NCBI GenBank assembly: GCA_008632985.1
Contig: QPGO01000212.1
Location: forward strand, 62,001-117,876
Source of the DNA: Psammoneis japonica
Lineage: Eukaryota
Length of the DNA: 55,876 bases
Direction of reading: 5' to 3'
How positions within the stretch are numbered: the stretch's first letter is position 1; every line of letters starts with the position of its first letter. Shown in pieces: positions 1 to 55,876 of the stretch. The translations under genes were made by a program, and so were the position numbers. The notes under the pieces were generated by a model. It saw only the letters and a list, made by a program, of their open reading frames with translations, had not been told where the DNA came from and ran no database searches.

Positions 1-419
1 CGTTCGGCGGATCCTCTGTGACCTTACGCACATCAATCACTGTTCTAAGGTTTCAGCAACCATATGTCGTGTATTTCTGAAAAGGTATGAAGTTGCAATC
101 ATTTTGTTGTCCGTTGACTTCAATCTCATCGTTTTTTGCCTTTCTTTCTTTCTTTCTTTCTTTCATGAATACATCATAATAGCTCACCAGTAACGAATTT
201 TTACATCTCTTATTGACTTTCGTTGTTGATTGTTGGTTGTCATTGTTGTTCGATATTCTGACGTTTTCTGCCATCGTGGACGATGATGAGTCTGTTTTCA
301 TACTGGCGGCCGATTTGTTGGCTGTTTTTTTTTTTGGAGGGGCGTTCGGGCGTTTTTATACCCCAAAAATACACCCCTACGCCACGAATACGAGAGAGAT
401 GAGGACAAATGTGATTACA

Positions 420-960
420 TAGGAGATCAAATAAAACAATCTACGAAGTATTCTCAAGAGATCGAATAAAAATAATCTGTTATTACAAATAATAGAAACC
501 GTGTTACAGAAAATCAAGACATTAGACTTTCATTTTAACGAAATTACCGTAAAGTGATTGATTGATGACGTTGGTAACCAACTGCATCATTGCTTTGAAG
601 CCAACACAAGAGATAGAATAAATTCAATAGAAACCATGTTATAGACAATCAAGACATTATTTTCATGATGTTTGGGTGATCAACTGTACTTTCACATTGT
701 TTCACCTGATTGCCTCTCTTGCTTCACCATGAGCTGTTCTATCATTGCTTTGTAGCCAACTCAAAGCAAATATCAGAAAAAGAATTGCGACACTTCATCT
801 TATCCTTATCATTAGGCTTTGACACAATACCTTTTTTCAATCAAGACATTAGATTTTCCATAACGAAGGTAAACACCAGTTTCCCTCATCTGTAATCAAA
901 TCTAATTTGACATCGATTTGCCTTCATTGCCTTTCTTGCTGCACCATGAGCTGACTTTAT
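420..960. repeat. AT-rich imperfect direct repeats, probably TE-internal
   Basis: Recurring blocks: aatagaaacc(g/a)tgtta..gaaaatcaagacatta (~491, ~627), aatcaagacattaga (~839) and caccatgagctg (~726, ~942). Confidence 0.45.
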
Positions 961-1339
961 TTATCTGTTGCTGTGTTAGCATGCAAATTGCATATGAACA
1001 GCTTCCATGCTTCTCAAATGAATCCTGACTATTTGTGACAGAATTTATTCTTTTTTTTTTTACTCTTCGCATTTCTGTGGTACATTTCATCTCAGGATAT
1101 CGTGGTGGGAAAATGGTTTTGCTCTTCGTCTTTTATCATCGCATGTTTCTGTTGTACTCGCTCGTGTTTTTATTAGCTCATCGCAGGATATCGTGGTGGG
1201 AAAATGATGGTATTCAGAAAACTCTCATCGACACATATTATGACTCATAAGTTACATAGACACACATTATGATGCTCTGGTGACAGGAACATCTTTACGG
1301 GAAAAGATTTCAAAAAATAGAAACCATGGGTTTAGGTGA

Positions 1340-2750
1340 GTCTAACAGGCAGCCACCAGCACAGGGTCACCTGTCATTTTCCAAGAGTTCTGACATTCAA
1401 GTGCACAAACATGAAAGCATTCCAAAGCGAGTGGAAGAAAACTCCATGCCATGTTAAACTGATCATACAATGTTTCAACATGTTCTTGAAGAATTTTTTA
1501 AAGGTTTTCAATGTGCTCTTCTTGCAAGAATGCAGCCAGTGGGAGAAGAAATTTCTTGACTTGATGGGGCAATCGGAGGGGGGGGGGTGCAAAGATGAAG
1601 GTCACCATGATGGCACCATGCCCCGAGCACCGGCACTACAGAGTGTCTCCTTCGGTGCCAATGGCACTTCTGCCATGGTTGAAACTGCCGGCAGCTCCGT
1701 TGTGCCAATCAAGACCAGCACAGCACCTGTCTCACAAACGTGCAATTCTACGTGCACTGACGTTAGAAATTGCACACAGCCACCAGTGCAGGGGAACACC
1801 ACCCTGTCATTGTCCAAGAGCAACTGTTTTTTCCCTTCGTGTTTTCTCGCATGTTTCTGTGGTGCTGGCTTGTGTTTGTTGGCTCATCTCAGGACACTCG
1901 AGGTGAGAAAATTGAACGGTGATCTCAGAATGCTCGTGGCAAGAAAAATGATCGGTGAACCAAGCTGTCCAGTCATGAGAGGTGAGAAAGACTGGAACAC
2001 TGCAGTGCGACACATTGGCCGCAAACCGACAACGCACCCCATCTTTCGAGCCACACATGGCAGGGCACCTGCCACACGGCATCAACAAACGATCTGCCCG
2101 GCACTGCCGTTAGCGCCGCACCTGCAAGTGGCTCCACAAATGTCCCAGTGCCGTTCCCGTTACAGAAACACAACCATCTGATAATGAGATTGTAAACTGC
2201 TGGAGAAGAAAATGGATGTCATGTGGTCAATGCAGTCGCACGAGCAAGGGGTGGTTGGCACGCGCAATTTCGCAGGCAGTGCGCGCGAATTTTGAACTGA
2301 TTCTGGCGCCGTGTTCAGCATGATGATGGGTGTTTGTTGTCTTCCAGGCGTGGCATCAGCAATCTCTGTGGACTGTCGGTTGGTTGATGGTCTGGACAGG
2401 TGGGGGTCGATTGTGTCGGGTTCGATGTCGGGTTCGTTTGGTGTCTGCAAAGGGACAGACCTGCGCCATCTTCCCACTGGGGTCGCCAGTCACAACAAAA
2501 GATGGGCCTTTGGTTGCAACGTGCCAACGGTGATCGCGGAGGACAAACATCAGGACCAGGCATCATACGTGAGGAACTGGCATTGATTACACGTGGATCC
2601 TGGTTGAAGTTTGCGCGGGCTCAGAACCATTTTTTTGAAATTCCAGGCGGAAGTTCAGTTGCTTCCGACTTGTTCGATTCAATTTGACTTGAGGAACACG
2701 TCATCCGCCACCCACGAAAAATCGGCACGACCACTTTCAACTTGCGCTCC
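1340..2750. mobile_element. Degenerate TpA-poor TE-like fragment, family not recognised
   Basis: Few TA dinucleotides, Cys/His-rich overlapping ORFs in several frames, no recognisable domain. Same composition as the identified TEs downstream. Confidence 0.3.
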
Positions 2751-2982
2751 TCTGGGACACACGGCATTTTGTCGCCAATTGCGACATTCCCATAAATGAA
2801 TTGGACGATTTGTCGTGAAAAACGCCCTTTGAGACAAATTTCAACCGTTGGCGATAAATAAGACAAAATCATCATTTAATTGGCGATGGCGTGTCCTAAA
2901 CACACACGTTATATCAACTACAGTGCTATATGATGAATTTAACTTTCGGCGAAGACTGTACTTATTAATTAATGTTTTGGCG

Positions 2983-3192
2983 ATTTTGTCGTACGTACGA
3001 CAAATTTTGTCGGATACGACAAATTTTGTCGGATGTACGACAAATTTTGTCGGACGTACGACAAATTTTGTCGTATCCGACAAACCCCGACAAACCCCGA
3101 CAAGCCCCGACAAACCCCGACAAGCCCCGACAAACCCCGACAACGTACGACAAACGCCGACAAGAGCCGACAAGAGCCGACAAACGCCGACA
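2983..3192. repeat. Left subterminal array of near-palindromic cgacaaattttgtcg units followed by cgacaa(a/g)cccc units
   Basis: Directly visible. A mirror array of cgacaaattttgtcg lies at ~6888-6970. Confidence 0.9.
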
Positions 3193-3465
3193 GACGGACG
3201 TTTGCGACATACCGATAACGCAACGCTCCCCAACATTCAGAAGTGCCCAGTCGTACTGATAAAAGGTACAGTACAGCAATACATGCCGGTGCATTCCGTT
3301 GCACTATGTAGAAGTGTTGTTGTCCCGGTATTGACGAGAGTATGGAGACCGCCGAGAGCGGCATGATCGTCGCTTTGCATCATCGCGCAAAAGAGACATA
3401 CCGGTAGTGTCAACGGAGACGTTAGCGGTTAGCGTGTGCGGGGGGCGTGGGTGTTTCGTTCGTGA

Positions 3466-3572
3466 GTCGTCGTGTCGTGACGTGTCGTGTCGTGTCGTGT
3501 CGTGTCGTGTCTTGTCGTGTCGTGTCGTGTCGTGTCTTGTCGTGTCGTGTCGTGTCGTGTCGTGTCTTGTCG
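3466..3572. repeat. (GTGTC)n microsatellite with GTCTT variants
   Basis: About 20 tandem 5-mers sharing the CGACA/TGTCG core of the subterminal array. Confidence 0.9.
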
Positions 3573-3940
3573 TATGCCGACAAACAAGACTGACTAAATA
3601 GAAAGGTCACCATTTGCCAATTTTGGGCCAAAAATTGAGTTTTTTGCTTTTGGCATTAGTGAAAACTAGAGCAAAAATGCTTTCAAACGATGTGTCGGTC
3701 ATTTTGTGGGTCCGATTTCTTGAAAAATGGCACCAATCTTGGGGTTTCCATGGGATCGCATGCCGGACGCGCGCACTCTTCAAAATGCGCGTAAATTGCA
3801 TACCACGCACTTTGTCAGCCACGTAAGAAGCTACTGTTGTTGCCGCTGGTACACTTTTGGCAGCCATTTCTATTTTTTTCAGAAAATAGAATAGCACACC
3901 ATTTTCCCGCAGCAGCAACTGTCTTTCGTCCACAATCGCA

Positions 3941-6235
3941 ATGGACGACGACGATGCCGGCAACAACCGGTCTGACTCAGTTGGCAGCCTGCATGCAAAG
4001 CTCAGAGTTAAGCCTCACCCTTCACGTGAGGATGCTCTTGAGATGTGCAAGGAATTTCTTCAAAATGTATTTGACAGCCCGAAGTGTGTGGATGTTCGGG
4101 GGCGGCCAACGAGGTGCGAATGTTTGCATGCTTTTCGGACGCGGACAGAGTGGCTTCGCTGCATTGCAAAGTTCATGTTGGATGAGGTGGCATGCAAGAG
4201 CAGAGACGACAGGGAGAGCTACATCCTGCAACAATGTCGGTCACACCAGTCCGCGAAATTTCTTCCCGTTCCAGCTGCGGGCAAGCCACCGGGCTCCGAC
4301 GTGTTGACATGCAAAAATGCTTTCAAGCACATTATGAATGTACGTCAAAAAGCTGACAGAAGGGTGAAAGAGGCGATTCAATCAAACATGGTAACGTCGC
4401 ATGGCAACAAGGGTAAACCATCAAATGCAAGAATGAAGGTAGACGTGGAAACGTCGTTGCACATTTTTTTCAAAGACATGATGGAACTTGCTTCTCCTCG
4501 AGCCACAAGGTTTGTTCGACTAGAAGTCGGAACAGGGACCAGGGATGATGATGAGGAGCTACTGGAGCTCCCAACCCATTGGACGGCTCGCCGACTGTAC
4601 GGCAAATGGGTTGGCGAACGAGGATGGAAAGCTAAGCTCAAGAATGACAAAGGGGCGATTGAATTGATACAAGCAGCAGAAGACGTGGAGCCGCAAAAGA
4701 CAGTTGTTTTTGAAACTTTCCGTTCTTTCTGGAAGAGAAGCTACCCAAAGCTAGTTCTTCCTAAAGCTAGGGAGGACATTTGTTCTGACTGCTTTGTGCT
4801 GTCGCATGCTTTTCGTCACTTCTCGTCGCCTCGTCCTTTGAACAGCAGTGACACTCCAGTGAATGGATGTCTAAGGAGAGAGGAGGCAGCAGCAAAAGCT
4901 CAAATCCACATCCAACAGGCTGTTGCTCAGAGAGAACTGTTCAATTCTCTCACTGCCGAATGCCTTGAACAGGAACTTATTGACGTGCTTGTTGGCGACT
5001 ATTCCGAAAACATGGACCTTCCACACCTTGGCAATGAGCAATCAGGTGACACTTGCTGCTTTTCTCCATTGAATGTAAATTGTTTTGGACTTGTCAACAT
5101 GAAAGACAACTTGCTCCAAGCATACGTGTGCCACGAGGGCCAAGGTAAAAAAGGAGGCAACAACGTCGCATCACTCATTATGAAGTGTCTAAAGGACAAA
5201 GGGCATTTGGAGGTTAATGATGATGGAACAGCAAAGCAAATTCGAGTAAAGCTTGCTGTTGTTATGGACAACTGCTCGGGTCAGAACAAGAACAGGATGG
5301 TTCTTCGGCTGGCCCTCTACTTGGTTGAGCGGGGATTCTATCAAACCGTACAGTTTGTGTTTCTTGTAGTCGGGCACACAAAGAACCCTTGCGACCGGAT
5401 GTGTGACATCTTGAAAAAGCTATACAGAGACTCCAATGTCTATACCTTCAAGCAAATGATGGAATTGTTGAATGAAAACGAGAATACTACCGCCACCGCT
5501 GTGGACGAGGAAGACTTCCAAGACTGGGATAAGAAACTCGATTCATTGTATCGACGCTTCGCCCCCAGCACCGTCCACAAGAGCCACATCTTTTCTGTAA
5601 CAAAAGCCTCGCCAACTGACATGAAAATTCAGGTGTCTTGCCGGGAGGAGGATCAAGGTGAGACTGCCACAAGAGAATTCAAAAAGCCTGGGACCAACAG
5701 CAACAGAATGGAGCTCTTGCAGGCGGCACCCCAGGTCATTCCATTTCCTGGAATTCCCGACATTAAACAAATAGAGCTTGGGACAAAATGGAGGAAGCAT
5801 GTTCCAGTGGAGTATCAGGATGAGATTTGCCCCATACCACCACAAGCAATGATCGACAGACACAACAAGTCAAAAGCAGACAAGGCCAAAAGGAGCAAAA
5901 AGACTGTTTCCAATTCGAGATCAAGACAATCTCCCACTGCCGCTGCTGCTGCTGCATCCACTCAACCCCCAGCTGTTCCTGCCACTCAACCACATTTTAC
6001 AGCCCAGCAACCTGCAGCACCAGCTGCTGCTGCCGCCCCGCCGCCGCCGCATTTCGTCAACCCGAATTTCGTCAACCCGCATGGTCTACAACAACAAATG
6101 CTTCCGATTGCGGCATTGCATCCAACTGCAGCTGCTGAAGTACAACAGCACATGCAAACCCTTCACTCCACTCTTAACTATTCTACCATTGAGGAAATTT
6201 TGGCGCGTCCATATGGTCCCTACTGGCACGGTTGA
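3941..6235 (+). CDS. DDE transposase, Sola1-like (764 aa)
   Basis: Motifs DICSDC, DYSENMDLP, GKKGGNNVAS, MDNCSGQNKN and FLVVGHTKNPCDR are typical of Sola-type transposases. Low-complexity A/P/Q C-terminus. Confidence 0.8.
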   Translation: MDDDDAGNNRSDSVGSLHAKLRVKPHPSREDALEMCKEFLQNVFDSPKCVDVRGRPTRCECLHAFRTRTEWLRCIAKFMLDEVACKSRDDRESYILQQCRSHQSAKFLPVPAAGKPPGSDVLTCKNAFKHIMNVRQKADRRVKEAIQSNMVTSHGNKGKPSNARMKVDVETSLHIFFKDMMELASPRATRFVRLEVGTGTRDDDEELLELPTHWTARRLYGKWVGERGWKAKLKNDKGAIELIQAAEDVEPQKTVVFETFRSFWKRSYPKLVLPKAREDICSDCFVLSHAFRHFSSPRPLNSSDTPVNGCLRREEAAAKAQIHIQQAVAQRELFNSLTAECLEQELIDVLVGDYSENMDLPHLGNEQSGDTCCFSPLNVNCFGLVNMKDNLLQAYVCHEGQGKKGGNNVASLIMKCLKDKGHLEVNDDGTAKQIRVKLAVVMDNCSGQNKNRMVLRLALYLVERGFYQTVQFVFLVVGHTKNPCDRMCDILKKLYRDSNVYTFKQMMELLNENENTTATAVDEEDFQDWDKKLDSLYRRFAPSTVHKSHIFSVTKASPTDMKIQVSCREEDQGETATREFKKPGTNSNRMELLQAAPQVIPFPGIPDIKQIELGTKWRKHVPVEYQDEICPIPPQAMIDRHNKSKADKAKRSKKTVSNSRSRQSPTAAAAAASTQPPAVPATQPHFTAQQPAAPAAAAAPPPPHFVNPNFVNPHGLQQQMLPIAALHPTAAAEVQQHMQTLHSTLNYSTIEEILARPYGPYWHG

Positions 6236-6262
6236 TTGGTTGGAGCGATCACGTCGGCGGCA

Positions 6263-6780
6263 CTGTCCATCTGAACAGAGTGTATGACAACAAAAATTTT
6301 AGACGATACCAAAAAGAAACACAACCATCATACTCGATACATTCATATTACCTTATATCCATGATGTTAATCATGTGACATTGACCCAGTGATGGTCGCT
6401 TTATTAATGCGGAGCATGGCCGAGTCGCGTGGAAACCACACAAAATCATCCAAACAGAGTGCAGCAACAAGAATTTTAGACGACATCAAAAAACAAACAC
6501 AACCATCATACTCGTCACATTCATATTGAGTTATGTCCATGCTCTGTATCATGTGATATTGTTCCAGTGAGGGTCGATTCATGAATATAGCCGAGTCGCA
6601 GAGAAACCACAAACATGCTGTCCATCTAAACAGAGTGTTGCAACAAGAATTTTAGATGACACCAAAAAACAAACACCACCAGCATACTCGACAGATTCGT
6701 ATTACCTTATGTCAATGCTTTTAACCGTGTGATATTGTCCCAGTGACGGTCGCTTTTTATGAACACAGCGGCGTCTCCAT
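6263..6780. repeat. Three imperfect ~175-bp tandem repeats in the 3' region of the Sola element
   Basis: Unit aacagagtg...aattttagacga...aaacacaaccatcatactcg...ccagtga.ggtcg recurs at ~6273, ~6453 and ~6629. Confidence 0.8.
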
Positions 6781-7264
6781 GGTGCTGCTGCGGTTTGCGG
6801 TGCGCGTGATGGTTTTTTGCTTTTTTCTCAAAAGTAACCATCACGTCTGTCTGTTTTCCATGGTTTCCTTTTTATTTAGTCAGTCTTAAATTTTGTCGGT
6901 TATCCGACAAATTTGTCGGATGTCCGACAAATTTTGTCGTATACGACAAATTTTGTCGGATGAATTTTCGTCGATGACATCGATCGCCAAATTCTGTTAA
7001 TTACCCCACTTATTGAAACGACATCGCCAAAGTTCAGGTTGGTTATAAATGACATTAATCATTTCATAACTTAATTAAACAATGTTTCTGTCCCGTTTAT
7101 CGCCAACCCGGACATTTTGTCGCAATTCGCGTCTTTTCGCGACAAATCATCAATTCATTTAAGAAAATGTCGCCAAATGCGACAAAATGCCGTGTGTCCC
7201 TGCCCTGTTGCTCATTTTGGTATCGCAACCCGCAACGTTCTCTGTCGGTTAATACAGTATAGTC

Positions 7265-8384
7265 ATGATGATGAAATGCAACGCAGCCCTTGTGGTGCTC
7301 TTAGCTGCGAATCTGACTGCAGGCAGTTACGCCTTTCTTTCTTGGAGCCCGTCGTTTGCTCACAGACAACAGGTCTCTACCAACTTGGTCCCTCCTCAGG
7401 TGGAAGAAATTCAGGAGGAGCTTTGTCTCGACGCAGTTTCTCGGTTAAAGCAGGTTCCCGTCCCGGTATCGGAGAGCGTGAGTGCATCCGGTGAAGTTGG
7501 AATTTCATACGTTCACTGGCCGGCTGAGAAGAAAACCTCGTCCCATCCACTAGTTTTGATCCATGGATTTGACTCGTCCTGTCTAGAATACAGACGATTG
7601 GGACCACAATTGGCCGCCCGAGGGATTGATACTTATGCCGTGGATTTGTTGGGTTGGGGATATACACAGCTGGAGGACGTGGCAGATTTTTCTGCCAACG
7701 CCAAGGTGGACGCTCTCAAGGGATTTGTTCAGACAGTCGTGAAATCAGCAGACGTGTGCATTGCCGGTGCAAGTCTCGGCGGGGCTGCTGCTATTGAGTG
7801 GGCCTCAGCCCACCCCGAGATTTGCAAAGGGCTCGTTTTATTAGACGCTCAAGGCTTTGTCGACGGTGTTGGACCAATGGCAATGCTTCCAAAACCTTTG
7901 GCCCAGTTGGGAGTTCAAGTGCTAAAAAGCGTCCCTCTTCGCTCTTCTGCCAATCAAATGTCTTATTTCGACAAGGAAACTTATGCTACAGATGACGCTG
8001 TAAAAGTCGGACGCCTCCACTGTCTTCGTGATGGATGGAATGATGCTCTAGTCTCGTTTATGCTCAGTGGTGGCTTTGCTCCCTCAAAGAAGGTCCCGAC
8101 TATCGAGGCGCCTTCCCTCGTTCTCTGGGACGACAGGACGGCATTCTCGACGGCGAAGAATTTGCAACCAAGGTAATTTTTCACTGTTTTCGATATTTTC
8201 ATCAGAGCATAGTCCTTTGTCCTGAATCCTCAACATTCTCTTCCCTCCCACACCCCACTCTACATAGTTCATTGAGACACTCCCAAAAGCTGAGCTACAA
8301 TGGATTGAGGAATGCGGTCACGTCCCTCACCTTGAGCAACCGGAAGAAACAGCTGACGCGATTGCAAAGTTTTTGCGCCTCTAG
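7265..8384 (+). CDS. Alpha/beta-fold hydrolase, probably plastid-targeted; intron 8173-8267
   Basis: HGF oxyanion motif (LIHGFDSS) and nucleophile elbow GASLGG. After one missing G at ~8128 the frame reads WGRQDGIL. Exon 2 carries ECGHVPHLEQP and ends at TAG 8382-8384. N-terminal signal peptide followed by SYAF. Confidence 0.85.
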
Positions 8385-8569
8385 GGAATCACCACTGTGC
8401 GCAAAAGTGTCGATAAGCATGTCTATGTATTGAAAAATCTAATCTTCTAATTTCAAATTCGCATACTGTACACATAGGAAAAATGCGTCAGATATCTACC
8501 TATCTTGCAGAAGCTTTGAAGGGCATAAAGTCGGCTTCTCATGCTTGGATGCGCAAAACTGCGTACAGA

Positions 8570-11500
8570 TCATAGAGACAAAAGAAGTAATATGAGCGCT
8601 GTGGGGGCAGAAAAGAAGGAGACGCACGACGCTGCAGACGGCGACGGCGAAGAAGAAGTGTCAGCATCTGAGGGCGGTGAAGAAGGCTGTGATGACATTG
8701 GAGAAGATGATGTAGATGTTGATGGTACCAACGAGAGAGATGGAGCAATGGAAGTTGTCGGCACATTTGTAGGCTCCCAAGAGGCCAATTCATGCCTTGG
8801 GAATGGATTTGGTACGCACGTGGGTGGTATCGTGGGCGGAGGAGTTGCTGGTGTTGGTGGAATGGGCTTATCGGAGGCAAGAATACTGGCGGTGCTGTGA
8901 CCGGACTCGCAGTTGGGGTCTGACAGGCTTCTTCTTGCCAAAGACAGTCAGGTCCAGTTGTGTCATTGGCCGACGGAAACTCCTTGTTCAGGTCTGGAGT
9001 AATCTCAGGGAAAGATCTTGATTCGTCGACGAGCAGTATGTGCGTTTCAGTGTCTGCTGTTGCTGCACCAGTGTTTCCATCGCTTCGAAATCCGTTTGTC
9101 ATTAGAAGCAGGCCCAACGGCGCTTCATTGTCTGGGGCGAAAAGCCACTTCCAGAAACTTTCAAGCCCAGCGTTGCTCCAGGTGGGACGTCGTATGACGG
9201 AGCCGAAAACGATGGCTGATTTACTCTGATCAAACTGGAGTCAACAAAATCAGCACCGGAAAGCGACAGTGGAGCATCGATTGATACGATTGCGGTTATG
9301 AAGAACTCGTCGGGTGAGCCAACATCTGCGGAGCAGACCCTCAAAATGGTATTACGAGAATTTGAGGAGTCGTCGGGTGGAAAGCCCGTGCAAGTCCGTT
9401 CACCAGAGAAAAGGTCACCAACAATGACTTTTACATCGCTTCGGCCTTCAAAGTCATTGACAACGTAGTATTGTGCACCGCCGGAGGCAGTCGTACGAAT
9501 GCCAATCATAACACTTTTTGGATTCAACAACTCGTGTCTTTCCCACGTATTTACCAAGAACTCAAAAATAAATGGGCATCCCACATCACCCACTTCCAAA
9601 GCACGGAACCCCACCGCACGAATGTCGCCTTTCGCTTTCTCTCCACGATTTCTTTCGCTTTCATCGCGGCTAAGAGCTACGAGATCAAAAGCTTCCAATT
9701 GCGCAACGCCTGCTCCAAAGTTTTGGACTGCAACCTCTGTTGTAGAAGTTACTCCCGGCTCCCAAGGCAAATTTCCGGTGGAAATTGTGGTATTTGCTGC
9801 CTTTCGCAAAAGAACATGAAAAGGTAACGTTATTTCATGACCAGTGGATACGGATTGTACAATGATATGCCCGTCAAATTCATTTGCATCTAAGGCATCT
9901 GAATATCTCAGGGAAGGATCGCCACCGACCCCCATGTGATTCGTCGGGGCCTTGCTTGCGTCAATTTTGAAGTCAATTACTATGCGTGTCTCGTCGTTGC
10001 AGCCGCTAAGGGCGACGCGTCGTGGAAACATGGATACTGTAACTGCACCACTGGCGGCATCGTCCGGGTCTCGAAACACAGCGCTGACATCGAGAACGTT
10101 CAAACTATCCAAAAGACTCACAATTTTGATCGATCGAGTAATAGTGATGTCAGAAGCCGCATTCACTAGGCCCAAACTCAAGGAGGGCTGAACATCTCCT
10201 ACGTCTGGTGAATATGCCCAGAAGTTGGCATTGAGGCTTTCTCTTATTCTCAGTTCGCCCGTGCCCCCGAGAGTTACAGGCGCAGTTGTGTTGGTTGTTT
10301 TGCCGTAAGAAATAGACCGAAAAGCATTGTTCATCAAGATCGCTTTGAGTGCCAATGGACTGCATGATGGGCATCGCTCTTTGAGAACAGCAGCTGCTCC
10401 TGCAACCACAGGTGCCGAAAAACTTGTACCACGCATGGCTACCATCTCAATACCAGTGCTTGCCACGGCAACGCGTGATCCAGAAGGCGCAGAAATATCT
10501 GGTTTTATTGCATTGTTTTCACCAGGGCCACGAGAAGAATAAGCCTCTATGGTTTCTCGAAAGCCTGGATCGCCGCTGGGATGCCCGGTAGCCGCCACCG
10601 CCATTCCATTTGGAGAACTAGCTATAGGACCCATGACATATGGACGATTTCGCCAATTTCCTGCTGCAATGACAGTGAGAGTCCCCAGCTCAAATGCTCG
10701 CTCAATAGCGAGGGATTTCGAGTCATGAAATGAAGCTAAGTACCTGCTACCGAGTGACATGTTTATGATGTCCACCTTGTCCTCAATGTCGGCGTCTCCG
10801 TTTGGGTCCATTGCATATTCCAAACCTGTTGATGGAAAACACGAAATGAAAAGTGTTAGCAGTGTGATTTCTTAGTGATTGACAAAGTTGCAATTATCGA
10901 CATTCGGTACCTCGAGTAAGTGCAAACTCGGGACACAGCCGCCCTGAACAAACTCGAACGGCAACCAACGAGGCGTCAGGAGCGACGGCAAGAACCGCTG
11001 ACGCCACTGCCGTTCCATGACCTCGTGGCTCGTCAATGGGATCTATATCCGGGACAGCGATTGTTCCAGATAGAGTACCAATAAAGTCATATCCGTCTAC
11101 AACGCGTTCGGTTGGAAAGAATCTGTCTCTGTTAGCTGGTCGGGTATAGGCATATGCATATTCTACTGGACTTCCCGACCCACCCATCAATTGATGGGTA
11201 TAGTCAATTCCTGAATCTAGAACAGCAACCTTGACTCCCTTCCCGGTAGCGCAGAATTCTTCATGTGCCGCCTGCGCCCCTACTTGTTGTGCAACTTCTT
11301 CCAGACTGATTTCATACGTGTGATGCGCCATGGTTGATTTGACGCCATTCAGGGATCGAACCTCTTTGTCACTTCCAGGAGGTAAATCAATATAGACTGC
11401 GTTTACAAGCTTCTGTGCTCTAGCCACAACTCGAGCGGTAGGGATCGTTGCTTGAATTTCCGCGATTACTTGGTCTTGCTGTTGCCTTACTCGTTCGATA

Positions 11501-11798
11501 CACGTTGTTCCCTCTTCTTCGCACAAGAACGCTGGAGTTTCAGAGCATTCTACAGTGATAACTCGTGAGAAATCTTCATCCTCGTCTTCTATCCCTTGCT
11601 CTACCAGCTTTCGATTATTTCTCCGACTGTTGATATCCCCGTACATTTCATGCATGTCATCAGGATCTGCTTCTCTTTTAGCGCGCGACGATTGCGTCGC
11701 CGTCGTTGCATCAACAGTTCTTGCCGACTGTCATTAGACGATACTTGGATCAACAAAGTAGCCAACAAACAAAAGATTTCCAAACACCGAGCCATCAT
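8570..11798 (-). CDS. Secreted subtilisin-like S8 serine protease with P/T/S-rich stalk and hydrophobic (GPI-like) C-terminus; intron 10826-10910
   Basis: Catalytic triad motifs VAVLDSGID, GHGTAVAS and GTSFSAPVVAG, plus SSRGP and KPDISAP. Signal peptide MMARCLEIFCLLATLLIQVSS. Splicing gives LTRG/LEYA. Apparent 1-bp frameshifts near 11680, 9130 and 8890. Confidence 0.85.
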
Positions 11799-12212
11799 GG
11801 CGCTGTGAAGGGGGGCGCTTGCTTGACAGACAAGTCGACGGTGATAGTGTGAATGGGAAACGCGGATAATGAGCCGTCGAAAGGATGCAATTTGGATTTG
11901 GATGCTGAGGTGATCCGATTGTATGTACACGAATTTAATACTGAATTCTACGTACAGTACAATAGAGTCACCCCTTTTTACGTACCGCGGTTACCACCGC
12001 TTTGCTCATGCGTGCTTCGTATCGGGGATGGACGAGCGCGCTCCTGGAGTGAACGGCGGGTTCAAACCGCTGGTCGCGCGCTCTCTTCTAACGTGATGTA
12101 GGTGTCATGCAATGTATTGTGTACTTGGAGTGGAGATGGCTTTACTGGCGCTGTGAAGGTCTTCTCCCTGCCCAAAGCTGGACGGCAGGGCCAGAGGGCG
12201 GGAGAGGTGGGA

Positions 12213-12321
12213 GCGATTGAACTGCACCAACGACAGCGGCTTGTCTTTGTCAATCTTGAAAGAATGAGACAAGCTGGTGATCGAGGAAAGAAAACAAACA
12301 ACCCAACCTTTACAGCACGTT
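12213..12321. repeat. Terminal direct repeat, copy 2 (109 bp)
   Basis: Matches 17036-17144 except 5 nt, all at TA/TG, CA/TG or CG/TG positions. Confidence 0.95.
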
Positions 12322-12344
12322 GGGGTGATGACACCAGTGCAGAA

Positions 12345-13440
12345 TCAATGGAGGAACACTTGGAGGAAGAGGATGGTGTTGATGGTGTCTTCGAGAAATG
12401 GGCTGATGGCCAGCTGGCGGCAAAAGTCGACCCAAAGGTTCCAGTGGGCATCGGCGGCGGTGGATCGGGAAGAGGCAATGCCGCGTTGCACTGCGTCCTG
12501 CACAGCGCTGAGATCACGCAGGAATGCAGTGCGGGTGGCGGGGTCCACAGATGCCAAGACTTGTTCTGTGGACAAGCAGAGTTCAGGCAAGAAAGAAACG
12601 CGACGTCAGAGAGGTGTTGCAGGCGCGGAGCGTCGTCACCAGCACGGCTCCAAATGCCCGGGTGGCAATCATGGAGGCCGATGTAACGGTGTTGGCGTTG
12701 ATGGTGCGCTTGAAGCCTGAGGAGTTTTGAAGCTGGTTTGGCCGTGGTGGCAGATCCCTTGCGTTGCCAGTGCATGGTGCCAAGGTTGTCGGTGCGGTTG
12801 AGGTTGGTGCGCTCGCGGACATCGTAAGTGTCGGCAGCGGCGTGGGTGTGGACGACACTGCCGACGAGTTCAAGGTCGGTGTTGGTGATTGGGCCGTGTG
12901 GATTTTTGTGTGTGGCGAGGGAGTCCATGACATCCTTGGGGAATTGCAGGTGCCACGCTGTGGGCCTGGGTCACGTTGGGTGCGACGTCGACCAGAGGAA
13001 TGGCGCAGCTTGGCGGCTCGTGGGACTGCAGTGGGAGTTGGCACGAGCACCCCGCCCGCTCCGTGACCGGCAGCATCGTGACAACCGTGAACAGTTGGGG
13101 GCAGTGGTGCGAGCTCTTGGATGCGGATGGGACGTGAATCCAGGGATTGGCAGAGATTGCAAAAATCATCCAGTGTGGAATGTACGTTGGCCGCAAGATG
13201 GATGCGTGAGTCCGGTGTGGTGTGGCGGAGTGCCTCCTGCAATTCGGAGAACAGGCCTCGCGAGCCGGGCATGGCCACCGCGAGGGAACGTAATTCTCCC
13301 AGGAGTTTCTGATGATCTTGAACGGCAATGCGCTTGCATGAGCGGGGAAAGTCCTTGTAGAGTGTGTCGTGCAGTCGTGCGCGATGGCGTGGGGTGAGTC
13401 GGAGTGTCATCGACAGTGTGTCGATCAACCAACCTAACAC
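12345..13440 (-). pseudogene. RT thumb / RNase H and truncated YR start of the Ngaro/DIRS-like element
   Basis: LGWLIDT, LLGELRSL, HDAAGHGAGGV, ITNTDLELVG and RTDN, spread over two frames. Confidence 0.7.
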
Positions 13441-16400
13441 CTCTTTTTCTGTGTTGACCAGGTGGCGTCACCCTTGCGGAGCTTTTTAACAGACACAGGC
13501 TCCTTGTGGGCGGCAACGTTGTCCGCATCAGTGGGGTGAAACATGTCATCGATCGCGTGCAATGGCACATGATGCATGTTCCGTCGGGCTGCAGTGGACC
13601 CCTGCACGGCGCCGACAAAGTCATCGATGCATGTGTCGATGTGGGCTAAACGTCGGCGGCGACTCGGATTGAGGTGTGGATCTGGCAACGTTGGAACCAG
13701 CACGGCTGTTGTTGGGGGAGGTGATGTTGGTGGGGGTGCATGGGTGGGTGCGCGACTGGATGCCAATTGCTCCAACGGGTGGGGTGGCACCGTCCCGGCG
13801 CGTGCTGGCTGTAAGTTGGCTAGATCTGCCACCATCTCGGTGGCAGCGCTGAAGCACGGTGGCGAGTTTGCCCAGCCCATGGGCAACCGAGTGGGTGTGG
13901 CGACCAGCGGGGGTTCACCCGGCAAGTGTGGGAAAACCACGCCAAGTCGTTGGGCGCTGTCGGGATTGAGATGCATCTGACAGAAGCCATCCGCTAGATC
14001 AACCTTCATGAGGTAGACGTGACCGTGCGATGGGTTGGCCAGCAAAATGCGGCGCAACAACCGGTCGAGTGTGCGTCCGAACTGCATGGCTTCCATCGGG
14101 GTGTTTGGCTGAGTCGCGTCGTTTGTGCCGCAGAATGTACAGTCAACGATTGGTCGCGGCCGACGTCCACACTGGGGTGCTACGCCGATGGGGCTCAGCC
14201 GCAATCCGGGCATTCCCTTTATTTCCTCACATGGGAGGACCACCCAGAAACCCTTGTCGACGCAATCGGCCACATCCTCCCGGAGGAATTCAATGTGCTC
14301 GCAGGCGGACTTGTGTGGCCCCCTGGCCAAACTTGCTTCAAGCTCCTGAGGTGTCCATGGTGCATCTGCGAGGGTGATGGGGACACCGCGGTGTTTGCAG
14401 TTCCGCAGCAGCCTGTGGGCTGGGTGACCACGTGTGTGGCACAGCAGTCCCCAATCCCCTCTGCCACTGCGGTGATGCAACAAGTAACTTGGTCCTCCAA
14501 GGCGCAGCAAATTTGTGTCACGTAATGTGCGCTCACCTAATTTGTCAGTCTGCACAGCATTGGCAACAGCCTGTGTGCGTGATGTGCTGTGGTTGTTGCT
14601 GTCTGTGAATCTCTCCGCCTGTGGGGGTGGCGGCACTGCCAACAACACCGGTGGCAGCTGACATGGCTCTCGGCCCCGAGTCGCCGAACTCGGGCCATTG
14701 CCGATGACCTGTTCGGTCTTCCAATGCTCCGTCGCCCACGTGAGGAGGTTCGCTTGGTCGCTCTCCGCGTGGTTATGATGGTCAGCAACACAACCACAAA
14801 TGGAATTGCACTGCCCTTTCAAGTGGTGCGGGAGGCACCGTGGGTTTCCTTGCGCATCAACCGGCAGTGCGACTCTGTTCTGGGTGCAACGATGCTTCAC
14901 CTCGCGTGACCTCATGTTGGGACGGTCGCGGATGGCATTAAACCGTTCATCGCATTGGGGGTTGCGCACCAGCGTGTTGTCGCCCGGCACGCCTGGATGG
15001 GGATTTTGTGTGGTGCCACCCACTGGTTGTGACACCGCCGGGAGCATGGCAGCTGGGGCAGGTGCGCTCCCGGCCACCAATGTGATGGTCGGGGGCAACT
15101 TGCATCGCCAAGAATCGTTCCCCTTCGAAGCATCGCCGACCACCCGGCGCGCATGGAATGGAGCTGCAGCGTTGTAGGCTGTCTCCTGCAACCAGAACCA
15201 TGACATGAGCTCCACCTGCATGTGACGCTGGATGTCCGCAACTGGCATTGGGTTCCGTGAGCACTCCACAGCCAAGTCCTCGGCGCAGGTGTCCAGGTCC
15301 TCTCGTGAATCCACAAAGTGCCTGACCACAGGGTGACCCGCGCCAAGAAGGGTTGCCAGTGCGACGCGTGTGCTCTCCAAACAGCATTGGAGAGATTCGA
15401 ATGTGGTGGTTGCCCGAGCATCGTCTGGTGTTTCCAGCACCACAGTGTCGGCAAGACTGGGCCGACTGTCGCTGCCATGAATTTGGCAGCACATGGCAGC
15501 ACGGTGTGCAATCTGCTGCACTTGCTCCGGGGTCGTGAGGCCGAATTGATGCGGGTTAACTCCTTGCACGGGATCATCCCTGTTGTCCCCAGCGAAGTTG
15601 AAACTCATCAATTTTGACACCAAGCTGACAGTGACTGGGATGCGAAACCACACTCCCAGGGCGCGGCGTGTCTCATCCACTGCATTCTGGACCTCCGTAA
15701 TGCATCCCGCCTTGGAAGCCCGCGTGAGACGTGGCCACATGGGTGGCAGCTGATCCTCGGTGTACACTTGGCAGAGCCGCGTGAGCTTGTACACGCCCAG
15801 GTTGCCGAACGCCTGCACCGGCGTCTTTCCTTGTTCGGCTGCTCGCTGGCGAGCCTGCACGTCAATGCGTGACTGCTGTTGCTCAGCAGTGAGTCTGTCG
15901 ATTGCCCTCACCACTGGCGCAATGTGATGGGGCGGGAGAACTAGCTCGTTGCGTCCTGGCAGGTCTAGATTGACCTTCTGGTCGAAGCACCGAATGAGTG
16001 CCGAGTTCGGTGGTCGTGGCAAGACTGGCCAATCCCGTGTCACTGCAGACACGTTGGGGTCCGCCGCCATGGCAGTGCAAGCCACCTTGAGACAGTCCAA
16101 CAATGGGCGTAACGCGTCAACTTCATTCCTGGCAGTCACCGCTCCCAGAATTCGTGTGAACGCCTGCTTGGGCGGCAACCCCCCGGGAAGAAGCATGTTC
16201 ACGCAGGCGAAGGGGACATGCATCGTGAATCGTGTGCGTGCTTCTGCCGTGTTCGCTGCGTGGGGGTCCGCCGGGCCTGCCAAACCTTCAGGGTGCACCG
16301 TGATCTCCGTGGCCATCCTGGCGTCATCCAGGACAAATGCACCAGCGGCGGCGAGGCCCATCTCTTCCGGAGGGTGTGGTGCCACCGTGAGCTGGTTGGT

Positions 16401-16963
16401 GACCAGGTCCCCGGCTGGGGCATGGGTGTTTCTGTCCCAAGGCTGAGCGGGTCCAACAACAGTGGTCGGGTGGGTTGAAGCGCGATGATGCACTTGAACC
16501 ATCCCTTCATCCAGCACGCCCTGCACGCGGCAGAGGCACGTCAACGCCATCAGCACGTTGTGTTCCGATGCCGCAGATGCCCTCTGCGCTGGGGCTTGTG
16601 GGTTGCAGCGGGGATGGGCATTGCACACGGGCAGCAAAATCAATCATGGGCTCAGCATGGACTCCTTGGTGTGGGTCCTTGTTGTTCACCATGAAGCAAT
16701 CATGGCACGTCCTGAGGTTTCCCTGTTGTGGGATCTGGGCTGCGCCGGCTTGCTGCACTGGTTGGGCAGCTGCCTGTGGCTGTGCGCCCGGCCCCCCTTG
16801 TGGCGCTTGGCCTGCGGGTGCACCTGGTGGTGGCTGGGCCGGTTGTCCTGCTGGTGGCACAGGGTGCACCGGCGGAGGCGGCACATTTGGCGGTGGTTGC
16901 TGTGGTTGCCCGGGGCGGTTGCCCGCCCCCTTGGTTCACAGCGTTTGGTGGCTGGTTGTTCAT
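13434..16963 (-). pseudogene. Gag (C-terminal Cys/His finger) plus reverse transcriptase of the Ngaro/DIRS-like element
   Basis: Gag finger CLPHHLKGQCNSICGCVADH. RT motifs LSPIGVAPQ..RRPRPIVDCTF, KVDLADGFCQM, RLPMGWANSPPCF and TCIDDF (YxDD with Y->C). P/Q-rich N-terminal part lies in another frame. Confidence 0.8.
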
Positions 16964-17035
16964 GCTGCGAGTTGCGTCGACTTCTTTCTGCGATGGGGCA
17001 AAGACGGCGGAGGCATCCTGCGTCGAGGTCTTGTG

Positions 17036-17144
17036 GCGATTAAACTACACTGACGACAGCGGCTTGTCTTTGTCAATCTTGAAAGAATGAGACAAGCCGG
17101 TGATCGAGGAAAGAAAACAAACAACCCAACCTTTACAGCACGTT
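17036..17144. repeat. Terminal direct repeat, copy 1 (109 bp)
   Basis: Matches 12213-12321. Confidence 0.95.
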
Positions 17145-17544
17145 CAACGTGCATGCGTGGTTCAACAGGCAATGGGTCTTCTCCCCGATTCTGGCACTGG
17201 GTGAGGACAGTGCCCACGAAGATCGCGTTTCGGGCTTCGGGCAAATTGGTCCCAGTCCATGATGAGGCCGGCCATCCAGCAGTTCCTCCCAGCCAGATAG
17301 AAGAAGAAGAGAAAAGGAAAAGGAAGGAAAAAAACAAACATTGATGAAGGTTTGAAAGGGTGCGCTGCAGCACCGCAGTGCGCACAGCAGTGAAGACGGA
17401 CGCAGACAGGTGCAGACGCGCTGCGTGGAATTTGGTGCGAAGTGTCACACGTTTGCGTGCGCAGAAGGATGTGGATCACCAACGGCTGGAATGAAGCAGC
17501 ACACCACACAGCAGTCAGTGCAGCTCTGTCATCACGGCGCTAGA

Positions 17545-18999
17545 ATGGCGGAGGACAACATCGTTGCGTCTGGCAAAGCAGAGGATGCAGCAGCTCCGGA
17601 AGTCATGGCAGAAGTCACGGGCGCCGAAGGCGCGGCGGCAGCTGCCATGACTGCACTTGGCGCTGAGGGAAGTGCCGAGGGTGTGTCCGTCGAGTCCGAA
17701 TGCGCAAGGATGTCGGAGAAGCCGGCGCAGTCCCAAACTGAAAAGAGGGAGAAAGCCGTGCCGCCAGAGCCAACCTTTCAAATTTGTGGTTGGAATGAAG
17801 CACAGCAGCTGGGTCACACCGCCGAGCAGCTCCTTGAGGCCGGTTACAAGATCGAGTTGGTGGGTGATCAGGCCACCTTTGTGAAACCGGAGGTCCCACC
17901 TTTTTGCAGCGGCAAAAGCGAGGAGGCAGCCAATCCCGCGGCCAAAGTGGTCGCGAAAGCAACGGCGGAAGAGGAAGAAGAAGGAAAGCAATTTCCGGAC
18001 CCCAACGATCCGTCATTCGACTTGTGGGACTGGGTGTTGCGGCACGAAAAATCCGACAATTTCCAGGAGTCCATGTGCCTGATGAAGGATGCGCCGAACA
18101 ATCCCGACCTCTGGTTCCCCGCGCTGGGAGAACTGGGGTGCATCAGGAGCGACCCTGAAGCCGTCGCGAATGCTCACGGCGATCACTGCAAGTGGGTGTG
18201 GAGGTGCCGCACGGAAGTCGGCGAGAGGGGCATCCCAGACTCAACGCCGAAGAGCAACAAAGTGTTCAAGACCGCCGTCGAGGCTTTCAAAGCGGGGTGG
18301 TTGCTCGCACTGGTCCACCTCGTGAAGAGAGCAAGTGCAGAAGTGTGCACATTTGGATGAGGCGCTGTGTCACTTCAACCTGCGTTGTTTTGCCTCGAAA
18401 AGTCCGTTTGCTCCGCAGGCCCCAAGGAGGTGGAGGTGGGTGAGCTACGCGCATCGCAACGGAGGGGCACAGGCATTGGTTTTTTTGCTTTGCGCCAGTT
18501 CCAGAAAGGCAGCACGGTTGGAATCTACGTGGGCCCCAGGGTGCCCGGTGCGACGAGGAGCCACTCGTGGTGCGACCACGACAGCAAGTTTGGAGAAGAC
18601 CACAGCGTGTGCTGCTCCACCATCCGTGACAGCGAGGGCTGCCACGTCACAGTGGAGCCAAAACCGCTTGATTTTAGCGGTCCAGGGAACAAGAATTCCC
18701 ATCCACTCTGCCTCGGAATGCACTGCGTGAACGATGCCACCGAGTCGTTCAAGGACAAGAAGAAGATCAAGGCAAGCCAACACGTGGACAACAACTGCGA
18801 GTTCTACAATGACGGGTGCTTGGCAGTCACGAAGCGAATCATGCCCGGGGAGGAATTTCTCTGCAGATGCAACTTGGACGAATCGGAGAAGAAGAAGAGG
18901 AAGGTGACGTCAGGTGCCATGAATCGGAAGAAGAAATCGCGTCTACTCCCCAAGTCGGGGGGGAGAAGCTCTGCGTCTGGCAAAACGTTCACCGTGTAG
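17545..18999 (+). pseudogene. SET-domain protein (TE cargo) with an in-frame TGA at 18358-18360
   Basis: ORFs 17410-18360 and 18367-18999 are in the same frame. SET motifs: GIGFFALRQFQKGSTVGIYVG, LGMHCVND (NH motif region) and VTKRIMPGEEFLCRCN (cf. I.xGEEL..xY). Basic NLS-like tail. Confidence 0.7.
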
Positions 19000-19221
19000 T
19001 GTGCTCTGTAAATTAGCAGCACAGTGTGTTGGTGTTTTTCAGCGAAACTGCAGCATTAGTTGGAAAGGCGCAGCCCCAGTTGTGGCTCGAAAAATGGGAA
19101 CAAGGAAGAACAGAAAGTCGGTAAATTTGCGCAAACCCAGCAAATTAGCAGGTGCCTGCACAGTCGCCTGAGTGCAGAAAGTCAGTAAATTTACGCAAAT
19201 TTAGCAAGTTATTTTGTGCTG

Positions 19222-20655
19222 TCACAGTCGCCTGAGAATGGTCTCTTCCTCTAGAGAAAGGGGGATTGAATTGTCATTCTTGCCCACTGCAGCACTCTTC
19301 AGGTAGAGAGACACGCAGAAGAACTCGTCATTTGAGTTTGTCCTGCTGGAGATGCAGTGGCACTTGGTGGGGTTAAAAATGATGACATCACCAAGCCGGA
19401 GTGCAGCGGAGATGCCTTCGGTGGGGAAGCAGAAGTGCGCCACAATCCCGTCATTCATGGTGTGGCTGCCGGACGGAGGGACTCCCACCACGGTGACTGC
19501 TGACAGGAAGAAGTCCTGGTCCCGATGGGCATTGAGGAAGACATTGCGCCCAGCTGCCAGAGAGGAGAAAATGCCATCTGACCGCACCAGGGATTTCCAG
19601 TTGTGAAACTTTTTGACACGAGCGACACCCTTGAGGATGGCACAGTCCACGCACTCATTGACAAGGTGCTCCATGCGTGAAAGAAGTCTGGTGAGGTGGT
19701 GAGTGTGTTGGTCAGCTGTGCCAGGCTGCTTGCAAGAAATTCGAGCGTCTCTCGTGGCAGCCAGGCCAATCGTGGAACACTTGCTCCTGTCCGTCTCCAT
19801 GAAGGTAACGCGTTGTTTGCCGCGCACGGTGGACTGGGCGGTGCAGCATTCTAGTGCTTCGAGCGCTCGGCACTGAGCAACCAGTTCTGCTGGGTTGGGG
19901 GAGCTGAACACCACAGCAGAACGCGGCAGCAGGGTGCAGGTGTTGTCGCAGTGGCAACCGTCCAAGCCAAAGAAAGGCTTCAGATCGAGCACAGGGTCAC
20001 AGACGACCAGAGGAGCCAAATCGGCAAAGTCAATGTCAGCAAGACAAGGTGGCACAGGCTGAGTGTAGTCGCCGTTACAAACTGGAGTGCGGTTGGCTAC
20101 GCAGTGCATGGAGAGACTCTCAGTGGCGCACGGCGCGAGTGGAACAAGGCAAGTGATCTTGGATGTTTTCCCACTGGCGCGGCTGCGGATTCGCCTGCGG
20201 CTGCGGCGGGCCTTGCGAAGTGGCGGTTGAGCCCTCAACACGTTCTCGCACATCCTGGTGCGCATTGACGATGCGGTGTTCGCAGAGAACGTGTGTGCGA
20301 ACTTGCCGGTAAATGCTCCGCTGCTTGACACTGTCACTGTTGTCTCAACAGTGCCCAAAGCAGAACTCTGTCGACAGGGACCGGCGGACTCCAGGGGAGT
20401 GGGGTCAAAACCCAATCGAGAGATGTGTCTGCTTTCCGTTGCCTCAAGAGCACCCAAAGCAAAACTCTGTTGACAGGGACCGGCGGACTCCAGGGGAGTG
20501 GGGTTGAAACCCAATCGCGAGAAGCATTTGCTTGTTGCCAGGCTGCGAGCTGCACGTCCCAAACCCCCATGCTGTCGAGACCGGCTGTAACTCGATCGCG
20601 ACAAGTGCTTGTCGTTGGCAGGACGACGCAGCAAGGCACGAGGCAGTTGTGACAT
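19222..20655 (-). CDS. 2OG-Fe(II) dioxygenase, TET/JBP-like (TE cargo, TpA-mutated)
   Basis: HxD in NAHRDQDF; DSBH strands FCFPTEGISAALRLGDVIIFNP; distal His in KCHCISSR; terminal strand CVSLYLK. Spacing resembles transposon-associated TET/JBP domains, but the canonical 2OG-binding Arg is not obvious. Confidence 0.6.
   Translation of the reverse strand: MSQLPRALLRRPANDKHLSRSSYSRSRQHGGLGRAARSLATSKCFSRLGFNPTPLESAGPCQQSFALGALEATESRHISRLGFDPTPLESAGPCRQSSALGTVETTVTVSSSGAFTGKFAHTFSANTASSMRTRMCENVLRAQPPLRKARRSRRRIRSRASGKTSKITCLVPLAPCATESLSMHCVANRTPVCNGDYTQPVPPCLADIDFADLAPLVVCDPVLDLKPFFGLDGCHCDNTCTLLPRSAVVFSSPNPAELVAQCRALEALECCTAQSTVRGKQRVTFMETDRSKCSTIGLAATRDARISCKQPGTADQHTHHLTRLLSRMEHLVNECVDCAILKGVARVKKFHNWKSLVRSDGIFSSLAAGRNVFLNAHRDQDFFLSAVTVVGVPPSGSHTMNDGIVAHFCFPTEGISAALRLGDVIIFNPTKCHCISSRTNSNDEFFCVSLYLKSAAVGKNDNSIPLSLEEETILRRL
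20354..20522. repeat. In-frame tandem duplication (99-bp period) in the N-terminus of the dioxygenase ORF
   Basis: SRLGFNPTPLESAGPCQQS / SRLGFDPTPLESAGPCRQS. Confidence 0.9.
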
Positions 20656-22454
20656 GGTGTGTCTCAATTTGAAATGTGTTTCAAAATGTGATGACGGAAG
20701 TGTTGTCGCGTTGTTTTTGTCTCCGCGGAGGGAGGATCATCCCACGGCAATCTCAGTGCGAGTTCTCGCGTAGAAGTGAGTTGCGTGCCGTGCCAGCTCG
20801 TGCGTTTGAATTGCACGGATGTGCAAGTGCGGCAACGATGAGAAGCAGGCCGAAATTCAAAACAAATTTTATCACCTGAAGGCGTCTCATTGTTTCAACG
20901 CGTCCACATGTCTGTTTAAAATGACTTCATACGTCGCTCCACACGCAGGTAGAGGCAGCACGCCGCGTTTGAAAATTTCGCGCACACAGAGGGCGCGACG
21001 GCAATTTTACGCATTCTGCGCACGTCACAGTTTGGTTTGGAAATGCGACGTCTGGTTGAACCCGCTGCAAGCAAGGTTGATGTTGCCACAAGGTTGGACA
21101 CGATGAACCATCGTCACAGAAGTGTTGGGGAGTTTTGTCTTCAAACGGCTCCGGACTCCGCGTTCCAGAGCAGGCGTGTCTCCGGAGACGGAAGCGGATC
21201 TTCGCACGGCGGCGAAGTTGGCTTCGCTTTGAGCAGCGAAGTGTTTTTGAACGAACGCCTTCTTGGCGTGAATCACACCTGCGACACATCTGTCGACGAC
21301 GCGTTCCAGCCCTAGGTGGGACTCCGTGTGACATTGGGCCCGTAGAATTCTACGTGCGAGCTCCGCAGTGCGAGAATTTAATTAATGGATGTGTTTGTCT
21401 TCAACATCAAATAAACGGCCAAGTTTGTGGCACAATTATGCCTCTTGCCACTCGACGTTTTTGCAAATGCGCCTGCCCTACGCGATTCTCAAGACATTAT
21501 AGAATCGCGCTGTAACAAAAAATGTCAAAAGTTTTTGGACGGATCGCTCAACAAGTGTACCGTAAAATGACACAAAATATCAAAAAAATCACGTAGAAAT
21601 CTACGTGCGCGACATACGACGAGATTCAAAAAACTATCGATGTCACAGTTCAGCAGCACGAGGTCCCACCTAGACCTGGAACGCGTCCGACATGGGCGGG
21701 GGAGTTGCCGGACCCAGCATCGGGCTCAAGTTACTTCGTCGCCGTTGCACCGTGGTGAGCATCAAGGCCAACCACGATTGTCACCAAGAGGCTGTACGTT
21801 GGGCTCATCGTGCTGGCCTTCGCTCGAACGGCGGGTTGGAGTTGATCAACAAGTCATTCTTGGACGAGAGGCTGGCTCCTTTGTGGAAAAAGAAAGGACT
21901 CAAGGTGTTCTTCAACAACTGCAACTCCCGCATGGTCGACAACAAGAACACACAGCAGAAGGCAGAGGCGATGCTTTCGAAGTTGTGTCGTGCTGGGGAC
22001 CGTGGTGGTGGCGCTAGATCCGCTGTTCGCGTCATACGCGGGAGAGTGGATGTGCGAGTCCTTCACGGCGGATTGCCATGATGGCGACTTTTTGTGGCAC
22101 AGCGGAGACGTGAAACATCTCGTCTTCCACAAGTGCACCAAGAAAGAGGAGACTTCTCAGTCAACCAGCCAGCACATGCAACGTCCCACTCCGACACACT
22201 TGGAACGGAAGCACTTGCCCATCGCGAAACAGCCAATTTTGCTTGAGAACTCAACTGAACTGTTTTTTTGCCATCACTGCACCAGACGTCACACACTAGT
22301 TACTCCACTCAATTCGCCATTGCTTCGCGGCAACGACAAGTCATCGTCGGAGATGGCACACACTTGAAGAGACAGAGGAAAGCTGAGTTGCAATCGACAC
22401 TTAGTTTGCCAAACATTTGCAAATTTACACCACACCGGCAAAAAATAAAAAAAC

Positions 22455-23327
22455 TCAGTCTTCATCGCTGTCCTGAAGCACCAAGTCATCATCGACGTTC
22501 AGGTCAACTTCGCAGTTGAGCTCGACATCATCGTCAGCCTCTTCTCCAGCTTCTTCCACCGGAGCTCCAATGAGACGACAGAGTTCCACAGGCAACGACC
22601 CCTCGTAGAAGCAACTGTGAAGCAAGTTCTTGTTTTGGGCGCACCAACCGATGTGAAACTGACCACCTTCCTTCTGAAGCTCGGTGAGCGCCGCCTCGTT
22701 GCTGATCACTTCGGACCAAACAGCACCCTTCATCCAGAAGAAGTCATCTTCAACGAAGACCTCGGTGTTGTTCTCAGGGTCATCGTTGAGCTGCTTCGCA
22801 ATGCACTTCCCGAGGCCGCGCACTTTAGCATCGGTTGGGACTTCTTCGAGGAAGATGAAGAAGAGACACACGGCGCAGTTCTTGGCGTTCGTCTGCAACT
22901 CGCCTTCGTGAACCCACCTGCCAGCGCAAGGGTGGAATCCGACTTGAACCGCCCATGGAGTCCTGCTGCGAAGGTTGTCAAACAGAACCTTCTCCGACCA
23001 AACATTGGTTGAAAGGGGATTCTTGGCTTGGAGACGAAAAACGATGCCTTTCTTGCGGCCGACAGTGACGGTGGCGCAGCACAGGAGGGCGTCCTTGTTG
23101 GAATGGCTGCCATCGTCAGAACCGGCGGATTTGGAAAGCTTGAACCCGTGCTTGGCAAGGTGGTCTTCCGGCTTGAGGTCGTCGTCGGTCAAGCCGTTGG
23201 TCTTGCGGGGCGGACTTGGTTTCTTCAACAGAGCATCAGAAAACTTCATCTTTGCCTTCTTCTGTTTGGTTTCGGCGACTTTGGCTTTCGCAGCCGGGGA
23301 GGTTGTTGTGTTTCTTTTGCGTGCCAT
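22455..23327 (-). CDS. Unknown protein (TE cargo) with basic N-terminus and acidic C-terminus
   Basis: Natural-looking ~290 aa ORF from MARKRN; Tyr-poor and Cys/His-rich; no recognised domain. Confidence 0.45.
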   Translation of the reverse strand: MARKRNTTTSPAAKAKVAETKQKKAKMKFSDALLKKPSPPRKTNGLTDDDLKPEDHLAKHGFKLSKSAGSDDGSHSNKDALLCCATVTVGRKKGIVFRLQAKNPLSTNVWSEKVLFDNLRSRTPWAVQVGFHPCAGRWVHEGELQTNAKNCAVCLFFIFLEEVPTDAKVRGLGKCIAKQLNDDPENNTEVFVEDDFFWMKGAVWSEVISNEAALTELQKEGGQFHIGWCAQNKNLLHSCFYEGSLPVELCRLIGAPVEEAGEEADDDVELNCEVDLNVDDDLVLQDSDED

Positions 23328-24149
23328 CGAATCAGTCGGAGAGAAATTGTGGGAACAAAAAGTGCGATCGTTCAGAAGTGCCAAGAAAGACCCAGCAGAG
23401 CTGCGCACATCACACCAAGGAGAACTGGCAACGTCAGCAACTAGATCCAAACACGTCGAACTGCAACAAGGCAACCTTCCAGGTGTCAGCACTTGCAAGT
23501 GGTGTGTGGATTCAATTTGAACAAAACAGATGCAAGGATCGGAGCACGCAAAGTCGCACTGAGTTTGCTGAAAATGCGCAAAATCACGTGCAATTCCGTC
23601 TGTGCTTCGTGTGCATTTCAGCCGTTGCTGCCGCACGGCCATCGCGCACGAAATCTAGTCGCCAAACGGTCGACGCCATCGCTGTCACTGCACACTGTGC
23701 CGACAGTTAGCCAAGGTGGGCCCATCACCCATTTGGAGGATTCGCGCGCACTTTGGAAACACGAATGATGTCAATCGCACTGTCATTGCCACACGACTAA
23801 CTCAGCTGCCCCGCCACTCGTTAAAGCGTGATTCTACGGAATTTGCGCAAAGCTGCGCCCACCACCAAGATTGCCGAAACAACTTGAACAAGATCCGAAT
23901 CTTGCCCCATGGAATGCTCAGAGCAGACGGTCGAAACAACTTGAACAAGATCCAAATCTTGTCCCATGGGATGTTCAACGTCGACGAAACTAAGCAGGAC
24001 ATCACACGTCGAGTGCGAAGAAGGACGTGGGAGGAACGCACACGTCACTCTTCCGTTGAGGTGAAAGAGGCACACTTTCATCTCACTTTTTTGTGACAGA
24101 ACCTTTGCGCAAAGGGAAACGAAAAGCATCCAACTGTGGTGATTGGGCC

Positions 24150-24830
24150 ACACCGATCGCAGTTCTCAGTTCTCACAGTGACCTGGTGACGCAGGTTGTG
24201 AGATGACGCACAAGCTCAGCTGCGGTGACTGGATGACACCAGTCGCAGCTCTCACAGAGACCTGATCGCACAGGTTGTGAGAACACGACACAACGCGGCG
24301 GTGATCAGACAGCACCGACGCAGTTCGTCAAGCAACTGATTCACTTGGCTGCGGTGACTGGACGACACCAGTCGCAGCTCTCACAGCGACCTGATTGCAC
24401 AGGTTGTGAGTGAACAACACAGCGCTGCACCTTGCAACGTAGGTTGTGAGACAACGCACAAGCTCAGCTGCGGTGACTGGACGACACCAGTCGCAGCTCT
24501 CACAGAGACCTGATCGCACAGGTTGTGAGAACACGACACAACGCTGCGGTGATCAGGTGGCACCGATGCAGTTCGTCAAGCAACTGGTTGGCTCGGCTGC
24601 GGTGACTGGACAGCACCAGTCGCAGCACTCACAGTGACCTGACAGCACAGGTTGTGAGAAGACGACACAGCGCTGTGGTGAACGGGTGGCACCAACGCGG
24701 TTCGTTGATCAACTGGACAGAACCACTGCAGTGACTGGACGACACCAGTTGCAGTGCTGCAGGTGGTGAGAAAACACACATCGCTGTGGTGATTGGATGG
24801 CACCGATCGCAGCTTCACGGTGATCGCACT
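24150..24830. repeat. Array of repeated stem-loop modules upstream of the Rep/helicase
   Basis: Repeated gctgcggtgactgg-acgaca-ccagtcgcagc and ctcacagagacctg-atcgca-caggttgtgag hairpins, about 4-5 copies each. Confidence 0.85.
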
Positions 24831-24899
24831 GAAAAAACAACCATTTTTGCTGAGCAACTTCTTGAAATTTGTTGAGTCAAAGTGTCAGCTTAAATTAAA

Positions 24900-27800
24900 A
24901 TGGACGAGGCCAACTCCCGTGTTTGCAGTGCAATCAATGGAAAGTTTGAGATGCTTTGTCCACACAGAGACGGAGAATTTAGACCACACGCATGTTCAGT
25001 CTGTGACGTTCTGCTGAAACCTAGAGAAGTTTGCCACTTGCCGCTCGAAACATTGGAATCAGCAAGAAACTCACTCACCCCTTCAGACTGGAACAGCGTG
25101 TCTGATCGTCTCAAGTCCTGCTGCACTGCAGAGCATGAAGATGCTGATTGGATCAAAGACCTGCCACTTTCTCCCCGCGCCCAATGCGTGGCACAGCAAG
25201 ACAGACGACGCGTCGACGGATTCACTTGCTGCAGCGAATGCCGAAGAAGCCTGGGAAGAGCCGTCACGCCAATGTGCGCGACAGCGAACAACTGCTGTTT
25301 CGGCACCCCGCCGCACGAACTGTTGTCACTGACCAAAGTGGAATTGGCAATGCTCACACCAGTGAAAACATGGGGATGCTGCTTCAGTTGCCTTGGCGGC
25401 AAACAGAAGAAGCTTCAGGGAAGTCTGACGTGCTACAAAGTCAAGATGCAAAGCATCGCAAGAACTGTTGTGCACTTCGACGTGCTGAATTTACATCAGA
25501 ATGTGATTGCACTGATGACTGGAAAGATGACTCCGGAGCAAAGACAACTTGCACGTTCAAAGAACAGAATTAGGACGCACCACATGCTGAGGGCGATGGA
25601 ATGGCTGTTGTGCCACAACCAAGAGTGGGTGCACCAACAGATGAATCTAGACGAAGCCAGGCGCAATCTGCGGAATCCCGCACTTGTCGACAGCACCAGC
25701 AAAGAAGAAGGAGAAAATGCGAGTGTTGAGACCTCAGAGTCATTTCACATTTACTTTCCTGATGGAACCATGTCTCCTGCGACCGGTGGTCAGTGCAACC
25801 TGGACTGCTTCAAAGATCTTGTGCACGAAGCTGCTGCCAACGGATTTGATTTAGAGGTGCAAGCACCGTTGTCTAAAGAATCTGCGAGTGATTTCAAAGG
25901 CAACAACTTCATCAACGCGTGTCTGCTGCAGTTTCCTTTTGGCAGAGGAGGAATCAATGAGACGAGAATGAAGAAAGACGGAAGTCTTACAGACAGCACC
26001 AACCTTGCACACTGTGCCGACCACTTGGCATGGATTTCCCAGCCTCACTTCCATGAGCAGCTCTTCGTGTTAATGTGCTGCAACTTGACAATGAATCAAA
26101 GGATGCCACAGAGCGCAGGGTGGAAAGTCAGGGACAAGAATCAGGCTGCACAGTTTGCAAACGAACTGACAGTGGACGATGTGGACAGAGCTGTTTGTGA
26201 TCGCAACTTGGGCAAGAGAAGAGATCATGGACTCGGGCACCACTTTTTGTGCGCACTCGACGTTGCATCTGCGTCTCTGCCACACAGCAACAAAGCAGCA
26301 AAGAAAATGAGGAGAAACGCCGAAACTTGTCAGCATCATTTTGGTCAGGGTGGCATTTTCTTAACCGTCAGTCCGGACGATGCAAATTCGTTTCTAGTGC
26401 AACTGCACTCGGGTGTCATCCTGGACCCAAACGAAGACGTGACACAACTGACGGACGAAATTCTTGCCAGCAGGGCTGAGCAACGTAATGAACTGCATCT
26501 AAAGTTTCCCGGTCTAACAGCCTTTGCATTCGAGTGCTTGTTTGACATTACAACAGAAGAGGTGGTGGGTTGGGATCTGAGTGCCAACCAACCAAGAGAA
26601 AACTTTAACTTCTACATTGGCAGGCCAGCCACATTTTTAGCCGCAGTTGAGGAGCAGGGACGTCTGACAGTTCACGGACACATGCAGATCTGGTTTGCAT
26701 CGATCAACAATGCAAGAGAGAAACTGCATTTGCCAACAAGACAGATCCGATGCGAAGGTGCTGAGCACCTTGCCAACACAGTTCAGAAGATCTGCAGCAC
26801 GGAATTAATCTGCAGTGAGGACTTCAGCACTGGCGCGTTGCGCGAAGCATTCGATCATGACTGTGCAGCACCAAACATGTGTCGCACCTCTCCAAAAGCA
26901 GCAGACGACCAACAGCTAAGAAACCTGAGGCACAAAGACGGCCAGCAGTCGAAGAACGGAATGTTTGCTCATTGTCGTCACTGCACCAAGTGCTGGACAA
27001 ACGTCGAGTTTGTAGAAAGCTTTTTGCAGTCACGGCACCGTGCACCTGGCCTGACTCACTGTCCAGACAACCATGCAAAGCGACTAAAAGCAATGTGTGT
27101 GCAACACCAGCGAAGTGGTCCGCAAGGGACAATGGAGGCATGTGTGCCGGACGCAGCTTGCAACCATCACATGCACGTTACGAAGTCGTGTTTTCCCAAA
27201 TGCGCAGAGTTACGTAAAATGCGTAAAAAAACCCCACACGAGGAACTGGACACGCAGTCAAGGAAAAGGAAACGAGAGGAGCTCAAACTGGGTGACTGCC
27301 GTCACAGGCAACCAGCTGCTTCGTGTCCAAATGATTTGGCAAGGAACGCAGATGACACTCAGATAAAGTGGTTCAGCTGGGATGGAACTTTCACGTGTCG
27401 GCACGTGAAGGAAGTTGTTCCGAAGAGGAGAAAGTGCGATGCTTTTCAAAACGTGTCGTGCCCTGCAACAAGCAGATCAAAACTGACATGCAACACAAAC
27501 ATTGCTTTGTTGATGCCTGGACCATCTGCTCAGTGCACGATTGAGCACATCCTAAAAGATGCCCAGAAAGATGATGCTGCATCGTACGACGAAGTGCTTC
27601 GAACTGTGAACAGGACAGTGACGGAATTACGGAAACACGCATCTGATGCATCGGAAGCAATCAGACGTCTCATGTGGGATGCTTGCTCGCATGACAAGAC
27701 GAATGTCATTGGACCACCACTTGCGTCTTACACAACAAGGAATGGAAGCCGTTTCATCGAATCTCATTTGACCGCATGGTGCCCCTTGAAAGACATTGTC

Positions 27801-30424
27801 AGCACACTAGAAAGAGACGAAGTGTCTGCGACTGTAGCCCATTTTGGCGATGCACCGTTCTTCCAATGCCAGGCCTTGCACTGCCCATGTCGTCCAACAG
27901 CACTGGAGAATCTCAGTCCGTTTGCATTTTTTAGTGAGTGCAAAGTTCTTCGCAACACAAGGAAAAACGAACACGGCATGATGATGTTCGATGACAGAGC
28001 GCACAGGCACCCGTCTCACAATTCAACGAAGAACAAGTTTCTTCAAGGTGTCAGACAGCGACAGCAACCGCGATTGTTAAAAGCACTTCAGCATGATTTT
28101 CCTGATGCAGCCAAGTTTGGCAGTTGCCTTGTAGATCCGCAGCAACCAACAACACCAGACAAAGAATTGTGCTGCAAGTTGGCACTGGCCTTGTTTGCGC
28201 CTTGCAGAACAATGACGGAACTCAAACCAATGACCCACACATGCCTGTGTGAATTCCAACTCTCCGCAGTAGTCGGTGTTGTTGCAGAGGAAAACTTGAA
28301 CTTCTTGCAGAACCTGCAGGATGCCAAGTCCAACTGCCTTCGTCTCAAAAGTACATCTGACGATCTGCAAAGAAAGACGGAGCAATTTAGACCTGCTGAC
28401 GTTGCGTTTGACTGTTGCGAAAGTGACAAGGAAGAAGGTCTTTCAGGCGCCGTTCAGGGTCAACTGCTGGATGCACTCTTGGAAGAAATGGCAGAGCAGC
28501 CAGAAGACGATGACATTGGGTTGAGCGACCAAGCAGTCATTCCTGCGCATTTGAGCGGTAAACGTGCAAGACAGAAAGGTTCACACATGGGTGGTTGCAA
28601 ATGCTTGGCAGACATGCACACTGACCCACCAAACGAGGAAAGCCAGGTCAATGAACGACAACTTTTTGAGAATCTAGAGGGCGGCGATGACACCGACGAG
28701 GAAGACCAGAATGAAGGATTGCAACAACACATCCACAGCAGACCACTGTCAAGAGACGACATTGTTCGAGTGACACTGACTAGAACGCAAAGAACAAGAA
28801 GGTCGTTTGAGGACACAACAGGTTTGGAAGAACACGTCGATGTACGTCAAGCAAACGGATCTGCAGCAAGTGTCGTAGACTGGGCTAGGAAAGCAAGACT
28901 GGACAGGCAACAGCAGCGTGCCTTTGAAATTCTAGCAGGAACCTTTGTGCTCACTTGCTGCCAAGACGCTCTTCAAGATGAGACGTCACGCAATGGACTC
29001 AATGGGAGAAACAGCAGACACGAATTCGCAACAAACCTTCACCGATTGAAGAAACTCGTGGAAGTGCAAAGACGCAGAACGTTGCAACTTGTGTGTTTTT
29101 TACATGGTGCAGGTGGAAGTGGCAAATCAACCACAACAGACCTTGTCGTGGAATGCGGAAGAGAGCACTGCTCGCTTGTTGAGCAGCCGTTCACAACAAG
29201 CACAATCAGAACAACTGTCTGACCAGAGTGGCTGCGACCATTCTCAAAGGGGACACAATCCACCGAGTTGCACACCTCATGAGAAGAAAGCAAACAACCG
29301 AAGAGCAAATTGAAGCATGGTCAGACACGAGACTTTTGGTGGTAGACGAGATTTCTTTTGCAAGCAAGAGAGAACTAGAAAAACTCCATGAGAATTTAAC
29401 AGCATTGAAGAGCGAATTGAGCAAGCCGCACGGTGGTGTGAACATTGTTTTCGCAGGTGACCTCAGGCAACTAGAACCAGTCGGAAAAGGAGTGAAACCA
29501 CTGTGCAAAGATGTGTGTCCCGAGTTTCACGAGTGGATCAACTGCCACATAGAACTTCGTGGTGTACACAGGTTTAAAGACGATCCATCATGGGGAAAAC
29601 TGCTCAAGAGATTCCGCACTGGCAAGATTACAGTTGACGACATAGAGTGCATCAACGAACGAGTGGTTCAGAACGAAGATGATCTGCCCAGTGACCTCCA
29701 CCATGCCACGCACGCAAACAAGGACAGAGATGCAATTGACACTGGCCTGTTCGAAAAAAGAGCAGAAACACTGCACAGAAGAGATGGAGACGTCCTTGAC
29801 TCAATGTTGATTTTCAGTGACGACTTGCAGGTGCAGAATGGCACGAGACTCTACCAACCATTTCCGGTTTACAACAGCTTCTGGAACAACTGTGGTGAAG
29901 GAGACGTCGTCATGCAATCAGGAAGAATGGATCCAGTCTTGCGAATTTACAGAAGATGCAGAGTCATGACACCTTTCAACGAAAATGTGGCAAACGGTCA
30001 AGCAAACGGAACGCAAGCCACTGTTGATGAGGTCGTTCTCAAACCAGGACAGGAACCAAGACTGGTGACTTTAGACAACAACATTGGCATTCCTGCTGCA
30101 CTTGCCAGTCAGGTAGACCACGTTGCATTGGAACACTGCAACAAAAGCATCGACCCCGCGAAGTTTTTAGTTGAGCCAAAAACAAATGCTTTCAGGGCTT
30201 GCATCGCCAAGCCCAGCCTAATTTTAGAAGAAGGCGACAAACAAAGGCACACTTTCCAACTGAAGGCAACCCAGCTGCCGTTTGTAATCAACAATGCCAC
30301 TGCAGGGCACAAACTGCAAGGGAGTGGAGTCCCGCAGTTGTTTGTGCACTCTTGGAGCTACACTCAGAATTGGGTGCATGTTGTGCTCTCCAGAGCAAAG
30401 ACCAGAGAAGGGCCATTCATGTGA
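24900..30424 (+). pseudogene. Helitron-type (Helentron/Helitron2-like) Rep-PIF1 helicase; frameshift at ~29220
   Basis: Rep: ANN..FG.PP.EL..LT..E, FG..GIFLTVSPDD, HUH motif VEEQGRLTVHGHMQIW, and YxxxY-like motif mutated to QCTIEHILK. Helicase: GAGGSGKST, VVDEISF, AGDLRQLEPV, HRFKDD, NGTQA, QLPF..NNATAGHKLQG, HVVLSR. Confidence 0.85.
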
Positions 30425-30696
30425 AAGCCACCAAGCAAGGACCTGCAAAAATGCAAGGTCCCAGAAGGCTATGAAGCCTTGACAAGACTCATGAAGGAGA
30501 GAAGCGCCACGCATTTTTCTCAGCAACAGTGCGCAGAAATGTCAATGCAGTGCGCAAACATTGGGTTAGGATGCTCAACCACTGCACAACTGTTTGGCGA
30601 CCCCAACCGTAAAAATGCGGAAATTTCGTAAAATGGGGTGTTTCGATTAGATCAGCACATTGCGCAGAAATCCACACATGTGTCACACAACATCGA

Positions 30697-31167
30697 ATGG
30701 ATTTTAACCAACAAACCAAGAAATGCGAATGCAACCATCACAGCAAACGTAGCAATGGAGAAAACATGGATTTGCAACAACAAACAAAGAAGGCAGACAA
30801 GCCAAAGAAAACTGGTGAGGACAAGAAAAAGGTGCAGACACGTGCGGAACTTCTTCAGTCATTGATGAATGAGGAAGACGAAGAGGAGATTACCCTGGAA
30901 GAAGCAAGAGCGGCGTTTGACCTCACTTCGGGAAATTTTGATGTCACTTCTGCACTTGTGCAAGACAACACGACAGCGGACAGTCATCATGTGGAAACAA
31001 CGGTCGTGCCCAAGGATGGTTCAACCATGGAGGAGCTAAAGGCAGCATGTGCAGCGGCGATTCCACAGCGGTCGGGGAGATTTTTCACCGAGGAGGAGAT
31101 GGCGGAGCAGGAGAAGGAGCAAGCAAAGTCCCTTCAGAAGAAGCTTGGCCAGAAAGAATGGAGTTGA
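30697..31167 (+). CDS. Small charged hypothetical protein (TE cargo)
   Basis: 156-aa K/E-rich ORF with no Tyr, directly after the helicase. Confidence 0.3.
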   Translation: MDFNQQTKKCECNHHSKRSNGENMDLQQQTKKADKPKKTGEDKKKVQTRAELLQSLMNEEDEEEITLEEARAAFDLTSGNFDVTSALVQDNTTADSHHVETTVVPKDGSTMEELKAACAAAIPQRSGRFFTEEEMAEQEKEQAKSLQKKLGQKEWS

Positions 31168-31653
31168 GCAAATTGCAAATGACTGTTTGGCAAAGACAAC
31201 CGCATCAATGCGTAAAACACACACACATGGACTTTCACTTGAGCCGCCGCGGATTGAGTGTGGCCACAAATGAGGACCAACCATTTGTGGCAAAGAAGCT
31301 GCAACAATGCGCAAATTTCGCACATTTCCACACTCACTTAATCCAACGCAGCTTGCCTTAGACAACATCAACATGCACAACTAGACAACATCAATGTGCA
31401 CAGACAGCCTCATGAAACCTCACAGAAGACAGAAGGGTCAGAAGCAAAACAACCAGCACCACGCACTGACGCATGTTAGTCATGTCGCGTGGGTCGCGCA
31501 AAAGTGCGCACCGAAATAACCGTTATGTGTTATAATTAATTCGAACGCCCGGCGCAAAATGCAGCAAAATGATTGGTGCAGGCAATCGTCATGGCTCTAT
31601 TTTCTGATAGTAGCGAGGGCGGCAATCCAAAATCTTTCGGTTTCAGACTTCGA

Positions 31654-31817
31654 TCTAGAGAGTTCCACCTAAAAGAGGAGGAACCAATACGACGCCTCCT
31701 CTCCCTCGCTCTCTCTCTAGTAGAGAGAGTACGGTACATGTAGGCCCTACTCTAGCTAGAGTAGGTCGTAGGGCCTGCCAGAGAGGAGAGAGGCGTGGAA
31801 CGGTACTCTAGCTAGAG
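31654..31817. repeat. Fold-back / palindrome cluster
   Basis: Perfect 20-bp palindrome cctactctagctagagtagg (31746-31765), near-palindrome ctctctctagtagagagag, and outer arms gttccac/gtggaac. Confidence 0.7.
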
Positions 31818-32000
31818 ACAAGAAAAAAGCTGCCGTTAGGTAGTCGATGATTCGAATCAGCGTTTCTTTCCGCACCTATCATAAAGAAATGAACAACTTT
31901 CAGACCATCGCGGAGTGACAGCATGAAGCTAAGATCAAAGAGGGAGGGTAACTGGGTTGGGCTTGCGGTGAATCGTTTTATGTTTAGTCCTCTGACAATT

Positions 32001-33118
32001 CTACTTTGTCAAAACAGCAAGGTATCCCTCGTTTTCGTTCTCTACCGGCCCTTGTTGCAACTCCAGCCCAAGATCCATATCGATCAAATCTTGTTCGGTG
32101 GGGAGCCCGCTTTGAACCATGACAGGGTTTGCTTTTTGCTGCCCCAGGACATGTGCGGCGCCTTGTGGGTGGACAATGACAAGTTTCCCTTGTGGCTTCA
32201 ACAAGGAGGCGGCTCTCTTTAGCGCTTTTTGTGCGTTTGGTAAATCGTGAGGGACGAGCAAAAGAGTATTCCGTCGAAAAAGCCCTTGTCGCTCTCGAAT
32301 TCATCAATCGGTTGTAAAAAGTCCGCAGAGATAAAGGTCGGACCACGGTGTGTACGTTGAGCATTTCGAATCATTTCTGGAGATAAGTCAACTCCATAAA
32401 TCTGTTTGGCTGGCACTCCGGCCTTTGTCAGAGACGGTATGAGAACGCCCGGTCCGCAACCTACATCCAAGCACTTGCCGCTACTCCCAACCGCATCGGC
32501 AATGATGGAGCATGCGTAATCGACCCGTTCTTGTATCTCGGCTGGCATGTTTCCTATTAGAGCACGGGCGGCCTTTGCATCAGCCGATGCATCCCAAGTG
32601 AGCCTTTGGAATAGGTTGTGCAATAGCTCGTCTGAAAGTTCTGACGGATGTTGCTCATAAAGGGTCTGTAGCTGTTCCTTGGCACGTCTCGCGCCCTCCA
32701 TATCTTGGGGAGGTAATTTTGTCTGTTGTAAGATTGGTATCTTCGCAATGTATGCATCCCATCGTTTTACTTGCTGGTATAATTGAGCAGCTATCTGAAC
32801 ATGCTCTGGCAGTTCGCTCATGGCTTTCTGAATACGTTCCGATGTACCACGAGTCACATCACCACCATATTGATCCAACAATTGTTCCTTTGCGCGCTTG
32901 ATGTCCTTGGTACTCTTCTTCTTTTTTGTGCCGGAGCTCTTCCCAAAGCCTCCACCTGCACCGCCTCCAAATCCCTGGGCACGCAAGACAACAAGACGTC
33001 GTGTTGATGTCGTCAGAAAACCTGGTGATGTCTGCCAAATCCGTGACGTTAAAAAGCAAAACACACCGTTGCTAGAACCGAAGCCCAGCAATACTATAAA
33101 AAACACAGAGTAACGCAT
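32001..33118 (-). CDS. Class I SAM-dependent methyltransferase, likely plastid-targeted; apparent 1-bp frameshift at ~32250
   Basis: LDVGCGPG, GVDLSPEMI, and FDGILFCSSL|HDLP...LLKPQGKLVI across the shift. Signal peptide MRYSVFFIVLLG followed by a transit-like region and GFGG. Confidence 0.8.
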
Positions 33119-33359
33119 GGCGGGTCCGATCTCATGGATGATTTGTAATGATGAACGATGGACGGTGGAGGGCCGCACCACATTGGCATCGATCGCACAT
33201 CACACATCATCCACATCACAATCACACATCACACATCGCGCATGCACGCGCTCATAGACGAGAGACGAGAACTACGGTAACAAGCAGCAGGCGCATGATG
33301 TTGTCGTCTACCGGCAGGGGGGGAGGAACGATCGGCACAAAGCAGCAGCCACACATCTG

Positions 33360-36300
33360 TTGAAAGGATGGTGATGGCACCCTCAAAGATGAGCAGCTGT
33401 CAGAAGCATCTTTTGTCATCGGCACTGCTTTTGTGGACAACCAAGTTCCTGTCCACACTGCCAGCAGCCTGCATCTTTGCAAGGTTTGAACAAGAAGAAA
33501 GGTCAGTGCCGGAGCACACAAACGCTGCATGCTCACCTCTTTGTGGAAAGTGGTGGCTGAGAGTGCACTCAGCACAGACAATGAAACTGAATCCAAGAAA
33601 TGGCAACATGAGACAATGTGGAAGGCTGACCAATGCCTTGCCAATGAAACAGAAATTGTGGGACTTGACTGACTCCCTGTTCAATGTCTGGGGACCTGCA
33701 GCCGCCGCCACCCAATGAGTGAGGACCAAAGAGAACATCCCATCTGGTGTTTCGGTTGCACCCACATTTTGCAAAGACCACTCACATGGCTTTCCTTTGA
33801 ATCTCTGACAGATCCGTTGGAGCAAAATGTGCATCCGGAAAGGCACAAGTCATGCTTGACAAAAAGCAAGTGAAACAGTGAGTCCATGCTTTGTGCCTGT
33901 CAAGCAGACAAGACCTCAGAAACAGTGCAACATCAACACTCTTTCTCTTGCGTGCATTGCAGGGAGTCCTCTGGGTGCCAGCAAGAGCCTTGCAGTGTCC
34001 AAGGGTCTTGTGGGAAGCACATGCTGATGGCTGAACACTGGGACGCATGTGGGACCAATCTGCAGAAGAGATGTCAATGCTGACTTCATCATTGCATGCA
34101 CGCAGGTGCGGTTTGCCATCTTTGGTGAAATGCCATTTGAAGATGTGAAAGGAGCATTTGGGAAGTTCAAGTTCATGACCAGCAGCATTCAGAAGATCAC
34201 ACCACAATTGGTTGTCAGCCTGCATTTTGAAGGCCAAGTCTAATGATGAAGGTTGTGGGGATGCAGTGAAATTGTCAACTTGCTTTGAAGTGTCGTCAAT
34301 GCATCTGGGGTTGTAAATTTTCATGGACACCGCATGATTGGGCAACTCAAAAAATGCTGCATGGGAATGTTGATCGAACATCTCAAAAAGGCTGTTGCAG
34401 ATTTGGTTCCAACTAAAGGGAGAATTTCCACTGCCTTGGCCTGTGCCTTAAATTGGAAATTCAGCGGAATGAGAGTGTGATGATTCAGACAATCCAATTG
34501 CAGTCTTCAACCAGTGTCATGCCTGCTGCAGGGTGTGGTTTGCTCCTGTCTGGGTGACCTCTTTTGGCATGCCATTGCTGTGACTCTTGTGAGCTGCCAG
34601 AGCTGGAATGTTCCAATCACAGCAAGAGGTACAATCATTGTCACTGTGGATGGCAGTTTTCCTGGATGCCCTGCTGATTTCAAGCATTAGCTCCTCAAGG
34701 TGCACTGGAGCATTGGCATTCAAGAATGGTTGAGTGCTGCACATCCCTGGATTGCAAAGCTTGCATTGCTCCACATTCTGTGCAGGGGATCACCACATGA
34801 CACTAGAAATCAACTGAAAGTCAGCTTTGTAAATGTGAGTGACATGCAATCAGTGGATCTTGTTGTTCCCAGCTTCTTTGAAGACCATGACATTAACGAC
34901 ATCTTTCCATCAGTCACAGGAGTGTCCCCACCAGAGAGCACAGTTTAAAAGGTTCAGCCGCATTTGAGTGAGGGCATGTTGCACCACATCCAAATGCTTG
35001 CAGTCTTCAGTTGGGTCACCATCCTGGGCAGTGGCCTGAGAATGGGAGTGTGATGCACACATGGCTTTCCAATGACCCAAACGAGGACCTGACTTGACAG
35101 AGGCAGATGCAGACTCAGTCCACATTTTAATCTTTCCTTCTAAATCTGTTGCTGTAAGAAAGGAAGAGACAGACACTGGAGAGAATGATGTTTGGGATGA
35201 AGCACAAACCAGGAAGCAGCTTCATTGAGTTGATCCGTGTCACAGTCACCATCAAGAATGAGGTCTGCAGAGATTGCATTGCTGACGTAACCCAAGTCCA
35301 CCAACAAAGGGGGAACAGCAGGGGAAGGGGGCACCGTGGGCCTGTCCAAAGTGTTTTTGATTGCAAAGTTGAAGAGCAGTGGTGACATCAATGGGAGCAT
35401 TGATGGCAACCCATTTGTCACACTCTTTGGGGTTCACAGAGGGTTGCAGAGCACCTGAATGCTGTTTGTCCCCATGTCACGATCTGCCTGGCAAAACTTG
35501 ATCTTGCGGAAGAACTTCTTGATTTCTTTGGCTTTTCATGTGTTGTGCAAGACAGTGGCTTTCCTCCTGGAAGCCTTTGCACCTTCCAGCTCCAAGGCTG
35601 CAATCTTCTCCGCCATCTCCCATTCTCCATGTGCAACACCAGCTGCTGCCACCTTCTGGCATTCAGACTGGGCCACACGAAGGGCTGCCTGACATTCCTC
35701 AAAGGTCTCAGGAATGATGAATGAGCCCTCAATCTCATTCCGAATGTTTCTGACATGGCTGACATGGTTGATGTGAGTGTGCATCATGGATGTGACTCTG
35801 CTCAAGATGTGAACTCTGTGTTGAAGCTGAGCAAGTTTGATGGGCCATTCTGGTTTTCATGGTGTGCGCTTGACATTTCTTTGCTGCAGCCAGAGAAAAT
35901 TGTAAAAGGTCTCTGTCTGGTCTCTCAGCCAACTTGTGATCAGGTGTGTCGAGTTCAAGAAGTGCTCTTGATCTGGACAGAATGTCCCAGCTTGCAAGCA
36001 TGGGACCAATGGCATCAAGGTGCATCATCACCTGAGGTTTTGAGGAAGACAGCATGTCTTGATTGCTGGCTTTCGGGTGATCAACAGTTGGGTTTCCAAA
36101 CAGAGCCAATGTGTTGAAATCCACATGGCAAGCACGGTGATCAGAAGTGGCATGACACCCAAATGCCTTGTAACCTCCAAAATGAGCAGTGGCAAGGGCA
36201 CCTGGGGTGGCAAGAATGCAGTCTAATTGCTTTGAACCTCAAGTGCATGTTGAAAGTTCTGTGTTGCCCATCAAGTTGAAGAGAACATCTGACAAATCAA

Positions 36301-39100
36301 ACCACTGTGCAAGTAAAGCAGGAGACTCAGTGTCAACCATAAAGTCCACATTGAAATCTCCGAAGAGGATTGCCTTGTGATTTTGGTCCACGAGAAAATC
36401 CTGGAGCAACCAAGATAAATCCAAGCAGAATGCTTTCTGAGGATCAGTGTTTTGATGGCCTTGTTGGTGCAATGATGATGCCTGCTGGGCATGTGCAGCA
36501 GTCCTGCCGGGAGTCTTTTGGTTCTTTGAACAAAGATGGTGGCACGACACAAACATGACTTGCAATCTGTTTTGTCTGTCATAAACTTGGATGGACCAGC
36601 AACCCAGGGTCAGATCCCTGACTCCAACATCTGTCAGAGATTGAGTTTCCCGAGAAAAGAGCTGTGCCTCCTGGCTTGTGTCGAGTGGTGAAAGGAGCAG
36701 AGCTGCATGAGAATGTGCTGCGACCATGACTTGTTGAGTTTTGAATGGCTGACCGACAAGTTGACAGAATGTCACACTGAGTGGTGTCCAGGCACACTTC
36801 TGAAATTCCAACTGCATCAGCTTGAATCTTGTTGGCAATCTGGCAATGGCCCAGAATGTCTCTGCCTCTTTTGTCAAATTTGCACCCATTTGCGTTGAAG
36901 GCATGCAGTCTCATGTGATGAGGAAGCTTTGGTTGGAGATCATCACCGATTGACTCGTTTGTTTGCAGGTGAGAGAAATCAACAATGCGACGTTCCACAG
37001 AGGGGCTGCAGCTTCCACCATCTAAAAGTGACTGCCAGGCTTGTGCAGAAGAGTCACAGCAAACATCACTGCTCATGAGTGGGTCATGCTCCTCCAAGAA
37101 GAAGACTGGGGCTCAGAGCAATGCACAGAGTTGAGTGCAGGGAGAGGGACAAACTGCAGGGACGAGAAGGACAAATTGTCAGCACCAAGAGGTGTGTGGC
37201 AAAAGACATGGGCAAGAGCAAGGGAAGTGGTGCCATGTGGAAGAACATCCAGAGGATGCCTGATTGTTTGTGGGGGTGGAGGTGGCAAAGTCCAACCCCT
37301 TTTCAAAAATCCTTCTCCTTGTCACAAAGATCTCTGGAGTGATCTGGCATTTCCATGTTGTTTGGGCATTTTCCCGCAGAGCTCTGTGCAGTTTGACTTG
37401 CCTGCAGCAGTTGGACAATTTGATTCATTTGTGCCTGCATGCCTGCCAGTTGCTGGGTGGGCTGTGACTGCAAGGCTGCCATGTCTTGGGTGTGTTGTTT
37501 GGCAAACACAGAGCTCAATGCCTCCATGTCCTGGGAGTGCTGTTGGCAGAGCTCTTCCAAAGCCTTGTCATTTTTCTCTTGCATCTTGGACACTTTTGCC
37601 ATTTGTGTCAAGCAAGGGAGGAGCTTGAGGTGGACTGTGCAGCTTGAGCACAGGAATGTTGGGGTGTTTTTCACCACTGCGTGTGGCAGAAATTGCAAAG
37701 TGACATTCGTGCTGTGGAGACGACACCCAATTGGTCACGTTGACATTCGTGATTTGGTTGTTGTGGTTGTCAAGGATCTTAACATCCTTGTGGTGAGTGA
37801 AGAGAATCTGCTGCAGGACTTGCAAAGAGTGGTGACAAGGGTCATGGGCTCACACAATGCCTCTGGGCCATGAACATCAAAACGGATGGTGATCTCTTCA
37901 AAATGATGCTCTTTTGGCTTGGAAGCAGGCTTGAGGGATGAGTCATCCACAGTGACATCGTCTGCCACAGTGGAATTGTTGGGAGGAGCAGGGGTGTGGC
38001 TGCCGTCAGTGACGGAAGAAGACGCCATGGTGGTTGGCTGTTCTGTGGAGGACCTGGCATTGAAAACATGCAGGCAGGTTCAATGCAAATGTGCACAGAA
38101 TTGTGCAGCAAGAACACAACAGATGAGCAGCACTTTGAAAAGTGCTGGAAGCTTCAAGTTGATTGATGCCATTGCTGCATTGTTGGTGCTTGTTGCGGAT
38201 GATAGATCATGACAGGCTTGGACACTTGGGCACACATTTGGAGAGGCTCCCAATGCTGTGATTGGTGCCTGACTGGTGTGTTGTTGATGTGCGGACATTG
38301 TTCCACCAATTCTGGCATGCCCTCCTCATCATTGTTGTCATTGCTGCACTTGTCAATGTCATGCTGGTTGTTGCAACACTTGTTGCTGTCACACTCAGCT
38401 TTTTCCACCTCCATTTGCTCAGCTGAGAGAAATTTTTTAGACTGAAGAACAGGGGCACACATTGCAATGGAGAAGTGTCTTGCTCCACGAGTGCCTCTTG
38501 TCTGGGTTAAAAGTTAACATGTGGAGTGTCTCCACCCAAACATCTCCTTTTTCACCAATGCCTCTGCAGCAACACATGCCAAGCTCAAATTGTGTCTCCC
38601 TGCAGCTGAGATTGCCACAGCTGCAGAAGCAATTGTCCATCATTTTTGATTTGGCTTGTTGGATGAAATGTTGGTGATGGTGTCAGCTTCTTGCTTCTGT
38701 TTGTCCAGTGGCACAGTTTTTCCATCCCAGCCCCCCATTGCAACCAAATGCCCACCTTGATCAACCAACAGCATGCAGATGCAAAGTTCAGCACACTTTT
38801 GGGAGCCTGGAATGGGGTGAATGTTGGCCACTTGGCCAATCACTGAATGAATGTTGACTCTCGCACTTGCCCGTGTGACAAAGTTGCTCCATGAAAAGTC
38901 AGCTCCACTTTGAAATGCCAGATGCCATGAACAATGCACCTGTTCATTCTTGCAAGACATTGGTTCAAAGAGCACACACCTTGTGTGCTTTGTGGCTCCA
39001 GCTGGAACATCCCAGAAATGACCTCAAACAGCCATTTTGTCATTTAAAAAGGAGTCATTCTGTGAAAATGCTTTGAACAAAAGTCATTTTTAATGGATCA
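33360..39100 (-). mobile_element. Heavily decayed non-LTR (LINE) retrotransposon with APE endonuclease and RT, possibly Ambal-like
   Basis: RT remnants GTGQGSGNSP (~34420-34448), CIDDTS, LELPKCSF, HKTLG. APE remnants FNANG, VGISE, ILFGDFN (~36350-36370). Many stops and frameshifts; strong CpG and TpA depletion. Boundaries approximate. Confidence 0.7.
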
Positions 39101-39390
39101 CAAAGCACTTGATTGGTCATGGAAACAAGCGTTGGGCATGGCGAATTTGTCCAACTGATGACTTCAGTTGAAGTTTAAGAACAACCAATTGGAGAAACAG
39201 AACATCTCGTTCTTAGCGCCAGTCAGAAATTGACACCATGTGAGGTGTCAAAATCAATTCCAACACCATGTGTGGTGTCAAAATTTTTGTTTTAATGACA
39301 TCATCTGCAAAAGTGCCTCATGAGCCCCAAATGACCATGTGGATGAATTCTGCACACTTGCATTTTCACACTTTGTTTGTGTTCCAGTCA

Positions 39391-39552
39391 AACAAATCTC
39401 GATGCAACACAAGGACAAGTGCAACACCTTAAGCCTGAGAGAAAGCAAAGATGCTGTCAATGTGAACCTAAACCTGATTAGATTGTGGGGGAGAATGATC
39501 ATCACCACGTGTGTCTTCCCCTGACCAGGGACAGACCACTCCATCCAAATTC
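39391..39552 (-). repeat. Copia 3' LTR
   Basis: Aligns without gaps to 44477-44638. Confidence 0.9.
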
Positions 39553-39847
39553 CTTGGGTCCCCACAAAACGGCAACGACAGTGCCGATTCGTCCAAAACA
39601 AGTGACATCCTCTCACAAAGAGGCAAACCACAAAACCCAAATTAGACCGCCAGCCGAGCTGGCTTGGGAGGCCGGAGCACGTGGACGCAAGTCACAAGTG
39701 CCCGGCCCTGGTGTCAGGACCCCACCAAAAGATGCAAGAACACAGTTTCCAACGCTGCTCTCCCATGACCATTTTCGCAAGTAGATCTGCCAAGTTCATT
39801 TCTGCATCCTCCTTTCCAACACGAATGACACCCGCTGCAACTGCCTC

Positions 39848-41998
39848 TCACACCACATGACAGTTGATGGCATTGTGCTTCTTGTGCAAAACCGATTCAG
39901 GAACACTCACATTCTTCACAACACCACGATTGTCATAAAAGACACTTGCTGGTCCTTTGAGTGGTGCTCCGAACATCCGCAACTTGTGTTGTAGAGCAAC
40001 AATCAATTCCTTGCAAATCCGCATCGCGACCAACTCACTCCCAAACGTCGCTGACTCGACTGTGTTCTGCCGCTTGCTGAACCACATGATCAGTGCATTG
40101 TTGACAAATGTCAAGATTCCACTGTGAGACCTGCAAGTTACAACATTGCCTGCATGGCCAGCATCAACAAAGGCACAGATGTTTGCCAGGTTGCCACAAG
40201 GCTTTGGTGCTTGCGGCGGCAGTTCCTCTTCAACGTCCCCGCAAAACTCAGTCCAATCAGCATTCAAATTGAAAATGTGCTCATCAATCACTGGCTCCTT
40301 TGGATTGAACCCAATGCGTCCAACATTCTGATGCTTCTTCACATGTGCAAACACATGATGCAATGCTTCAAGGTGCCCCTTCCTTGGATTAGCTTGATGC
40401 TGGGACAGAATTGAGACTTCATGCAAGATGTCAATGTGGCCCAACTCGATTGCCCAGCGGCAAATTCCCATCAACTGCAAGTGCCTGTCCACTAAATCCA
40501 GGCCCACCTTGTCAGTTACATCCAGCTCTGGTTTGCACCTTGGGGGCAAAGGATCCTTCACGCCATTCTTCAAAACTTCTCCATTCCCATCCTCATCCAA
40601 GAGACCTTCTGCGGTCTTCATCGCCATCTTGACGTGTGCTCTTGGGGAGCTCGCCCAAATTGTGCAACCATCCTCGGTTTGGACCTTTTCGACGTTAGCT
40701 CCAAGGTGGACCTCTGGTTCTCCTTCACTGCCAGGCTTCACGGTAAAGTGCTCACCTGTGGCAGCAACAACAGACTTTCCCTGATGGGAGATGATTGGAA
40801 TGTCGTTGACACAAACCAAAAGCATCTCACAATGCTCGTGCCCATCCTCTTGGGTTGCTGCACACAGATGAACGCCAGGGTCCACTCTCATTGATTCAAA
40901 GCCCAAGTTGTGTGAGACTGATGCCAATGCGGACCTCCAAGAGCATCCCAAGCTCTTCAGACCGCACAATGCCCGAGTGACAACAAGCACCTTTCCTTGG
41001 CATTTGCCACACTCCTTGCCACCTTCGAACCATGTCTTCTCTGCACACGGTGCGTTCAAGTGTGCATTCTCCAGATCCATTGCCATGATGTCGACTCCAT
41101 TCAAAGCTGCCAGCAGAAACCCCAGACGTGTGCTGTCTCTAGAAATGATGCTTGAGCATGTGATCAATGATGGAGCCTCTGTTGTGTGACCTCCTGCCAC
41201 GAATCTTGCCTTCCTGGTAAAGTCCATCTTGACATCAAATGCCAGGTGGCACCTGATCTCCTGATGGCCACGCAGAGTTGCACTCTTTCCTTCCCGCACT
41301 GCCTGTGGGGTCTCAGCCTCATGCTTGCGCCATGCCACCTTTACCTTTTCCATCTCCCATGACAAACTGCCATCTTTCCAGCTGACCAGCAGCTTCCAAC
41401 CCTTGGCAGCAATCCTCTTCTTCTCCTTCCTGTCAGTGGCACACATGATTCCATCAGAGATTGGTGCAGCATTGCCCGTCTTGTTGTGATTCTGCATCTC
41501 ATGCAAGACAGAGCATTGGTTGCCTTCACTGTTGACCTGAGCAAACACATTCTCAGCAACCACATTGGCCGCACACTTGTCTGTGGTGCCGTCGGTGCAC
41601 TCCACTTCACACTCAAGAGTGTCAAACAATGGGTTTTGGTGTTGAGTTCCAATTGGACGCCCATCCTGTCCTCTTGCTCGTTTTGTCATGACACCTCGCC
41701 TCTCACCGTCGGTTCCAACATCAAACATAAGTTCCACACCCAAGCATTGATCTGTCGCTTGTTCGTCATCATCCTCTGGCCATTTGTCTGACAACAACAT
41801 GTCCCCGGCAAGCCCATGTTGACTTCTGTTGGGTTCCATGCATTGCCGGTCAAGAGCACAACCGGTGAGTTCTGCTCCTCCCATTCTGTTGGAGAACACA
41901 AGATTTGAAAGATGCAACTGTCCCCTTTGCAGTGAAAGGGATGAAAGCCTCATCAGCTTCAATGCCAAAACCGTTTCGAGCATTGTAAGGGTTGTCAT
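39848..41998 (-). pseudogene. Copia pol (RT-RNaseH), Tyr almost eliminated
   Basis: Copia RT/RNaseH motifs present; one Tyr counted in 716 aa. Confidence 0.9.
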
Positions 41999-44474
41999 GT
42001 GCAGGCATGTTGTGCGCCCACAACTGATTAAGGTTCAAGAGTGAATGTTCCATGTCCATTCCAAACCAAAGCATCTGATTGCCAACCAGCAGATGCTCGC
42101 GAGTTGTTTCCAGATCCGTCCATGCAGCGCAACAATGTGCCACGGGAGCCTGTTTAATCGGCTCACATGAGTCTAAAAATGGGTGAACTTCACACACTTC
42201 ATTTGTTGGCTCCATGAGTTTCCAATTTGCTCTGGCACAACATGCATCCATGTGAGCATCACATTCATTCAGAGCAACAAAATTGGGTGTCGTCAAATTT
42301 GTCATTGGGGTGGAGCTTGTCAATCAAATCACATGTTTTGATGTCACAGCAATGCACCTCATTGTTGCCGTTTCATTCAATTGATAAGATGGGTGGGGTT
42401 TGGGTGGCAGGAACAAGAACAATGCAACCAAAACATGCAAGCACACCACATGCGCCAAGATTCCAGTTGCTGCAACCACCCCCAGCAGGCAAGTGGAACT
42501 GTGACAAGCTCCACGACCGAAAGCATGACCGTTGCATCTGCCACAATCACGGTCAGCACCGCAACCATGACCGCTCACTTCATTCTGCACTTGTCTGTTC
42601 TGTGCACCTTGGCCCTCTTGATGGATCTGGGCTTCGGCTGCATGCCTGCTGCCCCTGTCACATCTGCACCATCCTGCTGAAGAACCACGACCACCACCAC
42701 ATCCTCCTTGTCCCGCTTGTTTGCAAGCTTGGAAAACACAGTCAACCCCTCCATTGAAATGGAGTTTGTCCCATTCCTGGGGGGAAAAACTTCTTGTGGG
42801 GTCAGACACATTGACCCCATTGATCTTGGTGGTGTGGTTGCCACCTCCACCTTGGCCTTGATGTCTGCCGCATCCTCCGCCGTGACCAAATCTACCTCCG
42901 TGACCACGGCCCCTTTGGAAACCTTGACCGCTGCCACCACCATGGCTCAATTTGGAAATTTTTCATTTTGTGCAATGTCGGGCTTCTAACTGAGCACCTG
43001 TGTGCAAACAAGAGACTTTGGATGAGAAGAAAGCACATGCCCCTGTGAAGTCTTGAGGGTGCTGACTGCTGACAACAGTCGTTGCTGCAATGAGATGAGG
43101 GTCATTGGACCGGATTCCTTTCAAAAGGATCTCCACCTTCTGCTGTTCTGACTTGCGATCATCCGGGGTTTGTGCAAAGTGGCAAATGTGCTGGCAAGCT
43201 TTTCATTGAACTTTTCAAATGGGAGTGACCCTTCCTTCTTGTAAAACAGCGATTCAACAGTGGCCGTCACCAAGTGGATGCACTTGCCAAGCTTGCCCTG
43301 TCCATTGCAATGGTTGACCCATGCATTGAATGCTCCATGCCCATTCTCTGTTTTGTTGAATGGTTCAATTCAAGCCCATCCAGCAGTGTCAATCAAGCAT
43401 TCTTTCAACATGCGAAACATGCTGTGATTGTCCTCGTCAAATGCACTGCCATTCAATGGCAACTGATGCATGCACTCCTGTTGAGCATCCGTAAACTCGG
43501 CTGGCACTGGCATGGTCCTCACCACATGTCAAAGTGGCTCTTTCAATGTGCCAAACTTCTGTGCCAAAAGATTCAAGAAGCGTCTTCACAGACATCAAAG
43601 TCCTCGGACTTAAATTTGACAAGACTGCTTGCCAATGCGTCCGACTCTGTACATTCCTTTTTGACACATTGACCGTTTTGAGCCGCAGCCATGGCTGCTG
43701 CATTAAAGTCCACCGCAATGAGTGCTTGGTTCCTTTTCATGCAATCCTGGCACCACCACACTGGTGACTGTAAGTTCTTGATTTGAACAGTGCCAAGAAT
43801 CACATGGCCATCTTCCACAGCACGACGAGCCACCCTTTGCGCCAAGTCTTCAACATCATGGTCGTTCTCCATGACAGCAATGTTTTCCAGGGTCACAAAC
43901 CCTTCACAGAAAACCAACCTTGCCCTTGCATTCTGGTCAACAACACCACAAACCTGTGATGCTGTGTCTGCGTCAGCTGTTGTGGCCAGAGCCACAAGTG
44001 CCGATGCTGGTGCTGCTGCCGCTGCCATCCCACAATGAAGAAAATGTGAATGTCCCATGTGGGGGAGCATGCAGCTGTGAGTCTGCATGGTCATGGAGGC
44101 TGCACTTTTCCGGTGTTGTGACAATGGGTTCACACAGCCACCCGACATCAGGATGATCAGTCCTGTGTCATTTGATTCGTTGAGCATGCACTCAGGCGTG
44201 TCACCCAATGCCGCAGTCCCTTCACACCCATTGCAAATGTGAAGACAGTGACTGTCTTTGTGAGCATTTTCCATTGCAAGCTGTTCTGTGGATTGCACAG
44301 GCAACACAAGATGCATCTTTGTGTGCATCAATCCGAGCTCCAATGCAACGCGTGCGGTTCAGCACCAATTCTACAGCTGCAGGTTCCATGCAAACAACAC
44401 AATGAACAACCGTTCATGACAAATTGTTTTCACAGCCGTTTTCGACCAGCGTTTCACTGATGGCTGTGACAAAG

Positions 44475-44639
44475 TGAATAAATCTCGATGCAATGCAAGG
44501 ACAAGTGCAGTGCCTTGAGCCTGATAGAAAGTAAAGATGCCATCAACGTGAACCCAAACCTGATTGGATTGTGGGAGAGAACAATCATCACCACGTGTGT
44601 CTGCCCCTGACCGGGGACAGACCACTCCATCCAAACTCA
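44475..44639 (-). repeat. Copia 5' LTR (TG...CA on the minus strand)
   Basis: Minus strand begins TGAGTTTGG and ends TTTATTCA; aligns to 39391-39552. Confidence 0.9.
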
Positions 44640-45900
44640 TTTGCAGCAACATCTGGTTGTGCCACAGTGGCATTTGAAAGTGTGCGTTTTTGCTCAAAAT
44701 TCCCATGCAAACTGCCTCCACCATGGCATCTCATCCAGCATCCCCCCCATTGCCAGAATGTTCCCTCCAATGACCCACATCACCTGTGAACGTGCACAGA
44801 GACGAGACGGACATTGGCAAGAGTGACAAGCTGCAGAGCTCCCTGCAAACCAGCAACAGTGGATGACACGTGTGCCAGCAAGAAAGAGTGTCAGAAGCAG
44901 TTTTCAGAGAGATCTGCTCATCTGTCTGGGTCTGACCATCATCCATGCACTCGGCATGCTGACACAGAGAGATCTGCTCATCTGCCTGGGGGTCTGACCA
45001 TCATCCATGCACTCAGCATGCTGACACCATCCCCTGATCTGCAATGTCTTGCAAGACAATGCAGGTCACAAAGAAAGAAGAAATGCAAAAGCACACCACA
45101 CCCAACATGAAAACAACCTTGCCAATGGAAAGGTGCTGTGGCAAAACGGGCGATGCAAGAAACGGCCAAGCTTGCAATGCACAAAGAATTCACAAAGGAC
45201 AACAATGTCTTCACAAAGTCTCTGATGGCAGAGCAGGGCATGTGCACTGATCTGTTGAAGCCTTTGACAAAAAAGTCAATGGCAGTTTCCAACAAATCTT
45301 GCAGGTCAATCGAGTGTTGAGCCAAAGAACAGCTCTGTCAATCAACAAGCAACAAAAAAAGAACAAGGGATGCTCTGGCAAGTCACAATGTTGCTGATTC
45401 TCATCTGGCAAAATGGGGCTGGATGGAAATTCACCATGGCATGTGATGCATCAAAAAGGAAGTGACAGCAGCCCATCAGACAAAACAGCACTTCTGCCAC
45501 ATTTTGTTTTGCGTCTCCATGTGCGCCGCTCTGCAGCACGATGGAATCTGAAATCGTTTCACAGAGCTTCTTGCACATCTGGCTGAAGGGAGATGAACAA
45601 TGTTGGGTGGACTGAGTTGAGGATTTTCTTCTGGCTTATGCTGCTGGATTGTCTCAACTGCTGCTGCCTCTGCTGCGGAAATGACGACGATCGCCGCTTC
45701 CCCAGTGCTTCGAGGCCAAACTCATCTGCCATGATCACACTGGGAAAAAAAGACCAAATCACCGCCAGAAGCAAGTGTTGCAGTGGAGACTGCTGAGGCA
45801 GATGCAGCAGCACAACAAAAACAACAACTGCGACAATGACACAATGACAACAGCAGACTCAGACACCGCCATGTTCTACACACATGCATGCAGAAAACAT
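44640..45900. mobile_element. Unclassified TpA/CpG-depleted TE remnant with a ~59-bp tandem duplication (44906-45026)
   Basis: cagagagatctgctcatctg...tctgaccatcatccatgcactc.gcatgctgaca occurs twice; composition matches the neighbouring TEs. Confidence 0.4.
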
Positions 45901-46204
45901 TTCATTTCCCTCCACGTTGAACTTTGCGAGCGAAGACGATCGCACGATGGACAGAAATTTCGCGCTCATGACCTGTTTCGTAGAATCCTATCCAATTTTC
46001 ACATGCGTGATTTTTCTACCAGAGTTCTACAGACAATTTTTGGCGCGAAACTAAATAAACAGCTTCAGTGACGTAGAATAACATAACAACTACAAAGATG
46101 AGAGGCGCACCCAGCACACACAAACAACGCGTTGCATCTCTCACTTGACGACTCTGTTGCAATCGCTTCTCTCTTGACAACAACAACAATAAAACCAAAA
46201 CGCC

Positions 46205-49200
46205 ATGAGTCGCCGTGTCTTTGGACAAGCCATGAAGGGCGGTCCATCCAAGTACCAGCGTCAAATGGGACACGGACATTCCAAACGAGAGGCAGAAAAG
46301 AACGAGCAAGAACTGGAAGCTCAACGCCGTGCCGAGTATCGTCGTAAACGCTATGCTCAAGGTGAAGCCATTGACGTCAAGTTTGGGTATGAACGATACA
46401 ATCACACTACTTCCACGGAACCGAGTCGTCGTGGATGGCTATTCAACATGTTGCCGACGGTAAGTCAATAACACTATGCATATATGAATTATGGGAATCA
46501 AAATAGAGCTCATACTGTATGTTTCTTATACGCTTGTTATTTATCCACAGACAATTGCGTCGGGTGCTTCTGGTGGCAGTGGAGGAGATGATGGCTCTCC
46601 GGCTGGTCCAGAACGTGCCGGATTGGACTTGTATTTTCGTACCGAGTCGGGTTCAACCTTTAAAAGCTCCGTGCTGTACGATCCGTACTTTTATGTCATT
46701 CCCGCTGTTACCGGAGACGATTATGCGGTACAATTTGAAGCGCTCATTTCGATTCTCTTGAGAAAATACGAAGCTTACGGTCTCTCCAAGGTGGATGTAG
46801 TTCCCATGTTGGATCTAGATCAGCCCAACCATTTGGATCCAAAACTGCGTCACGGACGGCCCATGCTCAAGCTGGTCTTTAGCAATGTCCAGCAACTCAT
46901 GGAAGTCCGCAAGCCTCTCAAGGAATTGATTCAAAACAATCAGAAACTTCAACAAGAACGAGCCATGCGTTTTGATGCAATCGAAGCTGTATCCCAAAAC
47001 ATCTTGGACACCTTGGTGGACATTCGAGAGTACGACGTGCCCTATTTGGTGCGCGTTTGTACCGACTTGAACATTCGCGCCGGGGCGTGGTACACGGTGA
47101 CGCCCAATCCACACGACACGGGCGTCACCTTGAGTGATCAAGATGTCGAAACCAAGGCCAATCCATCCTTTTTGGCTTTTGACATTGAGTGTACCAAGGC
47201 GCCGCTCAAGTTTCCCGATGCGGCCGTCGATTCCATCTTTATGATATCCTACATGGTCAATGGACGAGGCTATCTGGTTTTGTCTCGCAGTGTCGTGTCA
47301 CAGGATGTGACTGACTTTGAGTACACGCCCAAACCGTCCTATCCCGGGCCCTTTACCATTTTCAACGAAGAGTCGGAAGAAGCCCTCTTGAAACGATTCT
47401 TTGCCGAATACCAAAAGCACAGTCCGCAAATTGTCGTGACGTATAACGGAGACTTTTTCGATTGGCCCTTTGTGGAAAAGCGCGCTGCCTTGTATGGACT
47501 GGATATCTACAGTGAAATGGGAGTGGAGCGTATTGGAGATGGCGAATACCGGGGAGATGCAGTGTTCACTTGGATGCGTTTCATGGGTGCAACGGGATTC
47601 CTACTGCCACAGGGTGCCCAAGGTCTCAAGGCGGTGACAAAAAGTACAAGCTTGGATATGATCCAGTCGAGGTGGACCCGGAAGATATGGTGCGATTTGC
47701 GCAAGAACGACCGGTCCACATGGCGACCTATTCTGTGTCGGACGCTGTGGCGACCTTTTATCTCTACGAAAAGTATGTTCACATGTTTATCTTTTCCTTT
47801 GCACCATATTCCCATGGGACCCGAAGATGTCTTGCGTAAGGGGAGTGGCACTCTGTGTGAAACATTACTCATGGTTCAAGCGGCAAACAAGAATATCATT
47901 TGTCCCAATAAGCAAGTTGACGCCTTGGCCAAGTTTCACAATGGGCATTTACTGGAAGGTGAAACGTATATCGGTGGCAAGGTGGAGTGTCTCGAGACGG
48001 GTGTCTACCGTTCGGACGTGGAGTACAAGTTTGATTTGAAACCGAGCGCGTTTCAGGGTTTGATTGACAATGTTGATCGGGATCTACCTTTGCTATTGAA
48101 GTGGAGGGTGGAATGGATCGGACCGAGATTTGCAACTATGATGAGGTAAGCTCATGTTGATTATTGTTTTCTAGTTTTAGTATTGCACTCACGTTATTTT
48201 TCTTTTCTTTTTCTATCAGATTCGTTGTCAGATTGTCGAGCAGCTCGAGATGCTTCGCGACCGACCCAATCGGGTGAGAAGCCATATGTTTACCATTTGG
48301 ACGTTGGTGCCATGTACCCAAACATTATTCTAACCAACCGCCTACAACCGGGAGCCATTGTGGACGACGCTACCTGTGCTTCGTGTACCTTTAATCAATC
48401 CAAGAATGACTGCAAACGCAAGATGGACTGGGTATGGCGTGGTGACTACAGCCCTGCCACCAAGAATGAGTACGACCGTACCAAAGACCAGCTCTCTCGC
48501 GAGACCTTTCCGATGGCAGACATTTTCATGAGTTGGACGACAAGGAGAAGGCCGGGTTGGTTGCCAGCCGTCTCAAGACCTACGCACGGAATGCTTATAA
48601 GAAAACCAAGGTGACAGAGGAAGTGACCCGCACCGACACGGTCTGCATGCGAGACAATGACTTTTATGTGGATACGGTGGCAGTTTCGTGATCGTCGTTA
48701 CGAGTACAAGAAAATGACCAAGACTTGGAAAAAGCAAGTTGGCAAGGCGACGGACCCATCGTCGAAAAAGGAGGCCGAGGACAAGGCTTTGGTGTACGAC
48801 TCGCTTCAAGTCGCCCACAAGTGTATCCTCAACAGTTTCTACGGATATGTCATGAGGAAGGGAGCGCGCTGGCGTTCCATGGAGATGGCTGGCATTGTCA
48901 CAAAGTTTGGCGCTGACTTGATTACGCAAGCTCGAGTGTTGGTGGAACAGATTGGTAGGCCGTTGGAGCTCGACACTGACGGTATTTGGTGCATCCTACC
49001 AAAGAGCTTTCCAGACGTGTACAACTTCAAGACGGTGGACGGGTCCACCTTCAAACTTGAGTATCCGTGTGTCATGCTGAATGCTGACGTGCACGACAAC
49101 TTTACAAACCATCAGTATCAAACCCTCAAGGATCCGGAGCGCGGTATTTACGAGAGCAGAAGCGAATGCTCCATTTTCTTTGAAGTTGACGGCCCTATCG

Positions 49201-52200
49201 TTGCATGGTCCTTCCGGCCAGTACCGAAGAAGGGAAGCTTTTGAAGAAGCGATACGCCGTATTCAACTTTGACGGTTCACTTGCCGAGCTAAAGGGATTT
49301 GAGCTGAAGCGACGAGGAGAACTTGAGTTGATCAAGACTTTCCAGTCGCAGGTTTGAACGATTTCTCGATGGAAACTCTCTTGCCGAATGTTACGATAGC
49401 GTTGCGGAAGTTGCTAATCATTGGATCGACGTGTTGGATACACGTGGTGAAAGCCTCGAGACGGACGAGCTCGTCGACCTCATTAGCGAGAACCGAAGCA
49501 TGAGTCGCCAGCTGGAAGACTACGGCGACCAAAAGGGAACTTCGCAGACCACGGCGAGACGTCTTGGAGAGTTTTTGGGAGCGGAAATCATCAAGGACAA
49601 GGGTCTTAACTGCAAGTTATCATCGCAGAGCAGCCGTATGGTCTCCCAGTGACGGAGCGTGCCATCCCAACTGCTATTTGGAAAGCCGAGCCCGCAGTTA
49701 TGAAACATTACCTGCGAAAGTGGCTTAAAGCACCCGGTCTCAACGACGACGACTTTGACATTAGAAATGTACTGGACTGGGAATACTACGCGGATCGTTT
49801 AGGGAAAACTATTCAGAAGATTATCACTATCCCGGCTGCGCTGCAAAAGGTGTCCAACCCCGTGCCGCGTGTGCCCCATCCGGCGTGGCTGGATGCAAAG
49901 GTCAAGCAGCTGAATGATCGCTTCCAGCAACAAAGTATTTTGAGCATGCTTACGGTCAAGCCGGTGGTGAAGAAGGCAGCAGCTCCGGCGTTGGGAGATA
50001 TGGAAGATTTTGGCTCAACTGGTAACCGTTCAAAGCGCCCCGTCGTTCATGCTGCACGACGAACTGAACGCGTTACGGCTCAGAAGTCCCCGGAAAAGGC
50101 CACCGATACCACAAGCAATGCCCGTGTAGAGCTGTCTCAAGAAAATTTTGGTGGCTGGCTCAAGCATAAGAAAGCTCAATGGCGAAGAGTAACAGAAAAC
50201 GCCTGAAGCAAAGTGGCAACAGCTCTACGCGGAAAGGATATCCTGCAATCGCGAGCGCCGTACAACCTGCAAAGAAGCCTAAGCATCAAGTCAGCAGCAT
50301 GGAAGGATACATACGAGATGCTACTTTGGCCCGTAACCGACACGAGTGGCATGTCATTGAAGCTCGTGAGTTATCCAAGTCAGAAACTGGTTTGTCATCA
50401 AACGGAGAGTTTCTGCTGTGGGTCATGGTGGGAAATGAATCGCTCCTCAAGGTACATGTGAACGTCCCCCGTGTTTTGTACGTCACAACGCTTCAAGAGA
50501 TCACGCATGATTCTGCAAACATCATTTCGATGAAGCGATTGGAGAAGCATCTGCCACAGGGAAAGAGCTCAGCGTTCACATACGAGATTGCAATGTCGGA
50601 GCACGTTTACAGAAACAAGAAATGGTCTAAATATCTACGTCCCGTCACTTCAGCTGGGATCGAGGACGAGTCGCGCCGCGAGGCTGTCCTAGAGAGCATA
50701 TATGAAACTGGGACTCCATTGATGTTCCGTACGTTAATGGATTTGGGATGCGTACTCAGACTCTCACCATCTGCCGCGTCCCAAGACAGGAATCGTAAGT
50801 CTTACGCCTTGTCGGATTTACAGCGCGTCAACCGTCCGGCCGAAGGAGAGTATCTTAGCAAACATATGGCGTACAAACGAATCTTTATTTATGTCGCTAC
50901 GAATACAAAGTCCAAGACAGGAATCGTGGCCATGTTCGAGATGGACGGTGGCAAAGGAGAAAACAGGCCTGATGTGACACGGCCAGATATGCTTGAGAAA
51001 CAGAGTTTTCAAATGAATTCATCCTTGACGGTATGGGTAGTAAAGCCAGGGTCTTCCCGAGGCAGAAGAACTTATCAATCAAGAACTGCGAATCCTTGTT
51101 CGCGCAGCTACTGGAAACGATCACGGACCTTTCGAATGAAGCGGAGGCTTCCGGCCAGAAGTCTGAGTACAGCAGTCTATCCCCCGGAGCTACTGTAACA
51201 TTTCGGAGTTGAAGTTTGTCGACAGTGACAAGCAAGCGTTGTCTGGCGTCAACGAGGTGCTCAGCTCGTACGGCCAATCTAATCAAGGTCCTACATTTGT
51301 GCTCCTCAATAGCAGCAAACCGTTGCCGTACCTCCGTCGCGCAGTTCCAAGTTTCAATTCGTTTCCGATCATCAGTTTGCCTTTTCCACCTGGTCCTACC
51401 CACAACCCTTCTTCGATGAATCTGCCCGCATTGAATTGGGAGCCAACGGCAGTGCAGCTCTGCATGGAAGCATACTTCTACATGGGCGTTGTTTCCTTCC
51501 CCAAGCGCGTCTCTTATGCCAGATATGGGCAGGTGCCGGTTGGAAATCTCGATCAAGATGAAACTGTTACATTGTACGACGTTGGATTTGGTCGCCAGCT
51601 CCAAAAAAGTCGGACTATATCGTGGGCAAGCGCGACTCATCCTGACTTTGGAATATCGTTCTCCAAGGTGATTGCGAAACCGATGAAACTTCCAACCTTT
51701 CAAACCAAAACGAAATTTGGGGCGACGATGATGAGCTCATTAGTCCGGTTGTTCGTCATCCTGGCTCTTATCGTTGTGTATGCGCTGAAATCGATATACA
51801 AGACCTGGCAATTGCTGCACTGACGGATGCTGCCGCTGCCGCTACTCTCCCTTCTGCCATGAGCCAAGCGGGCAACCCTACGTCACCGAGCAGCGTTACC
51901 ATGTTGATTCCTCATTTGACGGAATGAATTCCAAGGCTGCGGGACCCTTGGGGGACGAAATGTCAACATCCGTATCACTTCCGATTCTGCGTGCATTGAT
52001 CGGAGCTTGGCTTCACGCCTTCGAAGCAAACAGTCAAGTTGCAGACGACATGCTCCATAACGTGTATCGTCTTGTGTCGACGCCAGAGCCACTATTGAAT
52101 GACCCTGCTCTCCATCGAGTGATCCACTCATTGATGAAAGCGACTTTCTTTCGACTTCTTGGTGAACTGCAAAGACTTGGTTGTCATATCGTTTGTGCGA

Positions 52201-53420
52201 CATTTCGCAAGGTGATAGTCGCTACGAATAAGAGTAGCCTCTCCGACGCTGAGGAGTATGTCAACTTTGTCATTTCTACGATTCGAAATCGAAGCGGAGC
52301 ATCCGAGGGTAACCCGATGTTTGCAGGACTAGGTCGCATTGAGTTGCGTGCAAGCACCTACTTCTCACATTATCTCTTTCTTGACGAATACAACTACGGT
52401 GGTATTCATCTCGAGCGCCGTCAGCTGGAGGAGGGCGAAGAAATCGATTGGTTGATTCCAAGTGAAGACGAGGGTGGTATGCCAATCGTCCCAACGGTGG
52501 TAAGCGGTTGGAACATGATGCATTATTTGGGGAGCGAAATTGCGCAAGAGTACTTCCGAATCATTATTGGTCGCTTTTCTAAGGATGTTCTCCGGAAGCA
52601 GATTCAGCTTGAGGAGCGAGATGAAAACGCCATGTTGGAGGACGACGCTCTAAATACATACAAGAGGAAATTGATATCCAAGCACGCTTTGCTAACTACC
52701 TGACGAGAGCTGTGGGAGAGATCGAAGAGGAGGGAGGAGGGCCGGAAAGTTTTCCAGAATTACCCGGATCGCATCTCGTACTCACCAATCCTACCTTGGA
52801 ATTCATCAAGAGCGTCATGGTTGTATTGGAATTGGATTCCGACGTACAAAAGGAAGTACACGTATTGAAGAAGAGCTTGCTAGCTCAGACCGGAGTTCAG
52901 GAATATTCCAATGCTGCCAAGTGGGAAAACCCTTGCGCCTCTTTCGTCTTACCCGACGTGTTTTGTATGGAGTGTCATGAATGTCGTGACGTGAATCTCT
53001 GTGATCTCCCGCCACTGAATGAAGAAGAGAGAACTCAATTGGTAAGTCTCGTGGACAGAACTTGTCATCGCTAGAGGCGTGTCTACAATGTATCTCATGT
53101 GGTCGACTCCTTCTTCGTTACAGAGACAGTGGGAATGTGAAGACTGCGGCACCCCGTACGATTCGCAGGACATAGAACGAAGACTTGTAGATCTTTGCAA
53201 TCGAAAAGCCATTCGTTATCAGTTGCAGGATGTGCGGTGCACCAAGACTGGTGCAGTTGGGACGAGAGCCATGTCACGGCAATCCGATTGTTCGGCTGAG
53301 CTACAGCTGGACATCCCTCGGGAACAGGCATTGTCACAGTTGAAGATTATCAATAATCTTGCTTCGTTTCATGGCTTGGAATGGTTGGCCGAAATGACGC
53401 AAGACCTGCTCAAACTCTGA
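46205..53420 (+). CDS. POLE: DNA polymerase epsilon catalytic subunit; introns 46460-46550, 48146-48219, 53042-53123; many apparent assembly frameshifts
   Basis: [16 protein letters not shown], Exo[16 protein letters not shown], Exo[12 protein letters not shown], motif [19 protein letters not shown], motif [12 protein letters not shown], motif [11 protein letters not shown]-terminal Cys clusters and YQLQDVRC. Confidence 0.97.
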
Positions 53421-53975
53421 TTTATATAGTGCCGATGCACAACGAGGTGGCGAGTTCAGATGGTATACCGTGTCTCCACTCTAGAATCCACCGTTGACAA
53501 TCTCAGCAAGATTTCACATTTTTTTAGAAGTTAGGTATGTAAATTAGGAGACTTTCGCTTTGACCTCTCGGATCCAGGTCCATGGCTACTAGTTGGCTCG
53601 ACCGACTCTCGTCGTTGCTTTTGCATCTCAACCTTCAAATCAATTTCATTGCAGAAAAAACTTCTAAACTAGATAATGTTTCCCAATGTCTATCTTCTAT
53701 GCCTCAATCATCCTTTTCCGCGAACAGTGCCTACGACGTGCTATAATAACTACCTCATTCTACCGGTAGGCACAAAAATTGCAACGACACGGATCTTGCA
53801 GCCAGCATGGCACCTACGGTATTGTGGACACGAATGACACACCGTCTCTGAGCGCCAGGTTGCCATTTTTGCCAGAGAACAACAGGGGCGATGACAACGT
53901 CGAACCAAGCAACTCCGAGACGTCTTGTTCGGTGTGGATGGGAGCTTGAGTTAAGTCTATATTCTATGCCATTAT

Positions 53976-55810
53976 CTATTGAAGTGCATTCATTTCCTTA
54001 AGCTCTTTCATTAGCGACAGCTGCGATGTGATGGGCGCAATAGTATTGGCGGCGATGGTTCCGCTGGCCGCGACACCTGGGAGTCCGATACCCGGAAAAG
54101 AGCTGTCCCCACAAGCATAAAGATTTTCAATTGGAGTCGTTGCACCTGCCAGTTCCCAAACGTCCTTGCCAGGATTGACTCCCGGACCGTAGGTTCCCTT
54201 GTATCGCTGGTTATACCTTCGATGTGTCAAGGGAGTGCCAACCAGTACGACACTGCCTGGTCGCTTCGCTCGTTCTCTAACATCAGGAATGACGCACTCA
54301 ACAGCTTTCCATAAAGCCTCGGCCTTCTGAGCCTTAAGTTCTTCGTAACCTTCTTTCTTGTTGTAGGCCTGAGAAGTACCAGAGTTTGGACTGGAGCCAA
54401 CTTTTCCAGTCTCGTCCTGAAACCGCACCCACTCGTCAAAGCTATCGCTGGCAGCCGTGTATGCATGTNCAATGTGATAGCCTTGGGAGCGAGACTTTCG
54501 TCAAAGACGGTTGGAATGGAAATGATGGACATGTTTTGTTCACCGGTAACGGGAAGGTCAAAATTCAAAACCGAATGGTGGCATTCTAGTTCTGGCAGCC
54601 CTTCTTTGGGAATGCCCAGGTGCAGATGCATAAAGCTTCTTGTGTAGCTCATTTCATCAGCTTGTTTCTGAATTTTGTGGTACGCCTTTGTTTTCGGATT
54701 CTCAGCATCGTCTAGATTGACCGAGTCTTTTAGAATTCGTGCATAGTTCCAAAGAGGCGCATTGCTGACAACTCCATGCTTGGCCTTGATCTTGGTACCG
54801 CCCGACAACTCCACTCCAATGCACCTTGGTTTCTCCGATTCCTCGTCAAACAAGAACCTTTCGACTCTGCTATTTACACGCAGCTCCCCACCATGATTCT
54901 CCATTCCCTTGACAAGTGCTTGTATAAGAGCATCCATTCCACCCATGGGATAGTCCAAAACCGCACCCCGCTTGTGCAGGTCTGACATCATGTATGCGAC
55001 CGGAGCTCCTTGTGTGTTGGAAGCATCCACTCCAGAGAGGGCAAAGGCCAAGTAGTCGAACCATTTGCAAAGAAACGGGTCTTTAAGGTCGTATAGGTCC
55101 ATTGTATTTGTAAAAGGACCAGTGAGAAGTAGGCCCTTGGTTCCAATGCTCATCAATTTGAGTAGGTACTGAAACATGGAAATCACAGCTCCAATCCCCC
55201 CACGAAGAGCGAAAGAAGGAATATACGCCGATACTTGAGCCAGTCCACCCTCTCCTAATATTTCATTCTAAACTTTTCAAATGCCCTTCGAGATTCGGTC
55301 CTGCCTTTTTTCAATGCCTTTTCAAAGTCGACCACCGTCTCCGGCAGTCATCTTAAATGCCTCGCCGTCTGCATAGTCGTGGATCAACCAGCCGTCGTAT
55401 TGTTTCCAGTCGACATCATTCGCAGTTCCAATCGCATCCAGCACCTGTCTCAAAGGATTGGTACTCTTGGAGGACAATCCAGTAATCAAGGACGGGCCGG
55501 AATCAAAACGAAACGGAACATCCTTGGAAGCGGTGCTGTATCTGGAAAAGGAATGAGCACGCCGGCCCGGGTGTGTCGTGTGCTTCCAAGCAGACAGTTT
55601 TAAAAGCCATATTTGGATGTGAGAGCACCACAAGACAAACCACCGAATCCGGCACCAACCACAATTACATCCACCACCTCCCCCTCCTCCACACTCTCGT
55701 CTGATGCAGAAAGCCGAAATGGAAACGAGCGGCCCCACCTTTGCTTGGGCGGCGCAAAACGCCTCGACAGAAAAGCACAGTCAGCGCAATGCTAGATACC
55801 TCCGTAACAT
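53976..55810 (-). CDS. Carotenoid isomerase (CRTISO)-like FAD oxidoreductase, probably plastid-targeted; several apparent frameshifts
   Basis: Dinucleotide-binding DVIVVGAGFGG, FDSGPSL, YPMGG, SFMHLHLG, GTPLTHRRY and CGDSSFPGIGLPGVAASG. Start at ~55810 is inferred; the paralogue cannot be assigned. Confidence 0.8.
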
Positions 55811-55876
55811 GGTTCAAGACTTTTCCTCGGATGAGAAAAATGCAGATATGCATGTGCTTCTTGCGATCCAGTGACT

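Follow-up and report, generated by a model that had tools for sequence, protein, structure and literature searches.

Mobile elements in this stretch of the Psammoneis japonica genome (the window; 55,876 nt of contig QPGO01000212.1) were hit after integration by a DNA hypermutation that converts TpA to TpG or CpA (A:T to G:C) and that spared the neighbouring single-copy genes. POLE phylogeny places the host among the diatoms (stramenopiles); the window is nuclear DNA. We consider it likely that the full explanation is a defensive TpA hypermutation exerted on integrated elements by a nuclear DNA adenine deaminase. By analogy, the process would be of the same kind as that measured in mutation-accumulation lines of Bigelowiella natans, where integrated giant-virus and virophage DNA undergoes TpA to TpG/CpA hypermutation (main text of Mettrop et al., bioRxiv 10.64898/2026.01.13.699255, 2026); the earlier note on this DNA, which knew of no described eukaryotic pathway of this sort, is superseded on that point.

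TpA depletion and the elements it affects

In the window, several mobile elements lie between ordinary genes: a Helitron, an LTR retrotransposon of Copia type, a retroelement whose termini are direct repeats, and others that are unclassified. No viral gene was found in it, the targets being transposons of several classes. The features are as follows, with rho denoting the observed/expected dinucleotide ratio and expected TpA counts set at the host ratio.

1400..2500: small TpA-depleted fragment, rho 0.15 (10 TpA, 38 expected), outside the 12100..45900 range of the earlier note
1336-2181, + strand: ORF mostly inside that fragment, 0.4% Tyr, 6% Cys
3500..6000, + strand: partly depleted element, rho 0.35 (59 TpA, 98 expected, P 1.5e-5), also outside that range
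3890-6235, + strand: DUF7869 ORF within the partly depleted element, 1.8% Tyr
6300..12100: host flank, rho TpA 0.58 (normal)
7253-8176, + strand: alpha/beta hydrolase gene in this flank
9102-11730, - strand: subtilase gene in this flank
12100..31300: hypermutated block 1, rho TpA 0.19, TpG 1.49, CpA 1.45, CpG 0.83, GC 0.54
12181..17144, - strand: retroelement-like unit bounded by direct repeats (12213-12321 and 17036-17144), rho TpA 0.16
13434-16643, - strand: 1069-aa ORF of this unit, 5 Tyr, CIDD motif
17145..24180: unclassified TpA-poor sequence with long open frames, rho 0.19
24894..30424, + strand: Helitron Rep-helicase in two frames (24894-29222 and 29183-30424) with DUF6570, Helitron_like_N and PIF1, rho TpA 0.20
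31300..33100, - strand: unmutated island between the blocks, rho TpA 0.65
32219-33199, - strand: class-I SAM methyltransferase-like ORF in the island, 2.4% Tyr
33100..45800: hypermutated block 2, rho TpA 0.09, TpG 1.81, CpA 1.71, CpG 0.33
39391..44641, - strand: Copia-type LTR retrotransposon, rho TpA 0.10, aligned LTR cores 39391-39555 and 44477-44641
39848-42034, - strand: Copia pol ORF with RVT_2, 1 Tyr in 728 aa
45800..55876, + strand: host flank, rho TpA 0.58 (normal)
46488-52703, + strand: exons of the DNA polymerase epsilon (POLE) catalytic subunit in this flank, 4-4.5% Tyr

As the earlier note had claimed, TpA is scarce in the elements of 12100..45900 (rho 0.19 and 0.09 versus 0.58 in the gene flanks), and the scarcity is confined to mobile-element blocks, the flanking genes and a 1.8-kb island keeping normal TpA. 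Block 1 contains 187 TpA against 584 expected (Poisson P 7e-82) and block 2 contains 73 against 479 (P 8e-119), whereas the island has 77 against 69. TpG and CpA ratios reach 1.45-1.81 in the blocks compared with 1.13-1.19 in host DNA, and TG is about as frequent as CA (1720 versus 1761 and 1399 versus 1393), a both-strand signature. TpA is dense up to position 12143, between 31339 and 33146, and from 45981 onwards; the block edges are sharper than ~150 bp, and the normal TpA of the island implies that the process stops less than ~150 bp from element ends. The partly depleted element at 3500..6000 is possibly a younger or less exposed one.

The Helitron and Copia identities are supported by Pfam and by relatives. 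The earlier label Ngaro-like for the unit at 12181..17144 has behind it the direct repeats at its ends and an RVT_1 match below threshold (E 0.019), and the Ngaro/DIRS assignment was not confirmed; nor was the label LINE, for which the sole hint was Exo_endo_phos2 (E 0.099). Pfam searches of the ORF at 1336-2181 and of the open frames in 17145..24180 gave no match.

Direction, timing and sequence context of the changes

Tyrosine accounts for 5/1069, 5/1442, 4/413 and 1/728 residues in the element ORFs, and for 8/307 in the host hydrolase and 25/553 in a POLE exon. Manual counts made earlier were near exact (7/303 and 1/716 became 8/307 and 1/728 on recounting), and the motifs reported with them were all found (CIDD, ALCGLK, CVND, AHLNA, GHQEI, HVVLSR). 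Where at least 70% of relatives have Tyr (24 Helitron and 32 Copia relatives), the window has Tyr at 2, Cys at 16, His at 6 and Phe at 3 of 27 Helitron columns, and Tyr at 0, Cys at 7, His at 7 and Met at 1 of 15 Copia columns; pooled, the 42 columns hold 2 Tyr, 23 Cys and 13 His. Conserved Cys, His and Gln were kept at 100% in both elements, Gly at 94-96%, and Trp at 100% in the Helitron and 89% in Copia. Cys and His outcomes at conserved Tyr, with Cys, His and Gln nearly all kept, bear out a directed TA to TG/CA change on both strands. The relatives do not already lack these Tyr: they contain 2.6-4.8% Tyr and conserve it at positions that are now Cys or His. Among the residues lost are two conserved Tyr of the Helitron Rep with YxxxY spacing (residues 881 and 885, now Cys and His), which probably form the catalytic pair within the Rep motif, and the YVDD of the Copia reverse transcriptase has become CVND. 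A change of TpA to TpG or CpA never makes a stop codon and removes TAA and TAG, which explains why frames stay open for more than 1000 codons despite destroyed conserved residues.

Elements that had always been TpA-poor, through codon usage, UpA avoidance in RNA or a biased donor genome, would give a similar composition, and TpA is indeed under-represented in most genomes, this host included (rho 0.58). However, all 80 metagenomic Copia relatives have a rho TpA of at least 0.38 (0.38-1.09, median ~0.70), and they keep normal TpA in every codon phase (13.5, 14.1 and 18.2 TpA per kb in nine close relatives versus 0.7, 3.3 and 3.3 here). The depletion spans all three phases and extends into noncoding DNA (44642-45800, rho TpA 0.014), and the bias is common to four unrelated element types and absent from the genes between them. 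Native composition is contradicted by the relatives' TpA, the Tyr columns and the all-phase loss, and we give it practically no credence; the TpA loss is mutational. Assuming a starting rho near 0.6-0.7, the level of the Copia relatives and of host DNA, the elements have lost ~70-85% of the TpA they once had.

The two Copia LTRs differ at 21 of 165 nt, and 13 of these differences lie at TA/TG/CA sites (null mean 4.2; 13 reached in 0/2000 simulations). At four sites one LTR carries CA where the other carries TG, and at five TA stands opposite TG/CA. Since the differences fall mainly at such sites, it was integrated DNA that acquired the changes, in either strand. The terminal repeats of the unit at 12181..17144 point the same way, 4 of 5 differences being of this type in the 109-nt core and, when the alignment is extended to 141 nt, 4 of 19 (p 0.04). 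No excess of TA-site differences was seen in three of the seven repeat pairs, one of them host-side (p 0.20, 0.60 and 0.83). Together with the Helitron, a DNA transposon as heavily affected as the retroelements, the LTR divergence upholds the proposed action on integrated DNA. It contradicts, as do the Helitron data, RNA-level A-to-I editing of element transcripts by an ADAR-like enzyme, fixed by reverse transcription, since LTRs of one insertion that differ at these sites need a change later than cDNA synthesis; the depleted noncoding stretches also oppose such editing. To our knowledge, ADARs are known only from animals. Several affected elements are retroelements, and TpA suits the preference of ADARs for a 5' U, a point made in the Discussion of Mettrop et al.; overall, we regard editing at the RNA level as extremely improbable.

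The same LTRs bear on a base-calling or assembly artefact in which a modified base at heterochromatic TpA is misread as G or C. The only runs found, contigs of one coded sample, may be those from which the assembly was made. A systematic miscall should affect both LTRs equally, so the different readings of two LTRs with identical local context oppose an artefact. Contigs of the possibly non-independent run repeat the TpA-poor sequence (38035-38877: 843 nt, 3 differences); the same Cys/His pattern, with outcomes differing at the same Tyr columns, is seen in 4 of 190 database relatives; and the B. natans mutations came, according to the main text of Mettrop et al., from Illumina reads. Misreading is therefore highly improbable. 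Among the 40 variants listed of 3127, a small and selected sample, 21 lie in the element blocks and 3 of 16 transitions there fall at TA/TG sites, so that present-day copy differences are not visibly dominated by the TpA process.

Surviving TpA differ in context from the TpA of relatives (chi-square 230, p 2e-44), with survival at 0.04x for ATAT, 0.08x for ATAC and 3.3x for CTAG. ATAT and ATAC make up 0/69 survivors in the Helitron, 0/32 in the unit at 12181..17144 and 4/71 in a third element, compared with 28.6% in relatives. An additive rate model fits, with relative rates by the base 3' of A of ~9-13 (T), 3-4 (C), 1 (A) and 1 (G). The hierarchy is TAT > TAC >> TAA ~ TAG, a strong preference for A with a pyrimidine on its 3' side. 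For the element at 3500..6000, which is partly mutated, the context shift was a trend (p 0.11), and a polarised test on Tyr codons gave no significant context preference (odds ratio 2.1, p 0.48).

We also considered spontaneous or light-induced TpA damage that arises genome-wide, is repaired in active chromatin and persists in silent transposons. The blocks do coincide with silent-looking mobile elements, and the main hypermutable region of B. natans is described in the main text of Mettrop et al. as transcriptionally silent, with only some lines mutating. Yet untranslated host DNA adjoining the blocks keeps normal or high TpA (rho 0.70 at 11751-12000, 0.92 at 31501 and 0.66-0.85 at 46001-46251), ~80% of TpA sites were lost as against ~5% for the remaining Copia LTR differences, and an enzyme is suggested by the TAT > TAC > TAR hierarchy and by the strictness of the A:T to G:C outcome. 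Differential repair thus appears very unlikely.

The putative agent and related systems

Targeted hypermutation would most likely be the work of a nuclear DNA adenine deaminase that turns A into inosine, read as G; a mark of chromatin or small-RNA type may direct it to DNA that is silenced or repeated. Elements would be killed through missense load, and the process may in this way serve genome defence. Because TpA is its own reverse complement, adenine deamination and thymine modification are indistinguishable by sequence, and all counts equally fit a T-directed enzyme preferring A or G 5' of T: a TET/JBP-like oxidase acting on (A/G)TA would yield 5-hydroxymethyl- or 5-formyl-uracil, and T to C changes would follow from its mispairing with G. 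In favour of such thymine chemistry, 5-hydroxymethyluracil is enriched at TpA and TpC in dinoflagellate DNA. On the other hand, we know of no direct enzymatic route from T to C, and for ~80% of sites to disappear, oxidised T would need to mispair very efficiently. Adenine deamination is also favoured in the main text of Mettrop et al., which names an ADAT2-like protein as candidate enzyme for B. natans. Taken together, we consider thymine chemistry unlikely.

The main text of the same study reports that 230 of 231 new mutations in two viral insertions were A to G or T to C, all at TpA, that a single-copy region is hit, and that low-TpA coding sequences are enriched in reverse transcriptase and DDE domains. 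Common to both cases are the A to G and T to C changes at TpA on both strands, the restriction to foreign DNA in an otherwise ordinary genome and the long-term footprint of low TpA with high CpA and TpG. The B. natans host, however, is a chlorarachniophyte (rhizarian), the insertions are viral instead of transposons of several classes, rho TpA of the giant-virus region is 0.45 compared with the far deeper 0.09-0.19 here, and new mutations were measured, whereas the diatom case is known from its footprint. The main text of that paper, where the words 'context' and 'trinucleotide' occur 0 times, contains neither the TAT > TAC >> TAR hierarchy nor the stop-codon consequence. A genome defence of this type, resembling DNA editing, has been reported once before, in an unrelated alga; our analysis adds a second lineage, transposon targets and a more extreme footprint.

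RIP of ascomycete fungi is likewise a host process that introduces dinucleotide-context transitions into integrated mobile DNA, in sharp blocks beside normal genes. It changes C to T (mostly CpA to TpA), creates TpA, lowers GC and makes stops, whereas the diatom process removes TpA, raises GC (0.54 in block 1 versus 0.48 in host DNA) and cannot make stops. ADAR hyper-editing of repeat-derived dsRNA in animals resembles the diatom process in its A to G outcome, 5' U/T preference and targeting of repeats, but its substrate is RNA, whereas a DNA substrate is indicated here by the DNA transposon and post-integration LTR divergence; moreover, ADARs favour G 3' of the edited A, where the diatom process favours T and C. 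Deaminases of the TadA/ADAT2 type, including DNA-editing activities and laboratory adenine base editors, would share with the putative diatom enzyme adenine deamination read as G. Their natural substrate, A34, always follows U33, which places it in a UA context, as is also true of TadA's own UAC site, but the 3' T preference seen in the diatom corresponds to no known feature of the tRNA site.

Decay of 5-methylcytosine at CpG also raises TpG and CpA but cannot remove TpA, and block 1 has lost most of its TpA with CpG near normal (rho 0.83). Block 2 is CpG-poor (rho 0.33), which indicates that a second, methylation-type decay is superimposed there.

Extent of the TpA deficit and the elements concerned

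Across the whole window, the observed/expected ratio (rho) is 0.33 for TpA and about 1.4 for TpG/CpA. The earlier note had described the transposon sequence at about 12.1–45.9 kb as TpA-poor, and this is borne out when the two transposon blocks found there are set against the flanking genes; depleted stretches also occur outside the range that it covered.

TpA content along the window (expected counts at the host ratio of the flanking genes)
12100–31300: block 1, TpA 187 versus 584 expected, rho 0.19
33100–45800: block 2, TpA 73 versus 479 expected, rho 0.09
31300–33100: island of 1.8 kb between the blocks, TpA 77 versus 69 expected, normal
Flanking gene regions, both sides: rho 0.58
1400–2500: stretch outside the range of the earlier note, rho 0.15
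3500–6000: partly depleted stretch outside that range, rho 0.35

Within the blocks, rho of TpG and CpA is raised to 1.45–1.81, with almost balanced TpG/CpA counts (1720/1761 in block 1, 1399/1393 in block 2). On the left of block 1, TpA is dense up to position 12143 and then occurs 3 times in the following 700 nt; on its right, it is sparse up to 31213 and dense from 31339. Block 2 begins between dense TpA up to 33146 and sparse TpA beyond 33309, and ends between sparse TpA up to 45877 and dense TpA from 45981. Since the edges are thus narrower than about 150 bp, and flanks and island are normal, the depletion is confined to mobile-element DNA within these 56 kb of one genome. Non-coding DNA is affected as well, the segment 44642–45800 having one TpA and a rho of 0.014. 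The window holds a single N, at 54469.

Mobile elements, repeats and host genes
24894–30424: Helitron Rep-helicase (Pfam DUF6570, Helitron_like_N, PIF1)
24181–24804: tandem array with a 247-nt unit, directly upstream of the Helitron ORF
30000–31300: very high-copy repeat at the 3' side of the Helitron, summed contig depth about 4000 versus 115–300 over host genes, TpA rho 0.10–0.27
39848–42034: Copia-type pol ORF (RVT_2, E 6e-9) between direct LTRs 5086 nt apart
12181–17144: retroelement-like unit labelled 'Ngaro-like', with terminal direct repeats (RVT_1 E 0.019, below the cut-off)
36239–36910: ORF with the sole hint of a LINE (Exo_endo_phos2, E 0.099)
2818–2881 and 7073–7136: 64-nt inverted repeat, 70% complementary, bracketing a DUF7869 ORF
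6269–6755, 20339–20533 and 19111–19236: tandem arrays (units listed: 133-nt at about 177-nt spacing, 96-nt and 62-nt pairs)
32219–33199 (minus strand): class-I SAM methyltransferase-like ORF, untouched, between both hypermutated blocks
Host genes by Pfam: alpha/beta hydrolase, subtilase, methyltransferase-like ORF, DNA polymerase epsilon (POLE)

The Helitron combines a Rep domain (Helitron_like_N) with a PIF1-type helicase, domains shared by 40 relatives at 23–43% identity, and RVT_2 between direct LTRs, with phmmer relatives up to E 1e-170, identifies a Copia/Ty1 LTR retrotransposon. Given the length of these confirmed elements, Pfam scores them very weakly; that RVT_2 reaches only E 6e-9 despite phmmer relatives at E 1e-170 fits heavy missense decay. 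The 1069-aa ORF of the 'Ngaro-like' unit gave neither a tyrosine recombinase match in Pfam nor a match in PDB, where sequence searches with this ORF and with Helitron ORF1 returned nothing usable. For the LINE label, 18 further frames gave no credible match, and at 17.1–24.2 kb and 33.1–39.4 kb no credible family emerged from Pfam at relaxed thresholds over 30 further frames. The 64-nt inverted repeat may represent the terminal inverted repeats of a partly TpA-depleted DNA transposon.

As to the host, the POLE exon is best matched by Fragilaria crotonensis (60% identity), followed by other diatoms (47–56%), other ochrophytes (49–50%) and oomycetes (44–47%). A quick maximum-likelihood tree with 32 rows places it in a clade of 19 rows (SH-aLRT 100), in which every named row is a diatom, and makes it a weakly supported sister to Fragilaria (SH-aLRT 82). 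Tree and identities together make the host a diatom, distinct from the chlorarachniophyte Bigelowiella natans, in which a comparable signature has been reported (see below). Over 46400–48500, within POLE, two sequencing runs (X1 and X2) contain, next to the version of the window, 2–5 variants of it at roughly 88–95% identity; they may represent further haplotypes, paralogues, or related strains within the same sample.

Lost tyrosines and the direction and timing of the change

The motifs quoted in the earlier note were each found in the window sequence, and its claim that conserved Tyr codons have turned into Cys or His codons holds for 36 of 42 conserved Tyr (TAY) columns, which now read TGY or CAY.

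Tyrosines per ORF length
Retroelement ORF (1069 aa): 5/1069
Helitron ORF1: 5/1442
Helitron ORF2: 4/413
Copia pol: 1/728
Host hydrolase: 8/307
POLE exon: 25/553

Tyr makes up 2.6–4.4% of residues in 40/40 Helitron relatives. Aligned with the 24 out of these 40 that exceed 1500 aa (from P0241–P0267), the window has Tyr at 2, Cys at 16, His at 6 and Phe at 3 of the 27 columns that hold Tyr in at least 70% of the 24. Other conserved residues were retained to very different degrees: Cys, His, Gln and Trp to 100%, Gly and Phe to 94%, Val to 60% (replaced by Ala among others) and Ile to 47% (replaced by Val or Thr), the Ile and Val losses being the changes that TA→TG/CA predicts. Residues 881 and 885, spaced YxxxY and Tyr in 23/24 and 24/24 relatives, respectively, have turned into Cys and His; they probably form the catalytic Tyr pair of Rep. 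The Copia element was aligned with 32 relatives of at least 900 aa (from P0281–P0344, among the 150 matches listed), and at none of the 15 columns with conserved Tyr has the window kept it (Cys at 7, His at 7, Met at 1); ALYGLK→ALCGLK and YVDD→CVND are among the changes. The hypermutation destroys function, as both the two Rep tyrosines of the Helitron and the YVDD box of the reverse transcriptase are gone. The ratio of Tyr→Cys to Tyr→His changes is 15:1 in Helitron ORF1 versus 1:5 in ORF2 (Fisher p 0.0013). This might reflect strand-coordinated editing runs in the Helitron, to which the TGY/RCA skew, with no matching sign change between the two ORFs, lends no support.

The loss of TpA is mutational and runs from TA to TG/CA, on three independent lines of evidence, namely outgroups, unmutated DNA relatives and LTR divergence. 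A metagenome scan for Copia relatives gave 530 pattern matches and confirmed 475; in the best 80 of these 475 loci, a choice that may leave out weaker, possibly hypermutated relatives, TpA rho ranges from 0.38 to 1.09 with a median of about 0.70. Over the matched RT-RNaseH region, the TpA density per kb by codon phase is 13.5, 14.1 and 18.2 in nine close relatives versus 0.7, 3.3 and 3.3 in the window, and the loss extends over every codon phase as well as non-coding DNA. Two of the metagenome Copia relatives (L063 and L065) combine a CpG rho of 0.03–0.06 with TpG/CpA at 1.5 and TpA at 0.38–0.47; here, in another organism, methylation-type decay is heavy and TpA loss is not extreme.

Since LTRs are identical at integration, the changes between them arose later, on DNA. 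The 165-nt cores of the two Copia LTRs differ at 21 positions, 18 of them by transitions, and 13 of the 21 differences lie at TA/TG, TA/CA or CA/TG sites, against 4.2 +/- 1.9 under random substitution (13 reached in 0/2000 simulations). At four sites one LTR has CA and the other TG, as expected of an ancestral TA struck independently on opposite strands. RNA editing of the ADAR type, fixed by retrotransposition, was rejected as the source, because the Helitron is affected as well and the LTRs of one insertion diverged afterwards at TA sites. The terminal repeats of the 12–17 kb 'Ngaro-like' element show 4/5 differences of TA type in a 109-nt core, including one CA/TG site, and 4/19 in the 141-nt extended alignment (p 0.04).

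Excess of differences at TA sites in other repeat pairs
D5: p 0.003
D2 a/b: p 0.004
D1: p 0.20
D6: p 0.60
D2 b/c: p 0.83

A base-calling artefact, in which the TpA-poor sequence would have been misread, is unlikely, as the same LTR contexts are read as CA in one case and as TG in its counterpart. Contigs from three sequencing runs reproduce the TpA-poor sequence, with 3 differences in 843 nt (38035–38877); the runs represent one coded sample in contig form, possibly the assembly's own data, and so do not amount to an independent check. From the same runs we looked at 40 of 3127 variant places, a small, selected sample, of which 21 lie in the blocks; 3/16 transitions there fall at TA/TG sites, and the sample gives no support to a TpA process. 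Differences to other copies in the run contigs are about as frequent in one direction as in the other (569 A>G versus 571 G>A, 513 C>T versus 527 T>C), which is expected of unpolarised copy comparisons and hence uninformative.

Target context and open reading frames

The tetranucleotide contexts of the surviving TpA were compared with those of 18,895 TpA from the best 80 of the 475 Copia relatives. The two distributions differ strongly (chi-square 230, p 2e-44), with the same order of contexts when host DNA serves as the control.

Survivors relative to the Copia relatives, by context
ATAT 0.04x, ATAC 0.08x, ATAG 0.38x, ATAA 0.42x, GTAC 0.75x
CTAC 1.6x, GTAA 1.8x, CTAA 2.4x, TTAA 2.6x, CTAG 3.3x

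ATAT and ATAC together account for 28.6% of TpA in the relatives, as compared with 0/69 survivors in the Helitron, 0/32 in the 12–17 kb element and 4/71 at 17–24 kb. An additive model, in which the 3' base determines how fast the A of each strand disappears, fits all ten contexts with relative rates of T 9–13 : C 3–4 : A 1.1 : G 1. The target rule is thus TAT > TAC >> TAR, and this 3'-base preference makes Tyr codons (TAY) the most visible casualties and codon phase 1–2 the most depleted. The choice between Cys and His did not depend detectably on the base before the Tyr codon (polarised changes; odds ratio 2.1, p 0.48), and the context shift in the partly depleted element at 3500–6000 fell short of significance (p 0.11). 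As a rule that any candidate enzyme should reproduce in vitro, the preference is open to direct testing.

Under the genetic code, no stop can arise from TA→TG/CA: TAA→TGA leaves the stop in place, TAA→CAA abolishes it, as do TAG→TGG and TAG→CAG, and TA changes at codon positions 2–3 or spanning a codon boundary lead to sense codons only. The stops that are left are TGA 658, TAA 118 and TAG 117 in block 1, and TGA 638, TAA 78 and TAG 32 in block 2. With no new stops arising and two of the three stop codons being removed, dead elements retain long frames, and the transposon frames here are still open over 728–1442 codons. This sets an annotation trap, as dead elements can be called as 'proteins' of 700–1400 codons that Pfam barely recognises.

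Relation to known systems and a possible enzyme

Fungal RIP (C→T) and the APOBEC/ADAR systems of animals are known cases of programmed mutation directed at invading DNA. A counterpart with A:T→G:C changes in nuclear DNA has been reported once, in a 2026 preprint dealing with one chlorarachniophyte; in our full-text literature search the signature was described there alone and was not found for diatoms. In mutation-accumulation lines of B. natans, two integrated viral regions are described to mutate about 1000-fold above the remaining genome, with 230/231 changes being A→G or T→C and every such change at TpA; low-TpA coding sequences of this alga are enriched for reverse transcriptase and DDE domains, and Mettrop et al. 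proposed an ADAT2-like DNA adenine deaminase (10.64898/2026.01.13.699255). The earlier note's inference of a T:A→C:G mutator acting in TpA context is therefore largely right in substance and had already been anticipated, and its remark that it knew of no described pathway of this sort is superseded by the same preprint (10.64898/2026.01.13.699255).

The window shares with the B. natans system the predominance of A→G/T→C changes (here 36/42 Tyr columns and 18/21 LTR differences that are transitions), the conversion of TpA to TpG/CpA (rho 0.09–0.19; 13/21 LTR sites versus 4.2 expected) and the confinement to integrated foreign or mobile DNA, here as seen over 56 kb. It differs in that the host is a stramenopile, the targets are transposons of several classes, and the footprint is much deeper (rho 0.09–0.19 versus the 0.45 given for the B. 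natans giant-virus region). The window further adds direct evidence of action after integration and the TAY rule, which the main text of the preprint does not mention, the words 'diatom', 'context' and 'trinucleotide' being absent from it (10.64898/2026.01.13.699255). The observation itself is confirmed: the window offers a more extreme case of what has so far been described in this single preprint, and extends it to a second major lineage.

Fungal RIP changes C→T in CpN, creates TpA, lowers GC and introduces premature stops, whereas here TpA is destroyed, GC is raised in block 1 and no stop is created; RIP was accordingly rejected for its opposite chemistry and the lack of created stops. RIP is triggered by duplication, and copy number may or may not play that part here: the present blocks are multi-copy in the run contigs, with summed depths of 200–900, and about 4000 at 30.0–31.3 kb, versus roughly 50 per contig, and in B. 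natans a single-copy region is reported to be struck. CpG decay by 5mC deamination was rejected as the cause of the TpA loss, as it cannot remove TpA and CpG rho in block 1 is 0.83. In block 2 alone it is superimposed on the TpA loss (CpG rho 0.33, falling to 0.14 at 37–39 kb), which explains why GC has risen in block 1 (0.54) and not in block 2 (0.49); two distinct decay processes mark different elements. Diatoms are described to possess enzymes of the DNMT4 type, which are akin to fungal RID and whose function is unknown (PMC9998398); as RID-type chemistry acts on cytosine, DNMT4 is a lead for targeting only.

The change from TA to TG/CA took place on integrated DNA, on both strands about equally, in a context-dependent manner and within the limits of the mobile-element blocks. 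Some enzyme would carry it out, and a DNA adenine deaminase is our best guess, with about even prospects of being right. The main alternative is a thymine-oxidising enzyme, which would leave the same trace: TpA being its own complement, adenine and thymine chemistry are inseparable by sequence. The enzyme, whether adenine deaminase or not, would be steered to its targets by repetition or by a mark of silencing, and the hypermutation would serve genome defence. Going further, we tentatively consider a dedicated DNA adenine-deaminase defence with a TA(Y) rule that silences transposons and integrated viruses by stop-free missense changes, and that would be either old and SAR-wide (stramenopiles, rhizarians) or spread between marine algae; we regard this as possible, with the balance somewhat against it. 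Were such a shared defence real, genomes with and without the footprint could be compared to find the enzyme and its guide.

The deeper footprint on four kinds of transposon in a diatom implies that the process is peculiar neither to one alga nor to viral insertions. It can be studied in diatoms, which are genetically tractable and a major group within the phytoplankton, and a natural enzyme editing A in double-stranded chromosomal DNA would be of interest to base-editing research.

Comparable sequences are already in the databases. Four Copia fragments among 190 database relatives (P0344, P0351, P0375 and P0416) contain 0–0.4% Tyr, 3–5% Cys and 4–6% His, and the three that were aligned (P0351, P0375 and P0416) carry Cys or His at the same conserved Tyr columns in combinations differing from those of the window. 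The same hypermutation is therefore present in these other public sequences, which may stem from the same organism as the window.

Follow-up and report, generated by a model that had tools for sequence, protein, structure and literature searches.

A degraded transposon, probably multi-copy and of the Helitron family, with a TET/JBP-like dioxygenase gene and a possible SET gene

Described transposons with related cargo

In basidiomycetes, TET/JBP genes are reportedly linked to KDZ and Plavaka transposases. This linkage (Iyer et al. 2014) is cited in both PMC12730594 and bioRxiv 10.1101/2025.02.11.637652, each of which also describes a system of its own. PMC12730594 (Kojima 2025) describes fungal Helitrons that encode TET/JBP proteins (Helitron1 and Helitron2) together with other TET-carrying DNA transposons, and distinguishes among the dioxygenases a PE type (with an HxE motif) and the types PU and AG; SET-encoding HarbingerS and MuDR transposons of Phytophthora are cited there as well. 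In bioRxiv 10.1101/2025.02.11.637652 the system is the Plavaka accessory-gene (PAG) cassette of red-algal transposons, which moves between transposon superfamilies. Hypermutation of TpA to TpG or CpA in integrated foreign DNA is described for Bigelowiella natans in the abstract and Results of a 2026 preprint (bioRxiv 10.64898/2026.01.13.699255), where it is measured on giant-virus and virophage insertions, and where the TpA-depleted coding sequences are enriched in TE-type Pfam families (DDE endonuclease and two reverse-transcriptase families).

The locus reported here lies in a 55,876-nucleotide stretch of DNA (the window), in which the region at about 17263–31687 is probably a degraded copy of one multi-copy Helitron-family transposon of about 14.4 kb with an accessory module. 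As far as PMC12730594 describes them, the fungal TET Helitrons are similar in several respects: a TET/JBP-type dioxygenase is encoded by a gene of its own within a RepHel transposon, this enzyme lies beyond ordinary sequence models and is recognised by structure (CMD1, CcTET, NgTET, TET2), and escape from methylation-based silencing is the proposed role. The window differs in that its host is probably non-fungal, in that a SET-like gene and a 399-codon ORF are added, and in that this copy is inactivated by TpA hypermutation and not by RIP; its dioxygenase has an HxD motif and is therefore not of the HxE type. Compared by description, the red-algal cassette likewise has a SET gene, a 2OG-dependent oxygenase, a gene without known function and tandem arrays nearby. 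However, PAG2 additionally contains a 6mA-methylase domain, and a ParB-like domain is present in PAG3; neither domain is detected in the window. The structure closest to the PAG3 oxygenase was of the PhyH type, in contrast to the TET-like enzyme seen here (bioRxiv 10.1101/2025.02.11.637652). With the Phytophthora HarbingerS and MuDR transposons, as PMC12730594 cites them, the shared feature is an accessory gene resembling a SET histone methyltransferase, tentatively assigned in our case and in a different superfamily. Because TET-carrying Helitrons are already published for fungi (PMC12730594) and the window copy is dead, the finding is confirmatory and not surprising; if correct, the known range of transposon-borne TET/JBP genes, and of TET-carrying Helitrons specifically, would grow beyond fungi to include a further eukaryotic lineage, with a SET-like partner gene added to such Helitrons.

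The Helitron transposase

The transposase is encoded on the forward strand in two ORFs. The N-terminal part (about 24900–29222, in ORF 24894–29222) contains DUF6570, Rep and Walker A segments, with Pfam matches to DUF6570 (7.3e-12) and Helitron_like_N (6.5e-9); the latter model (PF14214) scores 36.7 bits on the Rep domain against a cutoff of 28.9. The PIF1-type helicase part (29183–30424) matches PIF1 (PF05970, 4.9e-12) and AAA_30 (3.2e-9). There are 111 homologues of about 1850–1950 amino acids with the same domain set, the best sharing 49% identity, and at the sequence level the two ORFs clearly correspond to a Helitron transposase. The Rep-PIF1 helicase recognised in an earlier sequence-only reading is thus borne out by Pfam and by homology, with a reading frame that is broken near 29190–29222: the helicase part follows the Walker A motif in another frame, which therefore indicates one frameshift, located within 29190–29222. 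One contig of the sequencing run X1 (see below) departs from the window after 29210 and stays in frame through a V-T-A-L-T-G-V-A-A motif.

The HUH motif is kept as HGH, with H594-G-H596 aligned to an HxH that is invariant in 19 homologues. The catalytic motif, QY..KY in the seven homologues displayed, reads QC..EH in the window, and both columns are at least 90% tyrosine among the 19 aligned homologues. These losses fit mutation in the window copy (TAY to TGY or CAY) rather than non-homology.

TpA depletion and inactivation of the window copy

TpA is strongly depleted in this region, with rho(TpA) per kb of 0.07–0.38 at 17–31 kb versus 0.50–0.64 at 46–56 kb. The main TpA-poor block spans roughly 12.0–31.5 kb, the depletion being absent from the final ~190 bp up to 31687, and a second block lies at 33–46 kb. 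The sequence-only reading had described one continuous TpA-depleted block holding the SET, dioxygenase, unassigned and Rep-PIF1 ORFs; the depletion is real, but it is not specific to the element, since the main block also takes in a separate RT-encoding retroelement (12213–17144). For this reason, an unbroken stretch of depletion does not argue that the region is one element.

Because the depletion removes TAA and TAG codons, long chance ORFs are expected in the window, and ORF lengths were compared with those in 200 dinucleotide shuffles, in which the top ORF averaged 240 amino acids with a maximum of 436. The ORFs of 504, 399 and 334 amino acids described below exceed chance, while the 212-amino-acid SET ORF by itself does not; the 399-codon ORF is longer than the second-longest ORF of any shuffle (maximum 355), and the 334-codon frame than the third-longest (maximum 260).

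The effect on the protein is also apparent. At 35 columns where the homologues have a conserved tyrosine, the window copy has Tyr at 5, Cys at 17, His at 9 and Phe at 4, such that 26 of the 35 have changed to Cys or His, both catalytic Rep tyrosines among them. F, W, R, D, N, Q, P and H residues are retained at 84–100% in the Rep alignment. The composition matches the Bigelowiella natans signature given in the abstract and Results of bioRxiv 10.64898/2026.01.13.699255, with TpA reduced, CpA and TpG in excess, and kilobase-scale blocks on transposon- or virus-derived DNA; Helitrons and TET or SET cargo are absent from those sections, and here it is a Helitron that is hit. In the preferred explanation, a host process converting TpA to TpG or CpA has hit the window copy, as it has the neighbouring unrelated retroelements, and with its tyrosine losses, helicase frameshift, stop ahead of the SET ORF and MITE insertion this copy cannot be active. 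The conversion of conserved tyrosines to Cys or His, catalytic Rep tyrosines included, would provide a protein-level read-out of TpA hypermutation and illustrate how such a defence disables a transposon.

The TET/JBP-like dioxygenase

A 504-codon ORF transcribed leftwards (19222–20736, minus strand) encodes a predicted 2OG-Fe(II) dioxygenase with its catalytic domain at 19225–20064 and a possible start at Met28; a 99-bp tandem duplication (20339–20533) lies in its non-conserved N-terminal part. The convergent HxD...H frame of the sequence-only reading is confirmed here, with the triad invariant or nearly so in an alignment of 141 sequences: in domain numbering H180 and H236 do not vary at all, and D182, D184, Y254 and K256 reach at least 90% conservation. 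The ORF is whole, retaining every catalytic residue and also the N-terminal motif that the family conserves; three of its four conserved tyrosine positions have changed, to H, H and C. A word search finds 11 relatives, and with representatives taken at 50% identity there are at least 1395 clusters at E≤1e-3 and 433 at E≤1e-30.

Pfam Tet_JBP (PF12851) gives no match to the window dioxygenase even at E≤10. In a set of 12 relatives it matches two, with E values no lower than 0.061, and in a set of 50 it matches two with E near 0.003, scoring 17 bits where the cutoff is 34.9. The AF2 model has a beta-rich core (pLDDT 90.5, pTM 0.88), for which the top Foldseek matches are CcTet, CMD1, TET2 and NgTet1 (E from 2.5e-8 to 3e-6), followed by the P4H family at 4e-6. 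The structural comparison proposed in the sequence-only reading agrees: in VIA-align the top 16 rows are all TET2, NgTet1, CcTet or CMD1 (Z 16.5–13.2), with best values of 16.5 for TET2 (249 aligned residues, rmsd 4.2), 14.9 for NgTet1, 14.3 for CcTet and 14.2 for CMD1, and the next family is AlkB/ALKBH/FTO (OsALKBH1 12.3, ABH3 12.2, AlkB 12.1), a TET margin of 2–4 Z units. The fold is thus TET/JBP-like as had been proposed, and with TET/JBP proteins followed by AlkB/ALKBH/FTO the enzyme does not fall with a non-nucleic-acid family. TET enzymes use an arginine as the basic residue that binds 2-oxoglutarate. The family of the window enzyme conserves an S-x-Y-x-K motif (Y254 and K256), and the corresponding residue appears to be lysine, which speaks against the TET assignment, as does the missing Tet_JBP match. 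On the strength of the model, the ORF is assigned to a large family with a TET/JBP-like fold and without a Pfam model, and its at least 1395 clusters, overlooked by current Pfam models, would represent a pool of candidate DNA-base-modifying enzymes.

The genomic neighbours of this family were surveyed at 65 metagenomic loci that contain a relative. A convergent ORF of about 950 amino acids, belonging to one cluster, lies beside the dioxygenase relative in 11 of them, and both members of this cluster that were scanned match Pfam Plavaka (1.7e-11 and 6.9e-7), an arrangement like that of the basidiomycete KDZ/Plavaka systems; another common ORF, of 1000–1250 amino acids, is present in 10. Neither RepHel, SET nor the 399-codon ORF is found beside the relatives at any of the 65 loci, so that the cargo represents an acquisition particular to one lineage and not a conserved partnership. 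Unlike the basidiomycete systems, the window has RepHel as its only transposase: its ORFs have no Pfam match to a KDZ or Plavaka transposase, and tblastn of 356 ORFs from the 65 related loci against the window reveals no transposase remnant, with three chance-level matches outside the dioxygenase (E 0.005–0.01), none of them from transposase ORFs. In this respect the sequence-only reading, which saw no KDZ transposase, was correct.

Other components of the region

Between the dioxygenase and RepHel genes are three further features. A MITE of about 359 bp (21315–21673), with inverted ends GGTGGGAC...GTCCCACC and TA at both flanks, is a secondary insertion; it lacks TpA depletion and is present at extremely high copy number, giving summed X1 depths of 27,890 and 118,816 in the bins of 20672–22005, with loose ends and joints at 21293–21688. 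To its right is the leftwards transcribed 399-codon ORF (22455–23654, minus strand), in which a Met at codon 110 gives 290 amino acids; its N-terminus is basic and its C-terminal tail acidic, and it has neither a Pfam nor an Atlas match. Directly upstream of the RepHel start is a tandem array (24181–24804) with a period of about 129/248 nt, about 2.5–5 units and internal short palindromes.

Extent of the element and alternative explanations

The boundaries of the putative mobile unit (17263–31687, plus strand, 14,425 bp) are derived from contig joints and depth in X1, a single sequencing run of which 8039 short contigs were aligned to 12–32 kb at 80% likeness. One contig joins 17263 to about 31689 across A|T and drops precisely the 17263–31687 segment, with 13 intervening letters that match 31689–31699 plus a 4-nt indel; two others join 18182 to 30572 and 18191 to 30576 with a common filler, and have the appearance of internally deleted derivatives in which both ends are retained, although each joint is seen in one contig and may be spurious. 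Summed depth, which is not copy number, rises from 850 (bin 16670–17336) to 3056 (bin 17337–18003) and is 2436–5225 in 20 of the 22 bins of 17337–32000, the remaining two (20672–22005) being the MITE spike, compared with 246–850 in the retroelement. Depth is still high past 31688, and another repeat therefore abuts the element. Canonical Helitrons have 5′-TC...CTRR-3′ termini and a 3′ hairpin, and insert between A and T with no duplication of the target. The ends of the unit, TG... and ...CCAA, depart from these termini, and a hairpin at the 3′ end (31662–31684) has no folding advantage over shuffled sequences (z −0.92; 32 of 200 shuffles equal it). Of the large rolling-circle transposon put forward in the sequence-only reading, the joints and depth thus favour one multi-copy unit of about 14.4 kb, while the TpA block contributes nothing, the termini are non-canonical and RepHel is absent from all 65 related loci.

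These last observations leave room for independent elements that are juxtaposed or nested, in which about 17.3–24.1 kb would be a transposase-less remnant of a cut-and-paste transposon (Plavaka/KDZ-like or other), adjoining or sitting inside a Helitron that truly starts near 24.1–24.9 kb. The company kept by the dioxygenase relatives (a Plavaka-type transposase or the 1000–1250-amino-acid ORF, never RepHel) suits such an arrangement, as do the missing canonical Helitron 5′ end at 17263, the inability of TpA depletion to tell elements apart, and the character of the window as a TE pile-up with proven nesting of the MITE and the retroelement. We regard it as possible though not likely, because two contigs link ~18.18 kb straight to ~30.57 kb and one joint drops 17264–31688 whole, because long X1 contigs have near-equal depth over the 399-codon ORF (1068.9 at 22495–22787) and RepHel (1023.6 at 26020–26437), with single-variant contigs at about 26–38, and because 17.3–31.7 kb contains no transposase remnant besides RepHel. 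If a single Helitron is accepted, its SET and dioxygenase genes could still be passengers with no role in its biology. Gene capture by Helitrons is well established, and the missing linkage among the 65 dioxygenase relatives is in keeping with passive capture; we nonetheless consider this very unlikely, given that the dioxygenase ORF is whole and not a fragment, that its family is transposon-borne elsewhere, and that the pairing of chromatin- and DNA-modifying genes has a parallel in the red-algal SET and 2OG-oxygenase cassette as described in bioRxiv 10.1101/2025.02.11.637652.

The composition of the cargo is itself a matter of interpretation at the left end, where a probable small SET-domain ORF of 212 codons (18361–18999, plus strand) follows a 334-codon open frame (17356–18360, plus strand) in the same frame and is separated from it by a TGA (18358–18360). 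The upstream frame has no Pfam match at E≤10, and its start (to 18182/18191) is kept in the deletion-derivative contigs. Pfam SET (PF00856) matches the downstream ORF below threshold (E 0.035; 14.9 bits where 22.4 is required), word search finds no relatives, phmmer against the PDB yields nothing beyond chitinase-like noise and a MECOM match (E 1.8), and there is no ATG at its start. As the top ORF is longer than 212 amino acids in 75.5% of shuffles, the ORF could be a chance frame in TpA-poor DNA, leaving the dioxygenase as the sole real cargo. We find this unlikely, since the Pfam match covers the whole SET profile (positions 1–102 of 105), the frame is shared with an upstream ORF that is itself beyond chance, and 19 of 30 ESM Atlas feature matches (a look-up, not an alignment) are SET clusters of similar length (143–195 amino acids) at scores of 0.95–0.96, which shuffled proteins reach about once per 100. 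The SET ORF of the sequence-only reading therefore exists as a frame and is favoured as SET by the Atlas look-up, but its assignment, weak yet plausible from sequence, is tentative.

Putative role of the accessory genes

In the preferred reading of a single Helitron, intact copies would move by rolling-circle transposition using the RepHel of the 3′ half, and the rightwards SET-like gene, the convergent leftwards dioxygenase gene, the leftwards 399-codon ORF and the tandem array would form an accessory module upstream of it. To judge from their families, the reactions would be oxidation of a methylated base in DNA, most likely 5mC, by the dioxygenase and methylation of a lysine by the SET-like protein, both on the element's own chromatin, such that both putative enzymes would oppose host silencing; we infer this anti-silencing role from the families to which they belong. 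A host process that converts TpA would then have wrecked the window copy along with the neighbouring retroelements, with the MITE inserting later.

A more elaborate scenario, which we think quite unlikely, is a two-layer arms race in which the cassette of a protist Helitron (SET-like gene, TET-like dioxygenase, 399-codon ORF, and the array as a putative binding site) keeps the element's own CpGs unmethylated, and the host replies with a methylation-independent, TpA-directed adenine-to-guanine hypermutation. The dioxygenase would come from a large clade without a sequence model, whose members are otherwise carried by Plavaka-type transposons, and because the hypermutation removes tyrosines, the tyrosine-dependent Rep nuclease would be killed. 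We note that CpG rho is 0.57–1.18 in the element versus 0.14–0.49 in the neighbouring TE block at 34–46 kb.

The Helitron transposase and its state

The window carries a Helitron transposase (RepHel), encoded by an N-terminal ORF at 24894-29222 (+) with DUF6570 and Helitron_like_N domains, whose methionine at 24900 aligns with the start of its homologues, and a helicase ORF at 29183-30424 (+) with PIF1 and AAA_30 domains. The 111 RepHel homologues recovered share a common architecture and are mostly 1850–1950 aa long, the best of them having 49% identity. The HUH motif is preserved as HGH. In the QY..KY motif both catalytic tyrosines are replaced (now C and H), and the reading frame is broken directly after Walker A. 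One contig of X1, a public sequencing run whose contigs were aligned to the window, diverges from the window past 29210 and keeps an open reading frame across the following helicase motif; copies less damaged than that in the window therefore probably exist.

A dioxygenase with a predicted TET fold

The dioxygenase ORF at 19222-20736 (-) has no Pfam match, and profile searches of the PDB with its sequence gave nothing meaningful. A word-based search yielded 11 relatives at 30–46% identity, and when 1.84 billion representatives were searched with a profile, 1395 clusters had E≤1e-3, 1031 of them ≤1e-10 and 433 ≤1e-30; a scan of viral contigs contained no relative of either this protein or RepHel. 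In an alignment of 141 sequences H180 and H236 are invariant, and conservation is at least 90% at further positions including D182, D184, Y254 and K256; the window protein retains all of these, together with the N-terminal motif of the family. The AlphaFold2 model built from this alignment has a pLDDT of 90.5 and a pTM of 0.88 (a model from 12 sequences, with a pLDDT of 56.5, was discarded). When compared to the PDB with Foldseek, the model matches CcTet (2.5e-8), CMD1, TET2 and NgTet1 at the top, with prolyl hydroxylases next, from 4e-6. VIA-align Z scores are 16.5 for TET2 (249 residues, rmsd 4.2), 14.9 for NgTet1, 14.3 for CcTet and 14.2 for CMD1, followed by OsALKBH1 (12.3), ABH3 (12.2), AlkB (12.1) and FTO (11.8), such that the TET group leads by 2–4 Z units; every one of the top matches is an enzyme that modifies nucleic acids. 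The TET/JBP-like assignment proposed in the sequence-only reading thus agrees with the predicted fold, which ranks the TET group above the AlkB-type enzymes, and the modelled protein is a dioxygenase of TET fold whose iron triad is intact. The threshold of the Pfam Tet_JBP model is not reached, with sub-threshold matches in 2/12 and 2/50 relatives; the available text of PMC12730594 (Kojima) reports the same for divergent TET/JBP proteins carried by fungal transposons, for which the ordinary model is likewise unreached. The window dioxygenase has HxD, and therefore is not of the HxE 'PE type' described there.

The probable SET ORF and other accessory ORFs

The Pfam SET profile aligns along its entire length to the ORF at 18361-18999 (+), albeit with an E-value of only 0.035, and the ORF has neither relatives by word search nor a sequence match in the PDB. 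In its language-model features it resembles small haptophyte and giant-virus SET proteins (19 of 30 matches, top score 0.96), and we consider it quite likely that this is a SET gene. It has no start codon and is in frame with a 334-codon ORF at 17356-18360 (+), with a TGA between the two. A further ORF at 22455-23654 (-) has no Pfam match, no Atlas match and no relative in 65 metagenomic loci encoding relatives of the dioxygenase. Because the loss of TpA deletes TAA and TAG stops, ORF lengths need to be compared with shuffled sequence; when 17264-24893 was shuffled 200 times with dinucleotides preserved, the longest ORF had a mean length of 240 aa and never exceeded 436 aa. The ORFs of 504, 399 and 334 aa exceed chance, including that at 22455-23654, and the 212-aa SET ORF by itself does not. 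A 620-bp tandem array with internal palindromes (24181-24804) lies directly upstream of RepHel, and an Rfam search of 17000-32500 at E≤0.1 gave no match.

TpA depletion and its trace in the proteins

The window is eukaryotic DNA, with ordinary genes at both ends and a transposon pile-up between them. Per-kb rho(TpA) is 0.50–0.64 at 46–56 kb, compared to 0.03–0.38 at 12–31 kb and 0.03–0.18 at 33–46 kb, and in the depleted blocks CpA and TpG are in excess, matching the TpA deficit. At 100-bp resolution the first block begins at about 12.0–12.2 kb and ends at about 31.5 kb. The one continuous TpA-depleted block on which the sequence-only reading drew is a real observation, but depletion (12000-31500 and 33000-46000) covers at least four unrelated insertions, and the block therefore says nothing about the unity of the element. 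Its first 5 kb are a retroelement distinct from the Helitron and of higher GC content (0.58–0.63), with a 109-bp direct repeat at either border (12213-12321 and 17036-17144) and an RT-bearing ORF at 13434-16643 on the minus strand with a weak RVT_1 match.

The expectation that Cys and His stand in for Tyr is borne out in the Rep, helicase and dioxygenase sequences. At the 23 columns of the Rep part where Tyr is present in at least 70% of 19 RepHel homologues, the window has Cys at 15, Phe at 4, Tyr at 2 and His at 2; at the eight such columns of the helicase part (same threshold) it has His at 5, Tyr at 2 and Cys at 1; and at four Tyr columns of the dioxygenase (threshold 50%) it has two His, one Cys and one Tyr. 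Other conserved residues are much better preserved (W 9/9, Q 20/21, H 16/17, F 31/37). As read from the alignments, the Tyr losses (TAY to TGY or CAY) are those predicted from mutation of TpA to TpG or CpA. The direction of change is patchy along the element, with Cys prevailing in Rep (15 C, 2 H) and His in the helicase (5 H, 1 C), which suggests strand-coordinated clusters of mutation; because of this patchiness, an element-wide strand bias was dropped as a test of unity. The signature is exactly that seen in a chlorarachniophyte, where the available text of bioRxiv 10.64898/2026.01.13.699255 reports de novo mutations in integrated viral DNA almost exclusively at TpA, to TpG or CpA, and 124 genomic clusters of windows poor in TpA and rich in CpA+TpG, in which transposon-type domains are enriched. 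The window copy has been destroyed by mutation of this TpA type.

Copy number and extent of the element

The window contains no second copy of the element, and its abundance was assessed in X1, which contains 47% of the sampled words and from which 8039 pieces align to 12001-32000 at 80% likeness or more. Summed depth, which does not equate to copy number (as the tool itself warns), is 246–850 on the retroelement versus 2436–5225 in 20 of the 22 bins across 17337-32000; single-variant contigs have depths of about 26–38. The element appears to be multi-copy. The remaining two bins (20672-22005) spike to depths of 27,890 and 118,816, corresponding to a 359-bp MITE at 21315-21673 with inverted ends and TA flanks. 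The MITE is TpA-rich and is therefore a later insertion into a TpA-poor element; its depth is about 30-fold above that of the surrounding element, so it belongs to a very abundant, apparently younger or untargeted family. When it is excised in silico, ORFs 21081-21314 and 21674-22081 share one frame.

Several observations bear on whether these genes travel together. Two long X1 contigs, both about 97% identical to the window, have near-equal depths, 1068.9 for that spanning the uncharacterised ORF 22455-23654 and 1023.6 for that in RepHel. One contig, with a 4-nt indel, joins 17263 to 31689, skipping 14,425 bp across A|T, and two others join 18182 to 30572 and 18191 to 30576 (one contig each) with a common filler, as expected of internally deleted derivatives that retain both ends; the left end kept in these deletion-type contigs overlaps the ORF preceding SET. 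Attributing the joint at 17263 to the end of a simple LTR element with the 109-bp repeats (12213 and 17036) was rejected, as minus-strand ORFs cross the left repeat. The depth pattern, the near-equal contig depths and the joints together favor one mobile unit at about 17263-31687, which we regard as somewhat the better bet, the evidence coming from one run with short contigs, a loose identity cut-off and one contig per joint. The element ends are TG... and ...CCAA, rather than TC...CTRR, and the hairpin at the 3' end does not stand out; the final ~190 bp lack TpA depletion, and X1 depth remains high past 31688.

Genomic context of dioxygenase relatives

The linkage of the dioxygenase to RepHel and SET proposed in the sequence-only reading does not recur in the 65 metagenomic loci, all from one metagenome scan: tblastn with the SET, pre-SET, uncharacterised, Rep, helicase and RT ORFs of the window found none of them in any locus (0/65), and Pfam searches of 56 large ORFs and 266 ORFs of 120–399 aa from these loci revealed no SET and no Helitron domain. 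A convergent ORF of ~950 aa, belonging to one cluster, is present in 11 of the 65, and both members scanned match the Pfam Plavaka transposase (1.7e-11 and 6.9e-7). In 10 other loci (L004, L009, L013, L017, L018, L030, L040, L041, L042 and L046) a common ORF of 1000–1250 aa adjoins the dioxygenase homologue; it has no Pfam match and may represent an undescribed transposase class carrying a TET-like gene. These contexts identify the dioxygenase family as typical TET/JBP-Plavaka-type transposon cargo, and the combination with RepHel and SET as specific to this genome or lineage; the window contains no remnant of the relatives' neighboring transposases. The dioxygenase homologue is closely preceded by a Zn(2)-Cys(6) binuclear-cluster domain in L005, L007, L015, L029, L043, L055 and L061, and is fused to one in L010, which hints that the Plavaka-linked subgroup has an N-terminal exon that binds DNA. 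We also note ORFs with a core histone fold (Pfam Histone, 1e-35) at L009:7146-7745 and L040:548-1192, a few kb from the dioxygenase homologue and both in loci of the 1000–1250-aa ORF class, and zf-MYND ORFs in L009 and L035.

A literature search for Helitrons with TET/JBP, SET or 2OG cargo found no description of this particular element in the text available, which does already state Helitron capture of SET and 2OG genes. In its accessible parts, PMC12730594 reports TET/JBP genes within complete Helitron1 and Helitron2 elements of rusts, Pezizales and Agaricus, and refers to SET genes carried by the HarbingerS and MuDR transposons found in Phytophthora. The portion available of bioRxiv 10.1101/2025.02.11.637652, on the red alga Bostrychia, notes the capture of 2OG oxygenases and SET proteins by Helitrons, and presents a mobile cassette of accessory genes (SET, 2OG-oxygenase and genes of unknown function) with tandem inverted repeats. 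The element would add to the TET-carrying Helitrons already described, and is seen here as a dead copy.

We infer that in intact copies the dioxygenase, acting on 5mC, or possibly 6mA or T, and the SET protein would counter chromatin silencing, and that the tandem array upstream of RepHel may also have a role. The TET/JBP family has a substrate range of 5mC, 6mA and T, as exemplified by CcTet, CMD1 and JBP. CpG rho is 0.57–1.18 in the element (not depleted) versus 0.14–0.49 in the transposon block at 34–46 kb, which is strongly depleted, including its copia-type element. This CpG content of a TET-bearing element is suggestive but only a correlation, and the TET-less retroelement at 12–17 kb is likewise not depleted (0.70–0.91).

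Neighboring genes and insertions

The ordinary genes include an alpha/beta hydrolase (7.3–8.2 kb), subtilase fragments (9.1–11.7 kb) and DNA polymerase epsilon exons (46.5–52.7 kb). The retroelement (12062-17144) is GC-rich, with direct repeats of merely 109 bp and minus-strand ORFs that traverse the left repeat; its architecture differs from that of a simple LTR element and is perhaps DIRS-like. In the short non-depleted gap between the TpA-poor blocks is a class-I SAM methyltransferase ORF at 32219-33199 (-) (Methyltransf_25, 1.5e-10), probably a host gene, and the second TpA-poor block contains the copia-type element, with repeats at 39391 and 44477 and an RVT_2 domain. Towards the left end, at 2754-7200, is a 4.4-kb element with 50-bp inverted-repeat boundaries (86% complementary) and a 781-aa ORF with DUF7869, with flanking tandem arrays of 10-bp and 20-bp units at 2985-3590.

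Follow-up and report, generated by a model that had tools for sequence, protein, structure and literature searches.

Loss of TpA dinucleotides by transition to CpA or TpG in integrated transposons of the diatom Psammoneis japonica

Analysis of a 55,876-nt stretch of the Psammoneis japonica genome (here called the window) and of related transposon copies revealed that, once elements have inserted, TA dinucleotides of their chromosomal copies are changed to CA or TG at individual sites and on either strand. The changes are probably made by a host mutator that turns A:T into G:C at TpA in integrated transposon DNA, the putative enzyme being an adenine deaminase targeted through chromatin. In the literature searched, the process is known only from viral insertions of one rhizarian alga; it is now described from diatom transposons. 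The present data add a series of copies graded from untouched to saturated, a preference that extends to the base next to the dinucleotide, and the distribution of loss along elements.

RESULTS

A TA-poor Copia remnant beside a TA-normal host gene

The focus element is a degenerate Ty1/Copia remnant (Table 1). Its LTRs, detected as a direct repeat (39391-39555 and 44477-44641, 87% identity), were delimited by alignment with related copies and measure 164 nt each. The Copia-type reverse transcriptase (RT) has at least 120 long homologs with 51 to 67% identity. Its RT/RNase H part contains a single Tyr in 470 amino acids (aa). No integrase match was found in the element, in which about 1.3 kb upstream of the RT is deleted, and Pfam gave no match for either 5' open stretch. 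On the other haplotype (G000:C227), the 3' LTR carries a deletion of about 90 nt.

Table 1. Features of the window
Feature	Position	Strand	Basis or remark
Second TA-poor block	11990..31690	.	TA O/E mostly 0.03-0.37, CpG largely retained
Helitron	24894..30421	+	Helitron_like_N, PIF1
TA-poor repeat domain containing the focus element	33300..45900	.	TA O/E 0.03-0.18, CpG O/E 0.14-0.54, sharp edges
3' LTR (left repeat), degenerate Ty1/Copia element	39389..39552	-	Repeat comparison, related copies
pol remnant with reverse transcriptase	39851..42034	-	PF07727, E 6e-9
Segment between two internal deletions	41356..41805	-	About 260 bp and about 1.3 kb missing relative to a 6.7-kb related family
Broken 5' coding region, gag side	42327..44358	-	Open stretches of 212 and 261 aa; probable gag, from position
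5' LTR (right repeat)	44475..44638	-	22 mismatched bases relative to left LTR
Host DNA polymerase epsilon gene	46488..52700	+	TA-normal control, TA O/E 0.54-0.64, Tyr 4.2%

The second TA-poor block is missing from the corresponding place of the other haplotype. It contains the Helitron, whose 1442-aa frame has 0.3% Tyr, and a second direct-repeat pair (12213-12321 and 17036-17144). The best named relative of the DNA polymerase epsilon comes from the diatom Fragilaria crotonensis (61%). TA O/E is 0.03 to 0.3 in elements versus 0.5 to 0.65 in genes, and TA polymorphism between haplotypes is 19/43 in the element versus 1/176 and 9/202 in genes. CpG decay is the main source of haplotype differences in the focus element. 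Exceptions to the sparing of host DNA are the flank of one young element (L119, see below) and duplicated copies of methylase genes, which are TA-poor.

Differences between the two LTRs

An earlier note on this DNA rightly described the LTRs as diverged; the 22 mismatched bases represent 17 events rather than the roughly 15 sites given there. The five single differences of TA versus CA/TG that it quoted were recovered (39393, 39431, 39446, 39469, and 39480), TA being retained three times in the left and twice in the right LTR. The other 12 events comprise five CA/TG doublets, two transitions at CG steps, three other transitions, and two transversions. No TA step is common to both LTRs. All four doublets reported previously are present, and a fifth is formed by the first two bases of the LTR. 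Their origin had been considered ambiguous between TA and CG, and comparison with 26 related LTRs leaves it so at 39455 and 39496. The doublets at 39389 and 39408, which read CG in 21 of the 26, are best read as CpG decay, and that at 39425 is TA-derived (TA 3, CA 13, TG 10). Both supposed CpG transitions do lie at a CG step, but at 39461 all 26 related LTRs read TG, and the CG may be the derived state.

By outgroups, 6 of the 17 events are TA>CA/TG, and about half of the pair's hypermutable differences are CpG-derived or ambiguous. The claim that the pair diverged mostly at TpA was therefore overstated, real as the five single differences are. Taken alone, the pair shows borderline TA enrichment, with 5 of 10 single transitions in the TA/CA/TG class versus 23% expected (P = 0.058). 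When 17 repeat pairs were pooled, the enrichment was clear: 83 of 147 fell in this class versus 25% expected (P = 5e-16).

A target-site duplication was sought at the focus element and not found; its 4-bp flanks differ (CAGT and TTTG), so that the two LTRs of this pair only presumably stem from a single insertion. The right LTR ends in TG...CA, and related elements mostly have CG...CG; the TG...CA ends may be a product of CpG decay.

TA is the ancestral state

Comparison of related copies demonstrated that the direction of change is from TA to CA/TG and that TA is ancestral. At all five TA sites of the focus LTRs, TA, CA, and TG co-occur among the 26 related LTRs. Between the TA-rich copy L080 and its relative L106, 123 TA steps correspond to 55 CA, 54 TG, 8 TA, and 6 other dinucleotides. 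In the focus element, none of 17 conserved RT Tyr columns still reads Tyr (9 His, 7 Cys, 1 Phe); other conserved RT residues are retained (G 23/23, K 14/14, W 6/6). Among 240 RT homologs, one (P0131, an ENA record, possibly from the same species) has Cys or His in 14 of the 17 Tyr columns, and five others have them in 4 to 5 columns.

A RIP-like process creating TA out of CA/TG is extremely improbable as the source of this pattern, and so are GC-biased conversion and an artifact of sequencing or assembly. The observed direction is opposite to that of RIP: near-fixed CA columns read TA twice in about 5,100 site-copies and TG columns six times, and polarization by the family did not give the CA/TG-ancestral outcome that the earlier note had named as its refutation. 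C>T and T>C changes at non-TA steps stay below 1%, unlike the expectation for GC-biased conversion. Three young loci with unmatched flanks (L112, L113, and L118) may be recombinants or misjoins. Contigs of sequencing run X1, which is possibly the source sample and thus checks base calls only, reproduce the TA-poor letters; a 567-nt RT contig differs once, and all 40 of the contig differences listed (78 more lie beyond these) are the other haplotype's allele. Another run, X2, hardly covers the window.

Mutational spectrum and sequence context

At 285 TA-type sites, the copies read TG 1439 times, CA 1357 times, TA 597 times, CG 3 times, and another dinucleotide 4 times. The change is almost purely a transition, and TAY, with a pyrimidine 3' of the A, is preferred: the A>G rate is 0.52 and 0.49 before C and T versus 0.27 and 0.31 before A and G, with a like trend in the young family. 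The diverged subfamily members L040 and L050 were excluded from the family-2 spectrum. CpG loss in family 2 affects 18% of CG-type site-copies, and TA loss is about 8-fold faster than CpG decay.

Polymerase eta produces A>G at AA as well as at TA, in strand-coordinated clusters. Error-prone resynthesis of methylated repeats under repair, by such a Y-family polymerase with its WA hotspot, fits poorly with this spectrum, and we regard it as improbable. TA steps are lost in 82% of site-copies versus 0.7% for AA>AG, which given equal 3' context does not exceed CA>CG or GA>GG. Processive strand runs were sought and not found (lag-1 autocorrelation, -0.08 to 0.11), and transversions at TA are nearly absent. 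What the polymerase would explain is that AT>GC changes outside TA are somewhat more frequent in mutated (hit) zones (13/7955 versus 3/8423 in spared zones) and have the same 3'-pyrimidine preference.

Timing, strand, and independence of the changes

Exact 4-bp target duplications, read by eye, flank 10 of 14 family-2 elements, and the LTRs of these elements differ. Of 20 stretches drawn, L031, L045, L046, L048, and L049 had no full repeat pair. Among 15 young copies, TA steps account for 38 of 347 positions and for 116 of 175 LTR mismatches; L112, L113, L118, and L136, with flanks unmatched or an end missing, were excluded from this count. The post-insertion timing proposed earlier for the focus pair is thus borne out on other copies, the pair itself having no target-site duplication. 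Transposition has passed on a small number of TA>CA/TG states, as in L110, where four TA changes are present in both of its identical LTRs.

CA-versus-TG agreement between copies matches permutations (standard deviation [sd], 0.035 versus 0.035 in 12 copies excluding L040 and L050; second test, 0.058 versus 0.056 in 12 copies). LTRs within an element agree in 38 of 61 cases versus 53% between elements (P = 0.16). A transcription-linked strand bias was rejected. Five young copies had more TG than CA (257 versus 165) in the raw counts, a difference that disappeared once sequence context was corrected for (intercept, -0.14; 95%, -0.29 to 0.01), and palindromic contexts yielded 282 TG and 288 CA. 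Action on both strands and independence between copies, both claimed from the focus pair, therefore hold on these copies.

These data bear on ADAR-like editing of element RNA or cDNA, in which mutated copies would be passed on by transposition. Two A_deamin genes exist in the genome, and the inherited states of L110 would fit. However, LTRs of single insertions differ at TA steps, sense-strand CA and TG are equally common, the states of copies are independent, and the Helitron and flanking DNA are affected too. As the main source, such editing is largely refuted and in our judgment very unlikely; the earlier note had argued against it likewise, and the LTR-pair and strand data agree. Its warning that LTR dating overestimates age was also justified: the process raises raw LTR divergence about 3.3-fold, and LTR-based ages in such genomes are about threefold too old.

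Spatial distribution of TA loss

In one young family, the changed TA steps form contiguous zones that occupy the 5' interior (0.6 to 2.4 kb) first and extend to a varying degree in the 3' direction. Of 19 copies, 12 are heavier in the 5' interior, 3 are low in both parts, 4 are high in both, and none is changed in the 3' part only (L131 to L135 and L137, partial or solo, were excluded). The number of changed TA steps per copy ranges from 6 to 151 among 11 young copies. Ten of the 19 copies were chosen by RT score, which favors copies whose 3' part is intact. Because the first 11 copies were the best RT matches, the polarity could have been an artifact of selection; copies found by LTR, with 40 of 60 LTR candidates scored, gave the same pattern and make this less likely. 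Among nine chosen in this way, 5'-heavier, low, high, and 3'-only copies numbered 4, 1, 4, and 0.

Hit zones (9/7955) and spared zones (8/8423) have private GC>AT and transversion changes at equal frequency, which indicates that spared zones were not overwritten; conversion or polishing as their origin was excluded on this basis in six copies. CpG loss is 5.8% in hit zones versus 2.0% in spared zones.

LTRs beside TA-rich DNA are spared in the young family, and the LTR TA count tracks flank TA O/E (rho, 0.78; 28 LTRs). Loss leaks about 300 bp into neighboring DNA, as seen in one flank, that of L119. No empty-site allele was found for this flank, and paralogs served as reference instead. Within 300 bp of the LTR, 17 to 18 of 20 to 22 paralog TA steps are CA/TG, versus 2 to 4 of 9 to 15 at 300 to 600 bp. 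Genes adjoining insertions can be mutated as well. TA-rich multicopy paralogs escape: a paralog family with 40 matches retains TA, and identical young elements escape too. Loss seems to begin in the interior of each element and to spread outward. The 5'-interior-first order, the spared edges, and the leakage point to chromatin spreading rather than homology pairing.

DISCUSSION

Proposed mechanism and candidate enzymes

In the adenine deaminase reading favored here, the zones would correspond to silenced chromatin, probably with CpG methylation, that nucleates in gag. A TadA/ADAT-like enzyme would deaminate A to hypoxanthine, and replication would fix the change. Replacement of Tyr by Cys or His would inactivate elements permanently without new stop codons and so could serve genome defense. 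Some young copies still have intact frames and few changes, so that any such defense is incomplete or lagging. Dead elements retain long open frames and are annotated as Cys/His-rich genes.

ADAT2 is a housekeeping gene. The candidate ADAT2-like gene (L062) has HAE and PCxxC motifs and, judged by eye, Asn at the matching motif. This Asn is not discriminating, because the key Asn of the DNA-editing ADAT2 is described as common in eukaryotic ADAT2s (PMC10354150). According to the same source, the sole natural DNA-editing ADAT2 favors GAA, not TA. The two A_deamin genes are further candidates. The Atlas search assigned the second of them to a generic family only, and no expanded or unusual TadA-like paralogs were present among 9 and 5 matches.

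A>G at T[A] equals T>C at [T]A, and since strand bias is absent, the damaged base could be T. Oxidized and O4-alkylated thymine miscode, pairing with G. The same targeted post-insertion process could thus act on thymine at R[T]A, for example, through a DNA methyltransferase or dioxygenase with a secondary activity in silenced chromatin; TA loss would then be a by-product and not a dedicated defense. We consider this unlikely, though the least so of the alternatives. Damage to A and to T cannot be told apart from sequence, TA loss and CpG loss share their location, and the genome has 27 DNA_methylase matches, several with a motif that we take to be DNMT4/RID-like. We know of no enzyme that modifies T at TpA. 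The genome gave no TET/JBP match and no MT-A70 match, the control being equally silent in both searches. Diatom DNMT4 is described as RID-related and of unknown function, and it was found in no non-diatom species of a transcriptome set (PMC9998398), yet Bigelowiella natans has the same spectrum.

More tentatively, the deaminase may be a dedicated natural DNA adenine editor, recruited to silenced chromatin, with nucleation in gag and a spreading front. Such an editor, present in a rhizarian alga as well and perhaps of ancient origin in SAR eukaryotes, would parallel RIP but act on A:T pairs, a proposal for which we claim less than even confidence. A natural adenine editor of chromosomal DNA, if true, would be a new branch of genome defense and a lead for base editing.

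Comparison with known systems

RIP of ascomycete fungi likewise destroys repeats after insertion by dinucleotide-specific transitions on both strands and can leak past their edges. It is triggered by duplication, requires RID/DNMT4, and acts in the sexual cycle. RIP changes C to T and creates TA, whereas the diatom process removes TA and loses Tyr. Copy number alone does not seem to trigger it here, given the TA-rich 40-match family and the spared LTRs beside host DNA; the duplicated methylase copies, on the other side, are TA-poor.

The engineered adenine base editor TadA8e is described as causing genome-wide A>G/T>C changes at TA (PMC13225742); it is an untargeted laboratory enzyme and offers an analogy of chemistry only. 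CpG decay of methylated transposons, related to diatom DNMT5 methylation (PMC9998398), is present here too, as a separate, slower process on C that accounts for two of the focus doublets. The literature search, with subscription journals mostly outside its coverage, returned no report of TpA loss in diatom repeats.

The closest likeness is to NCLDV and virophage insertions of B. natans (bioRxiv 10.64898/2026.01.13.699255), where TpA>TpG/CpA also occurs on both strands, almost only as transitions, and in silent foreign DNA only. The effect is uneven between lines there and between copies here. According to that preprint, the de novo rate is raised about 1000-fold, only some lines are active, and A-deamination by ADAT2 is proposed; TpA-poor coding sequences with transposon domains are also mentioned. 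The words "diatom," "LTR," "retrotranspos," and "trinucleotide" are absent from its main text. The systems differ in that B. natans is a rhizarian alga with two viral regions and a de novo measurement, whereas diatom LTR elements and a Helitron are affected here. Loss is near saturation here (TA O/E down to 0.03), versus 0.45 in B. natans. The preference for TAY, the apparent start of loss inside elements, the spared edges, and the leakage into a flank are described here, and the supplements of the B. natans study may hold context data. The diatom and B. natans thus share a spectrum, for which a common enzyme, with ADAT2 as proposed there, would be a candidate.

TA loss in the window and in the focus element

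The window covers positions 62001 to 117876 of contig G000:C214 in a 91.4-Mb assembly. The best named relatives of its polymerase epsilon gene come from diatoms, with 61% for Fragilaria crotonensis and 48 to 56% for the rest. The observed/expected ratio (O/E) of TA steps is 0.5 to 0.65 in the genes of the window and 0.03 to 0.37 in two blocks (~12 to 31.7 kb and ~33.3 to 45.9 kb), whose borders are sharp to ~100 to 300 bp. Contig C227 represents the other haplotype; flanking genes match it at 97.8 to 99.6%. Approximately 20 kb of TA-poor mobile DNA (window 11990 to 31690) is absent from the corresponding place in C227, which has a different TA-poor stretch of ~3.3 kb there. At window 52001 to 54000, close to where the polymerase gene ends, haplotype divergence is raised and transversions are numerous. 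The region from 2754 to 7200 is perhaps a DNA transposon partly affected by TA loss.

The focus element, a minus-strand Copia remnant (PF07727 match) in the second block, has two internal deletions relative to a related family. Re-alignment of its long terminal repeats (LTRs) confirmed the differences listed in an earlier note and resolved the events into 5 TA versus CA/TG, 5 CA/TG doublets, 2 transitions at CG, 3 other transitions, and 2 transversions. On its own, this pair shows a marginal excess, with 5 of its 10 single transitions in the TA class versus 23% expected (p=0.058); pooling of 17 repeat pairs gave 83 of 147 in the TA class (p=5e-16). The element lacks a target-site duplication, so this pair does not provide a fully secure internal control. 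Haplotype divergence is 3.5% in the element versus 0.3 to 0.7% in the nearest genes, with polymorphism at 19 of the 43 TA steps still present and at 89 of the 188 CG steps. The polymorphic TA steps indicate that TA loss continued past the haplotype split; as so few TA steps are left to change, CpG decay is now the dominant process. Contigs from sequencing run X1, which may be the source sample, repeat the TA-poor letters, and all 40 differences shown (of 118) correspond to the C227 allele.

Location of the features
Feature	Location	Strand	Details
LTRs of focus element	window 39389-39552 and 44475-44638	-	22 differing bases, 17 events
Inverted repeats	window 2754-2881 / 7073-7200		10-bp subterminal arrays; enclose 781-aa DUF7869 frame; TA O/E 0.3-0.56
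Zinc deaminase domain fused to 2OG-Fe(II) dioxygenase (DIOX_N)	L061:313-1785		one open frame
Two A_deamin (ADAT1/ADAR-type) genes	L076 (G000:C40), L077 (G000:C79)		only generic family confirmed

TA is the ancestral state

Among 26 related LTRs, TA, CA, and TG all occur at each of the five TA-versus-CA/TG sites, for which a TA ancestor is the sole single-step explanation. By the same LTRs, two of the five doublets are CG derived, one is TA derived, and two are ambiguous. The focus reverse transcriptase (RT) kept Tyr in none of 17 conserved columns (those with Tyr in 60% or more of the 120 homologs), with 9 His, 7 Cys, and 1 Phe instead, and fully retained its Gly, Lys, Trp, and His columns. Comparison of L080, a TA-rich copy from another family, with its TA-poor relative L106 revealed that 123 TA steps correspond to 55 CA, 54 TG, 8 TA, and 6 others. 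A gain of TA resembling repeat-induced point mutation (RIP), the outcome that would contradict the proposed direction, was not seen among the copies of family 2. These results bear out the proposed change from TA to CA/TG: the TA loss is real, and its first interpretation is correct.

Timing and sequence context

Twelve family-2 elements show a star-like relation with 6 to 8% divergence. Target duplications of 14 elements, read by eye, comprise 10 exact 4-bp duplications, 3 differing by transitions, and 1 element with none. Most family-2 LTRs (L032-L044, L050) have CG at both ends instead of TG...CA. The 285 TA-type sites read TG 1439, CA 1357, TA 597, and CG 3 times, and 18% was lost at 480 CG-type sites, a hazard ratio of 1.74 to 0.20 (TA type versus CG type). 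Both site classes were drawn from the polymorphism itself, so that the non-circular tests are L080/L106 and the younger family.

Sharing of CA-or-TG outcomes between copies was no greater than in permutations, as expected from the independent change per copy proposed earlier, and agreement between LTRs of one element was 38/61 versus 53% between elements (p=0.16). Some changed states are inherited: L110 carries four in both of its identical LTRs. The earlier warning that LTR dating overestimates age also held, since raw divergence in 11 pairs was 0.079 versus 0.024 once TA and CG sites were left out, a 3.3-fold inflation.

In family 2, A>G at TA is ~2-fold commoner before C/T (0.52, 0.49) than before A/G (0.27, 0.31); TA retention is 0 to 5% in ATAC, ATAT, ATAG, and GTAT and about half in CTAA and TTAG. 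AA>AG reached 0.7% per site-copy, comparable to CA and GA contexts. Correcting for context left no strand bias, and the changes did not form strand runs.

Spatial pattern

All six family-2 LTRs keeping 11 to 16 TA steps adjoin TA-rich DNA, and the 21 adjoining TA-poor DNA keep 1 to 6 (rho 0.78). The younger family, whose copies are 98 to 99% identical around RT, represents the TA-loss process caught midway. Relative to one real TA-rich copy, comparison of 0.6 to 2.4 kb with 4.2 to 6.2 kb in 19 copies revealed 12 more changed in the former zone, 3 low throughout, 4 high throughout, and none changed only 3'. This result covers a single family, in which 40 of 60 candidates were scored and three loci may be chimeric. 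The subset of nine found by LTR search split 4/1/4/0. Several copies with matching target duplications lie in TA-rich flanks, which places the beginning of the TA-loss zone inside the element. Private background changes were as many in spared as in hit zones, whereas CpG loss was ~3-fold higher in hit zones. In the one flank examined, within 300 bp of a 5' LTR, 17 to 18 of 20 to 22 TA steps present in three paralogs, which themselves keep TA, read CA/TG; few did beyond.

LTRs of the younger family end in TG...CA, with 5-bp target duplications. Three young elements (L112, L113, and L118) have unmatched flanks; L112, L113, and L111 have a common 3' flank, and L113 and L130 a common 5' flank. L112, L113, and L118 may be recombinants or assembly mis-joins.

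Mechanism and comparison with known systems

Clean transitions, the strict 5' T, and the 3'-pyrimidine preference fit a miscoding lesion, which would be made at TA by an enzyme sensing the adjacent bases. Adenine deamination would be the simplest such lesion; alternatively, the damaged base may be T rather than A. The zones, together with their correlation with CpG loss, suggest that targeting could proceed through spreading silent chromatin. The genome contains an ADAT2-like gene, a TadA-like gene, a deaminase-dioxygenase fusion, and two A_deamin genes, none of them obviously special. The C79 A_deamin gene has a DCHAE motif, which we take to be ADAR-like. An engineered TadA produces A>G changes at TA sites across the genome (PMC13225742), in line with adenine deamination. 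Amphioxus ADAT2 prefers GAA (PMC10354150), which counts against ADAT2 specifically.

Duplicated DNA methyltransferase copies (L071-L073; G000:C301, C297) are TA-poor (O/E 0 to 0.2) and partly broken, unlike the TA-normal other methylase genes. Background on diatom DNMTs is contained in PMC9998398. TpA loss in diatoms was not found described in our literature search. In the ENA Copia protein P0131, which shares 58% identity with the window RT, 14 of 17 conserved Tyr are Cys/His, a hint that the same process may operate outside this assembly.

TA loss resembles RIP in logic and differs in the defining direction of change. In Bigelowiella natans, viral DNA integrated in the genome is reported to hypermutate de novo from TpA to TpG/CpA, for which the authors of that study propose A-deamination (bioRxiv 10.64898/2026.01.13.699255). 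TA loss here is a variant of this recently reported kind of hypermutation, new in host lineage, transposon target, and spatial pattern.
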